DNA of 64,000 bases from Macrostomum hystrix (lineage: Eukaryota > Animalia > Platyhelminthes). Positions 1 to 64,000 of the stretch are shown here, in pieces. Each line of letters starts with the position of its first letter. Position 1 is the first letter of the stretch. Made by a program: the position numbers and the translations under genes. The notes under the pieces were generated by a model. That model saw only the letters and a list, made by a program, of their open reading frames with translations. It searched no databases and was not told the origin of the DNA. Location: positions 910,286 through 974,285 of the forward strand of contig CATNEN010000027.1 of NCBI GenBank assembly GCA_950097015.1, read 5' to 3'.

Positions 1-230
1 TGGTTAGTTGGTTGGCTGGTGTGTTTCCTGGTCTCTTCATTAGTTGGTTAGTTGGTTGGCTGGTGTGTTTCCTGGTCTCTTCATTAGTTGGTTAGTTGGT
101 TAGCTGGTAGGTTTCCTGGTCTCTTCATTAGTTCGTTGCTTGTTTGGTTGGATGTTTGGTTAGTCGGTTGGTTTGCTAGTTGGTTTGTTGGATGGTTTAT
201 TGGTAGGTTAGTTCGTGGGGTTTTTCGTTA
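1..230. repeat. 44-bp intronic minisatellite (TGGTTAGTTGGTTGGCTGGTGTGTTTCCTGGTCTCTTCATTAGT), about 3 copies, then degenerate TGGT-rich tail
   Basis: Unit restarts at position 45; lies upstream of the splice acceptor at 338-339. Confidence 0.85.
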
Positions 231-339
231 CTTTGTTTGCTGGATTTACAATGCTTAGTTAGGCTTGTTTGTTGCTTGGTACGCTCAGCCGTATTCCAAT
301 GCCCAATGTTGCCCAGACTCTCTTCTTCTACATCTCCAG

Positions 340-935
340 GCCTGCTGCTATCTATGGGCTGCATCTATTTCATTGGAGCCGTTGATTTCGAGGGTCTTAA
401 CGATCACCCGGAAGAGAAGGATCGGCCAGTTACCTATCACTTTGGCTACGGCTTCAAGCTAGTCTGGGTTTCCTTCCTACTAGAGAACCTGGCCATAGCC
501 GTCAATGTCTATCTGTGGATGAGCTACCGCAGCGAAGAGTTGAAGCATCAGCGAGAAAATCTGGCCAGCTTTAAAAACATCGCAATGCAGATGGTGCCGC
601 TTGGCCGCGGAGGTGGCGGCGGCGGCACCAAGGCATCTTCCTGTGAGCGAGGCAGCCGGGCTCCCTTCGCAACAGTCGCTCGTACATTCAGCTCTGCAGG
701 GCCAGCCGCCGGAGCCGCTGTAGAGTCTGCCGATGGAAGCGCAGCCGGACCGTCGGCAGACGTGACGGTGGACGAAGCTACTCCGCTGCAGCCGCAGTCC
801 GAGCAGCAGCGCCTGGAGATGGCCATGCGTCACTGGGCATTTCTGAAGAGCCCCACCAAGCTGAGCCGGCTGGAGCAGAAGCGGGCAGACAGTCTGGCCC
901 GCCAGGTCATGGTGCGAGCCACCACCAGCAAGTGA
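340..935 (+). CDS. Terminal coding exon of a TARP/stargazin (CACNG)-like claudin/PMP22-superfamily tetraspan protein: TM3, loop, TM4 and cytoplasmic tail
   Basis: Pyrimidine tract and acceptor ctcttcttctacatctccAG|GC (phase 1). Translation GLLLSMGCIYFIGAV...YHFGYGFKLVWVSFLLENLAIAVNVYLW resembles the TARP TM3/TM4 pattern (GL..IIG.IVYIS...YSYGWSF......SF...E...V..V..F). Stop TGA at 933-935. Upstream exons are outside the window. Confidence 0.7.
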
Positions 936-1130
936 GACGGCAAAACCGGGATAACCCAGCTGCACAATCGTCCTGGCTTGTCCTGAGGTCCTCAGCGTAC
1001 AAGCTTCACACTTCAATTGTTGAATCATTTCGACAATTTTTTTCTACGAACTATTTCGTCATTTCGACAAAAGTAGTGTTTTCCCGAAAAAGTACAGAAT
1101 ATCATGCAGGTTACGATGTATTTTTATTTT

Positions 1131-1166
1131 GCTAATAATAATAATAGTAATAATAATAATAATAAT
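1131..1166. repeat. (AAT)n microsatellite
   Basis: aataataataatagtaataataataataataat. Confidence 0.9.
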
Positions 1167-1840
1167 TTATTACACCTGCCCCAATCGGGCCAGACGTGCA
1201 GCCGACAGCACAGCCGCAGCTATTGCGCGGCACATCTGAAGACTGCGTACAGCTATTCTGTCCATGGACTGGGGGACGCCACACCCACCCTCAATTACCC
1301 CAGCTGATGCCGTGCCAATTTAACAGCTGACAGAACTGAAGCAATGCAGAGTTAAGTATCTTTTGCTAAAGGACATTAAGCGTCCCAGCGGAGTCTGACG
1401 TCAAAATCAGGTTAGGAAATTGTCGTGGGGTGAAAATTTGTAACTAATGAGTTTTGCTTTTGCTTTTTACTCAACATGAAAGAAACAATTTGTTTAACTG
1501 CCTCTTCTTGCTCCAGAATTTGGGTTACATAATTTGCTGGCCCTTTTTCTCGTTTCTCTTCGCAGTAGACCTTGATATGCGAGCTAAATGTTTCAGGCTC
1601 GTGCATGTTTACAATAGACGTATCTTTTCTATTGATAGTATTTTTTTCAAGTCAAACTAATGCTGAAAATACATACGTGGCTCTGTTACAGAAAATTAGT
1701 CCATTCAAAACAATTCAGCTGACCAATAGTACTGATACAATCATCACCTTGCTCGGTTAGTGTTTTGTGTTTGGATGGTGCTTTAAGATTGATGCTTTGG
1801 TGTTGGTGCTTTGGGGTTGGTGCTTTGGTGCTTGTCTTAC

Positions 1841-1965
1841 TTGACTTAGCTCCAGGGTGGTCCGTGGACACAGCGGGGAGGCGAGGATCGCCCATACCGC
1901 TAACCCCTGTAGGCCGGCGGACAGGCGAGGGTGCGGGGCCGGTCAGGGTGGTCCGCCGGTCCGTC
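1841..1965 (-). CDS. Candidate internal exon of an unidentified minus-strand gene (TDRRTTLTGPAPSPVRRPTGVSGMGDPRLPAVSTDHPGAKS)
   Basis: GC-rich unique island between repeats; ctgcAG acceptor and GTAAGA donor on the minus strand; only one frame is open (phase 2 to phase 1), compatible with the exon at 5099-5139. Confidence 0.4.
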
Positions 1966-1974
1966 CTGCAGCGT

Positions 1975-2412
1975 TGGTGTTTGTACTTTGGGGTTGATGC
2001 TTTGGGGATGATGCTTTGGAGTTGGTGTTTTGGGGTTGGTGTTTTGGGGTTGGTGTTTTGGGGATGATGCTTTGGGGTTGGTGTTTTAGGGTTGGTGTTT
2101 TGGGATTGGTGTTTTGGGGTTGGTGTTTTGGGGTTGGTGTTTTGGGGTTGGTGTTTTGGGGATGATGCTTTGGGGTTGGTGTTTTAGGGTTGGTGTTTTG
2201 GTGTTTGTACTTTGGGGTTGATGCTTTGGGGTTGGTGTTTTGGGGTTGGTGTTTTGAGGTTGATGCTTTGGGGATGATGCTTTGGGGTTGGTGTTTGGGG
2301 TTGGCGCTACATTGGGGTTGATGCTTTGGAATTTGTGTTATGGGGTTGGTGTTTTGGGGTTGGTGTTTTGGGGTTGGTGTTTTGGGGTTGGTGTTTTGGG
2401 GTTGGCGCTTTT
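1975..2412. repeat. 14-bp G/T-rich minisatellite (GGGGTTGGTGTTTT) with GATGATGCTTT variants
   Basis: Direct inspection; a related degenerate copy lies at about 1760-1830. Confidence 0.9.
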
Positions 2413-2984
2413 GTTTAGGCTGTTTCAACGTTCTGTTATAAATTAATTCAAGGTGTAGTTTTCTAAAAAGCTTATTTTTCAAACTATAACTTTTTCAGCT
2501 GTTGAAATATATGCAGTCATCTGGGATGTGTTTAAGTGCAATATTTTAAACACATTAAATGATACTTTCAGTTACCTCTATACGCAAATAATATTATCGA
2601 ATTCTTTCTGTGGTTCTACAGATAGGAGTCTAGAGCTAAGAATTAAAAGCTAGCCTGCATAACTATCACTATTGTTGACCAGTCGAGAAGTGCAAACCAG
2701 ATTAATTCTCCAAAAACAAAAGACACACAAAACCAGCAGCAATCACTGAAATAAGAAAGCTTCCGTTTTTGTGCTACTGTGGTACAAGCACTTTTGCTAA
2801 ATAAATTGCACTTCTCACTTCCTGCCTGAAGACAGCTGCTTTTAGACTATGTCTACGGAATCCAAAAAAAGATGACTCATTTTGGGTTCTATGAAATGTT
2901 CACCTGTCTATGCATCATTTTATGGCTGACGGTCTGAGACACAGAGACAGAAGGGGATTAGGGAAAAGGAACAGAATGGGGAGA

Positions 2985-5030
2985 TTAGGGGAGAAAACAG
3001 AAGGAACATGAGGGAGACGAGGGGAAAAAGACAGAAGGAATATGAGGGAGATTAGGGGAGAAAGACAGAAGGAACATGAGGGAGATTAGGGGAGAAAGAC
3101 AGAAGAAATGAGGGAGACTAGGGGAGAAAGACAGAAGGAATATGAGGGAGATTAGGGGAGAAAGACAGAAGGAATATGAGGGAGATTAGAGGAGAAAGAC
3201 AGAAGGAATATGAGGGAGATTAGGGGAGAAAGACAGAAGAAATGAGGGAGATTAGGGGAGAAAGACAGAAGAAATGAGGGAGATTAGGGGAGAAAGACAG
3301 AAGAAATGAGGGAGATTAGGGGAGAAAGACAGAAGGAATATGAGGGAGATTAGGGGAGAAAGACAGAAGAAATGAGGGAGATTAGGGGAGAAAGACAGAA
3401 GAAATGAGGGAGATTAGGGGAGAAAGACAGAAGAAATGAGGGAGATTAGGGGAGAAAGACAGAAGGAATATGATGGAGATTAGGGGAGAAAGACAGAAGA
3501 AATAAGGGAGATTAGGGGAGAAAGACAGAAGGAATATGAGGGAGATTAGGGGAGAAAGACAGAAGGAATATGAGGGAGATTAGGGGAGAAAGACAGAAGG
3601 AATATGAGGGAGATTAGGGGAGAAAGACAGAAGGAATATGAGGGCAGATTAGGGAGAAAGACAAGGAATATGAGGGAGATTAGGGGAGAAAGACAGAAGG
3701 AATATGAGGGAGATTAGGGGAGAAAGACAGAAGGAATGTGGGGGGAGATTAGGGGAGAACGACAGAAGGAATATGAGGGAGATTAGAGGAGAAAGACAGA
3801 GGGAATATGAGGGAGATTAGGGGAGAAAGACAGAAGGAATATAAGGGAGATTAGGGGAGAAAGACAGAAGGAATATGAGGGAGATTAGGGGAGAAAGACA
3901 GAAGGAATATGAGGGAGATTAGGGGAGAAAGACAGAAGAAATAAGGGAGATTAGGGGAGAAAGACAGAAGGAATATGAGGGAGACTAGGGGAGAAAGACA
4001 GAAGGAACATGAGGAAGATTAGGGGAGAAAGACAGAAGAAATGAGGGAGATTAGGGGAGAAAGACAGAAGGAACATGAGGTAGATTAGAGGAGAAAGACA
4101 GAGGGAATATGAGGGCAGATTAGGGAGAAAGACAAGGAATATGATGGAGATTAGGGGAGAAAGACAGAAGGAATATGAGGGAGATTAGGGGAGAAAGACA
4201 GAAGGAATATGAGGGAGACTAGGGGAGAAAGACAGAAGGAATATGAGGGAGATTAGGGGAGAAAGACAGAAGGAATATGAGGGAGATTAGAGGAGAAAGA
4301 CAGAAGGAATATGAGGGAGACTAGGGGAGAAAGACAGAAGGAATATGAGGGAGATTAGGGGAGAAAGACAGAAGGAATATGAGGGAGATTAGGGGAGAAA
4401 GACAGAAGGAATATGAGGGCAGATTAGGGGAGAAAGACAGAAGGAACATGAGGGAGATTAGGGGAGAAAGACAGAAGGAATATGAGGGAGATTAGGGGAG
4501 AAAGACAGAAGGAATATGATGGAGATTAGGGGAGAAAGACAGAAGAAATAAGGGAGATTAGGGGAGAAAGACAGAAGGAATATGAGGGAGATTAGGGGAG
4601 AAAGACAGAAGGAATATGAGGGAGATTAGGGGAGAAAGACAGAAGGAATATGAAGGAGATTAGGGGAGAAAGACAGAAGAAATAAGGGAGATTAGGGGAG
4701 AAAGACAGAAGGAATATGAGGGAGATTAGGGGAGAAAGACAGAAGGAATATGAGGGAGATTAGGGGAGAAAGACAGAAGGAATATGAGGGAGATTAGGGG
4801 AGAAAGACAGAAGGAATATGAGGGAGATTAGGGGAGAAAGACAGAAGGAATATGAAGGAGATTAGGGGAGAAAGACAGAAGGAATATGAGGGAGATTAGG
4901 GGAGAAAGACAGAAGGAATATGAAGGAGATTAGGGGAGAAAGACAGAAGGAATATGAGGGAGATTAGGGGAGAAAGACAGAAGGAATATGAAGGAGATTA
5001 GGGGAGAAAGACAGAAGGAATATGAGGACG
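2985..5030. repeat. 32/34-bp purine-rich minisatellite (GAGGGAGATTAGGGGAGAAAGACAGAAGGAATAT), about 60 copies
   Basis: Direct inspection; extreme purine strand bias. Confidence 0.95.
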
Positions 5031-5098
5031 ATTCTGAAAGAGATCAAGCGAAAAGGAACTGCATGCAGTTATTTACGAGTGAATAACAGTGGTCTCAC

Positions 5099-5139
5099 CG
5101 CGGACTCTTAGCAGGGCCAGAGCCACGGTCGAGCTGTAA
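5099..5139 (-). CDS. Candidate micro-exon of the same minus-strand gene (LQLDRGSGPAKSP[R])
   Basis: Minus-strand acceptor gtgatctcgtcttcccAG (alternative AG 6 nt downstream) and donor GTGAGA; ends in phase 2 and joins 1841-1965 in frame. Confidence 0.35.
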
Positions 5140-5209
5140 CTGGGAAGACGAGATCACACAAAGCAGCGGTTCGTGCCACGCCCCACAGAGGCGGACCCGC
5201 AGTCTCGCC

Positions 5210-5569
5210 TTAGGAGCGATGATTTGCTGGATCAAACGACTGGAATGAAAAGACCGCATACATTCTCTTCTCTCCACCCCCGGATCCTATTTTTCTCCCA
5301 CCCACCCCCGGGCACACACCATGGTAGGGATTCGGGATCGGCTCAAAGTCGATTTCCGTAGGCCTCGCACTGCGTGCCAATCGCGGAGTTGTGATTTTGG
5401 GATTTTTCGAGGATAGGAGGGTAGTTTGGAACGTTAACACGGGGAGAGATGAAAGGGATGAATGAGATGATGCCCGTTTAGAGAGGCTGAAAACGCTTCT
5501 GCTGAACCACCCACCCCTGAAAAATCGTTCAATTTTTGTAGCAATTCTTGCCTTGCGTAGAGCGACCAT
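5210..5569 (-). CDS. Possible first coding exon of the minus-strand gene (MVALRKARIATKIERFF...TEIDFEPIPNPYH)
   Basis: ATG-initiated 119-aa non-repetitive ORF in a GC-rich island; no clean in-phase donor to the next exon identified. Confidence 0.2.
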   Translation of the reverse strand: MVALRKARIATKIERFFRGGWFSRSVFSLSKRASSHSSLSSLPVLTFQTTLLSSKNPKITTPRLARSARPTEIDFEPIPNPYHGVCPGVGGRKIGSGGGEKRMYAVFSFQSFDPANHRS

Positions 5570-5753
5570 TGCACATTGGACCCGGGGAGGAGGCGGGCGG
5601 GGGAGGCTTCTGCGTGGGTGTGGCTTCGATGCATGCTCCTGGATGATTTTCAGCTGCCGGCCAATGAAATGTCACCAGCCGAAGCTGCTAACTGAATGAT
5701 TATTAATCTAGGAGTTTTGCTGCTGTTTGGCTTCGGCTCAACTCTGGCTCAAA

Positions 5754-5926
5754 ATGGACTGGCAGCGGCTTCTGCTGATCATTGTACTGCCTGCGTGCGG
5801 CGGGGCGACAGCTCTGGCGCTGCTCGTCCTGTGCGTTGGTCTGCTGTGCCACCGGCTGACCGGCTGCTGCTGCTGGCGCTGCTGCTCCACCACGGCAGAC
5901 AAATCATTGGAGGAATTGTCGCACAG
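5754..5926 (+). CDS. First coding exon of a candidate single-pass membrane protein: N-terminal TM anchor followed by a Cys cluster (MDWQRLLLIIVLPACGGATALALLVLCVGLLCHRLTGCCCWRCC...)
   Basis: aaaATGg start, long hydrophobic stretch, juxtamembrane CCCWRCC, phase-2 donor ag|GT compatible with the exon at 8217. Confidence 0.55.
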
Positions 5927-6224
5927 GTGTGAAATGCACTGCTTCGCCCCTGATTTCTGCGAATATAAATATAAGCTAAATTATTAATGTTGGGTTTAGA
6001 AATATTGACTCTAACAGAATTGAATAGTAGAACACAATTGCATTGAATAAATTGAGATAGAGTACACAATTATGGAATGGAACCGATTATTATAGAGTAG
6101 AGTGGAGTAGAGCGGAGTATAATAAAAAAAGAAATAGAATTGAATTGAATGGACTAGAACGGAAAAGAATGGAATTGAGTGAAATATAATGGAATGGAAT
6201 GGAGTAGAAGGAGATGAAATGTAA

Positions 6225-6473
6225 TAGAATGGAATAGAATGGAATAGAATGGAATAGAATGGAATAGAATGGAATAGAATGGAATAGAATGGAATAGAAT
6301 GGAATAGAATGGAATAGAATGGAATAGAATGGAATAGAATGGAATAGAATGGAATAGAACGGAATAGAATGGAATAGAATGGAATAGAATGGAATAGAAT
6401 GGAATAGAATGGAATAGAATGGAATAGAATGGAATAGAATGGAATAGAATGGAATAGAATGGAATAGAATGGC
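6225..6473. repeat. (GGAATAGAAT)n 10-bp microsatellite, about 25 copies, with degenerate flanks at 6070-6590
   Basis: Direct inspection. Confidence 0.95.
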
Positions 6474-7284
6474 ATATAAAAACTTGGAATGAAATAGAAT
6501 TGAGTGGAAAAGAATGAAATAGCACCCGTGGAAAAAATGGATGAAATGGAATAGACGAGTAAAGAAACTAGTAGAATAGCATGGAATATAATACAATTGA
6601 CAAAAACGATTCCTAATTTTATTTGAAATTTTTTTTGAGGCCTGCAAGAACATATATTTCTTTATATCCAAAACCTTATCATGCCGCCAGTCATATTCCT
6701 AATTAATTAGCACTTCCATTAATTGAGTTTTTGACACATTCTGGAAATCACTTATCTATAAAAAATTATTGTTTACAGTTAAGATTTGCTTGCCGTAATT
6801 ATCGATATTTTATTGGCTGGCCAGAAATTGCCGAGTGACGCAAGTTATAAATAAATGGTTGACAAGGCTGTTTTTCAGTTGGTTCAATAAGTCCAAACAC
6901 TGCAGCTTTACCTATTGCACCTGCTCAGGTAGATTTGAGCAGGTCAGTCAGTGGGATTTGAGACGCTAATGGACACTGCCCAATGCTGTAGTGTTAGTGA
7001 GGAATCCTCATTGGAAACAAATGAGCAACATGAGGAGGCCGCATTCTTCCCTGACCGCGGAAGCGTGCCCAGATTTGTTTTAATCCACTGGGCCGTTGAC
7101 GGAAGACAAAAATTCCGATGGCATGAGGATTATCGACTCATCAGCCAATCTTTACCTCCGTCATCTCTATCGTCCAGCCTCCTTAACAGGCAACTAAATA
7201 GCAGTTTGTACTTCAAATCTCTGTATTCAGCATTAAAGTAAGTGAAGTGTCAACAAAGGATAGCACTTTTCTTCAGATAACCTC

Positions 7285-8090
7285 TCCATATTTCCATAGT
7301 TTCATATTTCCATAGTTTCATATTTCCATAGTTCCATAGTTTCATATTTCCATAGTTTCATATTTCCATAGTTTCATATTTCCATAGTTCCATAGTTTCA
7401 TATTTCCATAGTTCCATAGTTTCATATTTCCATAGTTCCATATTTCCATAGTTCCATATTTCCATAGTTCTATATTTCCATATTTCCATATTTCCATAGT
7501 TTCATATTTCCATAGTTTCATATTTCCATAGTTCCATAGTTTCATATTTCCATAGTTCCATAGTTTCATAATTCCATAGTTCCATATTTCCATAGTTCCA
7601 TATTTCCATAGTTCTATATTTCCATATTTCCATATTTCCATAGTTTCATATTTCCATAGTTTCATGTTTCCATAGTTTCATGTTTCCATAGTTTCATATT
7701 TCCATAGTTTCATATTTCCATAGTTTTATATTTCCATAGTTTCATATTTCCATAGTTTCATATTTCCATAGTTTCATATTTCCATAGTTTCATATTTCCA
7801 TAGTTTTATATTTCCATAGTTTCATATTTCCATAGTTTCATATTTCCATAGTTTCATATTTCCATAGTTTCATGTTTCCATAGTTCTATATTTCCATAGT
7901 TTTATATTTCCATAGTTTCATATTTCCATAGTTTCATATTTCCATAGTTTCATATTTCCATAGTTTTATATTTCCATAGTTTCATATTTCCATAGTTTCA
8001 TATTTCCATAGTTTCATATTTCCATAGTTTTATATTTCCATAGTTTCATATTTCACAAATTGAACTGTTTCACAGTTCCATATTTCAAAT
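7285..8090. repeat. 16-bp minisatellite (ATATTTCCATAGTTTC) with 8-bp sub-units
   Basis: Direct inspection. Confidence 0.95.
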
Positions 8091-8216
8091 TTCTACACAT
8101 CGTTTTTCTAAGATACGATGGCCTAAACTATGGCCCACTGCTTCATTGTATACGGTCCCGTATCCCCGAATACCGAATCCCATCATCGCAAATCCTACCC
8201 ATCAATTATCTCAAAG

Positions 8217-8389
8217 GCGACGGCCGCAGCAGGTGATTTCGCACGAAGTTCGCAGCCTCCCTGACGTGGAGCCGCTGCACTTGTTTGCGCCCAACGACAG
8301 GCAACCCGTGTGCGTCTACAGGAGCGGAGAGCAACCTGACATTGGGGCCATCTTCACTGTGGAGACCAGCAAAATGAGAAGTAGCTTGT
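8217..8389 (+). CDS. Candidate exon of the single-pass membrane protein gene (RRPQQVISHEVRSLPDVEPLHLFAPNDRQPVCVYRSGEQPDIGAIFTVETSKMRSSL)
   Basis: Acceptor tctcaaAG, donor GTGAGT at 8390; only one frame is open; phase 2 start matches the exon ending at 5926. Confidence 0.5.
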
Positions 8390-8394
8390 GTGAG

Positions 8395-9262
8395 TTCTGT
8401 TCCGTTCTGTCCTGTCTGTTCTGTTCTGTTCTGTTCTGTTCTGTTCTGTTCTGTTCTGTTCTGTTCTGTTCTGTTCTGTTCTGCTCTGTTCTGTTCTGTT
8501 CTGTTCTGTTCTGCTCTGTTCTGTTCTGTTCTGTTCTGCTCTGTTCTGTTCTGTTCTGCTCTGTTCTGTTCTGTTTTGTTCTGTTCTGCTCTGTTCTGTT
8601 CTGTTCTGTTCTGCTCTGTTCTGTTCTGTTCTGTTCTGTTCTGTTCTGTTCTGTTCTGTTCTGCTCTGTTCTGTTCTGTTCTGTTCTGTTCTGTTCTGCT
8701 CTGTTCTGTTCTGCTCTGTTCTGTTCTGTTCTGTTCTGTTCTGTTCTGCTCTGTTCTGTTCTGCTCTGTTCTGTTCTGTTCTGTTCTGTTCTGTTCTGCT
8801 CTGTTCTGCTCTGTTCTGTTCTGTTCTGTTCTGTTCTGCTCTGTTCTGTTCTGCTCTGTTCTGTTCTGTTCTGCTCTGTTCTGCTCTGTTCTGTTCTGTT
8901 CTGCTCTGTTCTGCTCTGTTCTGTTCTGTTCTGTTCTGTTCTGTTCTGTTCTGTTCTGCTCTGTTCTGTTCTGCTCTGTTCTGCTCTGTTCTGTTCTGTT
9001 CTGTTCTGTTCTGTTCTGTTCTGTTCTGTTCTGTTCTGTTCTGTTCTGTTCTGTTCTGTTCTGCTCTGTTCTGCTCTGTTCTGTTCTGTTCTGTTCTGCT
9101 CTGTTCTGTTCTGCTCTGTTCTGTTCTGTTCTGTTCTGCTCTGTTCTGTTCTGCTCTGTTCTGTTCTGTTCTGTTCTGCTCTGTTCTGTTCTGTTCTGTT
9201 CTGTTCTGCTCTGTTCTGTTCTGTTCTGTTCTGTTCTGCTCTGCTCTGTTCTGTTCTGTTCT
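8395..9262. repeat. (TTCTG)n pentamer array with CTCTG variants
   Basis: Direct inspection; begins right after the GTGAGT donor, so intronic. Confidence 0.95.
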
Positions 9263-9396
9263 AAACTCGGTGCATCTTGCTCAGTCCTGCATCGACTATG
9301 GATTCAGTCTAGCCTAACGGGCAACAGTTTTAGCCTCGTTAATCGATTACAGTAGCATGCACTTTCCATTAGTAGCACTAGCCTAAGATGGTCCAG

Positions 9397-9483
9397 ATGG
9401 AATTTGACTCAAGCCAGTGCATCGCCCGCCCATTGCAGCTGCGAGCTACCAGAAGGCATCAGGAAATAAAGGATCGGAAAGTT
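9397..9483 (+). CDS. Candidate small exon (MEFDSSQCIARPLQLRATRRHQEIKDRKV); acceptor could instead be at 9438
   Basis: Strong GTGAGT donor at 9484; open frame; the phase link to the previous exon needs an extra exon such as 9285-9337. Confidence 0.35.
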
Positions 9484-9708
9484 GTGAGTTCTTTTTAAAT
9501 CCATTTTTAACGACGATTTATTCTGTGTATAGAAATTAACAAAAAATTCTGCAAAAAGTTACAGCTCAACAATTCAAAGTCGAAATCGAGATCGAGTCGA
9601 AAGTCGAGACGAAGCGACTGAAGAAGGTTTGTTATTTAAATATAAATCTTCCACTCGTAATGAAATGCATTTCCAGTGCCTAAAGGATAATCTCTAAATA
9701 ATTGGCAG

Positions 9709-9793
9709 GTGAATCTGCCGAAACTGTGGCGCCAATGGAACAAGACAAGGCGGCACTCGTCGGAGGAAAACATTTACATCCATGACCCGCCTG
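9709..9793 (+). CDS. Candidate small exon (VNLPKLWRQWNKTRRHSSEENIYIHDPP)
   Basis: ggcAG acceptor; phase 0 to phase 1 with a weak GTGGGG donor; compatible with the phase-1 exon at 10355. Confidence 0.35.
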
Positions 9794-10019
9794 GTGGGGC
9801 GCAATATACTACTTGGCACAGTAGCTGTTATAGATTTTTGTTAGGCAATCAAAAACAGCACAGATACGCCCTCCGAGACACATCCGTCCAAAAAAATCAC
9901 CACAAAGTAACAGTCCTAATCACTTAAAGCATTCATTTCGTAAATCGACCACGTTTTACACTAATACATGAATACACCCAACCAAATTCACACGGTCCAA
10001 TAAACGCTTCCCAATTCAC

Positions 10020-10310
10020 CCACCATCGTACACCCACCTTAATTCCCCCATCTCAATACACGCACCCCAATACTCCCACCATAGTACACCCACCCCAATT
10101 TACTCACCCCAATACGCCCACCCCAATACACCCACCCCAATACACCCACCCTAATATACCCACCCCAATCCACCCAACACAATACTCCAATACACCCAAC
10201 CCAATTCACAATACACCCACCCCATAGTACAACCTCCCCAATACACCTCAATTCACTCGGCCCAATTCACCAAGCCGAATACACCCCACTCCAATGCAGC
10301 CACCCCAAAA
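10020..10310. repeat. Degenerate C/A-rich repeat (CACCCACCCCAATA-like)
   Basis: Direct inspection. Confidence 0.7.
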
Positions 10311-10354
10311 TATATCCATAACATCCTCTCACTGCACCCAACCCAATGTTGCAG

Positions 10355-10765
10355 GACACGCCTGCGGCCTGCCGTGCTGCAGCCTGGATTCCGTCACAGT
10401 GGCTGGGCTGCGCCGGTTCTTGGCCGCCGAGTCAGCGGCTGCGCAAACAACGGGCGCCCGCAGGTCGGCTGCCGATAGCGGCGCCTTCTTCCTGCCCGTG
10501 TCGCACGGCCGTCAACGCGCTGATGGCGGCGCGGCAACCAAGCAGCGCTCGAAGGTCACGAGGCGTGTCAACTATGTCGACTCCGTGAGGGTCTTTCAAT
10601 CGCTCAGCCCTGGAGTAGTCGCAGCTGGCGTCGCCGGTATCGATGAAGCTCAGCCGGTGAATTCGCGCATTGCCTTTCAGCCGCGGCATCGTCGAATCAA
10701 CAGCCCGGCAACTGTGTCAGAATCTGCACCGGGCACTCTGCTGTTCTCAAAGCCGAACCTGGCAG
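10355..10765 (+). CDS. Internal exon of the single-pass membrane protein gene (HACGLPCCSLDSV...PGTLLFSKPNLA)
   Basis: ttgcAG acceptor, perfect CAG|GTAAGC donor at 10766, GC-rich open frame, phase 1 to 1; joins 11982 in frame. Confidence 0.65.
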
Positions 10766-10799
10766 GTAAGCTGATTAGATGTACTTTTAACTAAACCGC

Positions 10800-11890
10800 A
10801 ACACCCCAGCAATGCTTAGCAATACCTAGCAACCCTAGCAACGCTAAGTTACATATAGCAACACCCTAGCAACGCTAAGCTACATTATAGCAACACTCTA
10901 GCAACGCTAAGCTACATATAGCAACACCCTAGCAACGCTCAGCTACATATAGCAACACCCTAGCAACGCTCAGCTACATATAGCAACACCCTAGCAACGC
11001 TCAGCTACATATAGCAACACCCTAGCAACGCTGAGCTACATATAGCAACACCCTAGCAACGCTCAGCTACATATAGCAACACCCTAGCAACGCTAAGTTA
11101 CATATAGCAACACCCTAGCAACGCTGAGCTACATATAGCAACACCCTAGCAACGCTGAGTTACATATAGCAACACCCTAGCAACGCTGAGCTACATATAG
11201 CAACACCCTAGCAACGCTGAGCTACATATAGCAACACCCTAGCAACGCTGAGCTACATATAGCAACACCCTAGCAACGCTGAGCTACATATAGCAACACC
11301 CTAGCAACGCTGAGTTACATATAGCAACACCCTAGCAACGCTGAGCTACATATAGCAACACCCTAGCAACGCTGAGTTACATATAGCAACACCCTAGCAA
11401 CGCTGAGCTACATATAGCAACACCCTAGCAACGCTGAGCTACATATAGCAACACCCTAGCAACGCTGAGCTACATATAGCAACACCCTAGCAACGCTGAG
11501 CTACATATAGCAACACCCTAGCAACGCTGAGCTACATATAGCAACACCCTAGCAACGCTGAGCTACATATAGCAACACCCTAGCAACGCTGAGTTACATA
11601 TAGCAACACCCTAGCAACGCTGAGCTACATATAGCAACACCCTAGCAACGCTGAGTTACATATAGCAACACCCTAGCAACGCTGAGCTACATATAGCAAC
11701 ACCCTAGCAACGCTGAGCTACATATAGCAACACCCTAGCAACGCTGAGCTACATATAGCAACACCCTAGCAACGCTGAGCTACATATAGCAACACCCTAG
11801 CAACGCTGAGCTACATATAGCAACACCCTAGCAACGCTGAGCTACATATAGCAACACCCTAGCAACGCTGAGCTACATATAGCAACACCC
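10800..11890. repeat. 31-bp intronic minisatellite (AGCAACACCCTAGCAACGCTGAGCTACATAT), about 34 copies
   Basis: Period 31 by inspection; fills the intron 10766-11981. Confidence 0.95.
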
Positions 11891-11981
11891 CGCCAAGTAC
11901 CCTGTCCACTAACCTAGCAACCTTGCAACGCACTGGCACATAGCCTAGCAACTATCAGTGAGCATAAATTGCCGCCCTCAG

Positions 11982-12547
11982 GTCTGCGCCAATTTGCCGC
12001 TCCCTCCGCGCCGGCCGAGGCTCTGCTGGACCAGCTTCGGGCACGTCAGGCGATCCGCGGCATCGGCAGGCCGACCCGGCCAGACAGCGTCGGTGGCACT
12101 GGCGATGGCGATAGTTTAGACGTGCCGCTGCATTGGTTCGACCCGCCGCAGACAGTCGCCTACTCGTCCAGGTATCGGCGAAAGCGCGGCTCCTGGGCGC
12201 TCGGCAACGACGAACCCATCGGGCACTACAGCGCCGCTGAATTTCGAGACTGCTGCGAAATTCCACAGTGGCTGAAGCACACGTCGGCTAGGCTGGTTCA
12301 GCTAGAGGCGGCTGCGGCAGCTGAGGCCGCCAGAGGCGAAGCTCCAGGATTGGTGGAACCCGAGGAGATCGACTGTCCCCAGGAGATCCTGAACTCACTG
12401 TACCGATCCACCCGTGCTCGAAACCTTCGACTTCGATCGGACGGCGACTGCGACTCTGACGTTGATCAAATGTCGAGTGGTTACTATGACAACCCGGGGT
12501 GCGATTTGACTGAAGAGCCGCCGCTTCCAGCGACTCTTATTCTATAG
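11982..12547 (+). CDS. Terminal exon of the single-pass membrane protein gene (LRQFAAPS...SSGYYDNPGCDLTEEPPLPATLIL*)
   Basis: ccctcAG acceptor in phase 1, 188-codon GC-rich open frame ending in TAG. Confidence 0.65.
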
Positions 12548-12574
12548 TGCCACCTCAATTGCCTTAACAAACCT

Positions 12575-13050
12575 AGCTCACAAACCTCACTCCCTGCTTC
12601 CAACGAACCCTAGTTCATTCAGACACCTCACTCCCTGACTTCACAAGAACCCTAGTTCAGCCAGCCACCTCACTCCCTGTTTCTGCAAGAATCCTTCCTT
12701 GTTTCTCTCCACAGAACCCTAGTTCATTCAGCCACCTCACTCCCTGACTCCACAAGAACCCTAGTTCAGCCAGCCACCTCACTCCCTGACTCCACAAGAA
12801 CCCTAGTTCAGCCAGCCACCTCACTCCCTGTTTCTGCAAGAATCCTAGTTCATCCAGCCACCTCACTCCCTGTTTCTGCAAGAATCCTTCCTTGTTTCTC
12901 TCCACAGAACCCTAGTTCATTCAGCCACCTCACTCCCTGACTCCACAAGAACCCTAGTTCAGCCAGCCACCTCACTCCCTGCCACTTCACAACCCTTAGT
13001 TTATCCAGCCACCTCACTCCTCACTCAAACAGAACTCAAGTTCACCCAAC
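12575..13050. repeat. About 41-bp degenerate minisatellite (CAGCCACCTCACTCCCTGACTCCACAAGAACCCTAGTTCAGC)
   Basis: Direct inspection. Confidence 0.85.
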
Positions 13051-13689
13051 CGCAAAGCTCATTGTGGGTGTATTACTTATGCTATTCAGATTGATATCTG
13101 TAAAAAACCACGAACCGCTATGTTTTCTAATAACAAGCTATAATCAATAAATTGAAGATTGGGGGAAAACGCCCAATCAATTTCCTTACTACACGGCTTT
13201 CGTAACGCAAACGTTTCAGAGCGTCAATACGGACAGTTTTCTACTTCGGTTATATTACAGAAAATAATAAGAATGGGAAAGCAAGAACGATCAGTACACA
13301 ATCAATTATAGGTTAGTATGGGCTGCCAGCGGAATCTAATCGTTAAGAAACGGCCTCCATCGCCATAATTATTCACACAGTCAGTTGGCAATCAGTGTAA
13401 CAACGCACCGCCATTTTAAGCTGGGAATTTCTAGGAAAGAATGTAGAGCGAACGAGAAACGTTGATAAGCTTGGCCCTCGGGGCAAAATCAGGGAAAATA
13501 ATTATGCCGCATTTCTGGGCTATCCTGCTATAGTTCCTGCTTCCAGAAAATATGCTACTAGCGGCGAATTCATTTTTGAATAGTTGCAGAATTGGATACT
13601 AAAGAAGGCCAAAAGAAGGCCAACAAAGAGAAAACACAATGGTGACAAAGCGGCAATACTAATAGTTTTGTTAATGTTTGCAAGAGGGC

Positions 13690-13915
13690 TGCGGGCATTT
13701 CAAGTATGCACTTTTTCTGTATCTCCCAAAATATTCAACCGATCGCCATGAAATCCAGAACAGGAGCTAAAATTTCCGCTCTACCCGAAGAAACAACTTC
13801 CAGGATCACAGAGCATCGGCATCGTCGAGATATTAAACGATTCTCGTCGAGGTGTTGTTTAGTGGCTGAAATGACCAACGTAAGGCATAGCTTTTCTGGT
13901 CACAAAATCTCATCA
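13690..13915 (+). mobile_element. Dispersed repeat, copy 1 (homologous to 34215-34445); probable non-autonomous TE fragment
   Basis: Shared runs aaaatatt-aaccgatcgccat-aaa, gctaaaattt--gctcta-ccga-gaaacaacttccag-atcaca, catcggcatcgt-agatatt-aacgattctc. Confidence 0.65.
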
Positions 13916-14295
13916 GATATCCATGTAGACGATTGTTGTTCATTATATCGTATTGATTATATTGTTAGTTTAAATATTTTAAAATCTATATGGATTCGCC
14001 ATAAGGTTTACACAGAGCAATGTTAGCTGTCCTTGTCACCAGGTACTTCGAAAATTTTGAAGGGCAGAACAGTTTTATCAATATGGTGGACTTTCACGAA
14101 AAATCGGTCATCGGGTTTGGGAGCTGTCGTGAAGTAGGCAATGGGGATTTGATATATCCCCGTGGTCTTCCCCAGGGGTAAAACATGTACACACACAGGG
14201 GTGCACTGTGACTTGAGGGTTGGCCTCCATGGGTGTAGATTGATCTCCCTGGAAACAAGACCCCAAGCCTTCTCTCCGCTGCTGCTTACAAAATA

Positions 14296-14375
14296 AATGT
14301 GGCCTCGCCGTGGAATCGAGCTCAGGGACCTCGGTGCCTAAGGCAAACACGTCGACCGCTCAGCCAACTCAACCC
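14296..14375 (-). mobile_element. tRNA-derived SINE-like head with Pol III A and B boxes; body probably extends towards about 14050
   Basis: Minus strand reads GGGTTGAGT-TGGCTGAGCGG-TCGACGTGTTTGCCTTAGGCACCGAGGTCCCTGA-GCTCGATTCC-ACGGCGAGGCCA. A box matches TRGCNNARYGG, B box is one mismatch from GTTCGANTCC, spacing is tRNA-like, but acceptor and T stems do not pair. Confidence 0.55.
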
Positions 14376-14715
14376 CTCTGACTTCGATCGTATTGGTCCG
14401 TTTTCAGCTAACAGCCATTATTTTCTACTTGTCAAGTACATATTAGTTGCTAGGGCCGCCATTTCCTCTCGCTCTGTACCGGTTTCACAGCGAAGGCGAA
14501 GGCAGCGGGGCATGAAAAGTGCGCACTTCACCTGACAGGGCAAGTTCTGAAAAGCAGCTGTGGCCCGCAGTTCGATCGTCAACTTATTTTAGAATAGACG
14601 CGGGACTTAACGGACTGAAAAGGAATCCTCCCCGTTTAACAACAATTTGCACTTTCACCGGACCTACCTGCTAATCACTTTGGCTAATGGCCGGTCAGGT
14701 ATGTTTAAAAGGGGC

Positions 14716-15040
14716 TATTGTGGGTCAGATTGTTATGAATCGTGTGGGTCAGATTGTTGTGAATCATGTGGGTCAGATTGTTGTGAATCATGTGGGTCAG
14801 ATTGTTGTGAATCGTTTGGGTCAGATTGTTGTGAATCGTTTGGGTCAGATTGTTGTGAATCGTTTGGGTCAGATTGTTGTGAATCGTTTGGGTCAGATTG
14901 TTGTGAATCGTTTGGGTCAGATTGTTGTGAATCGTTTGGGTCAGATTGTTGTGAATCGTTTGGGTCAGATTGTTGTGAATCGTTTGGGTCAGATTGTTGT
15001 GAATCATGTGGGTCAGATTGTTGTGAATCGTGTGGGTCAA
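14716..15040. repeat. 24-bp minisatellite (GGGTCAGATTGTTGTGAATCGTTT), about 13.5 copies
   Basis: Direct inspection. Confidence 0.95.
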
Positions 15041-15093
15041 AGCTGGTGCATATTTTTACAGTAACGAATCCAAAAGTCTCAGTCGCGGTGCAG

Positions 15094-15377
15094 TTAAAAC
15101 CGACCGCTTCGACCAACTTCGACCGTCGCATCAGCCGCGACCTCGTTCAGCGAGCAGGTGCTGGACGGGCTGCCGCCGCCGCACCAGTAGGACAGGCTAC
15201 GGAGGTAGCGACCACCAGGAGCTTTCTGCGTCTGGCGCAGTTGAGGCGGTGGCGGCGGCAGATAAGTCGGCGGTGGCGGCGGCGGCGGCGGCGGCGCAGG
15301 TAGCGGTGGTGGTGACAGATTTGGCGAGACCAATACGCCGCACGGAAAAGTGGCTGATCTAGTGACCCAGGCATGGC
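15094..15377 (-). CDS. Candidate terminal exon of a proline-rich protein (HAWVTRSATFPCGVLVSPNLSPPPLPAPPPPPPPPPTYLPPPPPQ...GRSGRF*)
   Basis: Good acceptor cacttcctattcgtcctacAG on the minus strand, GC-rich open frame to TAA; the upstream partner exon (probably within 15590-15990) is not resolved. Confidence 0.35.
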
Positions 15378-15589
15378 CTGTAGGACGAATAGGAAGTGGC
15401 TGCTGCTGCTGCTGCTGCTCGTTTTGCTCCGTTAGGAAATAATCCCTAAAACTTGTTGACAACGCAAACGGCAAAAAGGTTCGTTTAGCAGATTTTAGGT
15501 ATGCATTTCAAATATACAGGCAGACAACAGAACAAAATAAAACGTAAACAAAGACAGACAGGCATGCAGAGAGGATTCTATCGCTTCTA

Positions 15590-15965
15590 CCTCACTACCG
15601 ACTGCTGCTGTCTCCCCTGCCAAGCAACGGGCCACATTGAATCCCCCGATGCGGCTTTGTCAGCAGCTGCGGCTGCGGCACCGGCTTCATGCGGATGGCG
15701 CCATTCGAGCAGCAAGCGGAAGCAGCGGTTGTTGTCACCGACTCCGTCGGCGTCCGCTCGCCAGCGCAGGCGACGCCGCATTGGCGCCATGGCTCGGAGC
15801 AGGCGGAGCAGCAACGGTGGCATCAGCGAAGCCAGCTGTCGACGACGTCGCTGACGCTGGCGCCGCTGTCGACGCAGTCGGTGGGCCCGGAGAAGCAACC
15901 GGCGCCAGGTCGCTGGAACAGACGACGACCTGGTGACCATTGCCCTGACGGTGACGGCTGACACA
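15590..15965. other. GC-rich probable exon, strand and frame unresolved
   Basis: Several overlapping open frames on both strands with coding-like composition; no unique splice model. Confidence 0.3.
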
Positions 15966-16364
15966 TCGGAATTTCTGGGGTTCGCTTTTAGAAGGAAAGC
16001 TTAGATATGAAACATTTAGGCCCATGACATTCATCCCAGTCTGTCTGATTGGTTGAACGGTTTCATTGGAATGCCGAGAGGGATTATTATCTGCGCGTCG
16101 AAAAGCTCAAAGATTTAGTGACCACTTTTCCACGTATCTGACTACTAACAAATAGTCTAGCATGCCTTGGGTTTAAGATTCGTGTTTTCGCACCATGCAG
16201 TTAATTAAATAAATGGATCCGACATTGTCAAACACTCCATATGAACGATACGGCAAGGATTACTCAAGAGAACTTCGTTAAAGTTCGCTTTCTTGCCTTG
16301 CAGTATACCCTTAGGGCGCGTGCGTTTCAATTCTGTTTCAAGCGCTCTCAAAGCTTAATTGCTA

Positions 16365-17100
16365 GTGGGGTTTGTTAGTCTGCCCCACCCCAAACTAGTC
16401 TGAGCCAGGCTGTGAGGTTTGTTAGTCTGCCCACCACAAACTAGTCTGAGCCAGGCTGTGGGGTTTGTTAGTCTGCCCCACCCCAAACTAGTCTGAGCCA
16501 GGCTGTGGGGTTTGTTAGTCTGCCCACCACAAACTAGTCTGAGCCAGGCTGTGGAAAATGCTAGTCTGCCCCACCCCAAACTAGTCTGAGCCAGGCTGTG
16601 AGGTTTGTTAGTCTGCGCCACCCCAAACTAGTCTGAGCCAGGCTGTGGGGTTTGTTAGTCTGCCCACCACAAACTAGTCTGAGCCAGGCTGTGGGGTTTG
16701 TTAGTCTGCGCCACCCCAAACTAGTCTGAGCCAGGCTGTGGGGTTTGTTAGTCTGCCCCACCCCAAACTAGTCTGAGCCAGGCTGTGAGGTTTGTTAGTC
16801 TGCCCCACCCCAAACTAGTCTGAGCCAGGCTGTGAGGTTTGTTAGTCTGCCCCACCCCAAACTAGTCTGAGCCAGGCTGTGGGGTTTGTTAGTCTGCCCC
16901 ACCCGAAACTAGTCTGAGCCAGGCTGTGGGGTTTGTTAGTCTGCCCCACCCCAAACTAGTCTGAGCCAGGCTGTGGGGTTTGTTAGTCTGCCCCACCCCA
17001 AACTAGTCTGAGCCAGGCTGTGGGGTTTGTTAGTCTGCCCCACCCCAAACTAGTCTGAGCCAGGCTGTGGGGTTTGTTAGTCTGCCCCACCCCAAACTAT
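16365..17100. repeat. 47-bp minisatellite (GGGGTTTGTTAGTCTGCCCCACCCCAAACTAGTCTGAGCCAGGCTGT), about 15 copies
   Basis: Period 47 by inspection. Confidence 0.95.
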
Positions 17101-17829
17101 AGTCTGATCCAGGCTTTGTGGGTTTTGATCGTATTTTAAAAGATAGCTTGTAGCGATAGTTCTGCGCAACTTTACTGTTGATTGTTGACTATTATCAAGA
17201 ATGAGAATTAATTGATGAGAATTAATTAAATTCGAAAGTGGTTTCATCAGAAAGGCATTAAAATTTTCTGATGTTTTTTTCCTAATTCTGTCAGCTATCG
17301 AAGTAATGAGAATTAGTCTTTGACGTGGAAAGGTCGTTTTATTTTGCTCATTTTAATCAACTCCTCAATGTCGAGCCGACCCAAAGAACCTTTCATTATT
17401 TTTCTGTTGGAAAGTACAAAGTCAAAGAAGGCCTTTATTGGCAACTTTTTAGCGTGTCATTTTTCTGCAATGCCACTTAAGCTTATTATAGCTGTCTGAT
17501 TACACTGAGTAGTGCTAAGCGAGTCGATCCCATCCTAACAATACCTATAAAAGCAGAACAGTCAGATTAAAATCCATTTGTTCACCAAACCGGAACTGGG
17601 TGGCGAGAGGAAAGAGTGATTAGCGTGGACACGGGTAGGACAACGGGAGTCGGGACACGATAGGACGGCCGTTTCCCATTAGGGATTAGCTGATTGACTC
17701 TGTGTTGAGCAGGCGGATGGGTGGGAGTGAGGATAATCTTAGCCGCCCAGTCTCAAAAGGGATTCTTTTATCTTTCTCTGACGCTTGCCCGAGGCCCGGT
17801 AACAATCCACCCACGTGCTCCCGAGTCCC

Positions 17830-17914
17830 TATAAAAGTAGGAGAAGTCCCGGCCGTTGAGAACTTCGCTCCACTCCCAACAGGATCCCAGCTTCTCTGCG
17901 ACTCTCTGGTAAGT
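17830..17914 (+). promoter_or_regulatory. TATA box (TATAAAAG, 17830-17837) and probable non-coding first exon ending at a GTAAGT donor (17909)
   Basis: Consensus TATA, then ctg|GTAAGT about 70 nt downstream; about 360 nt upstream of the secreted-peptide ATG. Confidence 0.45.
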
Positions 17915-18269
17915 GCGGCACACTGTCATGTCGAAGTCTTTATAATCCTCGGCATAGAATCATTGTCGCTAGCCGTTACGTTTAAAGAACACGAAGGCGC
18001 TTGGGTTTATGAATTGAAGAAGTATTCTCAAACAGCTACAAATTGGCATGAGCACGAAGCTCGCTCTTATATTTCTTTGCCCTTAAGGGTATTGAAGTTT
18101 CTAGCAAATAAGGTGTTACAGTAACATTTTGCACCGATGGCAAATAGACTACTTTTAGAAGAGAATAAGTCTATAAATCAATCAGAATAGCGTGCAGCAC
18201 ATGCAGCACAAGCCTAAAGGATTGCATCATACATTTTTCAGAGCTTTGCAAACCGTAGATTCAGCAGGT

Positions 18270-18596
18270 ATGTCTCTCTCGAACAAGTCACTGATCTGCC
18301 TGCTACTGGTGTTGGCCGCCGCAATCGCTGCGGCTTCGGCTAGTTCTGAGAACAGGAGACAGCAGCAGCAGCAGTCATCGACGCTGGCCGCACGGAACTG
18401 CGAGCTGGGAATCGGCTCGCGCGCTGTCTGCCAACGCAACTCGGACTGCTGCGGCAAGAACATCTGCCTGCGGAGGCGCGGCAGGAAAAGCGGCTACTGC
18501 TGCTGCAGTCTGCCAGACAACGCCGAGATGCTCATTAAAAGGCCGCCGCCGCCGCCGGAGGCTCTGATGCTGGCTGATACAAGCCGCTCCTACTGA
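18270..18596 (+). CDS. 108-aa secreted precursor of a cysteine-rich knottin (ICK)-like peptide
   Basis: Signal peptide MSLSNKSLICLLLVLAAAIAAASA; pro-region with RR and AAR; Cys core C-x9-C-x5-CC-x4-C-x10-CCC; KR followed by a Pro-rich tail; AATAAA at 18731-18736. Confidence 0.75.
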   Translation: MSLSNKSLICLLLVLAAAIAAASASSENRRQQQQQSSTLAARNCELGIGSRAVCQRNSDCCGKNICLRRRGRKSGYCCCSLPDNAEMLIKRPPPPPEALMLADTSRSY

Positions 18597-18877
18597 ACTG
18601 CCGGACTGCGCGCCTGTGAAGGCCACGCGTTGAACTTTCACGCAACCAGCAAATACCCACACTGAACTCATCCCAAACCCCCTGGACTGCTTGAATATCG
18701 GTGTAATGTGAAAGGCAAATGGAGATACTAAATAAATATACTGTTGTTGACCTAAAAGACGCGAAATGTTCTGCTTTTTTCTGCTTCTATATACAAACTA
18801 TCGTTTTTTTAGCTTTTCTTATACTTCCATCCCGACTAAAGCAAAAAGGCTGACTCATCGTTTGTGAACTGTGAATC

Positions 18878-21800
18878 AGTGTCTCCAGTGAGAGAGAGTC
18901 GGTGTCTCCAGTGAGAGAGAGTCACAGTGTTTAGTGAGAGAGTTAGTGTCTCCAGTGAGAGAGAGTCCGTGTCTCCAGTGAGAGAAAGTCGGTGTCTCCA
19001 GGGAGAGAGAGTCGGTGTCTCCAGTGAGAGAGAGTCCCAGTGTTTAGTGAGAGAGTTAGTGTCTCCAGTGAGAGAGAGTCGGTGTCTCCAGTGAGAGAGT
19101 CAGTGTCTCCAGTGAGAGAGAGTCGGTGTCTCCAGTGAGAGAGTCAGTGTCTCCAGTGAGAGAGAGTCGGTGTCTCCGGTGAGAGAGTCAGTGTCTCCAG
19201 TGAGAGAGAGTCCCAGTGTTTAGTGAGAGAGTCAGTGTCTCCAATGAGAGAGAGTCGGTGTCTCCAGTGAGAGAGTTAGTGTCTCCAGTGAGAGAGAGTC
19301 CGTGTCTCCAGTGAGAGAAAGTCGGTGTCTCCAGGGAGAGAGAGTCGGTGTCTCCAGTGAGAGAGTCAGTGTCTCCAGTGAGAGAGAGTCCCAGTGTTTA
19401 GTGAGAGAGTTAGTGTCTCCAGTGAGAGAGAGTCGGTGTCTCCAGTGAGAGAGTCAGTGTCTCCAGTGAGAGAGAGTCGGTGTCTCCAGTGAGAGAGTCA
19501 GTGTCTCCAGTGAGAGAGTCAGTGTCTCCAGTGAGAGAGAGTCGGTGTCTCCAGTGAGAGAGTCAGTGTCTCCAGTGAGAGAGAGTCGGTGTCTCCGGTG
19601 AGAGAGTCAGTGTCTCCAGTGAGAGAGAGTCCCAGTGTTTAGTGAGAGAGTTAGTGTCTCCAATGAGAGAGAGTCGGTGTCTCCAGTGAGAGAGTCAGTG
19701 TCTCCAGGGAGAGAGAGTCGGTGTCTCCGGTGAGAGAGTCAGTGTCTCCAGTGAGAGAGTCACAGTGTTTAGTGAGAGAGTTAGTGTCTCCAGTGAGAGA
19801 GATTCGGTGTCTCCAGTGAGAGTCAGTGTCTCCAGTGAGAGAGAGTCGGTGTCTCCAGTGAGAGAGTCGGTGTCTCCAGTGAGAGAGTCGGTGTCTCCAG
19901 TGAGAGAGAGTCACAGTGTTTAGTGAGAGAGTTAGTGTCTCCAGTGAGAGAGAGTCGGTGTCTCCAGTGAGAGAGTCAGTGTCTCCAGTGAGAGAGAGTC
20001 GGTGTCTCCAGTGAGAGAGAGTCCCAGTGTTTAGTGAGAGAGTTAGTGTCTCCAGTGAGAGAGAGTCGGTGTCTCCAGTGAGAGAGTCAGTGTCTCCAGT
20101 GAGAGAGTCAGTGTCTCCAGTGAGAGAGTCACAGTGTTTAGTGAGAGAGTTAGTGTCTCCAGTGAGAGAGTCACAGTGTTTAGTGAGAGAGTTAGTGTCT
20201 CCAGTGAGAGAGTCACAGTGTTTAGTGAGAGAGTTAGTGTCTCCAGTGAGAGAGTCACAGTGTTTAGTGAGAGAGTTAGTGTCTCCAGTGAGAGAGTCGG
20301 TGTCTCCAGTGAAAGTCAGTGTCTCCAGTGAGAGAGAGTCGGTGTCTCCAGTGAGAGAGAGTCGGTGTCTCCAGTGAGAGAGAGTCAGTGTCTCCAGTGA
20401 GAGAGAGTCGGTGTCTCCAGTGAGAGAGAGTCAGTGTCTCCAGTGAGAGAGAGTCGGTGTCTCCAGTGAGAGAGAGTCAGTGTCTCCAGTGAGAGAGAGT
20501 CGGTGTCTCCAGTGAGAGTCAGTGTCTCCAGTGAGAGAGAGTCGGTGTCTCCAGTGAGAGAGAGTCCCAGTGTTTAGTGAGAGAGTTAGTGTCTCCAGTG
20601 AGAGAGAGTCGGTGTCTCCAGTGAGAGAGTCAGTGTCTCCAGTGAGAGAGTCAGTGTCTCCAGTGAGAGAGAGTCAGTGTCTCCAGTGAGAGAGAGTCGG
20701 TGTCTCCAGTGAGAGAGAGTCAGTGTCTCCAGTGAGAGAGAGTCGGTGTCTCCAGTGAGAGTCAGTGTCTCCAGTGAGAGAGAGTCGGTGTCTCCAGTGA
20801 GAGAGAGTCCCAGTGTTTAGTGAGAGAGTTAGTGTCTCCAGTGAGAGAGAGTCGGTGTCTCCAGTGAGAGAGTCAGTGTCTCCAGTGAGAGAGTCAGTGT
20901 CTCCAGTGAGAGAGTCACAGTGTTTAGTGAGAGAGTTAGTGTCTCCAGTGAGAGAGATTCGGTGTCTCCAGTGAAAGTCAGTGTCTCCAGTGAGAGAGAG
21001 TCGGTGTCTCCAGTGAGAGAGAGTCGGTGTCTCCAGTGAGAGAGAGTCAGTGTCTCCAGTGAGAGAGAGTCGGTGTCTCCAGTGAGAGAGAGTCGGTGTC
21101 TCCAGTGAGAGAGAGTCAGTGTCTCCAGTGAGAGAGAGTCGGTGTCTCCAGTGAGAGTCAGTGTCTCCAGTGAGAGAGAGTCGGTGTCTCCAGTGAGAGT
21201 CAGTGTCTCCAGTGAGAGAGAGTCGGTGTCTCCAGTGAGAGTCAGTGTCTCCAGTGAGAGAGAGTCGGTGTCTCCAGTGAGAGAGAGTCACAGTGTTTAG
21301 TGAGAGAGTTAGTGTCTCCAGTGAGAGAGAGTCAGTGTCTCCAGTGAGAGAAAGTCGGTGTCTCCAGGGAGAGAGAGTCGGTGTCTCCAGTGAGAGAGAG
21401 TCCCAGTGTTTAGTGAGAGAGTTAGTGTCTCCAGTGAGAGAGAGCCAGTGTCTCCAGTGTGAGAGTCGGTGTCTCCAGTGAGAGAGTCAGTGTCTCCAGT
21501 GAGAGAGAGCCAGTGTCTCCAGTGTGAGAGTCGGTGTCTCCAGTGAGAGAGTCAGTGTCTCCAGTGAGAGAGAGTCGGTGTCTCCAGTGAGAGAGAGTCA
21601 GTGTCTCCAGTGAGAGAGAGTCGGTGTCTCCAGTGAGAGCCAGTGTCTCCAGTGAGAGAGAGTCGGTGTCTCCAGTGAGAGAGTCGGTGTCTCCAGTGAG
21701 AGTCAGTGTCTCCAGTGAGAGAGAGTCGGTGTCTCCAGTGAGAGAGAGTCAGTGTCTTCAGTGAGAGAGTCGGTGTCTCCAGTGAGAGAAAGTCGGTGTC

Positions 21801-24040
21801 TCCAGGGAGAGAGAGTCGGTGTCTCCAGTGAGAGAGTCAGTGTCTCCAGTGAGAGAGAGTCCCAGTGTTTAGTGAGAGAGTTAGTGTCTCCAGTGAGAGA
21901 GAGTCGGTGTCTCCAGTGAGAGAGTCAGTGTCTCCAGTGAGAGAGAGTCGGTGTCTCCAGTGAGAGAGTCAGTGTCTCCAGTGAGAGAGTCAGTGTCTCC
22001 AGTGAGAGAGAGTCGGTGTCTCCAGTGAGAGAGTCAGTGTCTCCAGTGAGAGAGAGTCGGTGTCTCCGGTGAGAGAGTCAGTGTCTCCAGTGAGAGAGAG
22101 TCCCAGTGTTTAGTGAGAGAGTTAGTGTCTCCAATGAGAGAGAGTCGGTGTCTCCAGTGAGAGAGTCAGTGTCTCCAGGGAGAGAGAGTCGGTGTCTCCG
22201 GTGAGAGAGTCAGTGTCTCCAGTGAGAGAGTCACAGTGTTTAGTGAGAGAGTTAGTGTCTCCAGTGAGAGAGATTCGGTGTCTCCAGTGAGAGTCAGTGT
22301 CTCCAGTGAGAGAGAGTCGGTGTCTCCAGTGAGAGAGTCGGTGTCTCCAGTGAGAGAGTCGGTGTCTCCAGTGAGAGAGAGTCACAGGTGTTTAGTGAGA
22401 GAGTTAGTGTCTCCAGTGAGAGAGAGTCGGTGTCTCCAGTGAGAGAGTCAGTGTCTCCAGTGAGAGAGAGTCGGTGTCTCCAGTGAGAGAGAGTCCCAGT
22501 GTTTAGTGAGAGAGTTAGTGTCTCCAGTGAGAGAGAGTCGGTGTCTCCAGTGAGAGAGTCAGTGTCTCCAGTGAGAGAGTCAGTGTCTCCAGTGAGAGAG
22601 TCACAGTGTTTAGTGAGAGAGTTAGTGTCTCCAGTGAGAGAGATTCGGTGTCTCCAGTGAAAGTCAGTGTCTCCAGTGAGAGAGAGTCGGTGTCTCCAGT
22701 GAGAGAGAGTCGGTGTCTCCAGTGAGAGAGAGTCAGTGTCTCCAGTGAGAGAGAGTCGGTGTCTCCAGTGAGAGAGAGTCGGTGTCTCCAGTGAGAGAGA
22801 GTCAGTGTCTCCAGTGAGAGAGAGTCGGTGTCTCCAGTGAGAGTCAGTGTCTCCAGTGAGAGAGAGTCGGTGTCTCCAGTGAGAGTCAGTGTCTCCAGTG
22901 AGAGAGAGTCGGTGTCTCCAGTGAGAGTCAGTGTCTCCAGTGAGAGAGAGTCGGTGTCTCCAGTGAGAGAGAGTCACAGTGTTTAGTGAGAGAGTTAGTG
23001 TCTCCAGTGAGAGAGAGTCGGTGTCTCCAGTGAGAGAAAGTCGGTGTCTCCAGGGAGAGAGAGTCGGTGTCTCCAGTGAGAGAGAGTCCCAGTGTTTAGT
23101 GAGAGAGTTAGTGTCTCCAGTGAGAGAGAGCCAGTGTCTCCAGTGTGAGAGTCGGTGTCTCCAGTGAGAGAGTCAGTGTCTCCAGTGAGAGAGAGCCAGT
23201 GTCTCCAGTGTGAGAGTCGGTGTCTCCAGTGAGAGAGTCAGTGTCTCCAGTGAGAGAGAGTCGGTGTCTCCAGTGAGAGAGAGTCAGTGTCTCCAGTGAG
23301 AGAGAGTCGGTGTCTCCAGTGAGAGCCAGTGTCTCCAGTGAGAGAGAGTCGGTGTCTCCAGTGAGAGAGTCGGTGTCTCCAGTGAGAGTCAGTGTCTCCA
23401 GTGAGAGAGAGTCGGTGTCTCCAGTGAGAGAGAGTCAGTGTCTTCAGTGAGAGAGTCGGTGTCTTCAGTGAGAGAGTCGGTGTCTCCAGTGAGAGAGTCA
23501 GTGAGAGAGTCAGTGTCTCCAGTGAGAGAGAGTCGGTGTCTCCAGTGAGAGCCAGTGTCTCCAGTGAGAGAGAGTCGGTGTCTCCAGTGAGAGAGTCGGT
23601 GTCTCCAGTGAGAGAGAGTCGGTGTCTCCAGTGAGAGAGTCGGTGTCTCCAGTGAGAGTCAGTGTCTCCAGTGAGAGAGAGTCGGTGTCTCCAGTGAGAG
23701 AGAGTCAGTGTCTCCAGTGAGAGAGAGTCGGTGTCTCCAGTGAGAGCCAGTGTCTCCAGTGAGAGAGAGTCAGTGTCTCCAGTGAGAGAGTCGGTGTCTC
23801 CAGTGAGAGTCAGTGTCTCCAGTGAGAGAGAGTCGGTGTCTCCAGTGAGAGAGAGTCAGTGTCTCCAGTGAGAGAGAGTCGGTGTCTCCAGTGAGAGAGA
23901 GTCGGTGTCTCCAGTGAGAGAGAGTCAGTGTCTTCAGTGAGAGAGTCGGTGTCTCCAGTGAGAGAGTCAGTGAGAGAGTCAGTGTCTCCAGTGAGAGAGT
24001 CAGTGAGAGAGTCAGTGTCTCCAGTGAGAGAATCAGTATC
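18878..24040. repeat. 5.2-kb satellite of 19-23-bp units (GGTGTCTCCAGT(GA)nGTC) with CCCAGTGTTTAGTGAGAGAGTTA variant and higher-order duplications
   Basis: Direct inspection; identical ORF translations recur at offsets 2471 and 1686. Confidence 0.97.
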
Positions 24041-24529
24041 TTCAGAGAGAGGCGGTCCTTCAGCCCTACGTCAAGGCCAGCTTCTCTAGGTGGTGGTTTC
24101 CTGGAAATTTAATTAAAAATGAGTTCAGCCCTTGACGAAAGTGGCTTAAGTCCAAAAATATCGCTGAAAAGACCAATTAGCTATTCTTCCTGTTAAATTT
24201 AGTTTCCGTTTTATTTTCCGCTGATTGAATACGGTCTTTGTAAATTGAAATGGCTGTCAAAAACGTCATCATTTTGTTGAGTGGGAAATATTATATTAAA
24301 AGAGACACTATACTGCACTGTTCGTGTATTTTATCAAAGCCCGACAGATTAAAGACAGAAGACAAGATCTGGTTGTTACACTAGACTAGCCGACGCTATT
24401 GAAAATCTTATTAATTGCTGATTTAGACGAAATTGACACAATAATGTTTTTTGGCGTCTTCATTTATAAATAAACAGACGGTCAAAAATAGTTCTTTGGA
24501 TTATCGACTAGGGAAAAATATCAAAGCTC

Positions 24530-27507
24530 TTATCAACCTGAAGACCAGCGCTTCAGGAAAGCAGTTATCAACCTGAAGACCAGCGCTTCAGGAAAGCAGT
24601 TATCAACCTGAAGACCAGCGCTTCAGTAAAGCAGTTATCAACCTGAAAAACAGCGCTTCAGGAAAGCAGTTATCAACCTGAAGACCAGCGCTTCAGGAAA
24701 GCAGTTATCAACCTGAAGGACCAGCGCTTCAGGAGAGCAGTTATCAACCTGAAGACCAGCGCTTCAGGAAAGCAGTTATCAACCTGAAGGACCAGCGCTT
24801 CAGGAGAGCAGTTATCAACTTGAAGACCAGCGCTTCAGGAAAGCAGTTATCAACCTGAAGACCAGCGCTTCAGGAAAGCAGTTATCAACCTGAAGGACCA
24901 GCGCTTCAGGAAAGCAGTTATCAACCAGAAGACCAGCGTTTCAGGAAAGCAGTTATCAACCTGAAGACCAGCGTTTCAGGAAAGCAGTTATCAACCTGAA
25001 GACCAGTGATTCAGGAAAGCAGTTATCAACCTGAAGGACCAGCGCTTCAGGAAAGCAGTTATCAACCTGAAGACCAGTGATTCAGGAAAGCAGTTATCAA
25101 CCTGAAGGACCAGCGCTTCAGGAAAGCAGTTATCAACCTGAAGACCAGCGCTTCAGGAAAGCAGTTATCAACCTGAAGACCAGCGCTTCAGGAAAGCAGT
25201 TATCAACCTGAAGACCAGCGCTTCAGGAAAGCAGTTATCAACCTGAAGGACCAGCGCTCCAGGAGAGCAGTTATCAACCTGAAGACCAGCGCTTCAGGAA
25301 AGCAGTTATCAACCTGAAGACCAGCGCTTCAGGAAAGCAGTTATCAACTTGAAGACCAGCGCTTCAGGAAAGCAGTTATCAACCTGAAGACCAGCGCTTC
25401 AGGAGAGCAGTTATCAACCTGAAGGACCAGCGCTTCAGGAAAGCAGTTATCAACCAGAAGACCAGCGCTTCAGGAAAGCTCTTATCAACCTGAAGACCAG
25501 CGCTTCAGGAAAGCAGTTATCAACCTGAAGGACCAGCGCTTCAGGAGAGCAGTTATCAACCTGAAGACCAGCGCTTCAGGAAAGCAGTTATCAACCTGAA
25601 GACCAGCGCTTCAGGAAAGCAGTTATCAACTTGAAGACCAGCGCTTCAGGAAAGCAGTTATCAACCTGAAGACCAGCGCTTCAGGAGAGCAGTTATCAAC
25701 CTGAAGGACCAGCGCTTCAGGAAAGCAGTTATCAACCAGAAGACCAGCGCTTCAGGAAAGCTCTTATCAACCAGAAGACCAGTAATTCAGGAAAGCAGTT
25801 ATCAACCTGAAGGACCAGCGCTTCAGGAAAGCAGTTATCAACCTGAAGGACCAGCGCTTCAGGAAAGCTCTTATCAACCAGAAGACCAGTGATTCAGGAA
25901 AGCTCTTATCAACCAGAAGACCAGTGATTCAGGAAAGCAGTTATCAACCTGAAGGACCAGCGCTTCAGGAAAGCAGTTATCAACCTGAAGGACCAGCGCT
26001 TCAGGAAAGCTCTTATCAACCAGAAGACCAGTGATTCAGGAAAGCAGTTATCAACTTGAAGACCAGCGCTTCAGGAGAGCAGTTATCAACCTGAAGACCA
26101 GTGATTCAGGAAAGCAGTTATCAACCTGAAGGACCAGCGCTTCAGGAGAGCAGTTATCAACCTGAAGACCAGCGCTTCAGGAGAGCAGTTATCAACCTGA
26201 AGACCAGCGCTTCAGGAAAGCAGTTATCAACATGACGACCAGCGCTTCAGGAAAGCAGTTATCAACCTGAAGGACCAGCGCTTCAGGAAAGCAGTTATCA
26301 ACCTGAAGACCAGCGCTTCAGGAAAGCAGTTATCAACCTGAAGACCAGCGCTTCAGGAAAGCAGTTATCAACCTGAAGACCAGCGCTTCAGGAAAGCAGT
26401 TATCAACCTGAAGGACCAGCGCTTCAGGAGAGCAGTTATCAACCTGAAGACCAGCGCTTCAGGAAAGCAGTTATCAACCTGAAGACCAGCGCTTCAGGAA
26501 AGCAGTTATCAACCTGAAGGACCAGCGCTTCAGGAAAGCTCTTATCAACCAGAAGACCAGTGATTCAGGAAAGCTCTTATCAACCAGAAGACCAGTGATT
26601 CAGGAAAGCAGTTATCAACCTGAAGGACCAGCGCTTCAGGAGAGCAGTTATCAACCTGAAGACCAGCGCTTCAGGAAAGCAGTTATCAACCTGAAGACCA
26701 GCGCTTCAGGAAAGCAGTTATCAACTTGAAGACCAGCGCTTCAGGAAAGCAGTTATCAACCTGAAGACCAGCGCTTCAGGAAAGCAGTTATCAACCAGAA
26801 GACCAGCGCTTCAGGAAAGCTCTTATCAACCAGAAGACCAGTGATTCAGGAAAGCAGTTATCAACCTGAAGGACCAGCGCTTCAGGAGAGCAGTTATCAA
26901 CTTGAAGACCAGCGCTTCAGGAGAGCAGTTATCAACTTGAAGACCAGCGCTTCAGGAAAGCAGTTATCAACCTGAAGACCAGCGCTTCAGGAGAGCAGTT
27001 ATCAACTTGAAGACCAGTGATTCAGGAAAGCAGTTATCAACCTGAAGGACCAGCGCTTCAGGAGAGCAGTTATCAACCTGAAGACCAGTGATTCAGGAGA
27101 GCAGTTATCAACTTGAAGACCAGCGCTTCAGGAGAGCAGTTATCAACTTGAAGACCAGCGCTTCAGGAAAGCAGTTATCAACCTGAAGACCAGCGCTTCA
27201 GGAGAGCAGTTATCAACTTGAAGACCAGTGATTCAGGAAAGCAGTTATCAACCTGAAGGACCAGCGCTTCAGGAGAGCAGTTATCAACCTGAAGACCAGT
27301 GATTCAGGAGAGCAGTTATCAACTTGAAGACCAGCGCTTCAGGAAAGCAGTTATCAACCTGAAGACCAGCGCTTCAGGAAAGCAGTTATCAACCTGAAGA
27401 CCAGCGCTTCAGGAGAGCAGTTATCAACTTGAAGACCAGTGATTCAGGAAAGCAGTTATCAACCTGAAGGACCAGTGCTTCAGGAGAGCAGTTATCAACC
27501 TGAAGGT
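24530..27507. repeat. 35/36-bp minisatellite (AGCAGTTATCAACCTGAAGACCAGCGCTTCAGGAA), about 84 copies, each with a 7-bp stem and 7-nt loop
   Basis: CCTGAAG-ACCAGCG-CTTCAGG inverted repeat in the unit; head-to-tail with no spacers. Confidence 0.97.
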
Positions 27508-28494
27508 TATCAACAGGTGGCTGTTAAGAAGCTGGTCTATTTCATAAAGTCTTCTTTGTCGATAAGCAGATAAACAGTTGGTCATAAACGCATCTCTAGA
27601 CGGACAAAGTCAGACAAATCGTTTTCTTCTAGTAGTTTTTCTAATCTCCAATAATTGCAGCAATAATGAAAAAATTGGAGGCTGAAATGGCGCCTGCACC
27701 TGCGAAAACAATTTAGAGATTATGGCAAAAGGTCGCAACGATTTCACAGCTGCATAACAATTTTGAAATTTTCCTTCAAACTTCAAGCTTTTTCCACACT
27801 CAAATGTCTAAAACGCGATTCCAAAGTTACCTGAGAGTTAATGCGACGAAAATTTTCAAATACGTGCAACTCAAACGAGCATGTCACTTAAAAATCCACA
27901 TATTTCTCTTCAAAAAATCCAAATCTTTCTCTCTACTGAAGTCGTTCTTGAAATTATAATAGAAGCGACTAAGTTTAACAGATTTTTGAAACTGGTTAGT
28001 CAGTAAAGTCTCTGAATCCTGAATTTGAATTTGAATTTGAATTCTCAAATACATTTTGTTGTATCTGAAGGTAGTGTTAGAAAGGTAAGTAGTACTACGG
28101 GTAGAAACGGACATTCTTTTCTAGACCTTTTCAATAGGCTTCTAACGTCACTTTCCAGCTAGTGCTCGCATATTTCTGTCTACGACACTGCCTGCAACTC
28201 TGAGCTAATGCACTTTAGGAAGTAATAGACGCGATCGAGACACGCAACAGGTCGGCCGCGCGCTGGGACTAAATATTTTTAGGAACAACTAGCAACAAAG
28301 ACCCCATGGGGGAAGCAAATCACGCTTTACACCAGGGAAGAGGAATAATTAAAAATATGAAAGTTCAATACTATGATTATCTTTTCTTGATATCACCTCG
28401 ATGAATCATACTAACCCTTTGATATATCACGCTATCCCTTGACAAAGCTTGCTACTCCATCTACAATTTATTCTACCCTCTCAATTTATGCTTC

Positions 28495-30615
28495 CCCACG
28501 ATAATTCATCCTTCCCCTCGATAACTCATACTTCCCCTCAATAACTCATGCTTCCCCTCAATAAATCATGCTTCCCCTCAATTACTCATGCTTCCCCTCG
28601 ATAACTCATGCTTCCCCTCAATAAAACATGCTTCCCCTCAATAGTTCATGCTTCCCCTCAATACCTCATGCTTCCCCTCAATAAATCATGCTTCCCCTCA
28701 ATAACTCATGCTTCCCCTCAATAGTTCATGCTTCCCCTCAATAACTCATGCTTCCCCTCAATAACTCATGCTTCCCCTCAATAAATCATGCTTCCCCTCA
28801 ATAGTTCATGCTTCCCCTCAATAAATCATGCTTCCCCTCAATAGTTCATGCTTCCCCTCAATAACTCATGCTTCCCCTCAATAACTCATGCTTCCCCTCA
28901 ATAAATCATACTTCCCCTCAATAACTCATGCTTCCCCTCAATAAATCATGCTTCCCCTCAATAACTCATGCTTCCCCTCAATAGTTCATGCTTCCCCTCA
29001 ATAAATCATGCTTCCCCTCAATAACTCATGCTTCCCCTCAATAGTTCATGCTTCCCCTCAATAACTCATGCTTCCCCTCAATAAATCATGCTTCCCCTCA
29101 ATAACTCATGCTTCCCCTCAATAGTTCATGCTTCCCCTCAATAACTCATGCTTCCCCTCAATAAATCATGCTTCCCCTCAATAACTCATGCTTCCCCTCA
29201 ATAAATCATGCTTCCCCTCAATAACTCATGCTTCCCCTCAATAAATCATGCTTCCCCTCAATAACTCATGCTTCCCCTCAATAGTTCATGCTTCCCCTCA
29301 TTAAATCATGCTTCCCCTCAATAGTTCATGCTTCCCCTCAATAACTCATGCTTCCCCTCAATAAATCATGCTTCCCCTCAATAACTCATGCTTCCCCTCA
29401 ATAAATCATGCTTCCCCTCAATAAATCGTGCTTCCCCTCAATAGTTCATGCTTCCCCTCAATAAAACATGCTTCCCCTCAATAAATCATGCTTCCCCTCA
29501 ATAAATCGTGCTTCCCCTCAATAGTTCATGCTTCCCCTCAATAAATCATGCTTCCCCTCAATAGTTCATGCTTCCCCTCAATAGTTCATGCTTCCCCTCA
29601 ATAAAACATGCTTCCCCTCAATAGTTCATGCTTCCCCTCAATAAAACATGCTTCCCCTCAATAGTTCATGCTTCCCCTCAATAGTTCATGCTTCCCCTCA
29701 ATAGTTCATGCTTCCCCTCAATAGTTCATGCTTCCCCTCAATAGTTCATGCTTCCCCTCAATAAATCATGCTTCCCCTCAATAAATCATGCTTCCCCTCA
29801 ATAACTCATGCTTCCCCTCAATAAATCATGCTTCCCCTCAATAACTCATGCTTCCCCTCAATAAATCATGCTTCCCCTCAATAAATCATGCTTCCCCTCA
29901 ATAGTTCATGCTTCCCCTCAATAGTTCATGCTTCCCCTCAATAAAACATGCTTCCCCTCAATAGTTCATGCTTCCCCTCAATAGTTCATGCTTCCCCTCA
30001 ATAGTTCATGCTTCCCCTCAATAAAACATGCTTCCCCTCAATAGTTCATGCTTCCCCTCAATAGTTCATGCTTCCCCTCAATAAATCATGCTTCCCCTCA
30101 ATAGTTCATGCTTCCCCTCAATAAATCATGCTTCCCCTCAATAACTCATGCTTCCCCTCAATAGTTCATGCTTCCCCTCAATAAATCATGCTTCCCCTCA
30201 ATAACTCATGCTTCCCCTCAATAGTTCATGCTTCCCCTCAATAACTCATGCTTCCCCTCAATAAATCATGCTTCCCCTCAATAACTCATGCTTCCCCTCA
30301 ATAGTTCATGCTTCCCCTCAATAAATCATGCTTCCCCTCAATAGTTCATGCTTCCCCTCAATAGTTCATGCTTCCCCTCAATAGTTCATGCTTCCCCTCA
30401 ATAGTTCATGCTTCCCCTCAATAGTTCATGCTTCCCCTCAATAAATCATGCTTCCCCTCAATAACTCATGCTTCCCCTCAATAACTCATGCTTCCCCTCA
30501 ATAAATCATGCTTCCCCTCAATAACTCATGCTTCCCCTCAATAACTCATGCTTCCCCTCAATAAATCATGCTTCCCCTCAATAATTCATGCTAACCCTTC
30601 GATAAATCATGCTTC
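28495..30615. repeat. 20-bp minisatellite CTTCCCCTCAATA[ACT/AAT/GTT/AAA]CATG, about 105 copies
   Basis: Exact 20-bp phasing across the block. Confidence 0.97.
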
Positions 30616-30906
30616 CCTCTTTAATAAATCATTCTATCGTCTTGAAAAACTTTCCCCTGAAATATTACCTAAAAATCCGTTTCTTTCTCCTGGAAATCTC
30701 ATGCAATCTCTTCAAGAAATCAAGATATTCCCTAGATATCTATTGCTTTTCCCCACAAATTCCATGCAACTGACTTGATATCTCATGCCGCTATCCATTT
30801 ATATCCAACGCTATATTCTTGAATTTCATGTTCTTTTAGCTATGCTCAACATATGTTTTCTAGTTCTGAATTTGATAACGCTTGCAGCTATGAGCTATGC
30901 TGGAAA

Positions 30907-30963
30907 ATTGGCGTTTAATTGGCGTTTAATTGGCGTTTAATTGGCGTTTAATTGGCGTTAATT
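30907..30963. repeat. 11-bp tandem repeat (AATTGGCGTTT) x5
   Basis: Direct inspection. Confidence 0.9.
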
Positions 30964-31274
30964 CGAATGGTGCTGGGGCTATACTCGAAAGAAACGTCTA
31001 AATTTGAAAATAATAAGGCCACTAGCCATTCTCAAACTTATATATTTTTACTTTAGAATATAATAACGATTGCAGCAATGCTTAAAAACTTTTCTCTAGC
31101 TTTAATTACTCGTAGAATAGTGATGACAGGTATGCTAAAAACGTCACACTTTAAAAAGAATAACGTTAATAGCTATGCTTCAGATATTATCGTATAGTTG
31201 TAATTACGCTTGCAGCTATGCTCGAAAAATCTAGTACTTTTATATAGTACTTTTAGTATAATTGATTTTTGCAG

Positions 31275-31375
31275 ACAGACTTAATTGGCGACTTAAACAA
31301 AGGATTGGAAAGTGCAGGCAGCAGATCTGCATGGTCGCTAGCGACTGTTATAAACGACTGTGAAATTGTTTTTGG
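31275..31375 (+). CDS. Candidate orphan exon (TDLIGDLNKGLESAGSRSAWSLATVINDCEIVF)
   Basis: Acceptor attgatttttgcAG, donor gg|GTAATT, open frame; partner exons not identified. Confidence 0.3.
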
Positions 31376-31682
31376 GTAATTTAATTGGCCAAAAAACTAG
31401 CAAACGGAGGCGTGAGCAGCAGCAGCCCAGGTTGAGACGGGCGTAAACAGACTGCAGTACTTTAGCCGAAAATTAAGTCACAAAAGCCTGCCTAGTTATG
31501 AGCAACTGCAGACATGCAAATCATAATCCGCGTACAGACTAATCGACCATTTTTGCCGCCAGTTACTTGCCCAATCAAGAATAATGTTTTCAACCTGTGT
31601 ATGCAGAATTATTATTGATTGGCGAAAGTGCTATCAGTTGGAGATTTCTAATTTGCACCAGACAGTCAAAATAGAGAGTCAA

Positions 31683-34088
31683 GCTGAACTGTAGCTTGTC
31701 AAAGTGCTGCCTGCTGAACTGTAGCTTGTCAAAGTGTGCCTGCTGAACTGTAGCTTGTCAAAGTGTGCCTGCTGAACTGTAGCTTGTCAAAGTGAGCCTG
31801 CTGAACTGTAGCTTGTCAAAGTGCTGCCTGCTGAACTGTAGCTTGTCAAAGTGCTGCCTGCTGAACTGTAGCTTGTCAAAGTGTGCCTGCTGAACTGTAG
31901 CTTGTCAAAGTGTGCCTGCTGAACTGTAGCTTTTCGAAGTGCTGCCTGCTGAACTGTAGCTTGTCGAAGTGCTGCCTGCTGAACTGTAGGTAGCTTATCG
32001 AAGTGCTGCCTGCTGAACTGTAGCTTGTCGAAGTGCTGCCTGCTGATCTGTAGCTTGTCAAAGTGTGCCTGCTGAACTGTAGCTTTTCGAAGTGCTGCCT
32101 GCTGAACTGTAGCTTGTCGAAGTGTGCCTGCTGAACTGTAGCTTGTCGAAGTGTGCCTGCTGAACTGTAGCTTGTCGAAGTGTGCCTGCTGAACTGTAGC
32201 TTGTCGAAGTGTGCTGGCTGAACTGTAGCTTGTCAAAGTGTGCCTGCTGAACTGTAGCTTGTCGAAGTGTGCTTTCTGAACTGTAGCTTGTCGAAGTGTG
32301 CTGGCTGAACTGTAGCTTGTCGAAGTGCTGCCTGCTGAACTGTAGCTTGTCAAAGTGCTGCCTGCTGAACTGTAGCTTGTCAAAGTGTGCCTGCTGATCT
32401 GTAGCTTGTCGAAGTGTGCTGGCTGAACTGTAGCTTGTCGAAGTGTGCTTGCTGAACTGTAGCTTGTCAAAGTGTGCCTGCTGAACTGTAGCTTGTCAAA
32501 GTGTGCCTGCTGAACTGTAGCTTGTCGAAGTGCTGCCTGCTGAACTGTAGGTAGCTTATCGAAGTGCTGCCTGCTGAACTGTAGCTTGTCGAAGTGCTGC
32601 CTGCTGATCTGTAGCTTGTCAAAGTGTGCCTGCTGAACTGTAGCTTTTCGAAGTGCTGCCTGCTGAACTGTAGCTTGTCGAAGTGTGCCTGCTGAACTGT
32701 AGCTTGTCGAAGTGTGCCTGCTGAACTGTAGCTTGTCGAAGTGTGCCTGCTGAACTGTAGCTTGTCGAAGTGTGCTGGCTGAACTGTAGCTTGTCAAAGT
32801 GTGCCTGCTGAACTGTAGCTTGTCGAAGTGTGCTTTCTGAACTGTAGCTTGTCGAAGTGTGCTGGCTGAACTGTAGCTTGTCGAAGTGCTGCCTGCTGAA
32901 CTGTAGCTTGTCAAAGTGCTGCCTGCTGAACTGTAGCTTGTCAAAGTGTGCCTGCTGATCTGTAGCTTGTCGAAGTGTGCTGGCTGAACTGTAGCTTGTC
33001 GAAGTGTGCTTGCTGAACTGTAGCTTGTCAAAGTGTGCCTGCTGAACTGTAGCTTGTCAAAGTGTGCCTGCTGAACTGTAGCTTGTCAAAGTGTGCCTGC
33101 TGATCTGTAGCTTGTCGAAGTGTGCCTGCTGAACTGTAGCTTGTCGAAGTGTGCCTGCTGAACTGTAGCTTGTCAAAGTGTGCCTGCTGAACTGTAGCTT
33201 GTCGAAGTGTGCCTGCTGAACTGTAGCTTGTCAAAGTGTGCCTGCTGAACTGTAGCTTGTCGAAGTGTGCCTGCTGAACTGTAGCTTGTCGAAGTGTGCT
33301 TTCTGAACTGTAGCTTGTCGAAGTGTGCTGGCTGAACTGTAGCTTGTCGAAGTGCTGCCTGCTGAACTGTAGCTTGTCAAAGTGCTGCCTGCTGAACTGT
33401 AGCTTGTCAAAGTGTGCCTGCTGATCTGTAGCTTGTCGAAGTGTGCTGGCTGAACTGTAGCTTGTCGAAGTGTGCTTGCTGAACTGTAGCTTGTCAAAGT
33501 GTGCCTGCTGAACTGTAGCTTGTCAAAGTGTGCCTGCTGAACTGTAGCTTGTCAAAGTGTGCCTGCTGATCTGTAGCTTGTCGAAGTGTGCCTGCTGAAC
33601 TGTAGCTTGTCGAAGTGTGCCTGCTGAACTGTAGCTTGTCAAAGTGTGCCTGCTGAACTGTAGCTTGTCGAAGTGTGCCTGCTGAACTGTAGCTTGTCAA
33701 AGTGTGCCTGCTGAACTGTAGCTTGTCGAAGTGTGCCTGCTGAACTGTAGCTTGTCGAAATGTGCTGGCTGAACTGTAGCTTGTCGAAGTGTGCCTGCTG
33801 AACTGTAGCTTGTCGAAGTGTGCCTGCTGAACTGTAGCTTGTCGAAGTGTGCCTGCTGAACTGTAGCTTGTCGAAGTGTGCCTGCTGAACTGTAGCTTGT
33901 CGAAGTGTGCCTGCTGAACTGTAGCTTGTCAAAGTGTGCCTGCTGAACTGTAGCTTGTCGAAATGTGCTGGCTGAACTGTAGCTTGTCGAAGTGTGCTGG
34001 CTGAACTGTAGCTTGTCGAAGTGTGCTTGCTGAACTGTAGCTTGTCGAAATGTGCTGGCTGAACTGTAGCTTGTCGAAGTGTGCTTGC
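31683..34088. repeat. 29/30-bp minisatellite (GCTGAACTGTAGCTTGTCGAAGTGTGCCT), about 82 copies
   Basis: Period 29 by inspection; internal 561-bp duplication. Confidence 0.97.
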
Positions 34089-34214
34089 ATTTTAGTCAAA
34101 ATTGACATGCGTCAAGCTGAACTTTTTGGATTTATAACAATCAGCTGTGTAGATTTTAGCTTGCGGTTAAACTTTAAATGTAACATGTTTATCTCATAAA
34201 CAGTAGAAAAACAA

Positions 34215-34445
34215 CGGGGGTATTTCAAATACCCAATTATTTTCTTTTTCTTTGTCTGCTAAAATATTTAACCGATCGCCATAAAAATGCAGAGCACGGG
34301 CTAAAATTTTGCGCTCTATCCGATGAAACAACTTCCAGAATCACAAGACATCGGCATCGTGAAGATATTCAACGATTCTCTTCAGGATGTCTGGTGGCAA
34401 TAACTACCAATGAGAGAGTGTTTTTGTTCACAAAATTGTATCATG
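34215..34445 (+). mobile_element. Dispersed repeat, copy 2 (homologous to 13690-13915)
   Basis: Same conserved runs as copy 1, diverged by many substitutions. Confidence 0.65.
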
Positions 34446-36064
34446 TTAGGCAAATTATATCAAAAGAACTGCTTTGTATCTGCTTCCAATCAAAATCTGT
34501 CACCATTTAAATCAGAAAAATGGAAACTTTCCTGTCTGTAGTGCGTTTTTTCGCGAAAACCAGCCTTTAATTTTTTCTAAAAACGTATATAGTTCCCGTC
34601 CTTCTACTGCTTCACACTACGGGCTTGAGAGCTGCGGTCTAATGTAAAAAATATATTTTAGTAATGATCATAGCAATTATCCAGTAATTCTAGAATCTAA
34701 TTATATTTAGTTAGTAATTATATCATAGTAAAAAACGCGGCACAAAAAAGTTTTTGACTAAAAGGTTCAATATACTTTTGTAAACTTTTAGCTATCAAAG
34801 TAGAAAGTTCAGTCTTTGGCAATTTGCGACGTCTTACAATATTGCGCCGTTTAGCAGGGTTTATTTATAAGAAAAACAAAAGCAGCGTAATATTTTTTAA
34901 GATCAACATATACATCAACAAAGCTACCAAATTTCTTTTTATATATTTGCAAATCAAGAGTCCTTTAACTTAAAAAGCCTTATAATATTTTCTTTTAAAT
35001 GTTTTTTTTACTATTTTCCTAGTGCGTGCGTGCGTCACGAGGTCTCAAGTGTTAAGCGTCGAATTCACAATAGTGATTGTTGTTTCTAGTCAACTAGTTT
35101 CTAGTTGTTTCTAGTTTCTAGTCTAGAAACCGAAGATTAGAACGATGCATGACTGAATATGATTATTTGTTAGATCTTTTACATTAATTGCATTTCCTGC
35201 CTATTAATTGCATAGATAGTCTTATCTTGACTTCTATGTTTGACTTCTTTGACTCAAAGCACTTTGACTTTGACTTCGACGCTCGGACCCCTCGTTTCGG
35301 TTTTTTTCGGCGCTACGTTGACTGCCTGCTAAGCGACGCCGAAGGCCGTGGCGCCAGACACTGCCTACGGGGGGGAATTTGTTCGCACGCTGGCTCTGCG
35401 CTGCGCCATTTGACGCAACCTCCCTGACTTTTGGGGCATACGTCCTTTGTTGTTGTTGTTGACTCGTACTAAAGTTACAGTACTTGTAGAGCAAGTTTCC
35501 ATTATTATCGTTATTGATGAATGTGCAGCTAAGCATGCAGATGCAACTAAGAAAAAAAGGGCTGTAGCTAAGGTTGAAAGTGCAGCAGCTAAGGACGTCT
35601 ATACTTCCAGTACCAGAACCAGTACCAGAACCAGTACCAGAAAAAAATTATGTTATAGCCAACAAAAAATCGACAAGCAACTAATAAAAAGACTTCTAAC
35701 AGATGAAATACTTATATATCGGTCCGAAAATATCATTATTGAGAATAAAATTAATAAATATCGACGGACTTGCGCACAACACACAAAAAATGGTTTACTT
35801 TCACAAAACGTTTTTTAATATATTTTTTCATAGAATAAAACAAATTTGCTCAACCAACTGAGTAAACGAATACAAAAAGCGGTTTACTAAATATCGCAAC
35901 TACTAAAATCACAACTCAAAACTCACCTCATTAAATGTGTTTGTAAAATTTATTTTTTTTATAATCATCGTAAACTTCATCAAAAAAACTAAAAATATAA
36001 CCTCACTTTTGCGCTTCGCAGGATTATTACTCGTACATCATATACAGCTGAGAGCAATGATAAG

Positions 36065-39000
36065 GAAGGAAACATTATCTGTGAACACGGCTGTAAAATT
36101 TCAGAGCCCTGACGTGTCGCGTCTCGGAGTTGTAGACCCTCGAGTCCCCCCACTCTGATATCTCCCATTTTAAAAGTACTTTTCGTCACCTCACTGAATC
36201 TGGTGGTCAAAAGAAGCTGAAAACTCAGATCTGGAAGGAAACATTATCTGTGAACACGGCTGTAAAATTTCAGAGCCCTGACTAGTCGCGTCTCGGAGTT
36301 GTAGACCCTCGAGTCCCCCCCCACTCTGATATCTCCCATTTTAAAAGTACTTTTCGTCACCTCACTGAATCTGGTGGTCAGACGAGGCTAAAAACTCAGA
36401 TCTGGAAGGAAACATTATCTGTGAACACGGCTGTAAAATTTCAGAGCCCTGACTATTCGCGTCTCGGAGTTGTAGACCCTCGAGTCCCCCCCACTCTGAT
36501 ATCTCCCATTTTAAAAGTACTTTTCGTCACCTCACTGAATCTGGTGGTCAAAAGAAGCTGAAAACTCAGATCTGGAAGGAAACATTATCTGTGAACACGG
36601 CTGTAAAATTTCAGAGCCCTGACTAGTCGCGTCTCGGAGTTGTAGACCCTCGAGTCCCCCCCACTCTGATATCTCCCATTTTAAAAGTACTTTTCGTCAC
36701 CTCACTGAATCTGGTGGTCAGACGAGGCTAAAAACTTAGATCTGGAAGGAAACATTATCTGTAAACACGGCTGTAAAATTTCAGAGCCCTGACTATTCGC
36801 GTCTCGGAGTTGTAGACCCTCGAGTCCCCCCCACTCTGATATCTCCCATTTTAAAAGTACTTTTCGTCACCTCACTGAATCTGGTGGTCAAAAGAAGCTG
36901 AAAACTCAGATCTGGAAGGAAACATTATCTGTAAACACGGCTGTAAAATTTCAGAGCCCTGACTATTCGCGTCTCGGAGTTGTAGACCCTCGAGTCCCCC
37001 CCACTCTGATATCTCCCATTTTAAAAGTACTTTTCGTCACCTCACTGAATCTGGTGGTCAAAAGAAGCTGAAAACTCAGATCTGGAAGGAAACATTATCT
37101 GTAAACACGGCTGTAAAATTTCAGAGCCCTGACTATTCGCGTCTCGGAGTTGTAGACCCTCGAGTCCCCCCCACTCTGATATCTCCCATTTTAAAAGTAC
37201 TTTTCGTCACCTCACTGAATCTGGTGGTCAAAAGAAGCTGAAAACTCAGATCTGGAAGGAAACATTATCTGTGAACACGGCTGTAAAATTTCAGAGCCCT
37301 GACTAGTCGCGTCTCGGAGTTGTAGACCCTCGAGTCCCCCCCACTCTGATATCTCCCATTTTAAAAGTACTTTTCGTCACCTCACTGAATCTGGTGGTCA
37401 AAAGAAGCTGAAAACTCAGATCTGGAAGGAAACATTATCTGTGAACACGGCTGTAAAATTTCAGAGCCCTGACTAGTCACGTCTCGGAGTTGTAGACCCT
37501 CGAGTCCCCCCCACTCTGATATCTCCCATTTTAAAAGTACTTTTCGTCACCTCACTGAATCTGGTGGTCAAAAGAAGCTGAAAACTCAGATCTGGAAGGA
37601 AACATTATCTGTGAACACGGCTGTAAAATTTCAGAGCCCTGACTAGTCGCGTCTCGGAGTTGTAGACCCTCGAGTCCCCCCCACTCTGATATCTCCCATT
37701 TTAAAAGTACTTTTCGTCACCTCACTGAATCTGGTGGTCAGACGAGGCTAAAAACTCAGATCTGGAAGGAAACATTATCTGTGAACACGGCTGTAAAATT
37801 TCAGAGCCCTGACTATTCGCGTCTCGGAGTTGTAGACCCTCGAGTCCCCCCCACTCTGATATCTCCCATTTTAAAAGTACTTTTCGTCACCTCACTGAAT
37901 CTGGTGGTCAAAAGAAGCTGAAAACTCAGATCTGGAAGGAAACATTATCTGTGAACACGGCTGTAAAATTTCAGAGCCCTGACTAGTCGCGTCTCGGAGT
38001 TGTAGACCCTCGAGTCCCCCCCACTCTGATATCTCCCATTTTAAAAGTACTTTTCGTCACCTCACTGAATCTGGTGGTCAGACGAGGCTAAAAACTTAGA
38101 TCTGGAAGGAAACATTATCTGTAAACACGGCTGTAAAATTTCAGAGCCCTGACTATTCGCGTCTCGGAGTTGTAGACCCTCGAGTCCCCCCCACTCTGAT
38201 ATCTCCCATTTTAAAAGTACTTTTCGTCACCTCACTGAATCTGGTGGTCAAAAGAAGCTGAAAACTCAGATCTGGAAGGAAACATTATCTGTAAACACGG
38301 CTGTAAAATTTCAGAGCCCTGACTATTCGCGTCTCGGAGTTGTAGACCCTCGAGTCCCCCCCACTCTGATATCTCCCATTTTAAAAGTACTTTTCGTCAC
38401 CTCACTGAATCTGGTGGTCAAAAGAAGCTGAAAACTCAGATCTGGAAGGAAACATTATCTGTAAACACGGCTGTAAAATTTCAGAGCCCTGACTATTCGC
38501 GTCTCGGAGTTGTAGACCCTCGAGTCCCCCCCACTCTGATATCTCCCATTTTAAAAGTACTTTTCGTCACCTCACTGAATCTGGTGGTCAAAAGAAGCTG
38601 AAAACTCAGATCTGGAAGGAAACATTATCTGTGAACACGGCTGTAAAATTTCAGAGCCCTGACTAGTCGCGTCTCGGAGTTGTAGACCCTCGAGTCCCCC
38701 CCACTCTGATATCTCCCATTTTAAAAGTACTTTTCGTCACCTCACTGAATCTGGTGGTCAAAAGAAGCTGAAAACTCAGATCTGGAAGGAAACATTATCT
38801 GTGAACACGGCTGTAAAATTTCAGAGCCCTGACTAGTCACGTCTCGGAGTTGTAGACCCTCGAGTCCCCCCCACTCTGATATCTCCCATTTTAAAAGTAC
38901 TTTTCGTCACCTCACTGAATCTGGTGGTCAGACGAGGCTAAAAACTCAGATCTGGAAGGAAACATTATCTGTAAACACGGCTGTAAAATTTCAGAGCCCT

Positions 39001-42000
39001 GACTATTCGCGTCTCGGAGTTGTAGACCCTCGAGTCCCCCCCACTCTGATATCTCCCATTTTAAAAGTACTTTTCGTCACCTCACTGAATCTGGTGGTCA
39101 AAAGAAGCTGAAAACTCAGATCTGGAAGGAAACATTATCTGTGAACACGGCTGTAAAATTTCAGAGCCCTGACTAGTCGCGTCTCGGAGTTGTAGACCCT
39201 CGAGTCCCCCCCACTCTGATATCTCCCATTTTAAAAGTACTTTTCGTCACCTCACTGAATCTGGTGGTCAGACGAGGCTAAAAACTTAGATCTGGAAGGA
39301 AACATTATCTGTAAACACGGCTGTAAAATTTCAGAGCCCTGACTATTCGCGTCTCGGAGTTGTAGACCCTCGAGTCCCCCCCACTCTGATATCTCCCATT
39401 TTAAAAGTACTTTTCGTCACCTCACTGAATCTGGTGGTCAAAAGAAGCTGAAAACTCAGATCTGGAAGGAAACATTATCTGTAAACACGGCTGTAAAATT
39501 TCAGAGCCCTGACTATTCGCGTCTCGGAGTTGTAGACCCTCGAGTCCCCCCCACTCTGATATCTCCATTTTAAAAGTACTTTTCGTCACCTCACTGAATC
39601 TGGTGGTCAAAAGAAGCTGAAAACTCAGATCTGGAAGGAAACATTATCTGTGAACACGGCTGTAAAATTTCAGAGCCCTGACTAGTCGCGTCTCGGAGTT
39701 GTAGACCCTCGAGTCCCCCCACTCTGATATCTCCCATTTTAAAAGTACTTTTCGTCACCTCACTGAATCTGGTGGTCAGACGAGGCTAAAAACTCAGATC
39801 TGGAAGGAAACATTATCTGTAAACACGGCTGTAAAATTTCAGAGCCCTGACTAGTCGCGTCTCGGAGTTGTAGACCCTCGAGTCCCCCCCACTCTGATAT
39901 CTCCCATTTTAAAAGTACTTTTCGTCACCTCACTGAATCTGGTGGTCAAAAGAAGCTGAAAACTCAGATCTGGAAGGAAACATTATCTGTGAACACGGCT
40001 GTAAAATTTCAGAGCCCTGACTAGTCGCGTCTCGGAGTTGTAGACCCTCGAGTCCCCCCCACTCTGATATCTCCCATTTTAAAAGTACTTTTCGTCACCT
40101 CACTGAATCTGGTGGTCAAAAGAAGCTGAAAACTCAGATCTGGAAGGAAACATTATCTGTAAACACGGCTGTAAAATTTCAGAGCCCTGACTATTCGCGT
40201 CTCGGAGTTGTAGACCCTCGAGTCCCCCCCACTCTGATATCTCCCATTTTAAAAGTACTTTTCGTCACCTCACTGAATCTGGTGGTCAAAAGAAGCTGAA
40301 AACTCAGATCTGGAAGGAAACATTATCTGTAAACACGGCTGTAAAATTTCAGAGCCCTGACTATTCGCGTCTCGGAGTTGTAGACCCTCGAGTCCCCCCA
40401 CTCTGATATCTCCCATTTTAAAAGTACTTTTCGTCACCTCACTGAATCTGGTGGTCAGACGAGGCTAAAAACTCAGATCTGGAAGGAAACATTATCTGTA
40501 AACACGGCTGTAAAATTTCAGAGCCCTGACTAGTCGCGTCTCGGAGTTGTAGACCCTCGAGTCCCCCCCACTCTGATATCTCCCATTTTAAAAGTACTTT
40601 TCGTCACCTCACTGAATCTGGTGGTCAAAAGAAGCTGAAAACTCAGATCTGGAAGGAAACATTATCTGTAAACACGGCTGTAAAATTTCAGAGCCCTGAC
40701 TATTCGCGTCTCGGAGTTGTAGACCCTCGAGTCCCCCCCACTCTGATATCTCCCATTTTAAAAGTACTTTTCGTCACCTCACTGAATCTGGTGGTCAAAA
40801 GAAGCTGAAAACTCAGATCTGGAAGGAAACATTATCTGTAAACACGGCTGTAAAATTTCAGAGCCCTGACTATTCGCGTCTCGGAGTTGTAGACCCTCGA
40901 GTCCCCCCCACTCTGATATCTCCCATTTTAAAAGTACTTTTCGTCACCTCACTGAATCTGGTGGTCAAAAGAAGCTGAAAACTCAGATCTGGAAGGAAAC
41001 ATTATCTGTAAACACGGCTGTAAAATTTCAGAGCCCTGACTATTCGCGTCTCGGAGTTGTAGACCCTCGAGTCCCCCCCACTCTGATATCTCCCATTTTA
41101 AAAGTACTTTTCGTCACCTCACTGAATCTGGTGGTCAAAAGAAGCTGAAAACTCAGATCTGGAAGGAAACATTATCTGTAAACACGGCTGTAAAATTTCA
41201 GAGCCCTGACTATTCGCGTCTCGGAGTTGTATACCCTCGAGTCCCCCCCACTCTGATATCTCCCATTTTAAAAGTACTTTTCGTCACCTCACTGAATCTG
41301 GTGGTCAAAAGAAGCTGAAAACTCAGATCTGGAAGGAAACATTATCTGTGAACACGGCTGTAAAATTTCAGAGCCCTGACTATTCGCGTCTCGGAGTTGT
41401 AGACCCTCGAGTCCCCCCCACTCTGATATCTCCCATTTTAAAAGTACTTTTCGTCACCTCACTGAATCTGGTGGTCAAAAGAAGCTGAAAACTCAGATCT
41501 GGAAGGAAACATTATCTGTGAACACGGCTGTAAAATTTCAGAGCCCTGACTAGTCGCGTCTCGGAGTTGTAGACCCTCGAGTCCCCCCCACTCTGATATC
41601 TCCCATTTTAAAAGTACTTTTCGTCACCTCACTGAATCTGGTGGTCAGACGAGGCTGAAAACTCAGATCTGGAAGGAAACATTATCTGTAAACACGGCTG
41701 TAAAATTTCAGAGCCCTGACTATTCGCGTCTCGGAGTTGTAGACCCTCGAGTCCCCCCCACTCTGATATCTCCCATTTTAAAAGTACTTTTCGTCACCTC
41801 ACTGAATCTGGTGGTCAGACGAGGCTAAAAACTCAGATCTGGAAGGAAACATTATCTGTAAACACGGCTGTAAAATTTCAGAGCCCTGACTATTCGCGTC
41901 TCGGAGTTGTAGACCCTCGAGTCCCCCCCACTCTGATATCTCCCATTTTAAAAGTACTTTTCGTCACCTCACTGAATCTGGTGGTCAAAAGAAGCTGAAA

Positions 42001-45000
42001 ACTCAGATCTGGAAGGAAACATTATCTGTAAACACGGCTGTAAAATTTCAGAGCCCTGACTATTCGCGTCTCGGAGTTGTAGACCCTCGAGTCCCCCCCA
42101 CTCTGATATCTCCCATTTTAAAAGTACTTTTCGTCACCTCACTGAATCTGGTGGTCAAAAGAAGCTGAAAACTCAGATCTGGAAGGAAACATTATCTGTA
42201 AACACGGCTGTAAAATTTCAGAGCCCTGACTATTCGCGTCTCGGAGTTGTAGACCCTCGAGTCCCCCCCACTCTGATATCTCCCATTTTAAAAGTACTTT
42301 TCGTCACCTCACTGAATCTGGTGGTCAAAAGAAGCTGAAAACTCAGATCTGGAAGGAAACATTATCTGTGAACACGGCTGTAAAATTTCAGAGCCCTGAC
42401 TAGTCGCGTCTCGGAGTTGTAGACCCTCGAGTCCCCCCCACTCTGATATCTCCCATTTTAAAAGTACTTTTCGTCACCTCACTGAATCTGGTGGTCAAAA
42501 GAAGCTGAAAACTCAGATCTGGAAGGAAACATTATCTGTGAACACGGCTGTAAAATTTCAGAGCCCTGACTAGTCACGTCTCGGAGTTGTAGACCCTCGA
42601 GTCCCCCCCACTCTGATATCTCCCATTTTAAAAGTACTTTTCGTCACCTCACTGAATCTGGTGGTCAGACGAGGCTAAAAACTCAGATCTGGAAGGAAAC
42701 ATTATCTGTAAACACGGCTGTAAAATTTCAGAGCCCTGACTATTCGCGTCTCGGAGTTGTAGACCCTCGAGTCCCCCCCACTCTGATATCTCCCATTTTA
42801 AAAGTACTTTTCGTCACCTCACTGAATCTGGTGGTCAAAAGAAGCTGAAAACTCAGATCTGGAAGGAAACATTATCTGTGAACACGGCTGTAAAATTTCA
42901 GAGCCCTGACTAGTCGCGTCTCGGAGTTGTAGACCCTCGAGTCCCCCCCACTCTGATATCTCCCATTTTAAAAGTACTTTTCGTCACCTCACTGAATCTG
43001 GTGGTCAGACGAGGCTAAAAACTTAGATCTGGAAGGAAACATTATCTGTAAACACGGCTGTAAAATTTCAGAGCCCTGACTATTCGCGTCTCGGAGTTGT
43101 AGACCCTCGAGTCCCCCCCACTCTGATATCTCCCATTTTAAAAGTACTTTTCGTCACCTCACTGAATCTGGTGGTCAAAAGAAGCTGAAAACTCAGATCT
43201 GGAAGGAAACATTATCTGTAAACACGGCTGTAAAATTTCAGAGCCCTGACTATTCGCGTCTCGGAGTTGTAGACCCTCGAGTCCCCCCCACTCTGATATC
43301 TCCCATTTTAAAAGTACTTTTCGTCACCTCACTGAATCTGGTGGTCAAAAGAAGCTGAAAACTCAGATCTGGAAGGAAACATTATCTGTGAACACGGCTG
43401 TAAAATTTCAGAGCCCTGACTAGTCGCGTCTCGGAGTTGTAGACCCTCGAGTCCCCCCACTCTGATATCTCCCATTTTAAAAGTACTTTTCGTCACCTCA
43501 CTGAATCTGGTGGTCAGACGAGGCTAAAAACTCAGATCTGGAAGGAAACATTATCTGTAAACACGGCTGTAAAATTTCAGAGCCCTGACTAGTCGCGTCT
43601 CGGAGTTGTAGACCCTCGAGTCCCCCCCACTCTGATATCTCCCATTTTAAAAGTACTTTTCGTCACCTCACTGAATCTGGTGGTCAAAAGAAGCTGAAAA
43701 CTCAGATCTGGAAGGAAACATTATCTGTGAACACGGCTGTAAAATTTCAGAGCCCTGACTAGTCGCGTCTCGGAGTTGTAGACCCTCGAGTCCCCCCCAC
43801 TCTGATATCTCCCATTTTAAAAGTACTTTTCGTCACCTCACTGAATCTGGTGGTCAAAAGAAGCTGAAAACTCAGATCTGGAAGGAAACATTATCTGTAA
43901 ACACGGCTGTAAAATTTCAGAGCCCTGACTATTCGCGTCTCGGAGTTGTAGACCCTCGAGTCCCCCCCACTCTGATATCTCCCATTTTAAAAGTACTTTT
44001 CGTCACCTCACTGAATCTGGTGGTCAAAAGAAGCTGAAAACTCAGATCTGGAAGGAAACATTATCTGTAAACACGGCTGTAAAATTTCAGAGCCCTGACT
44101 ATTCGCGTCTCGGAGTTGTAGACCCTCGAGTCCCCCCACTCTGATATCTCCCATTTTAAAAGTACTTTTCGTCACCTCACTGAATCTGGTGGTCAGACGA
44201 GGCTAAAAACTCAGATCTGGAAGGAAACATTATCTGTAAACACGGCTGTAAAATTTCAGAGCCCTGACTAGTCGCGTCTCGGAGTTGTAGACCCTCGAGT
44301 CCCCCCCACTCTGATATCTCCCATTTTAAAAGTACTTTTCGTCACCTCACTGAATCTGGTGGTCAAAAGAAGCTGAAAACTCAGATCTGGAAGGAAACAT
44401 TATCTGTGAACACGGCTGTAAAATTTCAGAGCCCTGACTAGTCGCGTCTCGGAGTTGTAGACCCTCGAGTCCCCCCCACTCTGATATCTCCCATTTTAAA
44501 AGTACTTTTCGTCACCTCACTGAATCTGGTGGTCAGACGAGGCTAAAAACTTAGATCTGGAAGGAAACATTATCTGTAAACACGGCTGTAAAATTTCAGA
44601 GCCCTGACTATTCGCGTCTCGGAGTTGTAGACCCTCGAGTCCCCCCCACTCTGATATCTCCAATTTTAAAAGTACTTTTCGTCACCTCACTGAATCTGGT
44701 GGTCAAAAGAAGCTGAAAACTCAGATCTGGAAGGAAACATTATCTGTAAACACGGCTGTAAAATTTCAGAGCCCTGACTATTCGCGTCTCGGAGTTGTAG
44801 ACCCTCGAGTCCCCCCCACTCTGATATCTCCCATTTTAAAAGTACTTTTCGTCACCTCACTGAATCTGGTGGTCAAAAGAAGCTGAAAACTCAGATCTGG
44901 AAGGAAACATTATCTGTAAACACGGCTGTAAAATTTCAGAGCCCTGACTATTCGCGTCTCGGAGTTGTAGACCCTCGAGTCCCCCCCACTCTGATATCTC

Positions 45001-48000
45001 CCATTTTAAAAGTACTTTTCGTCACCTCACTGAATCTGGTGGTCAAAAGAAGCTGAAAACTCAGATCTGGAAGGAAACATTATCTGTAAACACGGCTGTA
45101 AAATTTCAGAGCCCTGACTAGTCGCGTCTCGGAGTTGTAGACCCTCGAGTCCCCCCCACTCTTATATCTCCCATTTTAAAAGTACTTTTCGTCACCTCAC
45201 TGAATCTGGTGGTCAAAAGAAGCTGAAAACTCAGATCTGGAAGGAAACATTATCTGTGAACACGGCTGTAAAATTTCAGAGCCCTGACTAGTCGCGTCTC
45301 GGAGTTGTAGACCCTCGAGTCCCCCCCACTCTGATATCTCCCATTTTAAAAGTACTTTTCGTCACCTCACTGAATCTGGTGGTCAAAAGAAGCTGAAAAC
45401 TCAGATCTGGAAGGAAACATTATCTGTGAACACGGCTGTAAAATTTCAGAGCCCTGACTAGTCACGTCTCGGAGTTGTAGACCCTCGAGTCCCCCCCACT
45501 CTGATATCTCCCATTTTAAAAGTACTTTTCGTCACCTCACTGAATCTGGTGGTCAAAAGAAGCTGAAAACTCAGATCTGGAAGGAAACATTATCTGTAAA
45601 CACGGCTGTAAAATTTCAGAGCCCTGACTATTCGCGTCTCGGAGTTGTAGACCCTCGAGTCCCCCCCACTCTGATATCTCCCATTTTAAAAGTACTTTTC
45701 GTCACCTCACTGAATCTGGTGGTCAAAAGAAGCTGAAAACTCAGATCTGGAAGGAAACATTATCTGTAAACACGGCTGTAAAATTTCAGAGCCCTGACTA
45801 TTCGCGTCTCGGAGTTGTATACCCTCGAGTCCCCCCCACTCTGATATCTCCCATTTTAAAAGTACTTTTCGTCACCTCACTGAATCTGGTGGTCAAAAGA
45901 AGCTGAAAACTCAGATCTGGAAGGAAACATTATCTGTGAACACGGCTGTAAAATTTCAGAGCCCTGACTATTCGCGTCTCGGAGTTGTAGACCCTCGAGT
46001 CCCCCCCACTCTGATATCTCCCATTTTAAAAGTACTTTTCGTCACCTCACTGAATCTGGTGGTCAAAAGAAGCTGAAAACTCAGATCTGGAAGGAAACAT
46101 TATCTGTGAACACGGCTGTAAAATTTCAGAGCCCTGACTAGTCGCGTCTCGGAGTTGTAGACCCTCGAGTCCCCCCCACTCTGATATCTCCCATTTTAAA
46201 AGTACTTTTCGTCACCTCACTGAATCTGGTGGTCAGACGAGGCTAAAAACTCAGATCTGGAAGGAAACATTATCTGTAAACACGGCTGTAAAATTTCAGA
46301 GCCCTGACTATTCGCGTCTCGGAGTTGTAGACCCTCGAGTCCCCCCCACTCTGATATCTCCCATTTTAAAAGTACTTTTCGTCACCTCACTGAATCTGGT
46401 GGTCAGACGAGGCTAAAAACTTAGATCTGGAAGGAAACATTATCTGTAAACACGGCTGTAAAATTTCAGAGCCCTGACTATTCGCGTCTCGGAGTTGTAG
46501 ACCCTCGAGTCCCCCCCACTCTGATATCTCCCATTTTAAAAGTACTTTTCGTCACCTCACTGAATCTGGTGGTCAAAAGAAGCTGAAAACTCAGATCTGG
46601 AAGGAAACATTATCTGTAAACACGGCTGTAAAATTTCAGAGCCCTGACTATTCGCGTCTCGGAGTTGTAGACCCTCGAGTCCCCCCCACTCTGATATCTC
46701 CCATTTTAAAAGTACTTTTCGTCACCTCACTGAATCTGGTGGTCAAAAGAAGCTGAAAACTCAGATCTGGAAGGAAACATTATCTGTAAACACGGCTGTA
46801 AAATTTCAGAGCCCTGACTATTCGCGTCTCGGAGTTGTAGACCCTCGAGTCCCCCCCACTCTGATATCTCCCATTTTAAAAGTACTTTTCGTCACCTCAC
46901 TGAATCTGGTGGTCAAAAGAAGCTGAAAACTCAGATCTGGAAGGAAACATTATCTGTAAACACGGCTGTAAAATTTCAGAGCCCTGACTATTCGCGTCTC
47001 GGAGTTGTAGACCCTCGAGTCCCCCCCACTCTGATATCTCCCATTTTAAAAGTACTTTTCGTCACCTCACTGAATCTGGTGGTCAAAAGAAGCTGAAAAC
47101 TCAGATCTGGAAGGAAACATTATCTGTGAACACGGCTGTAAAATTTCAGAGCCCTGACTAGTCACGTCTCGGAGTTGTAGACCCTCGAGTCCCCCCACTC
47201 TGATATCTCCCATTTTAAAAGTACTTTTCGTCACCTCACTGAATCTGGTGGTCAGACGAGGCTAAAAACTCAGATCTGGAAGGAAACATTATCTGTAAAC
47301 ACGGCTGTAAAATTTCAGAGCCCTGACTATTCGCGTCTCGGAGTTGTAGACCCTCGAGTCCCCCCCACTCTGATATCTCCCATTTTAAAAGTACTTTTCG
47401 TCACCTCACTGAATCTGGTGGTCAAAAGAAGCTGAAAACTCAGATCTGGAAGGAAACATTATCTGTGAACACGGCTGTAAAATTTCAGAGCCCTGACTAG
47501 TCGCGTCTCGGAGTTGTAGACCCTCGAGTCCCCCCCACTCTGATATCTCCCATTTTAAAAGTACTTTTCGTCACCTCACTGAATCTGGTGGTCAGACGAG
47601 GCTAAAAACTTAGATCTGGAAGGAAACATTATCTGTAAACACGGCTGTAAAATTTCAGAGCCCTGACTATTCGCGTCTCGGAGTTGTAGACCCTCGAGTC
47701 CCCCCCACTCTGATATCTCCCATTTTAAAAGTACTTTTCGTCACCTCACTGAATCTGGTGGTCAAAAGAAGCTGAAAACTCAGATCTGGAAGGAAACATT
47801 ATCTGTAAACACGGCTGTAAAATTTCAGAGCCCTGACTATTCGCGTCTCGGAGTTGTAGACCCTCGAGTCCCCCCCACTCTGATATCTCCCATTTTAAAA
47901 GTACTTTTCGTCACCTCACTGAATCTGGTGGTCAAAAGAAGCTGAAAACTCAGATCTGGAAGGAAACATTATCTGTAAACACGGCTGTAAAATTTCAGAG

Positions 48001-51000
48001 CCCTGACTATTCGCGTCTCGGAGTTGTAGACCCTCGAGTCCCCCCCACTCTGATATCTCCCATTTTAAAAGTACTTTTCGTCACCTCACTGAATCTGGTG
48101 GTCAAAAGAAGCTGAAAACTCAGATCTGGAAGGAAACATTATCTGTGAACACGGCTGTAAAATTTCAGAGCCCTGACTAGTCGCGTCTCGGAGTTGTAGA
48201 CCCTCGAGTCCCCCCACTCTGATATCTCCCATTTTAAAAGTACTTTTCGTCACCTCACTGAATCTGGTGGTCAGACGAGGCTAAAAACTCAGATCTGGAA
48301 GGAAACATTATCTGTAAACACGGCTGTAAAATTTCAGAGCCCTGACTAGTCGCGTCTCGGAGTTGTAGACCCTCGAGTCCCCCCCACTCTGATATCTCCC
48401 ATTTTAAAAGTACTTTTCGTCACCTCACTGAATCTGGTGGTCAAAAGAAGCTGAAAACTCAGATCTGGAAGGAAACATTATCTGTGAACACGGCTGTAAA
48501 ATTTCAGAGCCCTGACTAGTCGCGTCTCGGAGTTGTAGACCCTCGAGTCCCCCCCACTCTGATATCTCCCATTTTAAAAGTACTTTTCGTCACCTCACTG
48601 AATCTGGTGGTCAAAAGAAGCTGAAAACTCAGATCTGGAAGGAAACATTATCTGTAAACACGGCTGTAAAATTTCAGAGCCCTGACTATTCGCGTCTCGG
48701 AGTTGTAGACCCTCGAGTCCCCCCCACTCTGATATCTCCCATTTTAAAAGTACTTTTCGTCACCTCACTGAATCTGGTGGTCAAAAGAAGCTGAAAACTC
48801 AGATCTGGAAGGAAACATTATCTGTAAACACGGCTGTAAAATTTCAGAGCCCTGACTATTCGCGTCTCGGAGTTGTAGACCCTCGAGTCCCCCCACTCTG
48901 ATATCTCCCATTTTAAAAGTACTTTTCGTCACCTCACTGAATCTGGTGGTCAGACGAGGCTAAAAACTCAGATCTGGAAGGAAACATTATCTGTAAACAC
49001 GGCTGTAAAATTTCAGAGCCCTGACTAGTCGCGTCTCGGAGTTGTAGACCCTCGAGTCCCCCCCACTCTGATATCTCCCATTTTAAAAGTACTTTTCGTC
49101 ACCTCACTGAATCTGGTGGTCAGACGAGGCTAAAAACTCAGATCTGGAAGGAAACATTATCTGTAAACACGGCTGTAAAATTTCAGAGCCCTGACTAGTC
49201 GCGTCTCGGAGTTGTAGACCCTCGAGTCCCCCCCACTCTGATATCTCCCATTTAAAAGTACTTTTCGTCACCTCACTGAATCTGGTGGTCAAAAGAAGCT
49301 GAAAACTCAGATCTGGAAGGAAACATTATCTGTGAACACGGCTGTAAAATTTCAGAGCCCTGACTAGTCGCGTCTCGGAGTTGTAGACCCTCGAGTCCCC
49401 CCCACTCTGATATCTCCCATTTTAAAAGTACTTTTCGTCACCTCACTGAATCTGGTGGTCAGACGAGGCTAAAAACTTAGATCTGGAAGGAAACATTATC
49501 TGTAAACACGGCTGTAAAATTTCAGAGCCCTGACTATTCGCGTCTCGGAGTTGTAGACCCTCGAGTCCCCCCCACTCTGATATCTCCAATTTTAAAAGTA
49601 CTTTTCGTCACCTCACTGAATCTGGTGGTCAAAAGAAGCTGAAAACTCAGATCTGGAAGGAAACATTATCTGTAAACACGGCTGTAAAATTTCAGAGCCC
49701 TGACTATTCGCGTCTCGGAGTTGTAGACCCTCGAGTCCCCCCCACTCTGATATCTCCCATTTTAAAAGTACTTTTCGTCACCTCACTGAATCTGGTGGTC
49801 AAAAGAAGCTGAAAACTCAGATCTGGAAGGAAACATTATCTGTAAACACGGCTGTAAAATTTCAGAGCCCTGACTATTCGCGTCTCGGAGTTGTAGACCC
49901 TCGAGTCCCCCCCACTCTGATATCTCCCATTTTAAAAGTACTTTTCGTCACCTCACTGAATCTGGTGGTCAAAAGAAGCTGAAAACTCAGATCTGGAAGG
50001 AAACATTATCTGTAAACACGGCTGTAAAATTTCAGAGCCCTGACTATTCGCGTCTCGGAGTTGTATACCCTCGAGTCCCCCCCACTCTGATATCTCCCAT
50101 TTTAAAAGTACTTTTCGTCACCTCACTGAATCTGGTGGTCAGACGAGGCTAAAAACTCAGATCTGGAAGGAAACATTATCTGTGAACACGGCTGTAAAAT
50201 TTCAGAGCCCTGACTAGTCGCGTCTCGGAGTTGTAGACCCTCGAGTCCCCCCCACTCTGATATCTCCCATTTTAAAAGTACTTTTCGTCACCTCACTGAA
50301 TCTGGTGGTCAGACGAGGCTAAAAACTTAGATCTGGAAGGAAACATTATCTGTAAACACGGCTGTAAAATTTCAGAGCCCTGACTATTCGCGTCTCGGAG
50401 TTGTAGACCCTCGAGTCCCCCCCACTCTGATATCTCCAATTTTAAAAGTACTTTTCGTCACCTCACTGAATCTGGTGGTCAAAAGAAGCTGAAAACTCAG
50501 ATCTGGAAGGAAACATTATCTGTAAACACGGCTGTAAAATTTCAGAGCCCTGACTATTCGCGTCTCGGAGTTGTAGACCCTCGAGTCCCCCCCACTCTGA
50601 TATCTCCCATTTTAAAAGTACTTTTCGTCACCTCACTGAATCTGGTGGTCAAAAGAAGCTGAAAACTCAGATCTGGAAGGAAACATTATCTGTAAACACG
50701 GCTGTAAAATTTCAGAGCCCTGACTATTCGCGTCTCGGAGTTGTAGACCCTCGAGTCCCCCCCACTCTGATATCTCCCATTTTAAAAGTACTTTTCGTCA
50801 CCTCACTGAATCTGGTGGTCAAAAGAAGCTGAAAACTCAGATCTGGAAGGAAACATTATCTGTAAACACGGCTGTAAAATTTCAGAGCCCTGACTAGTCG
50901 CGTCTCGGAGTTGTAGACCCTCGAGTCCCCCCCACTCTTATATCTCCCATTTTAAAAGTACTTTTCGTCACCTCACTGAATCTGGTGGTCAAAAGAAGCT

Positions 51001-52826
51001 GAAAACTCAGATCTGGAAGGAAACATTATCTGTGAACACGGCTGTAAAATTTCAGAGCCCTGACTAGTCGCGTCTCGGAGTTGTAGACCCTCGAGTCCCC
51101 CCCACTCTGATATCTCCCATTTTAAAAGTACTTTTCGTCACCTCACTGAATCTGGTGGTCAAAAGAAGCTGAAAACTCAGATCTGGAAGGAAACATTATC
51201 TGTGAACACGGCTGTAAAATTTCAGAGCCCTGACTAGTCGCGTCTCGGAGTTGTAGACCCTCGAGTCCCCCCACTCTGATATCTCCCATTTTAAAAGTAC
51301 TTTTCGTCACCTCACTGAATCTGGTGGTCAGACGAGGCTAAAAACTCAGATCTGGAAGGAAACATTATCTGTAAACACGGCTGTAAAATTTCAGAGCCCT
51401 GACTATTCGCGTCTCGGAGTTGTAGACCCTCGAGTCCCCCCCACTCTGATATCTCCCATTTTAAAAGTACTTTTCGTCACCTCACTGAATCTGGTGGTCA
51501 AAGAAGCTGAAAACTCAGATCTGGAAGGAAACATTATCTGTAAACACGGCTGTAAAATTTCAGAGCCCTGACTATTCGCGTCTCGGAGTTGTATACCCTC
51601 GAGTCCCCCCCACTCTGATATCTCCCATTTTAAAAGTACTTTTCGTCACCTCACTGAATCTGGTGGTCAAAAGAAGCTGAAAACTCAGATCTGGAAGGAA
51701 ACATTATCTGTGAACACGGCTGTAAAATTTCAGAGCCCTGACTATTCGCGTCTCGGAGTTGTAGACCCTCGAGTCCCCCCCACTCTGATATCTCCCATTT
51801 TAAAAGTACTTTTCGTCACCTCACTGAATCTGGTGGTCAAAAGAAGCTGAAAACTCAGATCTGGAAGGAAACATTATCTGTGAACACGGCTGTAAAATTT
51901 CAGAGCCCTGACTAGTCGCGTCTCGGAGTTGTAGACCCTCGAGTCCCCCCCACTCTGATATCTCCCATTTTAAAAGTACTTTTCGTCACCTCACTGAATC
52001 TGGTGGTCAGACGAGGCTAAAAACTCAGATCTGGAAGGAAACATTATCTGTAAACACGGCTGTAAAATTTCAGAGCCCTGACTATTCGCGTCTCGGAGTT
52101 GTAGACCCTCGAGTCCCCCCCACTCTGATATCTCCCATTTTAAAAGTACTTTTCGTCACCTCACTGAATCTGGTGGTCAGACGAGGCTAAAAACTCAGAT
52201 CTGGAAGGAAACATTATCTGTAAACACGGCTGTAAAATTTCAGAGCCCTGACTAGTCGCGTCTCGGAGTTGTAGACCCTCGAGTCCCCCCCACTCTGATA
52301 TCTCCCATTTTAAAAGTACTTTTCGTCACCTCACTGAATCTGGTGGTCAAAAGAAGCTGAAAACTCAGATCTGGAAGGAAACATTATCTGTGAACACGGC
52401 TGTAAAATTTCAGAGCCCTGACTAGTCGCGTCTCGGAGTTGTAGACCCTCGAGTCCCCCCCACTCTGATATCTCCCATTTTAAAAGTACTTTTCGTCACC
52501 TCACTGAATCTGGTGGTCAAAAGAAGCTGAAAACTCAGATCTGGAAGGAAACATTATCTGTGAACACGGCTGTAAAATTTCAGAGCCCTGACTAGTCACG
52601 TCTCGGAGTTGTAGACCCTCGAGTCCCCCCCACTCTGATATCTCCCATTTTAAAAGTACTTTCGTCACCTCACTGAATCTGGTGGTCAGACGAGGCTAAA
52701 AACTCAGATCTGGAAGGAAACATTATCTGTAAACACGGCTGTAAAATTTCAGAGCCCTGACTAGTCGCGTCTCGGAGTTGTAGACCCTCGAGTCCCCCCC
52801 ACTCTGATATTTCCCATTTTAAAAGT
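36065..52826 (+). repeat. 170-bp satellite array, about 98 copies (left arm)
   Basis: Period 170 (tctggaagga at 36401 and 36571); a few dimorphic sites (AAAGAAGCTG/GACGAGGCTA, TGTG/TGTA, CTAG/CTAT). Confidence 0.98.
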
Positions 52827-53394
52827 GGGCACAACACAACACCCTCACTCTGAGATGCCTGCGTATTTTTAGCGTTGAGTTGCGCAACATGTAGGGATGT
52901 AATGCGCAATTGGTAATACAGGGTAATATTTTTGCCTTGTCGTGCACATGGGTCTCAATTTTTGCATGTTGGATCTGATTTTTGCTATTTGTTTTTTTAT
53001 TATTTGAAGTACTAATGCCCTCTTATGTTTGTCGGCTTTTGAGGCTTTAGCGTTTGAAGTTGAGTGTTGAGATTTCAAGCCTCGTGTTTTATAGTCTTCG
53101 CATTATTAAAAGCCTTCGTATTTTATAGTGACGATTGCGTATCCTCTATTGCATTTAGTTCTTAGTGCTTTGTCCTTACGTTTTATCGCTAATGCCTGAC
53201 AAAATAAGTGTTCTGGGGTGTGTACCGTGCTCTGTTTTACACTAGTAGCTGGAATATCCAATCAGCTGCTTTATCTGCTTCTTGCTTGCTATCTCATATC
53301 CCTATCCGAACAACCCATGCATAAATTTTCGAGTATAAAGCCTTGAGGAAAGCAGATTTCAATCGTCTGCTAGTATATTCATATATTTTTAACC

Positions 53395-56300
53395 ATGATT
53401 TTCAGTCTTCGCATCATTGCTTTACTTTCAATTTTCTTTATTTCCAAAGCAACCCACAATCGACGCATTTCTTTTTTTGAACTGTCGCCTGAATATTTTG
53501 AAGACTATAGTGATGAGTGCCTTGGCAAATCATTTCGCTGTCCCTATGGTGCTTGCGGGCAAATTCTGAGCAAGCTTTCAGCAAAGAACACTATTGAAAA
53601 CCGTCGAGTTGTCTGGCTTTATTATCAGCGTAAAATTGTCGGTAAGTCAAAATCTTCTGTTTCGAAAAGAAAGAAAACTGCTAATCATAAATCTGCTGTG
53701 GTAAGATCCACTCGAGTTGCTGTTGCTGCTTCTGTTGTGCCTGGCCGTGGTGCTGTTGCTGCTTCTGTTGTGCCTGCTCGTCGTGCTGTTGCTGCTTCTG
53801 TTGTGCCTGCCCGGGGTGCTGTTGCTGCTTCTGTTGTGCCTGCTCGTCGTGCTGTTGCTGCTTCTGTTGTGCCTGCCCGGGGTGCTGTTGCTGCTTCTGT
53901 TGTGCCTGCCCGGGTGCTGTTGCTGCTTCTGTTGTGCCTGCTCGTCGTGCTGTTGCTGCTTCTGTTGTGCCTGCCCGGGGTGCTGTTGCTGCTTCTGTTT
54001 TGCCTGCTCGTCGTGCTGTTGCTGCTTCTGTTGTGCCTGCTCGTCGTGCTGTTGCTGCTTCTGTTGTGCCTGCCCGTCGTGCTGTTGCTGCTTCTGTTGT
54101 GCCTGCCCGGGGTGCTGTTGCTGCTTCTGTTGTGCCTGCTCGTCGTGCTGTTGCTGCTTCTGTTGTGCCTGCCCGGGGTGCTGTTGCTGCTTCTGTTGTG
54201 CCTGCTCGTCGTGCTGTTGCTGCTTCTGTTGTGCCTGCCCGGGGTGCTGTTGCTGCTTCTGTTGTGCCTGCTCGTCGTGCTGTTGCTGCTTCTGTTGTGC
54301 CTGCTCGTCGTGCTGTTGCTGCTTCTGTTGAGCCTGCCCGTCGTGCTGTTGCTGCTTCTGTTGTGCCTGCCCGGGGTGCTGTTGCTGCTTCTGTTGTGCC
54401 TGCTCGTCGTGCTGTTGCTGCTTCTGTTGTGCCTGCCCGGGGTGCTGTTGCTGCTTCTGTTGTGCCTGCTCGTCGTGCTGTTGCTGCTTCTGTTGTGCCT
54501 GCCCGGGGTGCTGTTGCTGCTTCTGTTGTGCCTGCTCGTCGTGCTGTTGCTGCCTCTGTTGTGCCTGCCCGGGGTGCTGTTGCTGCTTCTGTTGTGCCTG
54601 CTCGTCGTGCTGTTGCTGCTTCTGTTGTGCCTGCCCGGGGTGCTGTTGCTGCTTCTGTTGTGCCTGCCCGTGGTGCTGTTGCTGCTTCTGTTGTGCCTGC
54701 CCGTGGTGCTGTTGCTGCTTCTGTTGTGCCTGCCCGTCGTGCTGTTGCTGCTTATGTGGGGCCTGCTCATGGAAGTAATGACGCTTGTGGTGATGATATG
54801 AGTGATTCTAGGAGTGGTGATGCTGGGAGTGATGATGCTGGGAGTGAGGATGCTGGGAGTGATGATGGTTGGAGTGATGATGCTGGGAGTGAGGATGCTG
54901 GGAGTGATGATGCTGGGAGTGAGGATGCTGGGAGTGATGATGCTGGGAGTGAGGATGCTGGGAGTGATGATGGTTGGAGTGATGATGCTGGGAGTGATGA
55001 TTCAGAAGTAAGGGACTGTACTAATGCTGAAGTTGCTGTTGATTTCGAGAGTGGTGCAAGCGGATCAATAACTAATTTAGTTTTTCATTTTCGAATAGCT
55101 TGGAGCCAGTGGAAAAATAACTTTTTTATCAGGCGGGGAGAAAAAATGCATTCGATATGTCAGAGAACCGCTTTTTGGTGGCTAAACTGCATTCGTGAAA
55201 ATTATCGACAATATTGCTCTTCGAATGTGGAAGCAAGTAACTGTGTTCTTAAATTTAAGAATCGATATCTGAACTTTCCAAATCTCAGAGCACAAAAGCC
55301 AAAATATTTCGTAAAACAGGTCGCATTATGCCAGCATCCCGCATGCAAAATAGTACACGATTTTAGAATTATAGATTTTCCAACTGAAAATGAGCCTGTG
55401 GTGGTAGTTGTTAATTCTAAAGGTGAGAAGAATCATAATCATCCAACGATGTCTAGAATGACGCCATTAGAATCAGAAAGGATAGCAAAACTACTTGAAA
55501 CTGAAGCACCAACTGATGTACATGATAGACTACTCTCGGAAATGACAGATAAAGAGATAAAGGAAAATGACTTTTCTCGATCAAAAAATTTGGATGCCAT
55601 TCGGCGGGTAAACGCGAAGCGGTTGGTTGCCGCAGAAGAACGGCTGCATAAAAATGTTGAAGTCGAAATTGCTGCTTTGCAACGAATACTGAGCGAAACA
55701 GACACAGAGAGTAAGAGTATACGCGGATACATTCAAGCTGTGTCTCGCCATCCATTTCATGTACATCTGTACCTCGAAAGACAGCTTAGACTTGTTACAA
55801 GTAGGCCGCAGTGTGTTTTACATCTAGATGCCACTGGAAGCATTTTCAAGAGAATGAAATTTCGCAGGTAGCCAAATATTTCTTACTCGCTGACAATGCC
55901 TCCGATAACGGTCAGACGCGTGGTGTGCCTAGTGGCCGAAATGATAACAAGTGAGCATAGGACCAAATCAATCCAACACTTTTTGTTTTCTGTCGCGCAG
56001 ATTTGGGCCACAACTAGCAAGCAGTACTATTATGTCGCATGACTATTTACCCGCTGTCAATCGTCACGGACTTCTCTTGGCATTGTTACATTCGTATGCC
56101 AGTCAATTTGGCACCCAGCTTAGAGCAATACCTTATTGATACGCATTGTGCGTTACGCATGGGGAAACAAATCAAGTACACGATTCCATTCATTTGCACA
56201 AATCACGTAATCCGTGCGTTCATTAATGGCATACAACTAAAGTCTAAAACTGCGAAGGCTAAAGCTATGCGGGGAATTATTTATTAGCGCATTTGTCTTT

Positions 56301-57819
56301 TTATTACATCAGGAGATTTTGAAGCGTTTGAAACTACCTTGAGTCTCACTGTAGATACATTTTTAGGGCAGCGAGATCCGAAAGAATTAAGATCAGCGAT
56401 TAACAATTGGGAAACTGAGCCCGTGGACGAAGAATATTCGCTCTACAACGACGATGAAATAATAACGATAAGGAAGAGCAGGCCGAAAGTTCTCGATTTG
56501 TTCTCTGCGCAAGGCTCTCCGTACATTTTTCTTTTCAAGTCCCGACAGGCAAGTATTGATGCAACCGACGAGCCAGCCGGGCCAATTTAAAAGCTATACT
56601 CACCAAAACTGCTGGTTTACTTGCTGAAGCACTGGTGTAGTTTAGGCTCCATTGTTTCTGCCATTTCATCGGGAGTATCAAGAGCTTCAGAAAGAATAAA
56701 GGTTGGTTTTCAAACTCTTACGTAGAATCGTTACTTTTCAGACGTTAAATCTCGAAAAACAAGGTTCGGCAAGGCTTCCAGGGTGAACGTGTCGAGTTTT
56801 ATTTGCGGACGGTTAAAATATTTAAAAACAAGATTAACAGCTTTCGACATAATCAACAAAGTAGGGAAAGCAACGTTATCTGGAAGGAGAGAAAGCACGA
56901 AGATATTTCCTTTTCTCGCGAGGAGTGGCGAAGGGCCGAGCGGGTTAGTCGTTCAAAGTACAAGCGACAGAGAACAGAATCAGCGACAAAGAATAGAAAG
57001 CAGCAAGGCACAGCAGAACGGGAACCAGGTGTGGTGCACCCGCGCTGGAGACTTCCTAACTGAGGTTTGATAGAGAATCATTGGAACCCGGAAAGTGGCT
57101 TTCTGTCGGAATAGTAATTCATTCATACATCTACTTTGCGTATGCAACCCAAGCAGCAAAGCGGGCCACCTACCATCCAGCTTCTTTACTGCATTCGCAA
57201 GGAGATTCGAGCGCTGCGATTGACATGCTAAGAGCGACAGTTTCAAACAAATGCACCCGTTTAATCTGTCCGATTCTTCAGAACGACCACTTCTACTTAG
57301 TCTATATTGACACAACACGCAAAGAACTAGCTGTCCTAGACACAAAAACCTATCTCAGATAAGTCGATACCAAAACATTTTATAAAAACTATGGCAAAAC
57401 CTAATCAAAAGCACCACCAGTATTCGCGAAGACATGCCAGAAATTTTAGGTACGTATAAAAAATAAATCAATGTTGAGATCATTGCAGTTTGATGGTCAT
57501 AGCTGGGGGTATTTGTCTGTCTGTACGCGAAAGTTCTAGTAACATCCGTGATAGAGTTCCGAGCTTTGTGCTTTCCAACAACGGAGGGATTTCTTAACAG
57601 AGCTCGAATGCATCTGGAAAGACTTGGAAAGAGAAAATGAAGAATCCACCAACTCGTGCGTTCGCTGTCATGAAGCTGAACCCAGTGCGACTGGAACTTG
57701 GCTGCAATGTGATCTTTGTGATTCATGGCTGCACCATGAGTGGCATCGAAAGATATGCACCAGCGCCACGCGCCAACGGCTACGTCTGCTGCTGTGCCGA
57801 GTACGCAGCAACGCGATAG
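53395..57819 (+). CDS. MULE/NOF-like DDE transposase fused to a Ulp1 (C48) protease and a PHD finger; about 1470 aa if about a dozen small indels are corrected
   Basis: WRKY/GCM1-type Zn finger CQHPAC...NHNH; D1 LHLDATGS (55827); YSL..VAEMITSEH..I..FL; D2 IVTDFSW/ALL (56069); CxxH ICTNH (56195); E in SNSYVES.FSDVK (56725); Ulp1 HFYLVYID (57288), VLD (57339), QFDGHS[C]GVFV (57486); PHD (57657-57800). AATAAA at 57891. Confidence 0.8.
53715..54752 (+). repeat. 33-bp coding minisatellite (AVAASVVPARR/G), about 31 copies, within the transposase N-terminus
   Basis: GCTGTTGCTGCTTCTGTTGTGCCTGCTCGTCGT repeated; one G missing at about 53913 shifts the frame. Confidence 0.95.
54790..55000 (+). repeat. 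15-bp coding repeat (DDAGS/EDAGS/DDGWS), acidic tract in the transposase
   Basis: GATGATGCTGGGAGT repeated in frame. Confidence 0.9.
57090..57560 (+). other. Ulp1/SENP-like peptidase C48 domain (frameshifted)
   Basis: WLS...I..Y start; ICPILQNDHFYLVYIDTTRKELAVLD; QFDGHS-C-GVFVCLYAK is restored by inserting a single T at 57506. Confidence 0.75.
57654..57819 (+). other. PHD finger (C4HC3-like), one extra G
   Basis: CVRC...WLQCDLCDSWLHHE[C]IERYAPAPRANGYVCCC; removing one G at about 57742 joins the two ORF-track frames. Confidence 0.75.
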
Positions 57820-58277
57820 CTGGATGGATGCACCAAGAAGTGCAGCGAAAAAATGTATACACACTAATTACTAAAAGCTACTTGCTTAAAAATAAAATGT
57901 CAATTCTGTAGTTTTGTTATAACAACAAGTCAATTCTGTAAACAATTATGGCACCGCTTTGCAATGTAAAACTGTGAATAATCTAAGCTGCAAATATTAT
58001 AAGACATATGCAAATAGTGGCCTTTGTGTGACACAGAACACTAATACGAACAAAAACCTTAAAAAAAAACAAAAATCTTCTAAAACCGAACTTAAAAATA
58101 TATTAAAGACTTTGTGAAAAAACTCTGCCTTAGCCAGTCCCAAGCCTGGTTCAAAAAGAGGAGGGCTCACGAAAAAATTACCAAAAAGCAAATCTTAAAT
58201 TATATTCAGTAAAATCAAAAAAATGAAACTACAAAAAAATACAGACTACAAAAACAATAGCTCCTTCGAAACCTCAT

Positions 58278-61200
58278 TTTTCAGCTTCTTTTGACCACCA
58301 GATTCAGTGAGGTGACGAAAAGTACTTTTAAAATGGGAGATATCAGAGTGGGGGGGACTCGAGGGTCTACAACTCCGAGACGCGAATAGTCAGGGCTCTG
58401 AAATTTTACAGCCGTGTTTACAGATAATGTTTCCTTCCAGATCTGAGTTTTCAGCTTCTTTTGACCACCAGATTCAGTGAGGTGACGAAAAGTACTTTTA
58501 AATGGGAGATATCAGAGTGGGGGGGACTCGAGGGTCTACAACTCCGAGACGCGAATAGTCAGGGCTCTGAATTTTACAGCCGTGTTTACAGATAATGTTT
58601 CCTTCCAGATCTGAGTTTTCAGCTTTTCTTTGACCACCAGATTCAGTGAGGTGACGAAAAGTACTTTTAAAATGGGAGATATCAGAGTGGGGGGGACTCG
58701 AGGGTCTACAACTCCGAGACGCGACTAGTCAGGGCTCTGAAATTTACAGCCGTGTTCACAGATAATGTTTCCTTCCAGATCTGAGTTTTCAGCTTCGTTT
58801 GACCACCAGATTCAGTGAGGTGACGAAAAGTACTTTTAAAATGGGAGATATCAGAGTGGGGGGGACTCGAGGGTCTACAACTCCGAGACGCGACTAGTCA
58901 GGGCTCTGAAATTTTACAGCCGTGTTACAGATAATGTTTCCTTCCAGATCTGAGTTTTTCAGCCTCGTCTGACCACCAGATTCAGTGAGGTGACGAAAAG
59001 TACTTTTAAAATGGGAGATATCAGAGGGGGGACTCGAGGGTCTACAACTCCGAGACGCGACTAGTCAGGGCTCTGAAATTTTACAGCCGTGTTCACAGAT
59101 AATGTTTCCTTCCAGATCTGAGTTTTCAGCTTCTTTTGACCACCAGATTCAGTGAGGTGACGAAAAGTACTTTTAAAATGGGAGATATCAGAGTGGGGGG
59201 GACTCGAGGGTCTACAACTCCGAGACGCGAATAGTCAGGGCTCTGAAATTTTACAGCCGTGTTCACAGATAATGTTTCCTTCCAGATCTGAGTTTTCAGC
59301 TTCTTTTGACCACCAGATTCAGTGAGGTGACGAAAAGTACTTTTAAAATGGGAGATATCAGAGTGGGGGGACTCGAGGGTCTACAACTCCGAGACGCGAC
59401 TAGTCAGGGCTCTGAAATTTTACAGCCGTGTTCACAGATAATGTTTCCTTCCAGATCTGAGTTTTCAGCTTCTTTGACCACCAGATTCAGTGAGGTGACG
59501 AAAAGTACTTTTAAAATGGGAGATATCAGAGTGGGGGGGACTCGAGGGTCTACAACTCCGAGACGCGAATAGTCAGGGCTCTGAAATTTTACAGCCGTGT
59601 TCACAGATAATGTTTCCTTCCAGATCTGAGTTTTTAGCCTCGTTGACCACCAGATTCAGTGAGGTGACGAAAAGTACTTTTAAAATGGGAGATATCAGAG
59701 TGGGGGGGACTCGAGGGTCTACAACTCCGAGACGCGACTAGTCAGGGCTCTGAAATTTTACAGCCGTGTTCACAGATAATGTTTCCTTCCAGATCTGAGT
59801 TTTCAGCTTCTTTTGACCACCAGATTCAGTGAGGTGACGAAAAGTACTTTTAAAATGGGAGATATCAGAGTGGGGGGGACTCGAGGGTCTACAACTCCGA
59901 GACGCGACTAGTCAGGGCTCTGAAATTTTACAGCCGTGTTCACAGATAATGTTTCCTTCCAGATCTGAGTTTTCAGCTTCTTTTGACCACCAGATTCAGT
60001 GAGGTGACGAAAAGTACTTTTAAAATGGGAGATATCAGAGTGGGGGGGACTCGAGGGTCTACAACTCCGAGACGCGACTAGTCAGGGCTCTGAAATTTAC
60101 AGCCGTGTTTACAGATAATGTTTCCTTCCAGATCTGAGTTTTCTTTCAGCTTCTTTTGACCACCAGATTCAGTGAGGTGACGAAAAGTACTTTTAAAATG
60201 GGAGATATCAGAGTGGGGGGGACTCGAGGGTCTACAACTCCGAGACGCGAATAGTCAGGGCTCTGAAATTTTACAGCCGTGTTTACAGATAATGTTTCCT
60301 TCCAGATCTGAGTTTTCAGCCTCTTTTGACCACCAGATTCAGTGAGGTGACGAAAAGTACTTTTAAAATGGGAGATATCAGAGTGGGGGGGACTCGAGGG
60401 TCTACAACTCCGAGACGCGAATAGTCAGGGCTCTGAAATTTACAGCCGTGTTTACAGATAATGTTTCCTTCCAGATCTGAGTTTTCAGCTTCTTTTGACC
60501 ACCAGATTCAGTGAGGTGACGAAAAGTACTTTTAAAATGGGAGATATCAGAGTGGGGGGGACTCGAGGGTCTACAACTCCGAGACGCGAATAGTCAGGGC
60601 TCTGAAATTTTACAGCCGTGTTACAGATAATGTTTCCTTCCAGATCTGAGTTTTCAGCCTCTTTGACCACCAGATTCAGTGAGGTGACGAAAAGTACTTT
60701 TAAAATGGGAGATATCAGAGTGGGGGGGACTCGAGGGTCTACAACTCCGAGACGCGACTAGTCAGGGCTCTGAAATTTTACAGCCGTGTTCACAGATAAT
60801 GTTTCCTTCCAGATCTGAGTTTTCAGCTTCGTCTGACCACCAGATTCAGTGAGGTGACGAAAAGTACTTTTAAAATGGGAGATATCAGAGTGGGGGGACT
60901 CGAGGGTCTACAACTCCGAGACGCGACTAGTCAGGGCTCTGAAATTTACAGCCGTGTTTACAGATAATGTTTCCTTCCAGATCTGAGTTTTCAGCTTCTT
61001 TTGACCACCAGATTCAGTGAGGTGACGAAAAGTACTTTTAAAATGGGAGATATCAGAGTGGGGGGGACTCGAGGGTCTACAACTCCGAGACGCGAATAGT
61101 CAGGGCTCTGAAATTTACAGCCCGTGTTTACAGATAATCATTCCAGATCTGAGTTTTCAGCTTCTTTTGACCACCAGATTCAGTGAGGTGACGAAAAGTA

Positions 61201-64000
61201 CTTTTAAAATGGGAGATATCAGAGTTGGGGGGGACTCGAGGGTCTACAACTCCGAGACGCGAATAGTCAGGGCTCTGAAATTTTACAAGCGTGTTTACAG
61301 ATAATGTTTCCTTCAGATCTGAGTTTTAGCTTCTTTTGACCACCAGATTCAGTGAGGTGAGCGAAAGTACTTTTAAAATGGGAGATATCAGAGTGGGGGG
61401 GACTCGAGGGGTCTACAACTCCGAGACGCGAATTAGTCAGGGCTCTGAAATTTTACAGCCGTGTTTACAGATAATGTTTCCCTTCCAGATCTGAGTTTTC
61501 AGCTTCTTTTGACCACCAGATTCAGTGAGGTGACGAAAATTACTTTTAAAATGGGAGATATCAGAGTGGGGGGGACTCGAGGGTCTACAACTCCGAGACG
61601 CGACTAGTCAGGTCTCTGAAATTTTACAGCCTGTTCACAGATAATGTTTCCTTCCAGATCTGATTTTTCAGCTTCTTTTTGACCACCAATTCAGTGAGGT
61701 GACGAAAAAGTACTTTTAAAATGGGAGATATCAGAGTGGGGGGGACTCGAGGTCTACAACTCCGAGACGCGACTAGTCAGGGCTCTGAAATTTTACAGCC
61801 GTGTTTACAGATAATGTTTCCTTCCAGATCTGAGTTTTTAGCCTCGTCCTGACCACCAGATTCAGTGAGGTGACGAAAGTACTTTTAAAATGGGAGATAT
61901 CAGAGTGGGGGGGACTCGAGGGGTCTACAACTCCGAGACGCGACTAATCAGGGCTCTGAAATTTTACAGCCGTGTTCACAGATAATGTTTCCTTCCAGAT
62001 CTGAGTTTTCAGCTTCTTTTTGACACCCAGATTCAGTGAGGTGACGGAAAAAGTACTTTTAAAATGGGAGATATCAGAGTGGGGGGGACTCGAGGGTCTA
62101 CAACTCCGAGACGCGATAGTCAGGGTCTGAAATTTACAGCCGTGTTTACAGATAATGTTTCCTTCCAGATCTTGAGTTTTCAGCTTCTTTTGACCACCAG
62201 ATTCAGTGAGGTGACGAAAAGTACTTTTAAAATGGGAGATATCAGAGTGGGGGGGACTCGAGGGTCTACAACTCCGAGACGCGAATAGTCAGGGCTCTGA
62301 AATTTTACAGCCGTGTTTACAGATAATGTTTCCTTCCAGATCTGAGTTTTCAGCTTCTTTTGACCACCAGATTCAGTGAGGTGACGAAAGTACTTTTAAA
62401 ATGGGAGATATCAGAGTGGGGGGACTCGAGGGTCTACAACTCCGAGACGCGAATAGTCAGGGCTCTGAAATTTTACAGCCGTGTTTACAGATAATGTTTC
62501 CTTCCAGATCTGAGTTTTCAGCTTCTTTTGACCACCAGATTCAGTGAGGTGACGAAAAGTACTTTTAAAAGGGGAGATATCAGAGTGGGGGGGACTCGAG
62601 GGTCTACAACTCCGAGACGCGACTAGTCAGGGCTCTGAAATTTTACAGCCGTGTTCACAGATAATGTTTCCTTCCAGATCTGAGTTTTCAGCTTCTTTGA
62701 CCAACAGATTCAGTGAGGTGACGAAAAAGTACTTTTAAATGGGAGATATCAGAGTGGGGGGGACTCGAGGGTCTACAACTCCGAGGACGCGACTAGTCAG
62801 GCTCTGAAATTTTACAGCCGTGTTTACAGATAATGTTTCCTTCCAGATCTGAGTTTTTAGCTCGTTGACCACCAGATTCAGTGAGGTGACGAAAGTACTT
62901 TTAAAATGGGAGATATCAGAGTGGGGGGACTCGAGGGTCTACAACTCCGAGACGCGACTAGTCAGGGCTCTGAAATTTTACAGCCGTGTTCACCAGATAA
63001 TGTTTCCTTCCAGATCTGAGTTTTCAGCTTCTTTTGACCACCAGATTCAGTGAGGTGACGAAAAGTACTTTTAAAATGGGAGATATCAGAGTGGGGGGGA
63101 CTTCGAGGGTCTACAACTCCGAGACGCGACTAGTCAGGGCTCTGAAATTTACAGCCGTGTTCACAGATAATGTTTCCTTCCAGATCTGAGTTTTCTAGCC
63201 TCGTCTGACCACCAGATTCAGTGAGTGACGAAAAGTACTTTTAAAATGGGAGATATCAGAGTGGGGGGGACTCGAGGGTCTACAACTCGAGACGCGACTA
63301 GTCAGGGCTCTGAAATTTTACAGCCGTGTTTCACAGATAATGTTTCCTTCCAGATCTGAGTTTTTCAGCTTCTTTTGACCACCAGATTCAGTGAGGTGAC
63401 GAAAAGTACTTTTAAAATGGGAGATATCAGAGTGGGGGGGACTCGAGGGTCTACAACTCCGAGACGCGACTAGTCAGGGCTCTGAAATTTTACAGCCGTG
63501 TTCACAGATAATGTTTCCTTCCAGATCTGAGTTTTCAGCCTCGTCTGACCACCAGATTCAGTGAGGTGACGAAAAGTACTTTTAAAATGGGAGATATCAG
63601 AGTGGGGGGACTCGAGGGTCTACAACTCCGAGACGCGACTAGTCAGGGGCTCTGAAATTTTACAGCCGTGTTCACAGATAATGTTTCCTTCCAGATCTGA
63701 GTTTCCAGCTTCTTTTGACCACCAGATTCAGTGAGGTGACGAAAAGTACTTTTAAAATGGGAGATATCAGAGTGGGGGGGGACTCGAGGGTCTACAAACT
63801 CCGAGACGCGAATAGTCAGGGCTCTGAAATTTTACAGCCGGTTTACAGATAATGTTTCCTTCCAGATCTGAGTTTTCAGCTTCTTTTGACCACCAGATTC
63901 AGTGAGGTGACGAAAAGTACTTTTAAATGGGAGATATCAGAGTGGGGGGGACTCGAGGGTCTACAACTCCGAGACGCGAATAGTCAGGGCTCTGAAATTT
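58278..64000 (-). repeat. 170-bp satellite array, inverted (right arm), at least 33 copies, truncated by the window end
   Basis: Reverse complement of the left-arm unit (TTCAGCTTCTTTTGACCACCAGATTCAGTGAGG...); many 1-nt indels. Confidence 0.97.

What the first reader, a model, noticed from the sequence alone, without database searches (positions are those of the whole stretch)
36065..64000. Giant foldback Mutator transposon whose terminal inverted repeats are multi-kb satellite arrays
Seen in the sequence: about 98 tandem 170-bp units pointing inward, a 5.4-kb unique core, then at least 33 units in the opposite orientation, with a MULE DDE transposase in the core. Established, from recall: Rehavkus-group MULEs and Drosophila FB-NOF have TIRs built of tandem repeats around such a gene. 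Inference: here the arms have grown to 16.8 kb and at least 5.7 kb, much longer than I recall for described members, making an element over 28 kb. This is a direct snapshot of a transposon generating satellite DNA, and a potential large cruciform or rearrangement hotspot.
Basis: partly seen in the sequence, partly recalled or inferred. Interest (0 to 1): 0.92.

Follow-up and report, generated by a model that had tools for sequence, protein, structure and literature searches.

The report
Foldback transposon with satellite arms
A transposase gene of the Drosophila NOF / Mutator kind sits between two oppositely oriented arrays of a 170-bp satellite (16.8 kb and at least 5.7 kb), a very large example of the known foldback transposons whose end repeats grow into satellite DNA.

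Summary
There are 98.7 units of a 170-bp repeat at 36064-52826, a 5.4-kb core, and at least 33.8 inverted units from 58262 to the window's end. No units occur elsewhere in the window.

The core has no inverted ends of its own. It carries one + strand gene with a WRKY-like zinc finger, a DDE domain with D, D, CxxH and E, a weak Ulp1 remnant and a weak PHD finger.

Pfam's MULE models do not match the gene or its relatives. A predicted structure of a 34%-identical relative matches Drosophila NOF best (Foldseek E 1.6e-23), then domesticated MULE proteins and an IS256-family transposase.

Relatives elsewhere also sit beside 168-209-bp arrays. One has inverted arms. In another, three copies carry 2.4, 15 and at least 31 units.

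The gene looks broken in the window. Several breaks coincide with sites where short-read contigs from four public runs differ in the compensating way, so much of the damage is probably consensus error.

One short-read contig confirms the right inner junction. The left inner junction, the right outer end and any target duplication are untested.

Satellite-filled inverted termini over 11 kb are already published (Tribolium Rehavkus-like elements; Tetris; FB). This is a large new member of a known kind. Other scan notes report similar 170-bp foldbacks elsewhere in this genome; I could not check them.

The parts
36064..52826 (+). Left arm: 98.7 head-to-tail units of the 170-bp satellite (16,763 bp). 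The first unit is the most diverged, and the last unit is cut at unit position 115.
   Evidence: Mean pairwise unit identity is 98.0%, with a weak higher-order period of 22 units.
52827..53717 (+). Left part of the core. It is unique and non-coding by homology. An ATG ORF starts at 53395, but no homology supports it.
   Evidence: There is no similarity to the satellite unit or to the right core end.
53718..55001 (+). Two internal minisatellites (33 bp x31.8 at 53718-54766; 15 bp x13.3 at 54803-55001). They lie in the same open frame as the transposase N-terminus, but ORFs are open across the 33-bp array in all three + frames (and one on the - strand), so coding is not shown.
55083..57033 (+). 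Transposase homology region. WRKY-like zinc finger: C 55242, C 55329, C 55344, H 55434. DDE domain: D1 55827, D2 56069, C 56195 .. H 56204, E codon GAA at 56724-56726.
   Evidence: phmmer gives 152 relatives, best E 6e-24. tblastn results are. The frameshift-aware alignment gives 34% identity over 585 residues to P0004.
57249..57908 (+). Weak C-terminal remnant, collinear with the Ulp1 (Peptidase_C48) and PHD-finger region of relatives. It is heavily interrupted as written in the window.
   Evidence: tblastn of P0152 residues 869-1026 gives E 0.019. P0152 has C48 at 863-964 and PHD at 993-1053. Pfam PHD in the window scores E 7.5e-4, below the curated cut-off.
57909..58261 (+). A-rich right end of the core. 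Several public contigs leave the window's sequence here.
   Evidence: One search shows loose ends at 58157 and 58169 and a drop in depth over 58025-58266.
58262..64000 (-). Right arm: at least 33.8 units of the same satellite in the opposite orientation, cut by the window's end. The innermost about 60 bp are diverged (85%).
   Evidence: It has 9 times more single-base indels per unit than the left arm. A short-read contig in run X4 crosses the junction (57977-58305).

Best explanation
This is one copy of a foldback-type DNA transposon of the NOF/Rehavkus branch of the Mutator superfamily. A central gene encodes a transposase with a WRKY-like zinc finger, an RNase-H-like DDE domain, a Ulp1-type protease and a PHD finger. 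The gene is flanked by two inverted arms, which were originally subterminal tandem repeats of the element. They are inferred, not shown, to be transposase-binding repeats. Each arm has grown independently, by unequal exchange or replication slippage, into a kilobase-scale array of an element-specific 170-bp satellite. Shown here: the inverted arrays, the lack of core-own inverted ends, the family of the gene, and variable array length in copies of a related element. Inferred: that the arms belong to the element, that they grew in place, and that growth was by unequal exchange. Unknown: the true termini, the target duplication, and whether this copy can still move.
For: The arrays are inverted and confined to the two sides of the core. 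The core has no inverted repeats at its own edges, and the two inner junctions fall at different unit phases, which excludes a simple insertion into a direct array. The gene has 152 relatives. Their nearly invariant D, D, CxxH, E and CCCH residues are present in the window. The structure model of relative P0004 (pLDDT 78.9) matches Drosophila NOF first (E 1.6e-23), then MULE-derived proteins and Ulp1/SENP, and ISCth4 in the PDB. The protein atlas also places relatives next to NOF-FB clusters. Among relatives, L008 has inverted arms of an about 200-bp repeat around the gene. Copies of the P0001 element carry 2.4, 15 and at least 31 units of a 186-bp repeat. L002 has at least 5.6 kb of a 174-bp array next to the gene. 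The right inner junction is seen in an independent short-read contig. Summed satellite word depth is only about 320-2000 times the core depth in X1 and X4, so the satellite is not a major genome component; this estimate is rough. Unit order in the inner 31 units of the right arm does not mirror the left arm in any register, and the left arm has its own period of 22 units, which fits separate growth of each arm.
Against: The right outer end is outside the window, so no terminal inverted sequence or target duplication could be examined. The left inner junction has no independent read support; the junction 60-mer search had only 2 sampled words. In the best-delimited relative (L001: 14-bp inverted ends plus a 6-bp flanking repeat), the array is on one side only. 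In L019 the repeats are direct, not inverted. Inverted satellite arms are therefore not a constant of the family. Public contigs leave the window's sequence at 55025, 58157 and 58169, so copies or alleles of the core with other surroundings exist. The whole neighbourhood is 57-69% tandem repeat, so arrays may expand here regardless of any transposon.
Confidence: 0.68

Rival explanations
1. The 170-bp satellite is an independent host satellite. A NOF-type transposon remnant that has lost its own ends became trapped between two oppositely oriented blocks of it through an inversion or other rearrangement. The arms were never part of the element.
For: The region is extremely rich in unrelated tandem arrays. 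The inner junctions are asymmetric: the left arm is cut at unit position 115, and the right ends in a diverged unit. The unit shares no sequence with the core or the flank. Some relatives have one-sided or direct repeats. Other versions of the core's ends exist in public runs.
Against: This rival needs an insertion, loss of both ends and an inversion. Four unrelated relatives of the same transposase also sit beside 168-209-bp arrays, once in inverted arms. The satellite is of low abundance relative to the core (rough). No units occur anywhere else in 64 kb.
Confidence: 0.15
2. The inverted arrangement is larger than the arms. The locus is the centre of a big segmental palindrome (inverted duplication), in which the 170-bp arrays are only the innermost repeated part and the transposase-bearing core is the spacer.
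For: The right side beyond 64000 is unseen. Other notes of this scan report many inverted satellite pairs in this genome (unchecked).
Against: Nothing in the 36 kb left of the arm has an inverted copy within the window. The family of the core gene is itself known for foldback architecture.
Confidence: 0.08
3. Assembly artefact: the right-hand part from about 55.86 kb is a poorly polished or chimeric long-read extension, and the inverted right arm is wrongly joined.
For: From 55857 rightwards the window differs from short-read contigs of four runs by 39-45 one-base gaps per 2.7-3.0 kb, and the window's own letters have zero depth at the core differences listed. The right arm has 9 times more indels per unit than the left arm.
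Against: The contigs are collinear with the window over 55.0-58.06 kb. One contig in X4 crosses from the core 44 nt into the inverted satellite. A foldback chimeric read would give a perfect palindrome without a 5.4-kb asymmetric spacer.
Confidence: 0.06

Closest known systems
Drosophila melanogaster FB-NOF (foldback element with the NOF 120.7-kDa protein, UniProt P16320)
   Same: Both have inverted arms built of tandem repeats around a non-palindromic centre that encodes a large protein. NOF is the best structural match of the family: E 1.6e-23, 706 aligned columns, model residues 1-675 against NOF 142-746. The atlas cluster named after NOF carries Peptidase_C48 and PHD, like this family.
   Different: Sequence identity is only 17% in the structural alignment. 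From my own recall, FB arms are made of 10-31-bp repeats and are a few kb at most. Here the unit is 170 bp and one arm is 16.8 kb. The host is not Drosophila; relatives are in a sea cucumber and a mussel.
Rehavkus-like elements of Tribolium (TfSat06, TfSat25/TCsat12, TfSat15, TfSat23)
   Same: These are foldback DNA transposons with long inverted termini filled with satellite repeats. Repeat number varies between copies and species. Some termini exceed 11 kb, and one derived array reaches 80.5 kb. Rehavkus has a PHD finger and a minisatellite.
   Different: The Tribolium giant-arm elements are described as transposon-like with only partial similarity to Rehavkus-1_TC. Here a full transposase gene lies between the arms. 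The 16.8-kb arm is somewhat longer. No direct sequence comparison with Repbase Rehavkus entries was possible.
Tetris of Drosophila virilis
   Same: Tetris is a foldback element whose inverted repeats hold about 220-bp tandem repeats, and these also form kb-size satellite arrays.
   Different: Tetris arms reach only 1.7 kb. No transposase or autonomous copy is known, and the TIR-220 unit shares 37 bp with the flanking domain. Here no similarity between unit and flank was found.
Canonical Mutator-like elements (MuDR; Pfam MULE PF10551 / Transposase_mut PF00872)
   Same: The family shares the D-D-CxxH-E arrangement and an N-terminal WRKY/FLYWCH-type zinc finger. It has fold matches to MULE-derived FAR1/FHY3, alpha3 and ZSWIM proteins and to the IS256-family transposase ISCth4.
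   Different: There is no Pfam MULE match in the window pieces, none in 50 long relatives, and only one marginal hit (E 0.006) among 100 shorter relatives. Published trees use Rehavkus as an outgroup of MULEs.

Membership tests
Foldback-type transposon | Two long inverted arms made largely of tandem repeats | tested here: met
   99 plus-strand units on the left and 34 minus-strand units on the right. Mean identity between arms is 96.8%.
Foldback-type transposon | Defined outer termini with a target-site duplication | not testable with these tools
   The right arm runs off the window at 64000. A metagenome scan for the unit found nothing.
Foldback-type transposon | More than one copy at different loci (evidence of mobility) | tested here: inconclusive
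   Public contigs show other continuations at 55025, 58157 and 58169, and summed satellite word depth is 320-2000 times the core's. Two scan notes report a foldback of about 35 kb with 170-bp arms on another piece, but these are unchecked.
NOF / Rehavkus transposases | Homology to the NOF protein | tested here: met
   The test was made on relative P0004, which is 34% identical to the window's gene over 585 residues. Foldseek's top hit in Swiss-Prot models is NOF P16320, E 1.6e-23. The atlas places P0001 (0.97) and P0009 (0.88) next to NOF-FB clusters. The window's own protein was not modelled.
NOF / Rehavkus transposases | C-terminal PHD finger (and Ulp1 protease in many members) | tested here: inconclusive
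   In the window, PHD scores E 7.5e-4 at 19.9 bits against a cut-off of 24, and there is no C48 HMM hit. The region is collinear with the C48-PHD part of P0152 at E 0.019. In relatives, PHD is found in 11 of 50 and C48 in 7 of 50.
NOF / Rehavkus transposases | Tandem repeats next to the inverted ends | tested here: met
   This holds for the window and for relatives L001/L010/L011, L002 and L008.
Mutator superfamily (MULE) | Match to Pfam MULE (PF10551) or Transposase_mut (PF00872) | tested here: not met
   There is no hit in 7 window pieces at E up to 1 and none in 50 long relatives. Among 100 shorter relatives there is one marginal hit each (E about 0.005-0.006).
Mutator superfamily (MULE) | RNase-H-like DDE domain with CxxH after the second D, and a WRKY/FLYWCH-type N-terminal zinc finger | tested here: met
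   The family's nearly invariant residues are D, D, C..H, E and C, C, C, H. All are present in the window. Fold matches are to FAR1/FHY3, alpha3, ZSWIM3/9 and ISCth4.
Mutator superfamily (MULE) | Target-site duplication of about 9 bp | not testable with these tools
   The window lacks the right end. In relative L001 the repeat flanking the 14-bp inverted ends is 6 bp (CAATAT), not 9.
Satellite DNA | Long head-to-tail arrays of a unit of about 100-400 bp, homogenised, with higher-order structure | tested here: met
   The array is 16.8 kb with 98% unit identity and a period of 22 units (98.75% against about 97.9% at other lags).

The most novel reading that the evidence does not exclude
NOF-type transposons across distant animals repeatedly and independently build subterminal repeats in one narrow, nucleosome-sized length class. 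The units found are 168, 170, 174, 186 and about 200 bp, and the four compared directly (170, 174, 186, about 200 bp) share no sequence. If the transposase here is intact in the living animal, as the short-read version suggests, this would be an autonomous element with 17-kb satellite arms. That would point to a general, family-specific route from transposon ends to satellite DNA, constrained by unit length rather than by sequence.
Probability: 0.2. Interest if true: 0.6.

Novelty: new member of a known kind. Interest (0 to 1): 0.36.

Why it matters
The locus gives a clean example, outside insects, of the link between foldback transposons and satellite DNA, with the transposase gene still in place between the arms. 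The published giant-arm cases (Tribolium TfSat06 elements, Tetris) lack a recognised autonomous copy, so a family in which gene and satellite arms are linked would allow direct tests. One test is whether the transposase binds the repeat unit. Another is whether repeat number changes excision. Long inverted arrays are also likely sites of hairpin formation and rearrangement. The idea itself is already in the literature, so the value here is as material, not as a new principle.

Tried and rejected
- Pfam on the window's ORF pieces and on 150 relatives gave no usable MULE match. The classification had to come from structure.
- Word-indexed protein searches with the window's ORF, with P0001 and with the 50-sequence profile found no named relative and no same-genome copy.
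- A metagenome scan for a 25-mer of the unit gave 0 hits. A metagenome scan with the closest-subfamily alignment gave three contigs too short to use.
- A sequencing-run search with a 60-mer across the left inner junction listed none, but only 2 words were sampled, so it is uninformative.
- I applied the 11 deletions and 16 of the substitutions listed by read laying to a scratch copy of the core to see whether frames merged. Nothing was printed. I therefore used a frameshift-aware alignment instead.
- I found no similarity between the 170-bp unit and the flanks or core, and none between the units of different relatives.
- There is no mirror order of unit variants between the arms.
- There is no telomere repeat in the window.
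- My first reading, that the gene is a decayed pseudogene, is withdrawn. Several frameshifts and one stop coincide with compensating differences in short-read contigs.
- Simple insertion of a transposon into a direct satellite array is rejected, because the flanks are inverted, the junction phases differ and the core has no ends of its own.
- Look-ups of the scan's earlier findings by sequence were blank.
Full report
**Observation**

Tandem Repeats Finder reports a 170-bp period with 98.7 copies at 36064-52826 (97% matches, no indels). It reports 33.8 copies at 58278-64000 (95% matches, 2% indels), with a reverse-complement consensus. BLAST of one unit against the window gives 99 plus-strand hits, all in the left block, and 34 minus-strand hits, all in the right block. 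There are none elsewhere.

The left array starts abruptly at 36064 after AT-rich unique sequence. It ends inside a unit, at unit position 115, at 52826. The right array begins with a diverged piece at 58262. The core is therefore 52827-58261.

The inverted-repeat search finds no terminal inverted repeats at the edges of the core. A self-comparison of the window finds no other dispersed or inverted repeat. The right arm is cut by the window, so all sizes are lower bounds.

**The arms**

- Mean pairwise identity of units is 98.0% in the left arm, 95.7% in the right arm and 96.8% between arms. Both arms share the same variant types.
- The left arm shows a weak higher-order period of 22 units.
- The order of variants in the 31 innermost right-arm units does not mirror the left arm in any register. 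The best mirror register gives 97.84%, and a non-mirror control gives 97.93%. The arms look homogenised or expanded separately.
- The unit has no similarity to the flanks or the core.
- The right arm carries about nine times more single-base indels per unit than the left arm.

**The core gene**

A + strand reading frame is open from 53934 to 55868 and runs through two internal minisatellites. An exhaustive phmmer search with its last 289 residues finds 152 proteins at E up to 1e-3, with a best E of 6e-24. Many are 900-1350 residues long.

tblastn and a frameshift-aware alignment of my own place relative P0004, residues 2-621, on 55218-57033. Identity is 34% over 585 residues.

The family's nearly invariant residues are a C-C-C-H zinc finger, D ('DATGS'), D ('TDFSW'), CxxH and E ('VENWF..K'). 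All are found in the window at 55242, 55329, 55344, 55434, 55827, 56069, 56195/56204 and 56724.

The C-terminal part (57249-57734) is collinear with the Ulp1-PHD region of P0152, but only weakly (E 0.019). The PHD finger is below Pfam's cut-off.

**Is the gene broken?**

As written, the window needs 6-8 frameshifts and two stops between 55869 and 56885, and more breaks further on.

Logan contigs of four public runs carry the same core as single contigs of 2.7-3.1 kb (as several shorter pieces in X4). They differ from the window by 19-31 substitutions and 39-45 one-base gaps. At every core difference listed by read laying, the window's own letter has zero depth, and 9 of the 11 listed one-base deletions in the core are seen in all four runs.

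The listed differences coincide with the breaks:
- The contigs lack 56009 and 56012 where the alignment needs a 2-nt shift.
- They lack 56271 where it needs a 1-nt shift.
- They lack 56646 and 56655 where it needs a 2-nt shift.
- They read A for T at 56588, which removes that stop.

The differences start at 55857, twelve bases before the first stop, and most lie in short homopolymers. I conclude that much of the damage is consensus error in the window to the right of about 55.86 kb. The gene may be intact in the animals sequenced. The list of differences is incomplete, so I could not show a fully open frame.

**What family**

Pfam's MULE and Transposase_mut models do not match the window pieces. 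They match none of 50 long relatives, and one of 100 shorter relatives only marginally. PHD is found in 11 of 50 and Peptidase_C48 in 7 of 50.

An AlphaFold model of P0004 built on the 50-sequence alignment has mean pLDDT 78.9. Its matches are:
- Best Swiss-Prot structural match: the 120.7-kDa protein of the Drosophila NOF-FB element (E 1.6e-23, model residues 1-675).
- Next: K. lactis alpha3, FAR1-related proteins, FHY3 and ZSWIM proteins, which from established knowledge are domesticated Mutator-like transposases.
- C-terminal domain: Ulp1/SENP proteases.
- Solved structures: Ulp1/SENP, and the IS256-family transposase ISCth4 at E 5e-4.

The protein atlas independently puts P0001 and P0009 next to NOF-FB clusters and then MULE clusters.

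In the literature, Rehavkus was merged into MuDR on weak but significant similarity, and it is used as the outgroup of MULEs. It is characterised by a PHD finger and a minisatellite. The gene is therefore a NOF/Rehavkus-type transposase, a remote branch of the Mutator superfamily.

**Relatives' loci**

- Around P0009 (L008), the gene lies between inverted arms of an about 200-bp repeat: 2.8 units on the left and 4 on the right, running off the contig.
- Three copies of the P0001 element carry 2.4, 15 and at least 31 units of a 186-bp repeat just 3' of the gene.
- That element can be delimited in L001 by perfect 14-bp inverted ends at 478-491 and 17335-17348, flanked by CAATAT on both sides. 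About 205 bp of unique sequence lie outside the array, and there is no array on the 5' side.
- P0003 (L002) has at least 5.6 kb of a 174-bp array 5' of the gene.
- P0013 (L019) is surrounded by short 168-bp arrays in direct orientation.
- Other loci show nothing comparable.
- The units of the four families compared share no sequence.

Arrays of 168-209 bp next to the gene are frequent in the family, and their length varies between copies. Inverted arms on both sides are not universal.

**Read evidence on structure**

One contig of run X4 (331 nt, word depth 4.2 against about 10 for the core) spans 57977-58305. It crosses from the core into the inverted satellite.

Contigs of X1 and X2 leave the window's sequence at 58157 and 58169. 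The major version in X1 (word depth 362.4 beside 149.8 for the window-like contig) leaves it at 55025. Other alleles or copies with different surroundings therefore exist.

Summed satellite word depth is about 320-480 times the core's in X1 and about 1800-2000 times in X4. The tool warns that such sums are not copy numbers. Taken roughly, this means 0.05-0.3 Mb of this satellite per core copy, so it is not a major genome component.

The left inner junction could not be tested. Also, the junction 60-mer had only two sampled words.

**Mechanism**

The most likely history is that subterminal tandem repeats of a NOF-type element grew in each arm separately, by unequal exchange or slippage. The published cases propose that such repeats serve as extra transposase-binding sites. 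The neighbourhood is itself 57-69% tandem repeat.

Variable array length among copies of a related element shows that this kind of growth happens in the family. Binding of the unit by the transposase, the in-place growth and the present mobility of this copy are all inferences.

**Rivals**

- A remnant trapped between two blocks of a host satellite: 0.15.
- The centre of a larger palindrome: 0.08.
- A misjoin in a noisy part of the assembly: 0.06.

**Comparison with what is known**

Foldback elements with tandem-repeat arms date from Drosophila FB. Tetris showed such repeats becoming satellite arrays. In Tribolium, Rehavkus-like elements carry satellites in inverted termini that sometimes exceed 11 kb, and one derived array reaches 80.5 kb.

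The present locus has a somewhat longer arm, a full transposase gene between the arms and a non-insect host. Relatives occur in Holothuria and Mytilus. It adds no new principle.

Other notes of this scan mention a foldback of about 35 kb with 170-bp arms, mirror-ordered outer units, and a 15.3-kb foldback Mutator element on other pieces of the same genome. I could not check them.

**Verdict**

The structure is real and the family assignment is right at the remote level. The novelty is modest: this is a new member of a known kind.

Noticed in passing
window:1-36063: The 36 kb left of the element is 57% tandem repeat. It holds 14 distinct minisatellite arrays (units 10-193 bp, 0.3-5.1 kb each). 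None is repeated or inverted elsewhere in the window, there is no telomere repeat, and no Pfam match was found in 9 of the 10 ORFs tested (the 35447-35818 ORF had only a sub-threshold DUF5531 hit).
   Followed up: partly
window:55857-64000: From 55857 rightwards the window differs from short-read contigs of four public runs mostly by one-base indels at short homopolymers, about 40 per 2.7 kb. The right satellite arm has 9 times more indels per unit than the left. The consensus quality of the assembly seems to drop here.
   Followed up: yes
L001:478-17348: A relative's element (32% protein identity) is fully delimited. It is 16.9 kb with perfect 14-bp inverted ends (CACGTCCTATTTTC) and a 6-bp flanking repeat (CAATAT) rather than the 9 bp expected for Mutator/Rehavkus. 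Its 186-bp array lies only near the 3' end.
   Followed up: partly
L001:14208-17143, L010:4287-4733, L011:8768-14618: Three copies of one element in one environmental data set carry 15, 2.4 and at least 31 units of the same 186-bp repeat. This is direct evidence of fast change in array length between copies.
   Followed up: yes
L008:6736-7430 and L008:16517-17455: A second foldback member. The P0009 gene (1251 aa, N-terminal PHD) lies between inverted arms of an about 200-bp repeat at 96-97% identity. The right arm runs off the contig.
   Followed up: partly
L019:4474-17363: A homologous gene (P0013) is surrounded by blocks of about three 168-bp units in four main blocks (plus a fragment at 15172-15284), all in direct orientation. 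This may be a different repeat-carrying element around the gene.
   Followed up: no
window:36064-52826; L002:1-5582; L001:14208-17143; L008:6867-7430; L019:4474-5000: Unit lengths of the arrays beside related transposase genes cluster at 168-209 bp. The four units compared directly (window, L001, L002, L008) share no sequence.
   Followed up: partly
window:53718-55001: A 33-bp x31.8 array and a 15-bp x13.3 array lie in the same open frame as the transposase N-terminus. In run X1, contigs split here into two versions (word depth 362 and 150), so the region is polymorphic or present in two contexts.
   Followed up: partly
window:35447-35818: An ORF of 123 aa just left of the left arm has a weak, below-threshold Pfam hit to DUF5531 (E 4e-5; 24 bits against a cut-off of 25).
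   Followed up: no

What the first reader, a model, noticed from the sequence alone, without database searches (positions are those of the whole stretch)
55300..57819. Transposase carries its own SUMO/ubiquitin-like protease and a histone-reader PHD finger
Behind the D-D-CxxH-E core, the reconstructed frame gives a Ulp1/C48 His-Asp-Cys triad with the oxyanion Gln, then a PHD finger. SUMOylation is central to piRNA- and H3K9me-guided TE silencing in animals (established). A PHD-targeted deSUMOylase fused to the transposase could be an anti-silencing module that lets the element act within the heterochromatin its own satellite arms attract (inference). Ulp1 fusions are reported for Rehavkus-type MULEs, so the fusion is not new, but to my knowledge its function is untested.
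Basis: partly seen in the sequence, partly recalled or inferred. Interest (0 to 1): 0.75.

Follow-up and report, generated by a model that had tools for sequence, protein, structure and literature searches.

The report
Foldback/NOF-type transposase with protease and PHD
This is a copy of a known kind of animal jumping gene (Foldback/NOF or "Rehavkus" type) whose transposase ends in a Ulp1-like cysteine protease and a PHD finger, and the domain layout is real but already known, its function is untested, and the broken reading frame looks mostly like assembly error.

Summary
The described features are present. Window 55224-57819 (+) holds a transposase with D, D, CxxH and E motifs, then four Ulp1/C48 signature motifs in the right order, then a PHD-like Cys/His pattern. 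It lies between inverted 170-bp satellite arrays.

The frame has to be pieced together from all three frames. In the assembled sequence the catalytic Cys and one PHD Cys are Trp codons (TGG).

Short-read contigs from four public runs agree with each other against the window at 39-54 one-base indels per ~3 kb. They imply TGT (Cys) at both codons, so most breaks are probably assembly errors.

Pfam gives no Peptidase_C48 hit on the window pieces or on relatives. The window PHD scores below threshold (E 0.004).

An intact 1009-aa relative carries transposase, protease and PHD in one ORF. Its C-terminal model matches SENP5 and Ulp1 (Z 12-13.8) and the BPTF and PHF2 PHD fingers. Its nearest Atlas cluster is the "120.7 kDa protein in NOF-FB transposable element", which is annotated with C48 and PHD.

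The architecture is therefore a new member of a known kind. Nothing here tests the anti-silencing idea. In the relatives the PHD resembles H3K4me3 readers, which argues against heterochromatin targeting.

The parts
36064..52826 (-). Left arm: 170-bp satellite array (98.7 copies), inverted relative to the right arm
   Evidence: Tandem Repeats Finder. Reverse-complement BLAST match to 58262-58700 at 95-97% identity.
53718..55001 (+). Internal 33-bp minisatellite (53718-54766) and 15-bp repeat (54803-55001). The 15-bp repeat encodes an acidic Gly/Ser/Asp repeat in frame 0, upstream of the transposase homology.
   Evidence: Loose ends of contigs at 54908-54931 show that copies differ here.
55224..55988 (+). 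Transposase N-terminal Cys/His-rich region and the first catalytic Asp (LDATG, D at 55827-55829), frame 0. It contains an apparent in-frame stop at 55869-55871.
   Evidence: hmmsearch with the profile of P0002-P0015, E 2.6e-28. P0002 found with E 1.8e-12.
56045..56236 (+). Second catalytic Asp (VTDFS, D at 56069-56071) and CxxH (CTNH, 56195-56206), frame 2
   Evidence: hmmsearch E 5e-4. E improves to 9e-6 and the hit extends to 55922-56324 after the listed read-supported deletions are applied.
56713..56824 (+). Catalytic Glu motif NSYVES (frame 1) running on into YFSDVKSRK... (frame 2). The join falls exactly at 56731.
   Evidence: All four runs leave out one base at 56731. The relatives read NAAVESHFKTVK here.
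56941..57006 (+). Basic linker (Lys/Arg-rich), a possible nuclear localisation signal
   Evidence: Frame 1 translation. Weak colinear hit to the family profile. The function is inferred.
57081..57625 (+). Ulp1/C48-like protease region: LEPGKWLSV (57081), His 57288-57290, Asp 57339-57341 (H+17), Gln 57486-57488, Cys position 57504-57506 (TGG in the assembly), active-site helix GVFVCLYAKVL (57506-57538, frame 2), C-terminal FLNRARMHLERL (57590-57625)
   Evidence: Motif scan against shuffles. In the ESM Atlas feature search of 57060-57359, 22 of 30 hits are Peptidase_C48 clusters, score 0.91. Reads show 57490 T>C, and 57506/57508 G>T. No Pfam, phmmer or hhalign support.
57657..57819 (+). PHD-like finger: C-x2-C-x13-C-x2-C-x4-H-x2-(W in the assembly, Cys in X4's contig), then ...NGYVCCC in frame 1, with the stop TAG at 57817-57819
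   Evidence: Pfam PHD E 0.0042, 17.5 bits, below the 24-bit cut-off. PDB 1we9 PHD E 0.007. hhalign to the relatives' PHD E 0.011. X4 loose end at 57742.
58278..64000 (+). Right arm: the same 170-bp satellite in the opposite orientation. It runs off the window.
   Evidence: GC skew mirrors the left arm.

Best explanation
Identity. The core 52827-58277, between two inverted arrays of one 170-bp satellite, is the coding part of a foldback-type DNA transposon. It belongs to the NOF / Rehavkus branch of the Mutator-like (MULE) superfamily. One gene (about 55.0-57.82 kb, + strand) encodes, in order:
- a Cys/His-rich N-terminal region;
- an RNase-H-like D-D-CxxH-E transposase;
- a basic linker;
- a clan-CE, Ulp1/SENP-like cysteine protease;
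- a PHD finger.
This matches the layout of the Atlas cluster named '120.7 kDa protein in NOF-FB transposable element' (1022 aa, annotated with Peptidase_C48 and PHD).

State of the frame. The frame looks shattered mainly because this stretch of the assembly carries about one single-base indel per 60-70 bases relative to short-read contigs. The underlying element probably has an open frame with the catalytic Cys and all PHD ligands.

Mechanism (inferred, not shown). The PHD finger tethers the transposase to histone H3 tails. The protease removes SUMO or another ubiquitin-like modifier from proteins at the transposition site. The PHD kin are H3K4me3 readers, so I favour action at open or active chromatin over heterochromatin. 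My rough odds:
- deconjugation from host chromatin, repair or silencing factors: about 40%;
- deconjugation from the transposase itself: about 25%;
- self-processing of the fusion protein: about 15%;
- no enzymatic role: about 20%.
For: Family membership:
- The window transposase matches the P0002-P0015 profile (E 2.6e-28 and 5e-4, colinear).
- P0002's Atlas model matches the NOF-FB cluster best (TM 0.63 over 455 residues). The next matches are MULE/SWIM/FAR1 clusters.

Architecture in kin:
- P0005 (1009 aa, one ORF in L004) carries transposase, protease and PHD.
- Its C-terminal AlphaFold model (pLDDT 68, pTM 0.66) matches SENP5 at Z 13.8, SENP3 at 13.2, SENP1 at 12.1, Ulp1 at 12.0 and NEDP1 at 11.8. 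The top 28 rows are all clan CE. The PHD part matches BPTF at Z 6.5.
- The same model matches the NOF-FB cluster at TM 0.71 over residues 9-255.
- His, Asp, Gln and Cys are the same residue in every one of five relatives that are 34-42% identical to P0005.
- PHD passes the Pfam cut-off in a relative (30.1 bits).

The window itself:
- Four C48 motifs, each unique in the window, lie in the right order.
- Spacing is H+17=D and Q+6=Cys position, as I recall for Ulp1 and SENP1.
- The Atlas feature search points to Peptidase_C48.

Assembly error:
- Four runs share 39-54 one-base gaps against 19-41 substitutions.
- The deletion at 56731 joins NSYVES to YFSDVK exactly as in the relatives.
- The deletion at 55857 takes the frame off the TAG at 55869.
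- X4 reads GAGTGTGCA at 57738, which gives H-H-E-C.
- The mismatch at 57508 (plus-strand contigs X1, X2, X4) and at 57506 (minus-strand contig X3) are the two equivalent alignments of one sequence. That sequence reads Ser-Cys-Gly-Val-Phe-Val-Cys.

Arms: foldback and Rehavkus elements carry tandem repeats in long inverted termini (10.1101/2024.12.02.626372; PMC6446971; 10.64898/2026.09.13.751287).
Against: - No Pfam Peptidase_C48 or MULE match on any window piece or on any relative.
- phmmer of the 100-aa protease piece against 1.84 billion representatives gave only a spurious hit.
- hhalign and a frameshift-tolerant alignment found no similarity between the window's protease region and that of the P0005 family.
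- The clan-CE fold is therefore shown for relatives, not for the window.
- My motif patterns were written after seeing the sequence.
- The insertions that I infer at 57505-57508 are not among the rows the reads tool printed (59 indels were not shown).
- The contigs could come from other copies, so this particular copy might really be broken.
- The outer ends of the element and its target-site duplication are not in the window.
- No RNA run holds the stretch.
- Every functional statement is inference.
Confidence: 0.75

Rival explanations
1. The PHD finger guides a deSUMOylase into the heterochromatin that forms on the element's own satellite arms, where it strips SUMO from piRNA/H3K9me silencing factors so that the element can act there.
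For: A clan-CE Ulp1-like domain and a PHD finger are fused to the transposase in kin. The element is embedded in more than 22 kb of its own satellite. The catalytic residues are the same in all five diverged relatives, so the protease is probably used.
Against: There is no test of substrate, target or silencing. The nearest PHD fingers are H3K4me3 readers, not H3K9me readers. Clan-CE matches at similar Z include NEDD8 proteases and deubiquitinases. The relatives examined show no comparable satellite arms in the DNA held: no tandem repeats in L001, no long inverted repeats in L004 or L011, and only two-copy repeats in L004. So the module is not tied to satellite arms.
Confidence: 0.1
2. This copy is a dead pseudogene. 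The frameshifts, the stop at 55869 and the Cys-to-Trp changes are real mutations of this locus, and the short-read contigs come from other, healthier copies.
For: The assembled sequence needs at least 8 frame changes. Contigs show presence, not absence, and none is identical to the window over the core. The core k-mer share is only 0.49-0.58 in the best runs.
Against: The window differs from all four runs by about twice as many one-base indels as substitutions. 11 of the 12 listed indels sit in runs of two or more identical bases. Indels come in compensating pairs, because contig lengths differ from the window span by only +5 to +16. Substitutions cluster within 3-5 bases (56255/57/59, 56585/88). 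This pattern fits consensus error in a long-read assembly better than decay, where substitutions dominate.
Confidence: 0.2
3. The C-terminal protease is a processing enzyme, as in adenovirus, poxvirus I7 and ASFV pS273R, which are also clan CE. It would cut the fusion protein to release the transposase or the PHD module, rather than removing SUMO or ubiquitin from host proteins.
For: Adenain, I7L and pS273R appear among the structural matches at Z 10.3-11.4. In several relatives the module is a separate downstream ORF or exon (L001, L011, L016), which shows that the two parts can work as separate chains.
Against: SENP and Ulp matches rank first. The window's active-site motif (Q-x-D-G-x-S-C-G-V-F-V-C-x-Y-A) resembles the SENP/Ulp1 signature. 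I looked for no Gly-Gly-type cleavage site.
Confidence: 0.12
4. The 'protease' in the window is a chance set of motifs, and only the transposase and a decayed PHD are real.
For: No profile or pairwise method recognises the region. The single-sequence AlphaFold model is unusable.
Against: Four signature motifs, each unique in 64 kb, lie in the right order and spacing exactly between the transposase and the PHD, where kin have a clan-CE domain. The Atlas features point to Peptidase_C48 in all ten best named hits. The reads restore the Cys and join it in frame to a canonical active-site helix.
Confidence: 0.05

Closest known systems
FB-NOF (Foldback) element of Drosophila melanogaster and its 120.7-kDa NOF protein (RepeatMasker class DNA/MULE-NOF)
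   Same: Long inverted arms built of a satellite-like tandem repeat around a coding core (10.64898/2026.09.13.751287). The protein is about 1000 aa with transposase, Peptidase_C48 and PHD, as the Atlas cluster is annotated. That cluster is the best structural match both to the relatives' transposase and to their C-terminal module.
   Different: The link to the window is indirect: window to P0002 family by sequence, then P0002/P0005 to the NOF cluster by predicted structure. No NOF sequence was available to align. The arms here are far longer (at least 16.8 kb and at least 5.7 kb) with a 170-bp unit. The host is another animal, which I could not identify.
Rehavkus elements (Repbase; treated as MULE or as its outgroup)
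   Same: PHD finger in the transposase, minisatellite or tandem repeats in long inverted termini, animal hosts (PMC6446971 Table 1; 10.1101/2024.12.02.626372). In Tribolium the arm repeats can expand into arrays of up to 80 kb.
   Different: The papers I could read do not mention a Ulp1 domain for Rehavkus. No Repbase sequence was available to compare. The 9-bp target-site duplication could not be checked. That Rehavkus equals MULE-NOF is my recollection, not tested.
Ulp1(+PHD) C-terminal domains of Ginger1 and animal or plant Mutator transposases (Bao, Kapitonov & Jurka 2010, PMC2836005; KAONASHI MULEs, Hoen et al. 2006, cited there)
   Same: A cut-and-paste transposase carrying a C-terminal Ulp1-type protease, in Ginger1-9_HM together with a PHD finger. 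The function is untested there too, and a role in the ubiquitin/SUMO-dependent repair response was proposed.
   Different: Ginger1 has a retroviral-integrase-type DDE, not a MULE-type D-D-CxxH-E. Those Ulp1 domains are recognised by pfam02902, whereas the domains here and in the P0005 family are not.
SENP/Ulp1 SUMO proteases (MEROPS C48, clan CE)
   Same: Fold (Z 12-13.8 for the relative), order His-Asp-Gln-Cys, H+17=D and Q+6=C spacing, and the Q-x-[ND]-G-x-[DS]-C-G active-site motif in the window.
   Different: No Pfam PF02902 match. The substrate is unknown. The relative's domain is compact, about 165 residues aligned.

Membership tests
NOF / Rehavkus (MULE-NOF) foldback transposons | Transposase homologous to the NOF/Rehavkus transposase with a D-D-CxxH-E core | tested here: met
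   The test is indirect. Window against the P0002-P0015 profile gives E 2.6e-28 and 5e-4. P0002's best structural match is the NOF-FB cluster, TM 0.63 over 455 residues, followed by MULE clusters. The motifs are located.
NOF / Rehavkus (MULE-NOF) foldback transposons | Long inverted termini containing tandem repeats | tested here: inconclusive
   Inverted 170-bp arrays flank the core. The right arm runs off the window and the true termini were not seen, so the arms are not proven to belong to the element.
NOF / Rehavkus (MULE-NOF) foldback transposons | 9-bp target-site duplication | not testable with these tools
   The right end lies beyond position 64000.
NOF / Rehavkus (MULE-NOF) foldback transposons | PHD finger in the transposase | tested here: inconclusive
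   In the window, Pfam PHD scores 17.5 bits against a cut-off of 24, with 6 of 8 ligands in the assembled frame. X4's contig restores the sixth ligand. Relatives pass the cut-off: 30.1 bits and E 4e-9 to PHF2.
Canonical MULE (Pfam PF10551) | Match to the MULE transposase profile | tested here: not met
   No PF10551 hit in the window pieces or in 9 relatives at E up to 0.1-1. Only structural and feature-level neighbours are MULE clusters.
Peptidase C48 (Ulp1/SENP) | Match to the Pfam PF02902 profile | tested here: not met
   No hit for window pieces or for P0005, L001, L006, L011 or L016 modules. Window pieces are short and frame-corrupted.
Peptidase C48 (Ulp1/SENP) | Clan-CE fold | tested here: inconclusive
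   Met for the relative P0005 (SENP5 Z 13.8, rmsd 3.0, 160 aligned; Ulp1 Z 12.0). Not obtained for the window, because the single-sequence model had pLDDT 50.
Peptidase C48 (Ulp1/SENP) | Catalytic His, Asp, oxyanion Gln and Cys in that order with canonical spacing | tested here: inconclusive
   His 57288, Asp 57339 (+17) and Gln 57486 are present. The Cys position 57504-57506 is TGG in the assembly. The reads imply TGT followed in frame by GVFVC. The inserted base is inferred because it was not among the printed rows.
Peptidase C48 (Ulp1/SENP) | SUMO (or Ubl) isopeptidase or processing activity | not testable with these tools
   A biochemical assay is needed.
PHD finger, H3K4me3-reader class | Aromatic cage residues around the methyl-lysine pocket | not tested
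   The only evidence is by-eye alignment to PHF2 and BPTF. Relatives keep Tyr/His, Met and Trp at three of four cage positions. The window has Trp at two positions. Cage positions are from memory.

The most novel reading that the evidence does not exclude
NOF/Rehavkus transposases use their PHD finger to dock on a specific histone mark, and their Ulp1-like domain to strip SUMO (or another Ubl) from chromatin-bound silencing or repair factors at that site. On this reading the C-terminal module is a transposon-encoded counter-defence or repair-steering device. It would be conserved from flies to the animals sampled here. In this genome it would be coupled to an element that seeds tens of kilobases of satellite DNA.
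Probability: 0.12. Interest if true: 0.75.

Novelty: new member of a known kind. Interest (0 to 1): 0.3.

Why it matters
The value here is clarification rather than discovery.
- It shows that a shattered-looking gene in a satellite-rich part of this assembly is very likely an intact-type foldback transposon gene blurred by indel errors. Readers of this genome should not trust frames, or single Cys/Trp codons, in such regions.
- It links a small set of unannotated metagenome and genome proteins (P0002-P0015, no Pfam hits) to the NOF/Foldback transposase. It also shows by structure that their C-terminal module is a clan-CE protease plus a PHD finger that Pfam's C48 model misses.
- The open question stands: why do several unrelated transposase lineages (Ginger1, MULE, NOF) carry Ulp1 or OTU proteases? 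This family, with catalytic residues unchanged across diverged kin, is a reasonable test case. The question is not new, and this locus adds no functional evidence.

Tried and rejected
- **Pfam on ten stop-free pieces.** Only a sub-threshold PHD hit.
- **Word search with the 246-aa N-terminal piece.** No hits, because full-length kin fall outside its length band. Re-running with the 645-aa open stretch and region 400-645 found P0002.
- **phmmer of the 100-aa protease piece against 1.84 billion representatives.** One hit, a bacterial Golvesin repeat protein. It is spurious.
- **PDB phmmer on pieces.** Nothing for the protease.
- **hhalign of the window piece against the relatives' module.** Nothing.
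- **My own frameshift-tolerant alignment of 57000-57620 to the relatives' protease profile.** Score 26.6 against 24.1 +/- 3.4 for shuffles, so not significant.
- **AlphaFold of the window piece without an alignment.** pLDDT 50, unusable, so I did not search with it.
- **Intron hypothesis for the stop at 55869 and for 57450-57488.** I rejected it. The read-through aligns with relatives across 55869, the second would remove the oxyanion Gln, and the reads explain the breaks as indels.
- **Applying only the 12 printed deletions and 10 shared substitutions in a script.** The second transposase hit lengthened (E 5e-4 to 9e-6). The total score barely changed (92.5 to 93.6; random deletions gave 82.6 +/- 3.3, max 96). 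The compensating insertions were not printed, so this is not decisive.
- **Alignment-based metagenome scan.** It failed for lack of conserved columns. The single-protein scan gave four close copies only.
- **Spliced model.** The two exon-like ORFs of L001/L002 were searched and aligned separately.

Full report
**1. What is at the coordinates**

The window is almost entirely tandem arrays. Between 36064-52826 and 58278-64000 lies one 170-bp satellite in opposite orientations. The evidence is a reverse-complement match at 95-97% and mirrored GC skew. These arrays enclose a 5.45-kb unique core, which has no second copy in the window.

On the + strand of the core no frame is open for long. The coding signal hops between all three frames and crosses an apparent TAG at 55869.

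**2. The transposase**

The 645-aa open stretch 53934-55868, searched over residues 400-645, found one relative, P0002 (643 aa, E 1.8e-12). P0002 in turn found 13 kin from metagenome, Logan and NCBI assemblies.

A profile of these 14 proteins hits the window in colinear order:
- Frame 0, 55224-55988, E 2.6e-28. This covers a Cys/His-rich N-terminal region and LDATG, with the first Asp at 55827-55829.
- Frame 2, 56045-56236, E 5e-4. This covers VTDFS, with the second Asp at 56069-56071, and CTNH at 56195-56206.

The Glu motif NSYVES is at 56713-56730 in frame 1. It runs on as YFSDVKSRK from 56732 in frame 2. The relatives read NAAVESHFKTVK at this point.

No member of the family, and no window piece, matches Pfam MULE. 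P0002's Atlas model nevertheless lies nearest to the cluster named "120.7 kDa protein in NOF-FB transposable element" (1022 aa; TM 0.63 over 455 residues). MULE/SWIM/FAR1 clusters follow. Its feature neighbours are MULE clusters.

**3. The C-terminal module in relatives**

P0005 (1009 aa) is a single ORF in contig L004. After the transposase it has a roughly 140-residue stretch with His, Asp, Gln and Cys in clan-CE order, then a Cys/His finger.

The same module follows the transposase as downstream ORFs or exons on the same strand in L001/L002, L006, L011-L013 and L016.

In the alignment A2 (34-42% identity to P0005) the four catalytic residues are the same in every sequence. Pfam recognises the PHD finger (best 30.1 bits, 5 of 6 members) but never Peptidase_C48.

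I ran AlphaFold on P0005:740-1009 with A2 (pLDDT 68, pTM 0.66). The matches were:

| Search | Match | Score |
|---|---|---|
| VIA-align, PDB | SENP5 | Z 13.8, rmsd 3.0, 160 aligned |
| VIA-align, PDB | RickCE | Z 13.2 |
| VIA-align, PDB | SENP3 | Z 13.2 |
| VIA-align, PDB | SENP1 | Z 12.1 |
| VIA-align, PDB | Ulp1 | Z 12.0 |
| VIA-align, PDB | NEDP1 | Z 11.8 |
| VIA-align, PDB | BPTF PHD | Z 6.5 |
| VIA-align, PDB | PHF2 PHD | Z 5.4 |
| Foldseek, PDB | SseL, SENP5, Ulp1 | E 2e-4 to 9e-4 |
| ESM Atlas | NOF-FB cluster (Peptidase_C48 45%, PHD 34% of members) | TM 0.71 over residues 9-255 |

The top 28 VIA-align rows are all clan CE. The architecture transposase + Ulp1-like protease + PHD is therefore real in this family. 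It is the layout the Atlas annotates for the Drosophila Foldback/NOF protein cluster.

**4. The C-terminal module in the window**

Sequence methods fail here:
- No Pfam C48.
- No true phmmer hit among 1.84 billion representatives.
- Nothing by hhalign, or by a frameshift-tolerant alignment to the relatives' module.
- An unusable single-sequence model.

What does speak for a C48 domain:
- **Motifs.** Four signature patterns each occur once in the six-frame translation of all 64 kb. They lie on the + strand, in canonical order, within 460 bases: LEPGKWLSV (57081), HFYLVYID...LAVLDT (57288-57344, Asp at His+17), QFDGHSWG (57486, the Cys position at Gln+6) and GVFVCLYA (57506). Each is expected 0-0.01 times per shuffled core. 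The patterns were written after seeing the sequence, so the numbers are indicative only.
- **Atlas features.** The feature search of 57060-57359 gives Peptidase_C48 clusters for 22 of 30 hits, best score 0.91. This is a lead, not proof.
- **Position.** The region sits exactly where kin have the clan-CE domain.

The PHD region 57657-57743 reads C-x2-C-x13-C-x2-C-x4-H-x2-W in frame 0. It scores Pfam E 0.0042 (below cut-off), 1we9 E 0.007 and hhalign E 0.011. It ends in frame 1 with NGYVCCC and a TAG at 57817-57819.

**5. Why the frame is broken**

Logan contigs of four runs lie on 54929-58056 (2.7-3.1 kb each; two organism labels, one study). They show 39-54 one-base gaps but only 19-41 substitutions.

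- The printed indels are shared by all runs that cover them.
- 11 of the 12 printed indels sit in runs of two or more identical bases.
- Contig length exceeds the window span by only 5-16 bases, so insertions and deletions nearly cancel.
- Several substitutions cluster within 3-5 bases.

That is the signature of consensus error in a long-read assembly of a repeat-rich region, not of decay.

Specific cases:
- Dropping base 56731 (all four runs) joins NSYVES to YFSDVK, as in the relatives.
- Dropping 55857 moves the frame off the TAG at 55869.
- X4's contig ends with the letters TGCATCGAAAGAT after 57742. It therefore reads GAG-TGT-GCA, which makes the sixth PHD ligand Cys.
- At the catalytic codon, the three plus-strand contigs show G>T at 57508 and the minus-strand contig shows G>T at 57506. 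These are the two equally good alignments of one sequence with an extra T. That sequence reads Ser-Cys-Gly-Val-Phe-Val-Cys and joins the frame-0 Gln motif to the frame-2 active-site helix.
- All four runs also read T>C at 57490, which gives Gln-Ser-Asp-Gly.

The extra T at the catalytic codon is my inference, because 59 indels were not printed. Applying only the printed changes improves the second transposase hit (E 5e-4 to 9e-6) but not the total score. I cannot exclude that this very copy is truly damaged and the contigs come from other copies.

**6. What it is and how it probably works**

This is the coding core of a foldback-type transposon of the NOF/Rehavkus branch of the MULE superfamily.
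- Rehavkus elements are described with a PHD finger and minisatellites (PMC6446971).
- They are also described as foldback elements whose inverted termini carry tandem repeats. Those repeats can grow into arrays of up to 80 kb (10.1101/2024.12.02.626372).
- NOF_FB has a satellite-like repeat in its long terminal inverted repeats (10.64898/2026.09.13.751287).
- Most foldback elements are placed in Mutator (PMC4079207).

Ulp1 domains, in one case with a PHD finger, on Ginger1 and Mutator transposases of hydra, lancelet and plants were reported in 2010. The authors suggested a role in ubiquitin/SUMO-controlled repair (PMC2836005).

Function is inferred only. The relatives' PHD profile matches H3K4me3 readers best (PHF2 4e-9, BPTF, Spp1, PHF8, DIDO1, ING, TAF3). 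The fold cannot tell SUMO from NEDD8 or ubiquitin.

**7. Verdict**

Its functional part is untested and somewhat disfavoured. This is a new member of a known kind, of modest interest.

Noticed in passing
window 54900-58300: The assembly differs from four mutually consistent short-read contig sets by about one single-base indel per 60-70 bases, often in compensating pairs. Reading frames, and even single codons (two TGG where the reads imply TGT), cannot be trusted in this satellite-rich part of the genome.
   Followed up: partly
window 1-36000: At least 14 unrelated tandem arrays (periods 10 to 193 bp, up to 5 kb each) follow one another with little unique DNA between them. The region looks like a repeat graveyard or pericentromeric block.
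   Followed up: no
window 53395-55001: A 33-bp minisatellite (31.8 copies) is open in several frames on both strands, and a 15-bp repeat gives an acidic Gly/Ser/Asp repeat just upstream of the transposase homology. Contigs from other samples diverge here (loose ends at 54908-54931), so the N-terminus is length-variable. Whether the repeats are translated is unknown.
   Followed up: no
L011:3516-4124 and L012:1574-2182: In one group of relatives a 202-aa ORF with a Macro domain (PF01661) lies about 1 kb upstream of the transposase on the same strand. An unannotated 268-aa ORF lies between the transposase and the protease-PHD ORF. These may be further passenger genes of the element.
   Followed up: no
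L006:55-167 and 14734-14846: The 14.8-kb contig that carries relative P0011 plus a protease-PHD ORF ends in perfectly complementary 113-nt inverted repeats. These could be terminal inverted repeats of a whole element or an assembly fold-back.
   Followed up: no
runs X1-X5: The core occurs in runs labelled with two different organisms in one study, and a small share of its words occurs in an outdoor metagenome. It may be shared between close species, or the samples may be mixed.
   Followed up: no
P0002-P0015: Fourteen public proteins of this transposase family carry no Pfam annotation at all. The family is invisible to PF10551 (MULE) and PF02902 (Peptidase_C48), although structure places it with both.
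   Followed up: partly
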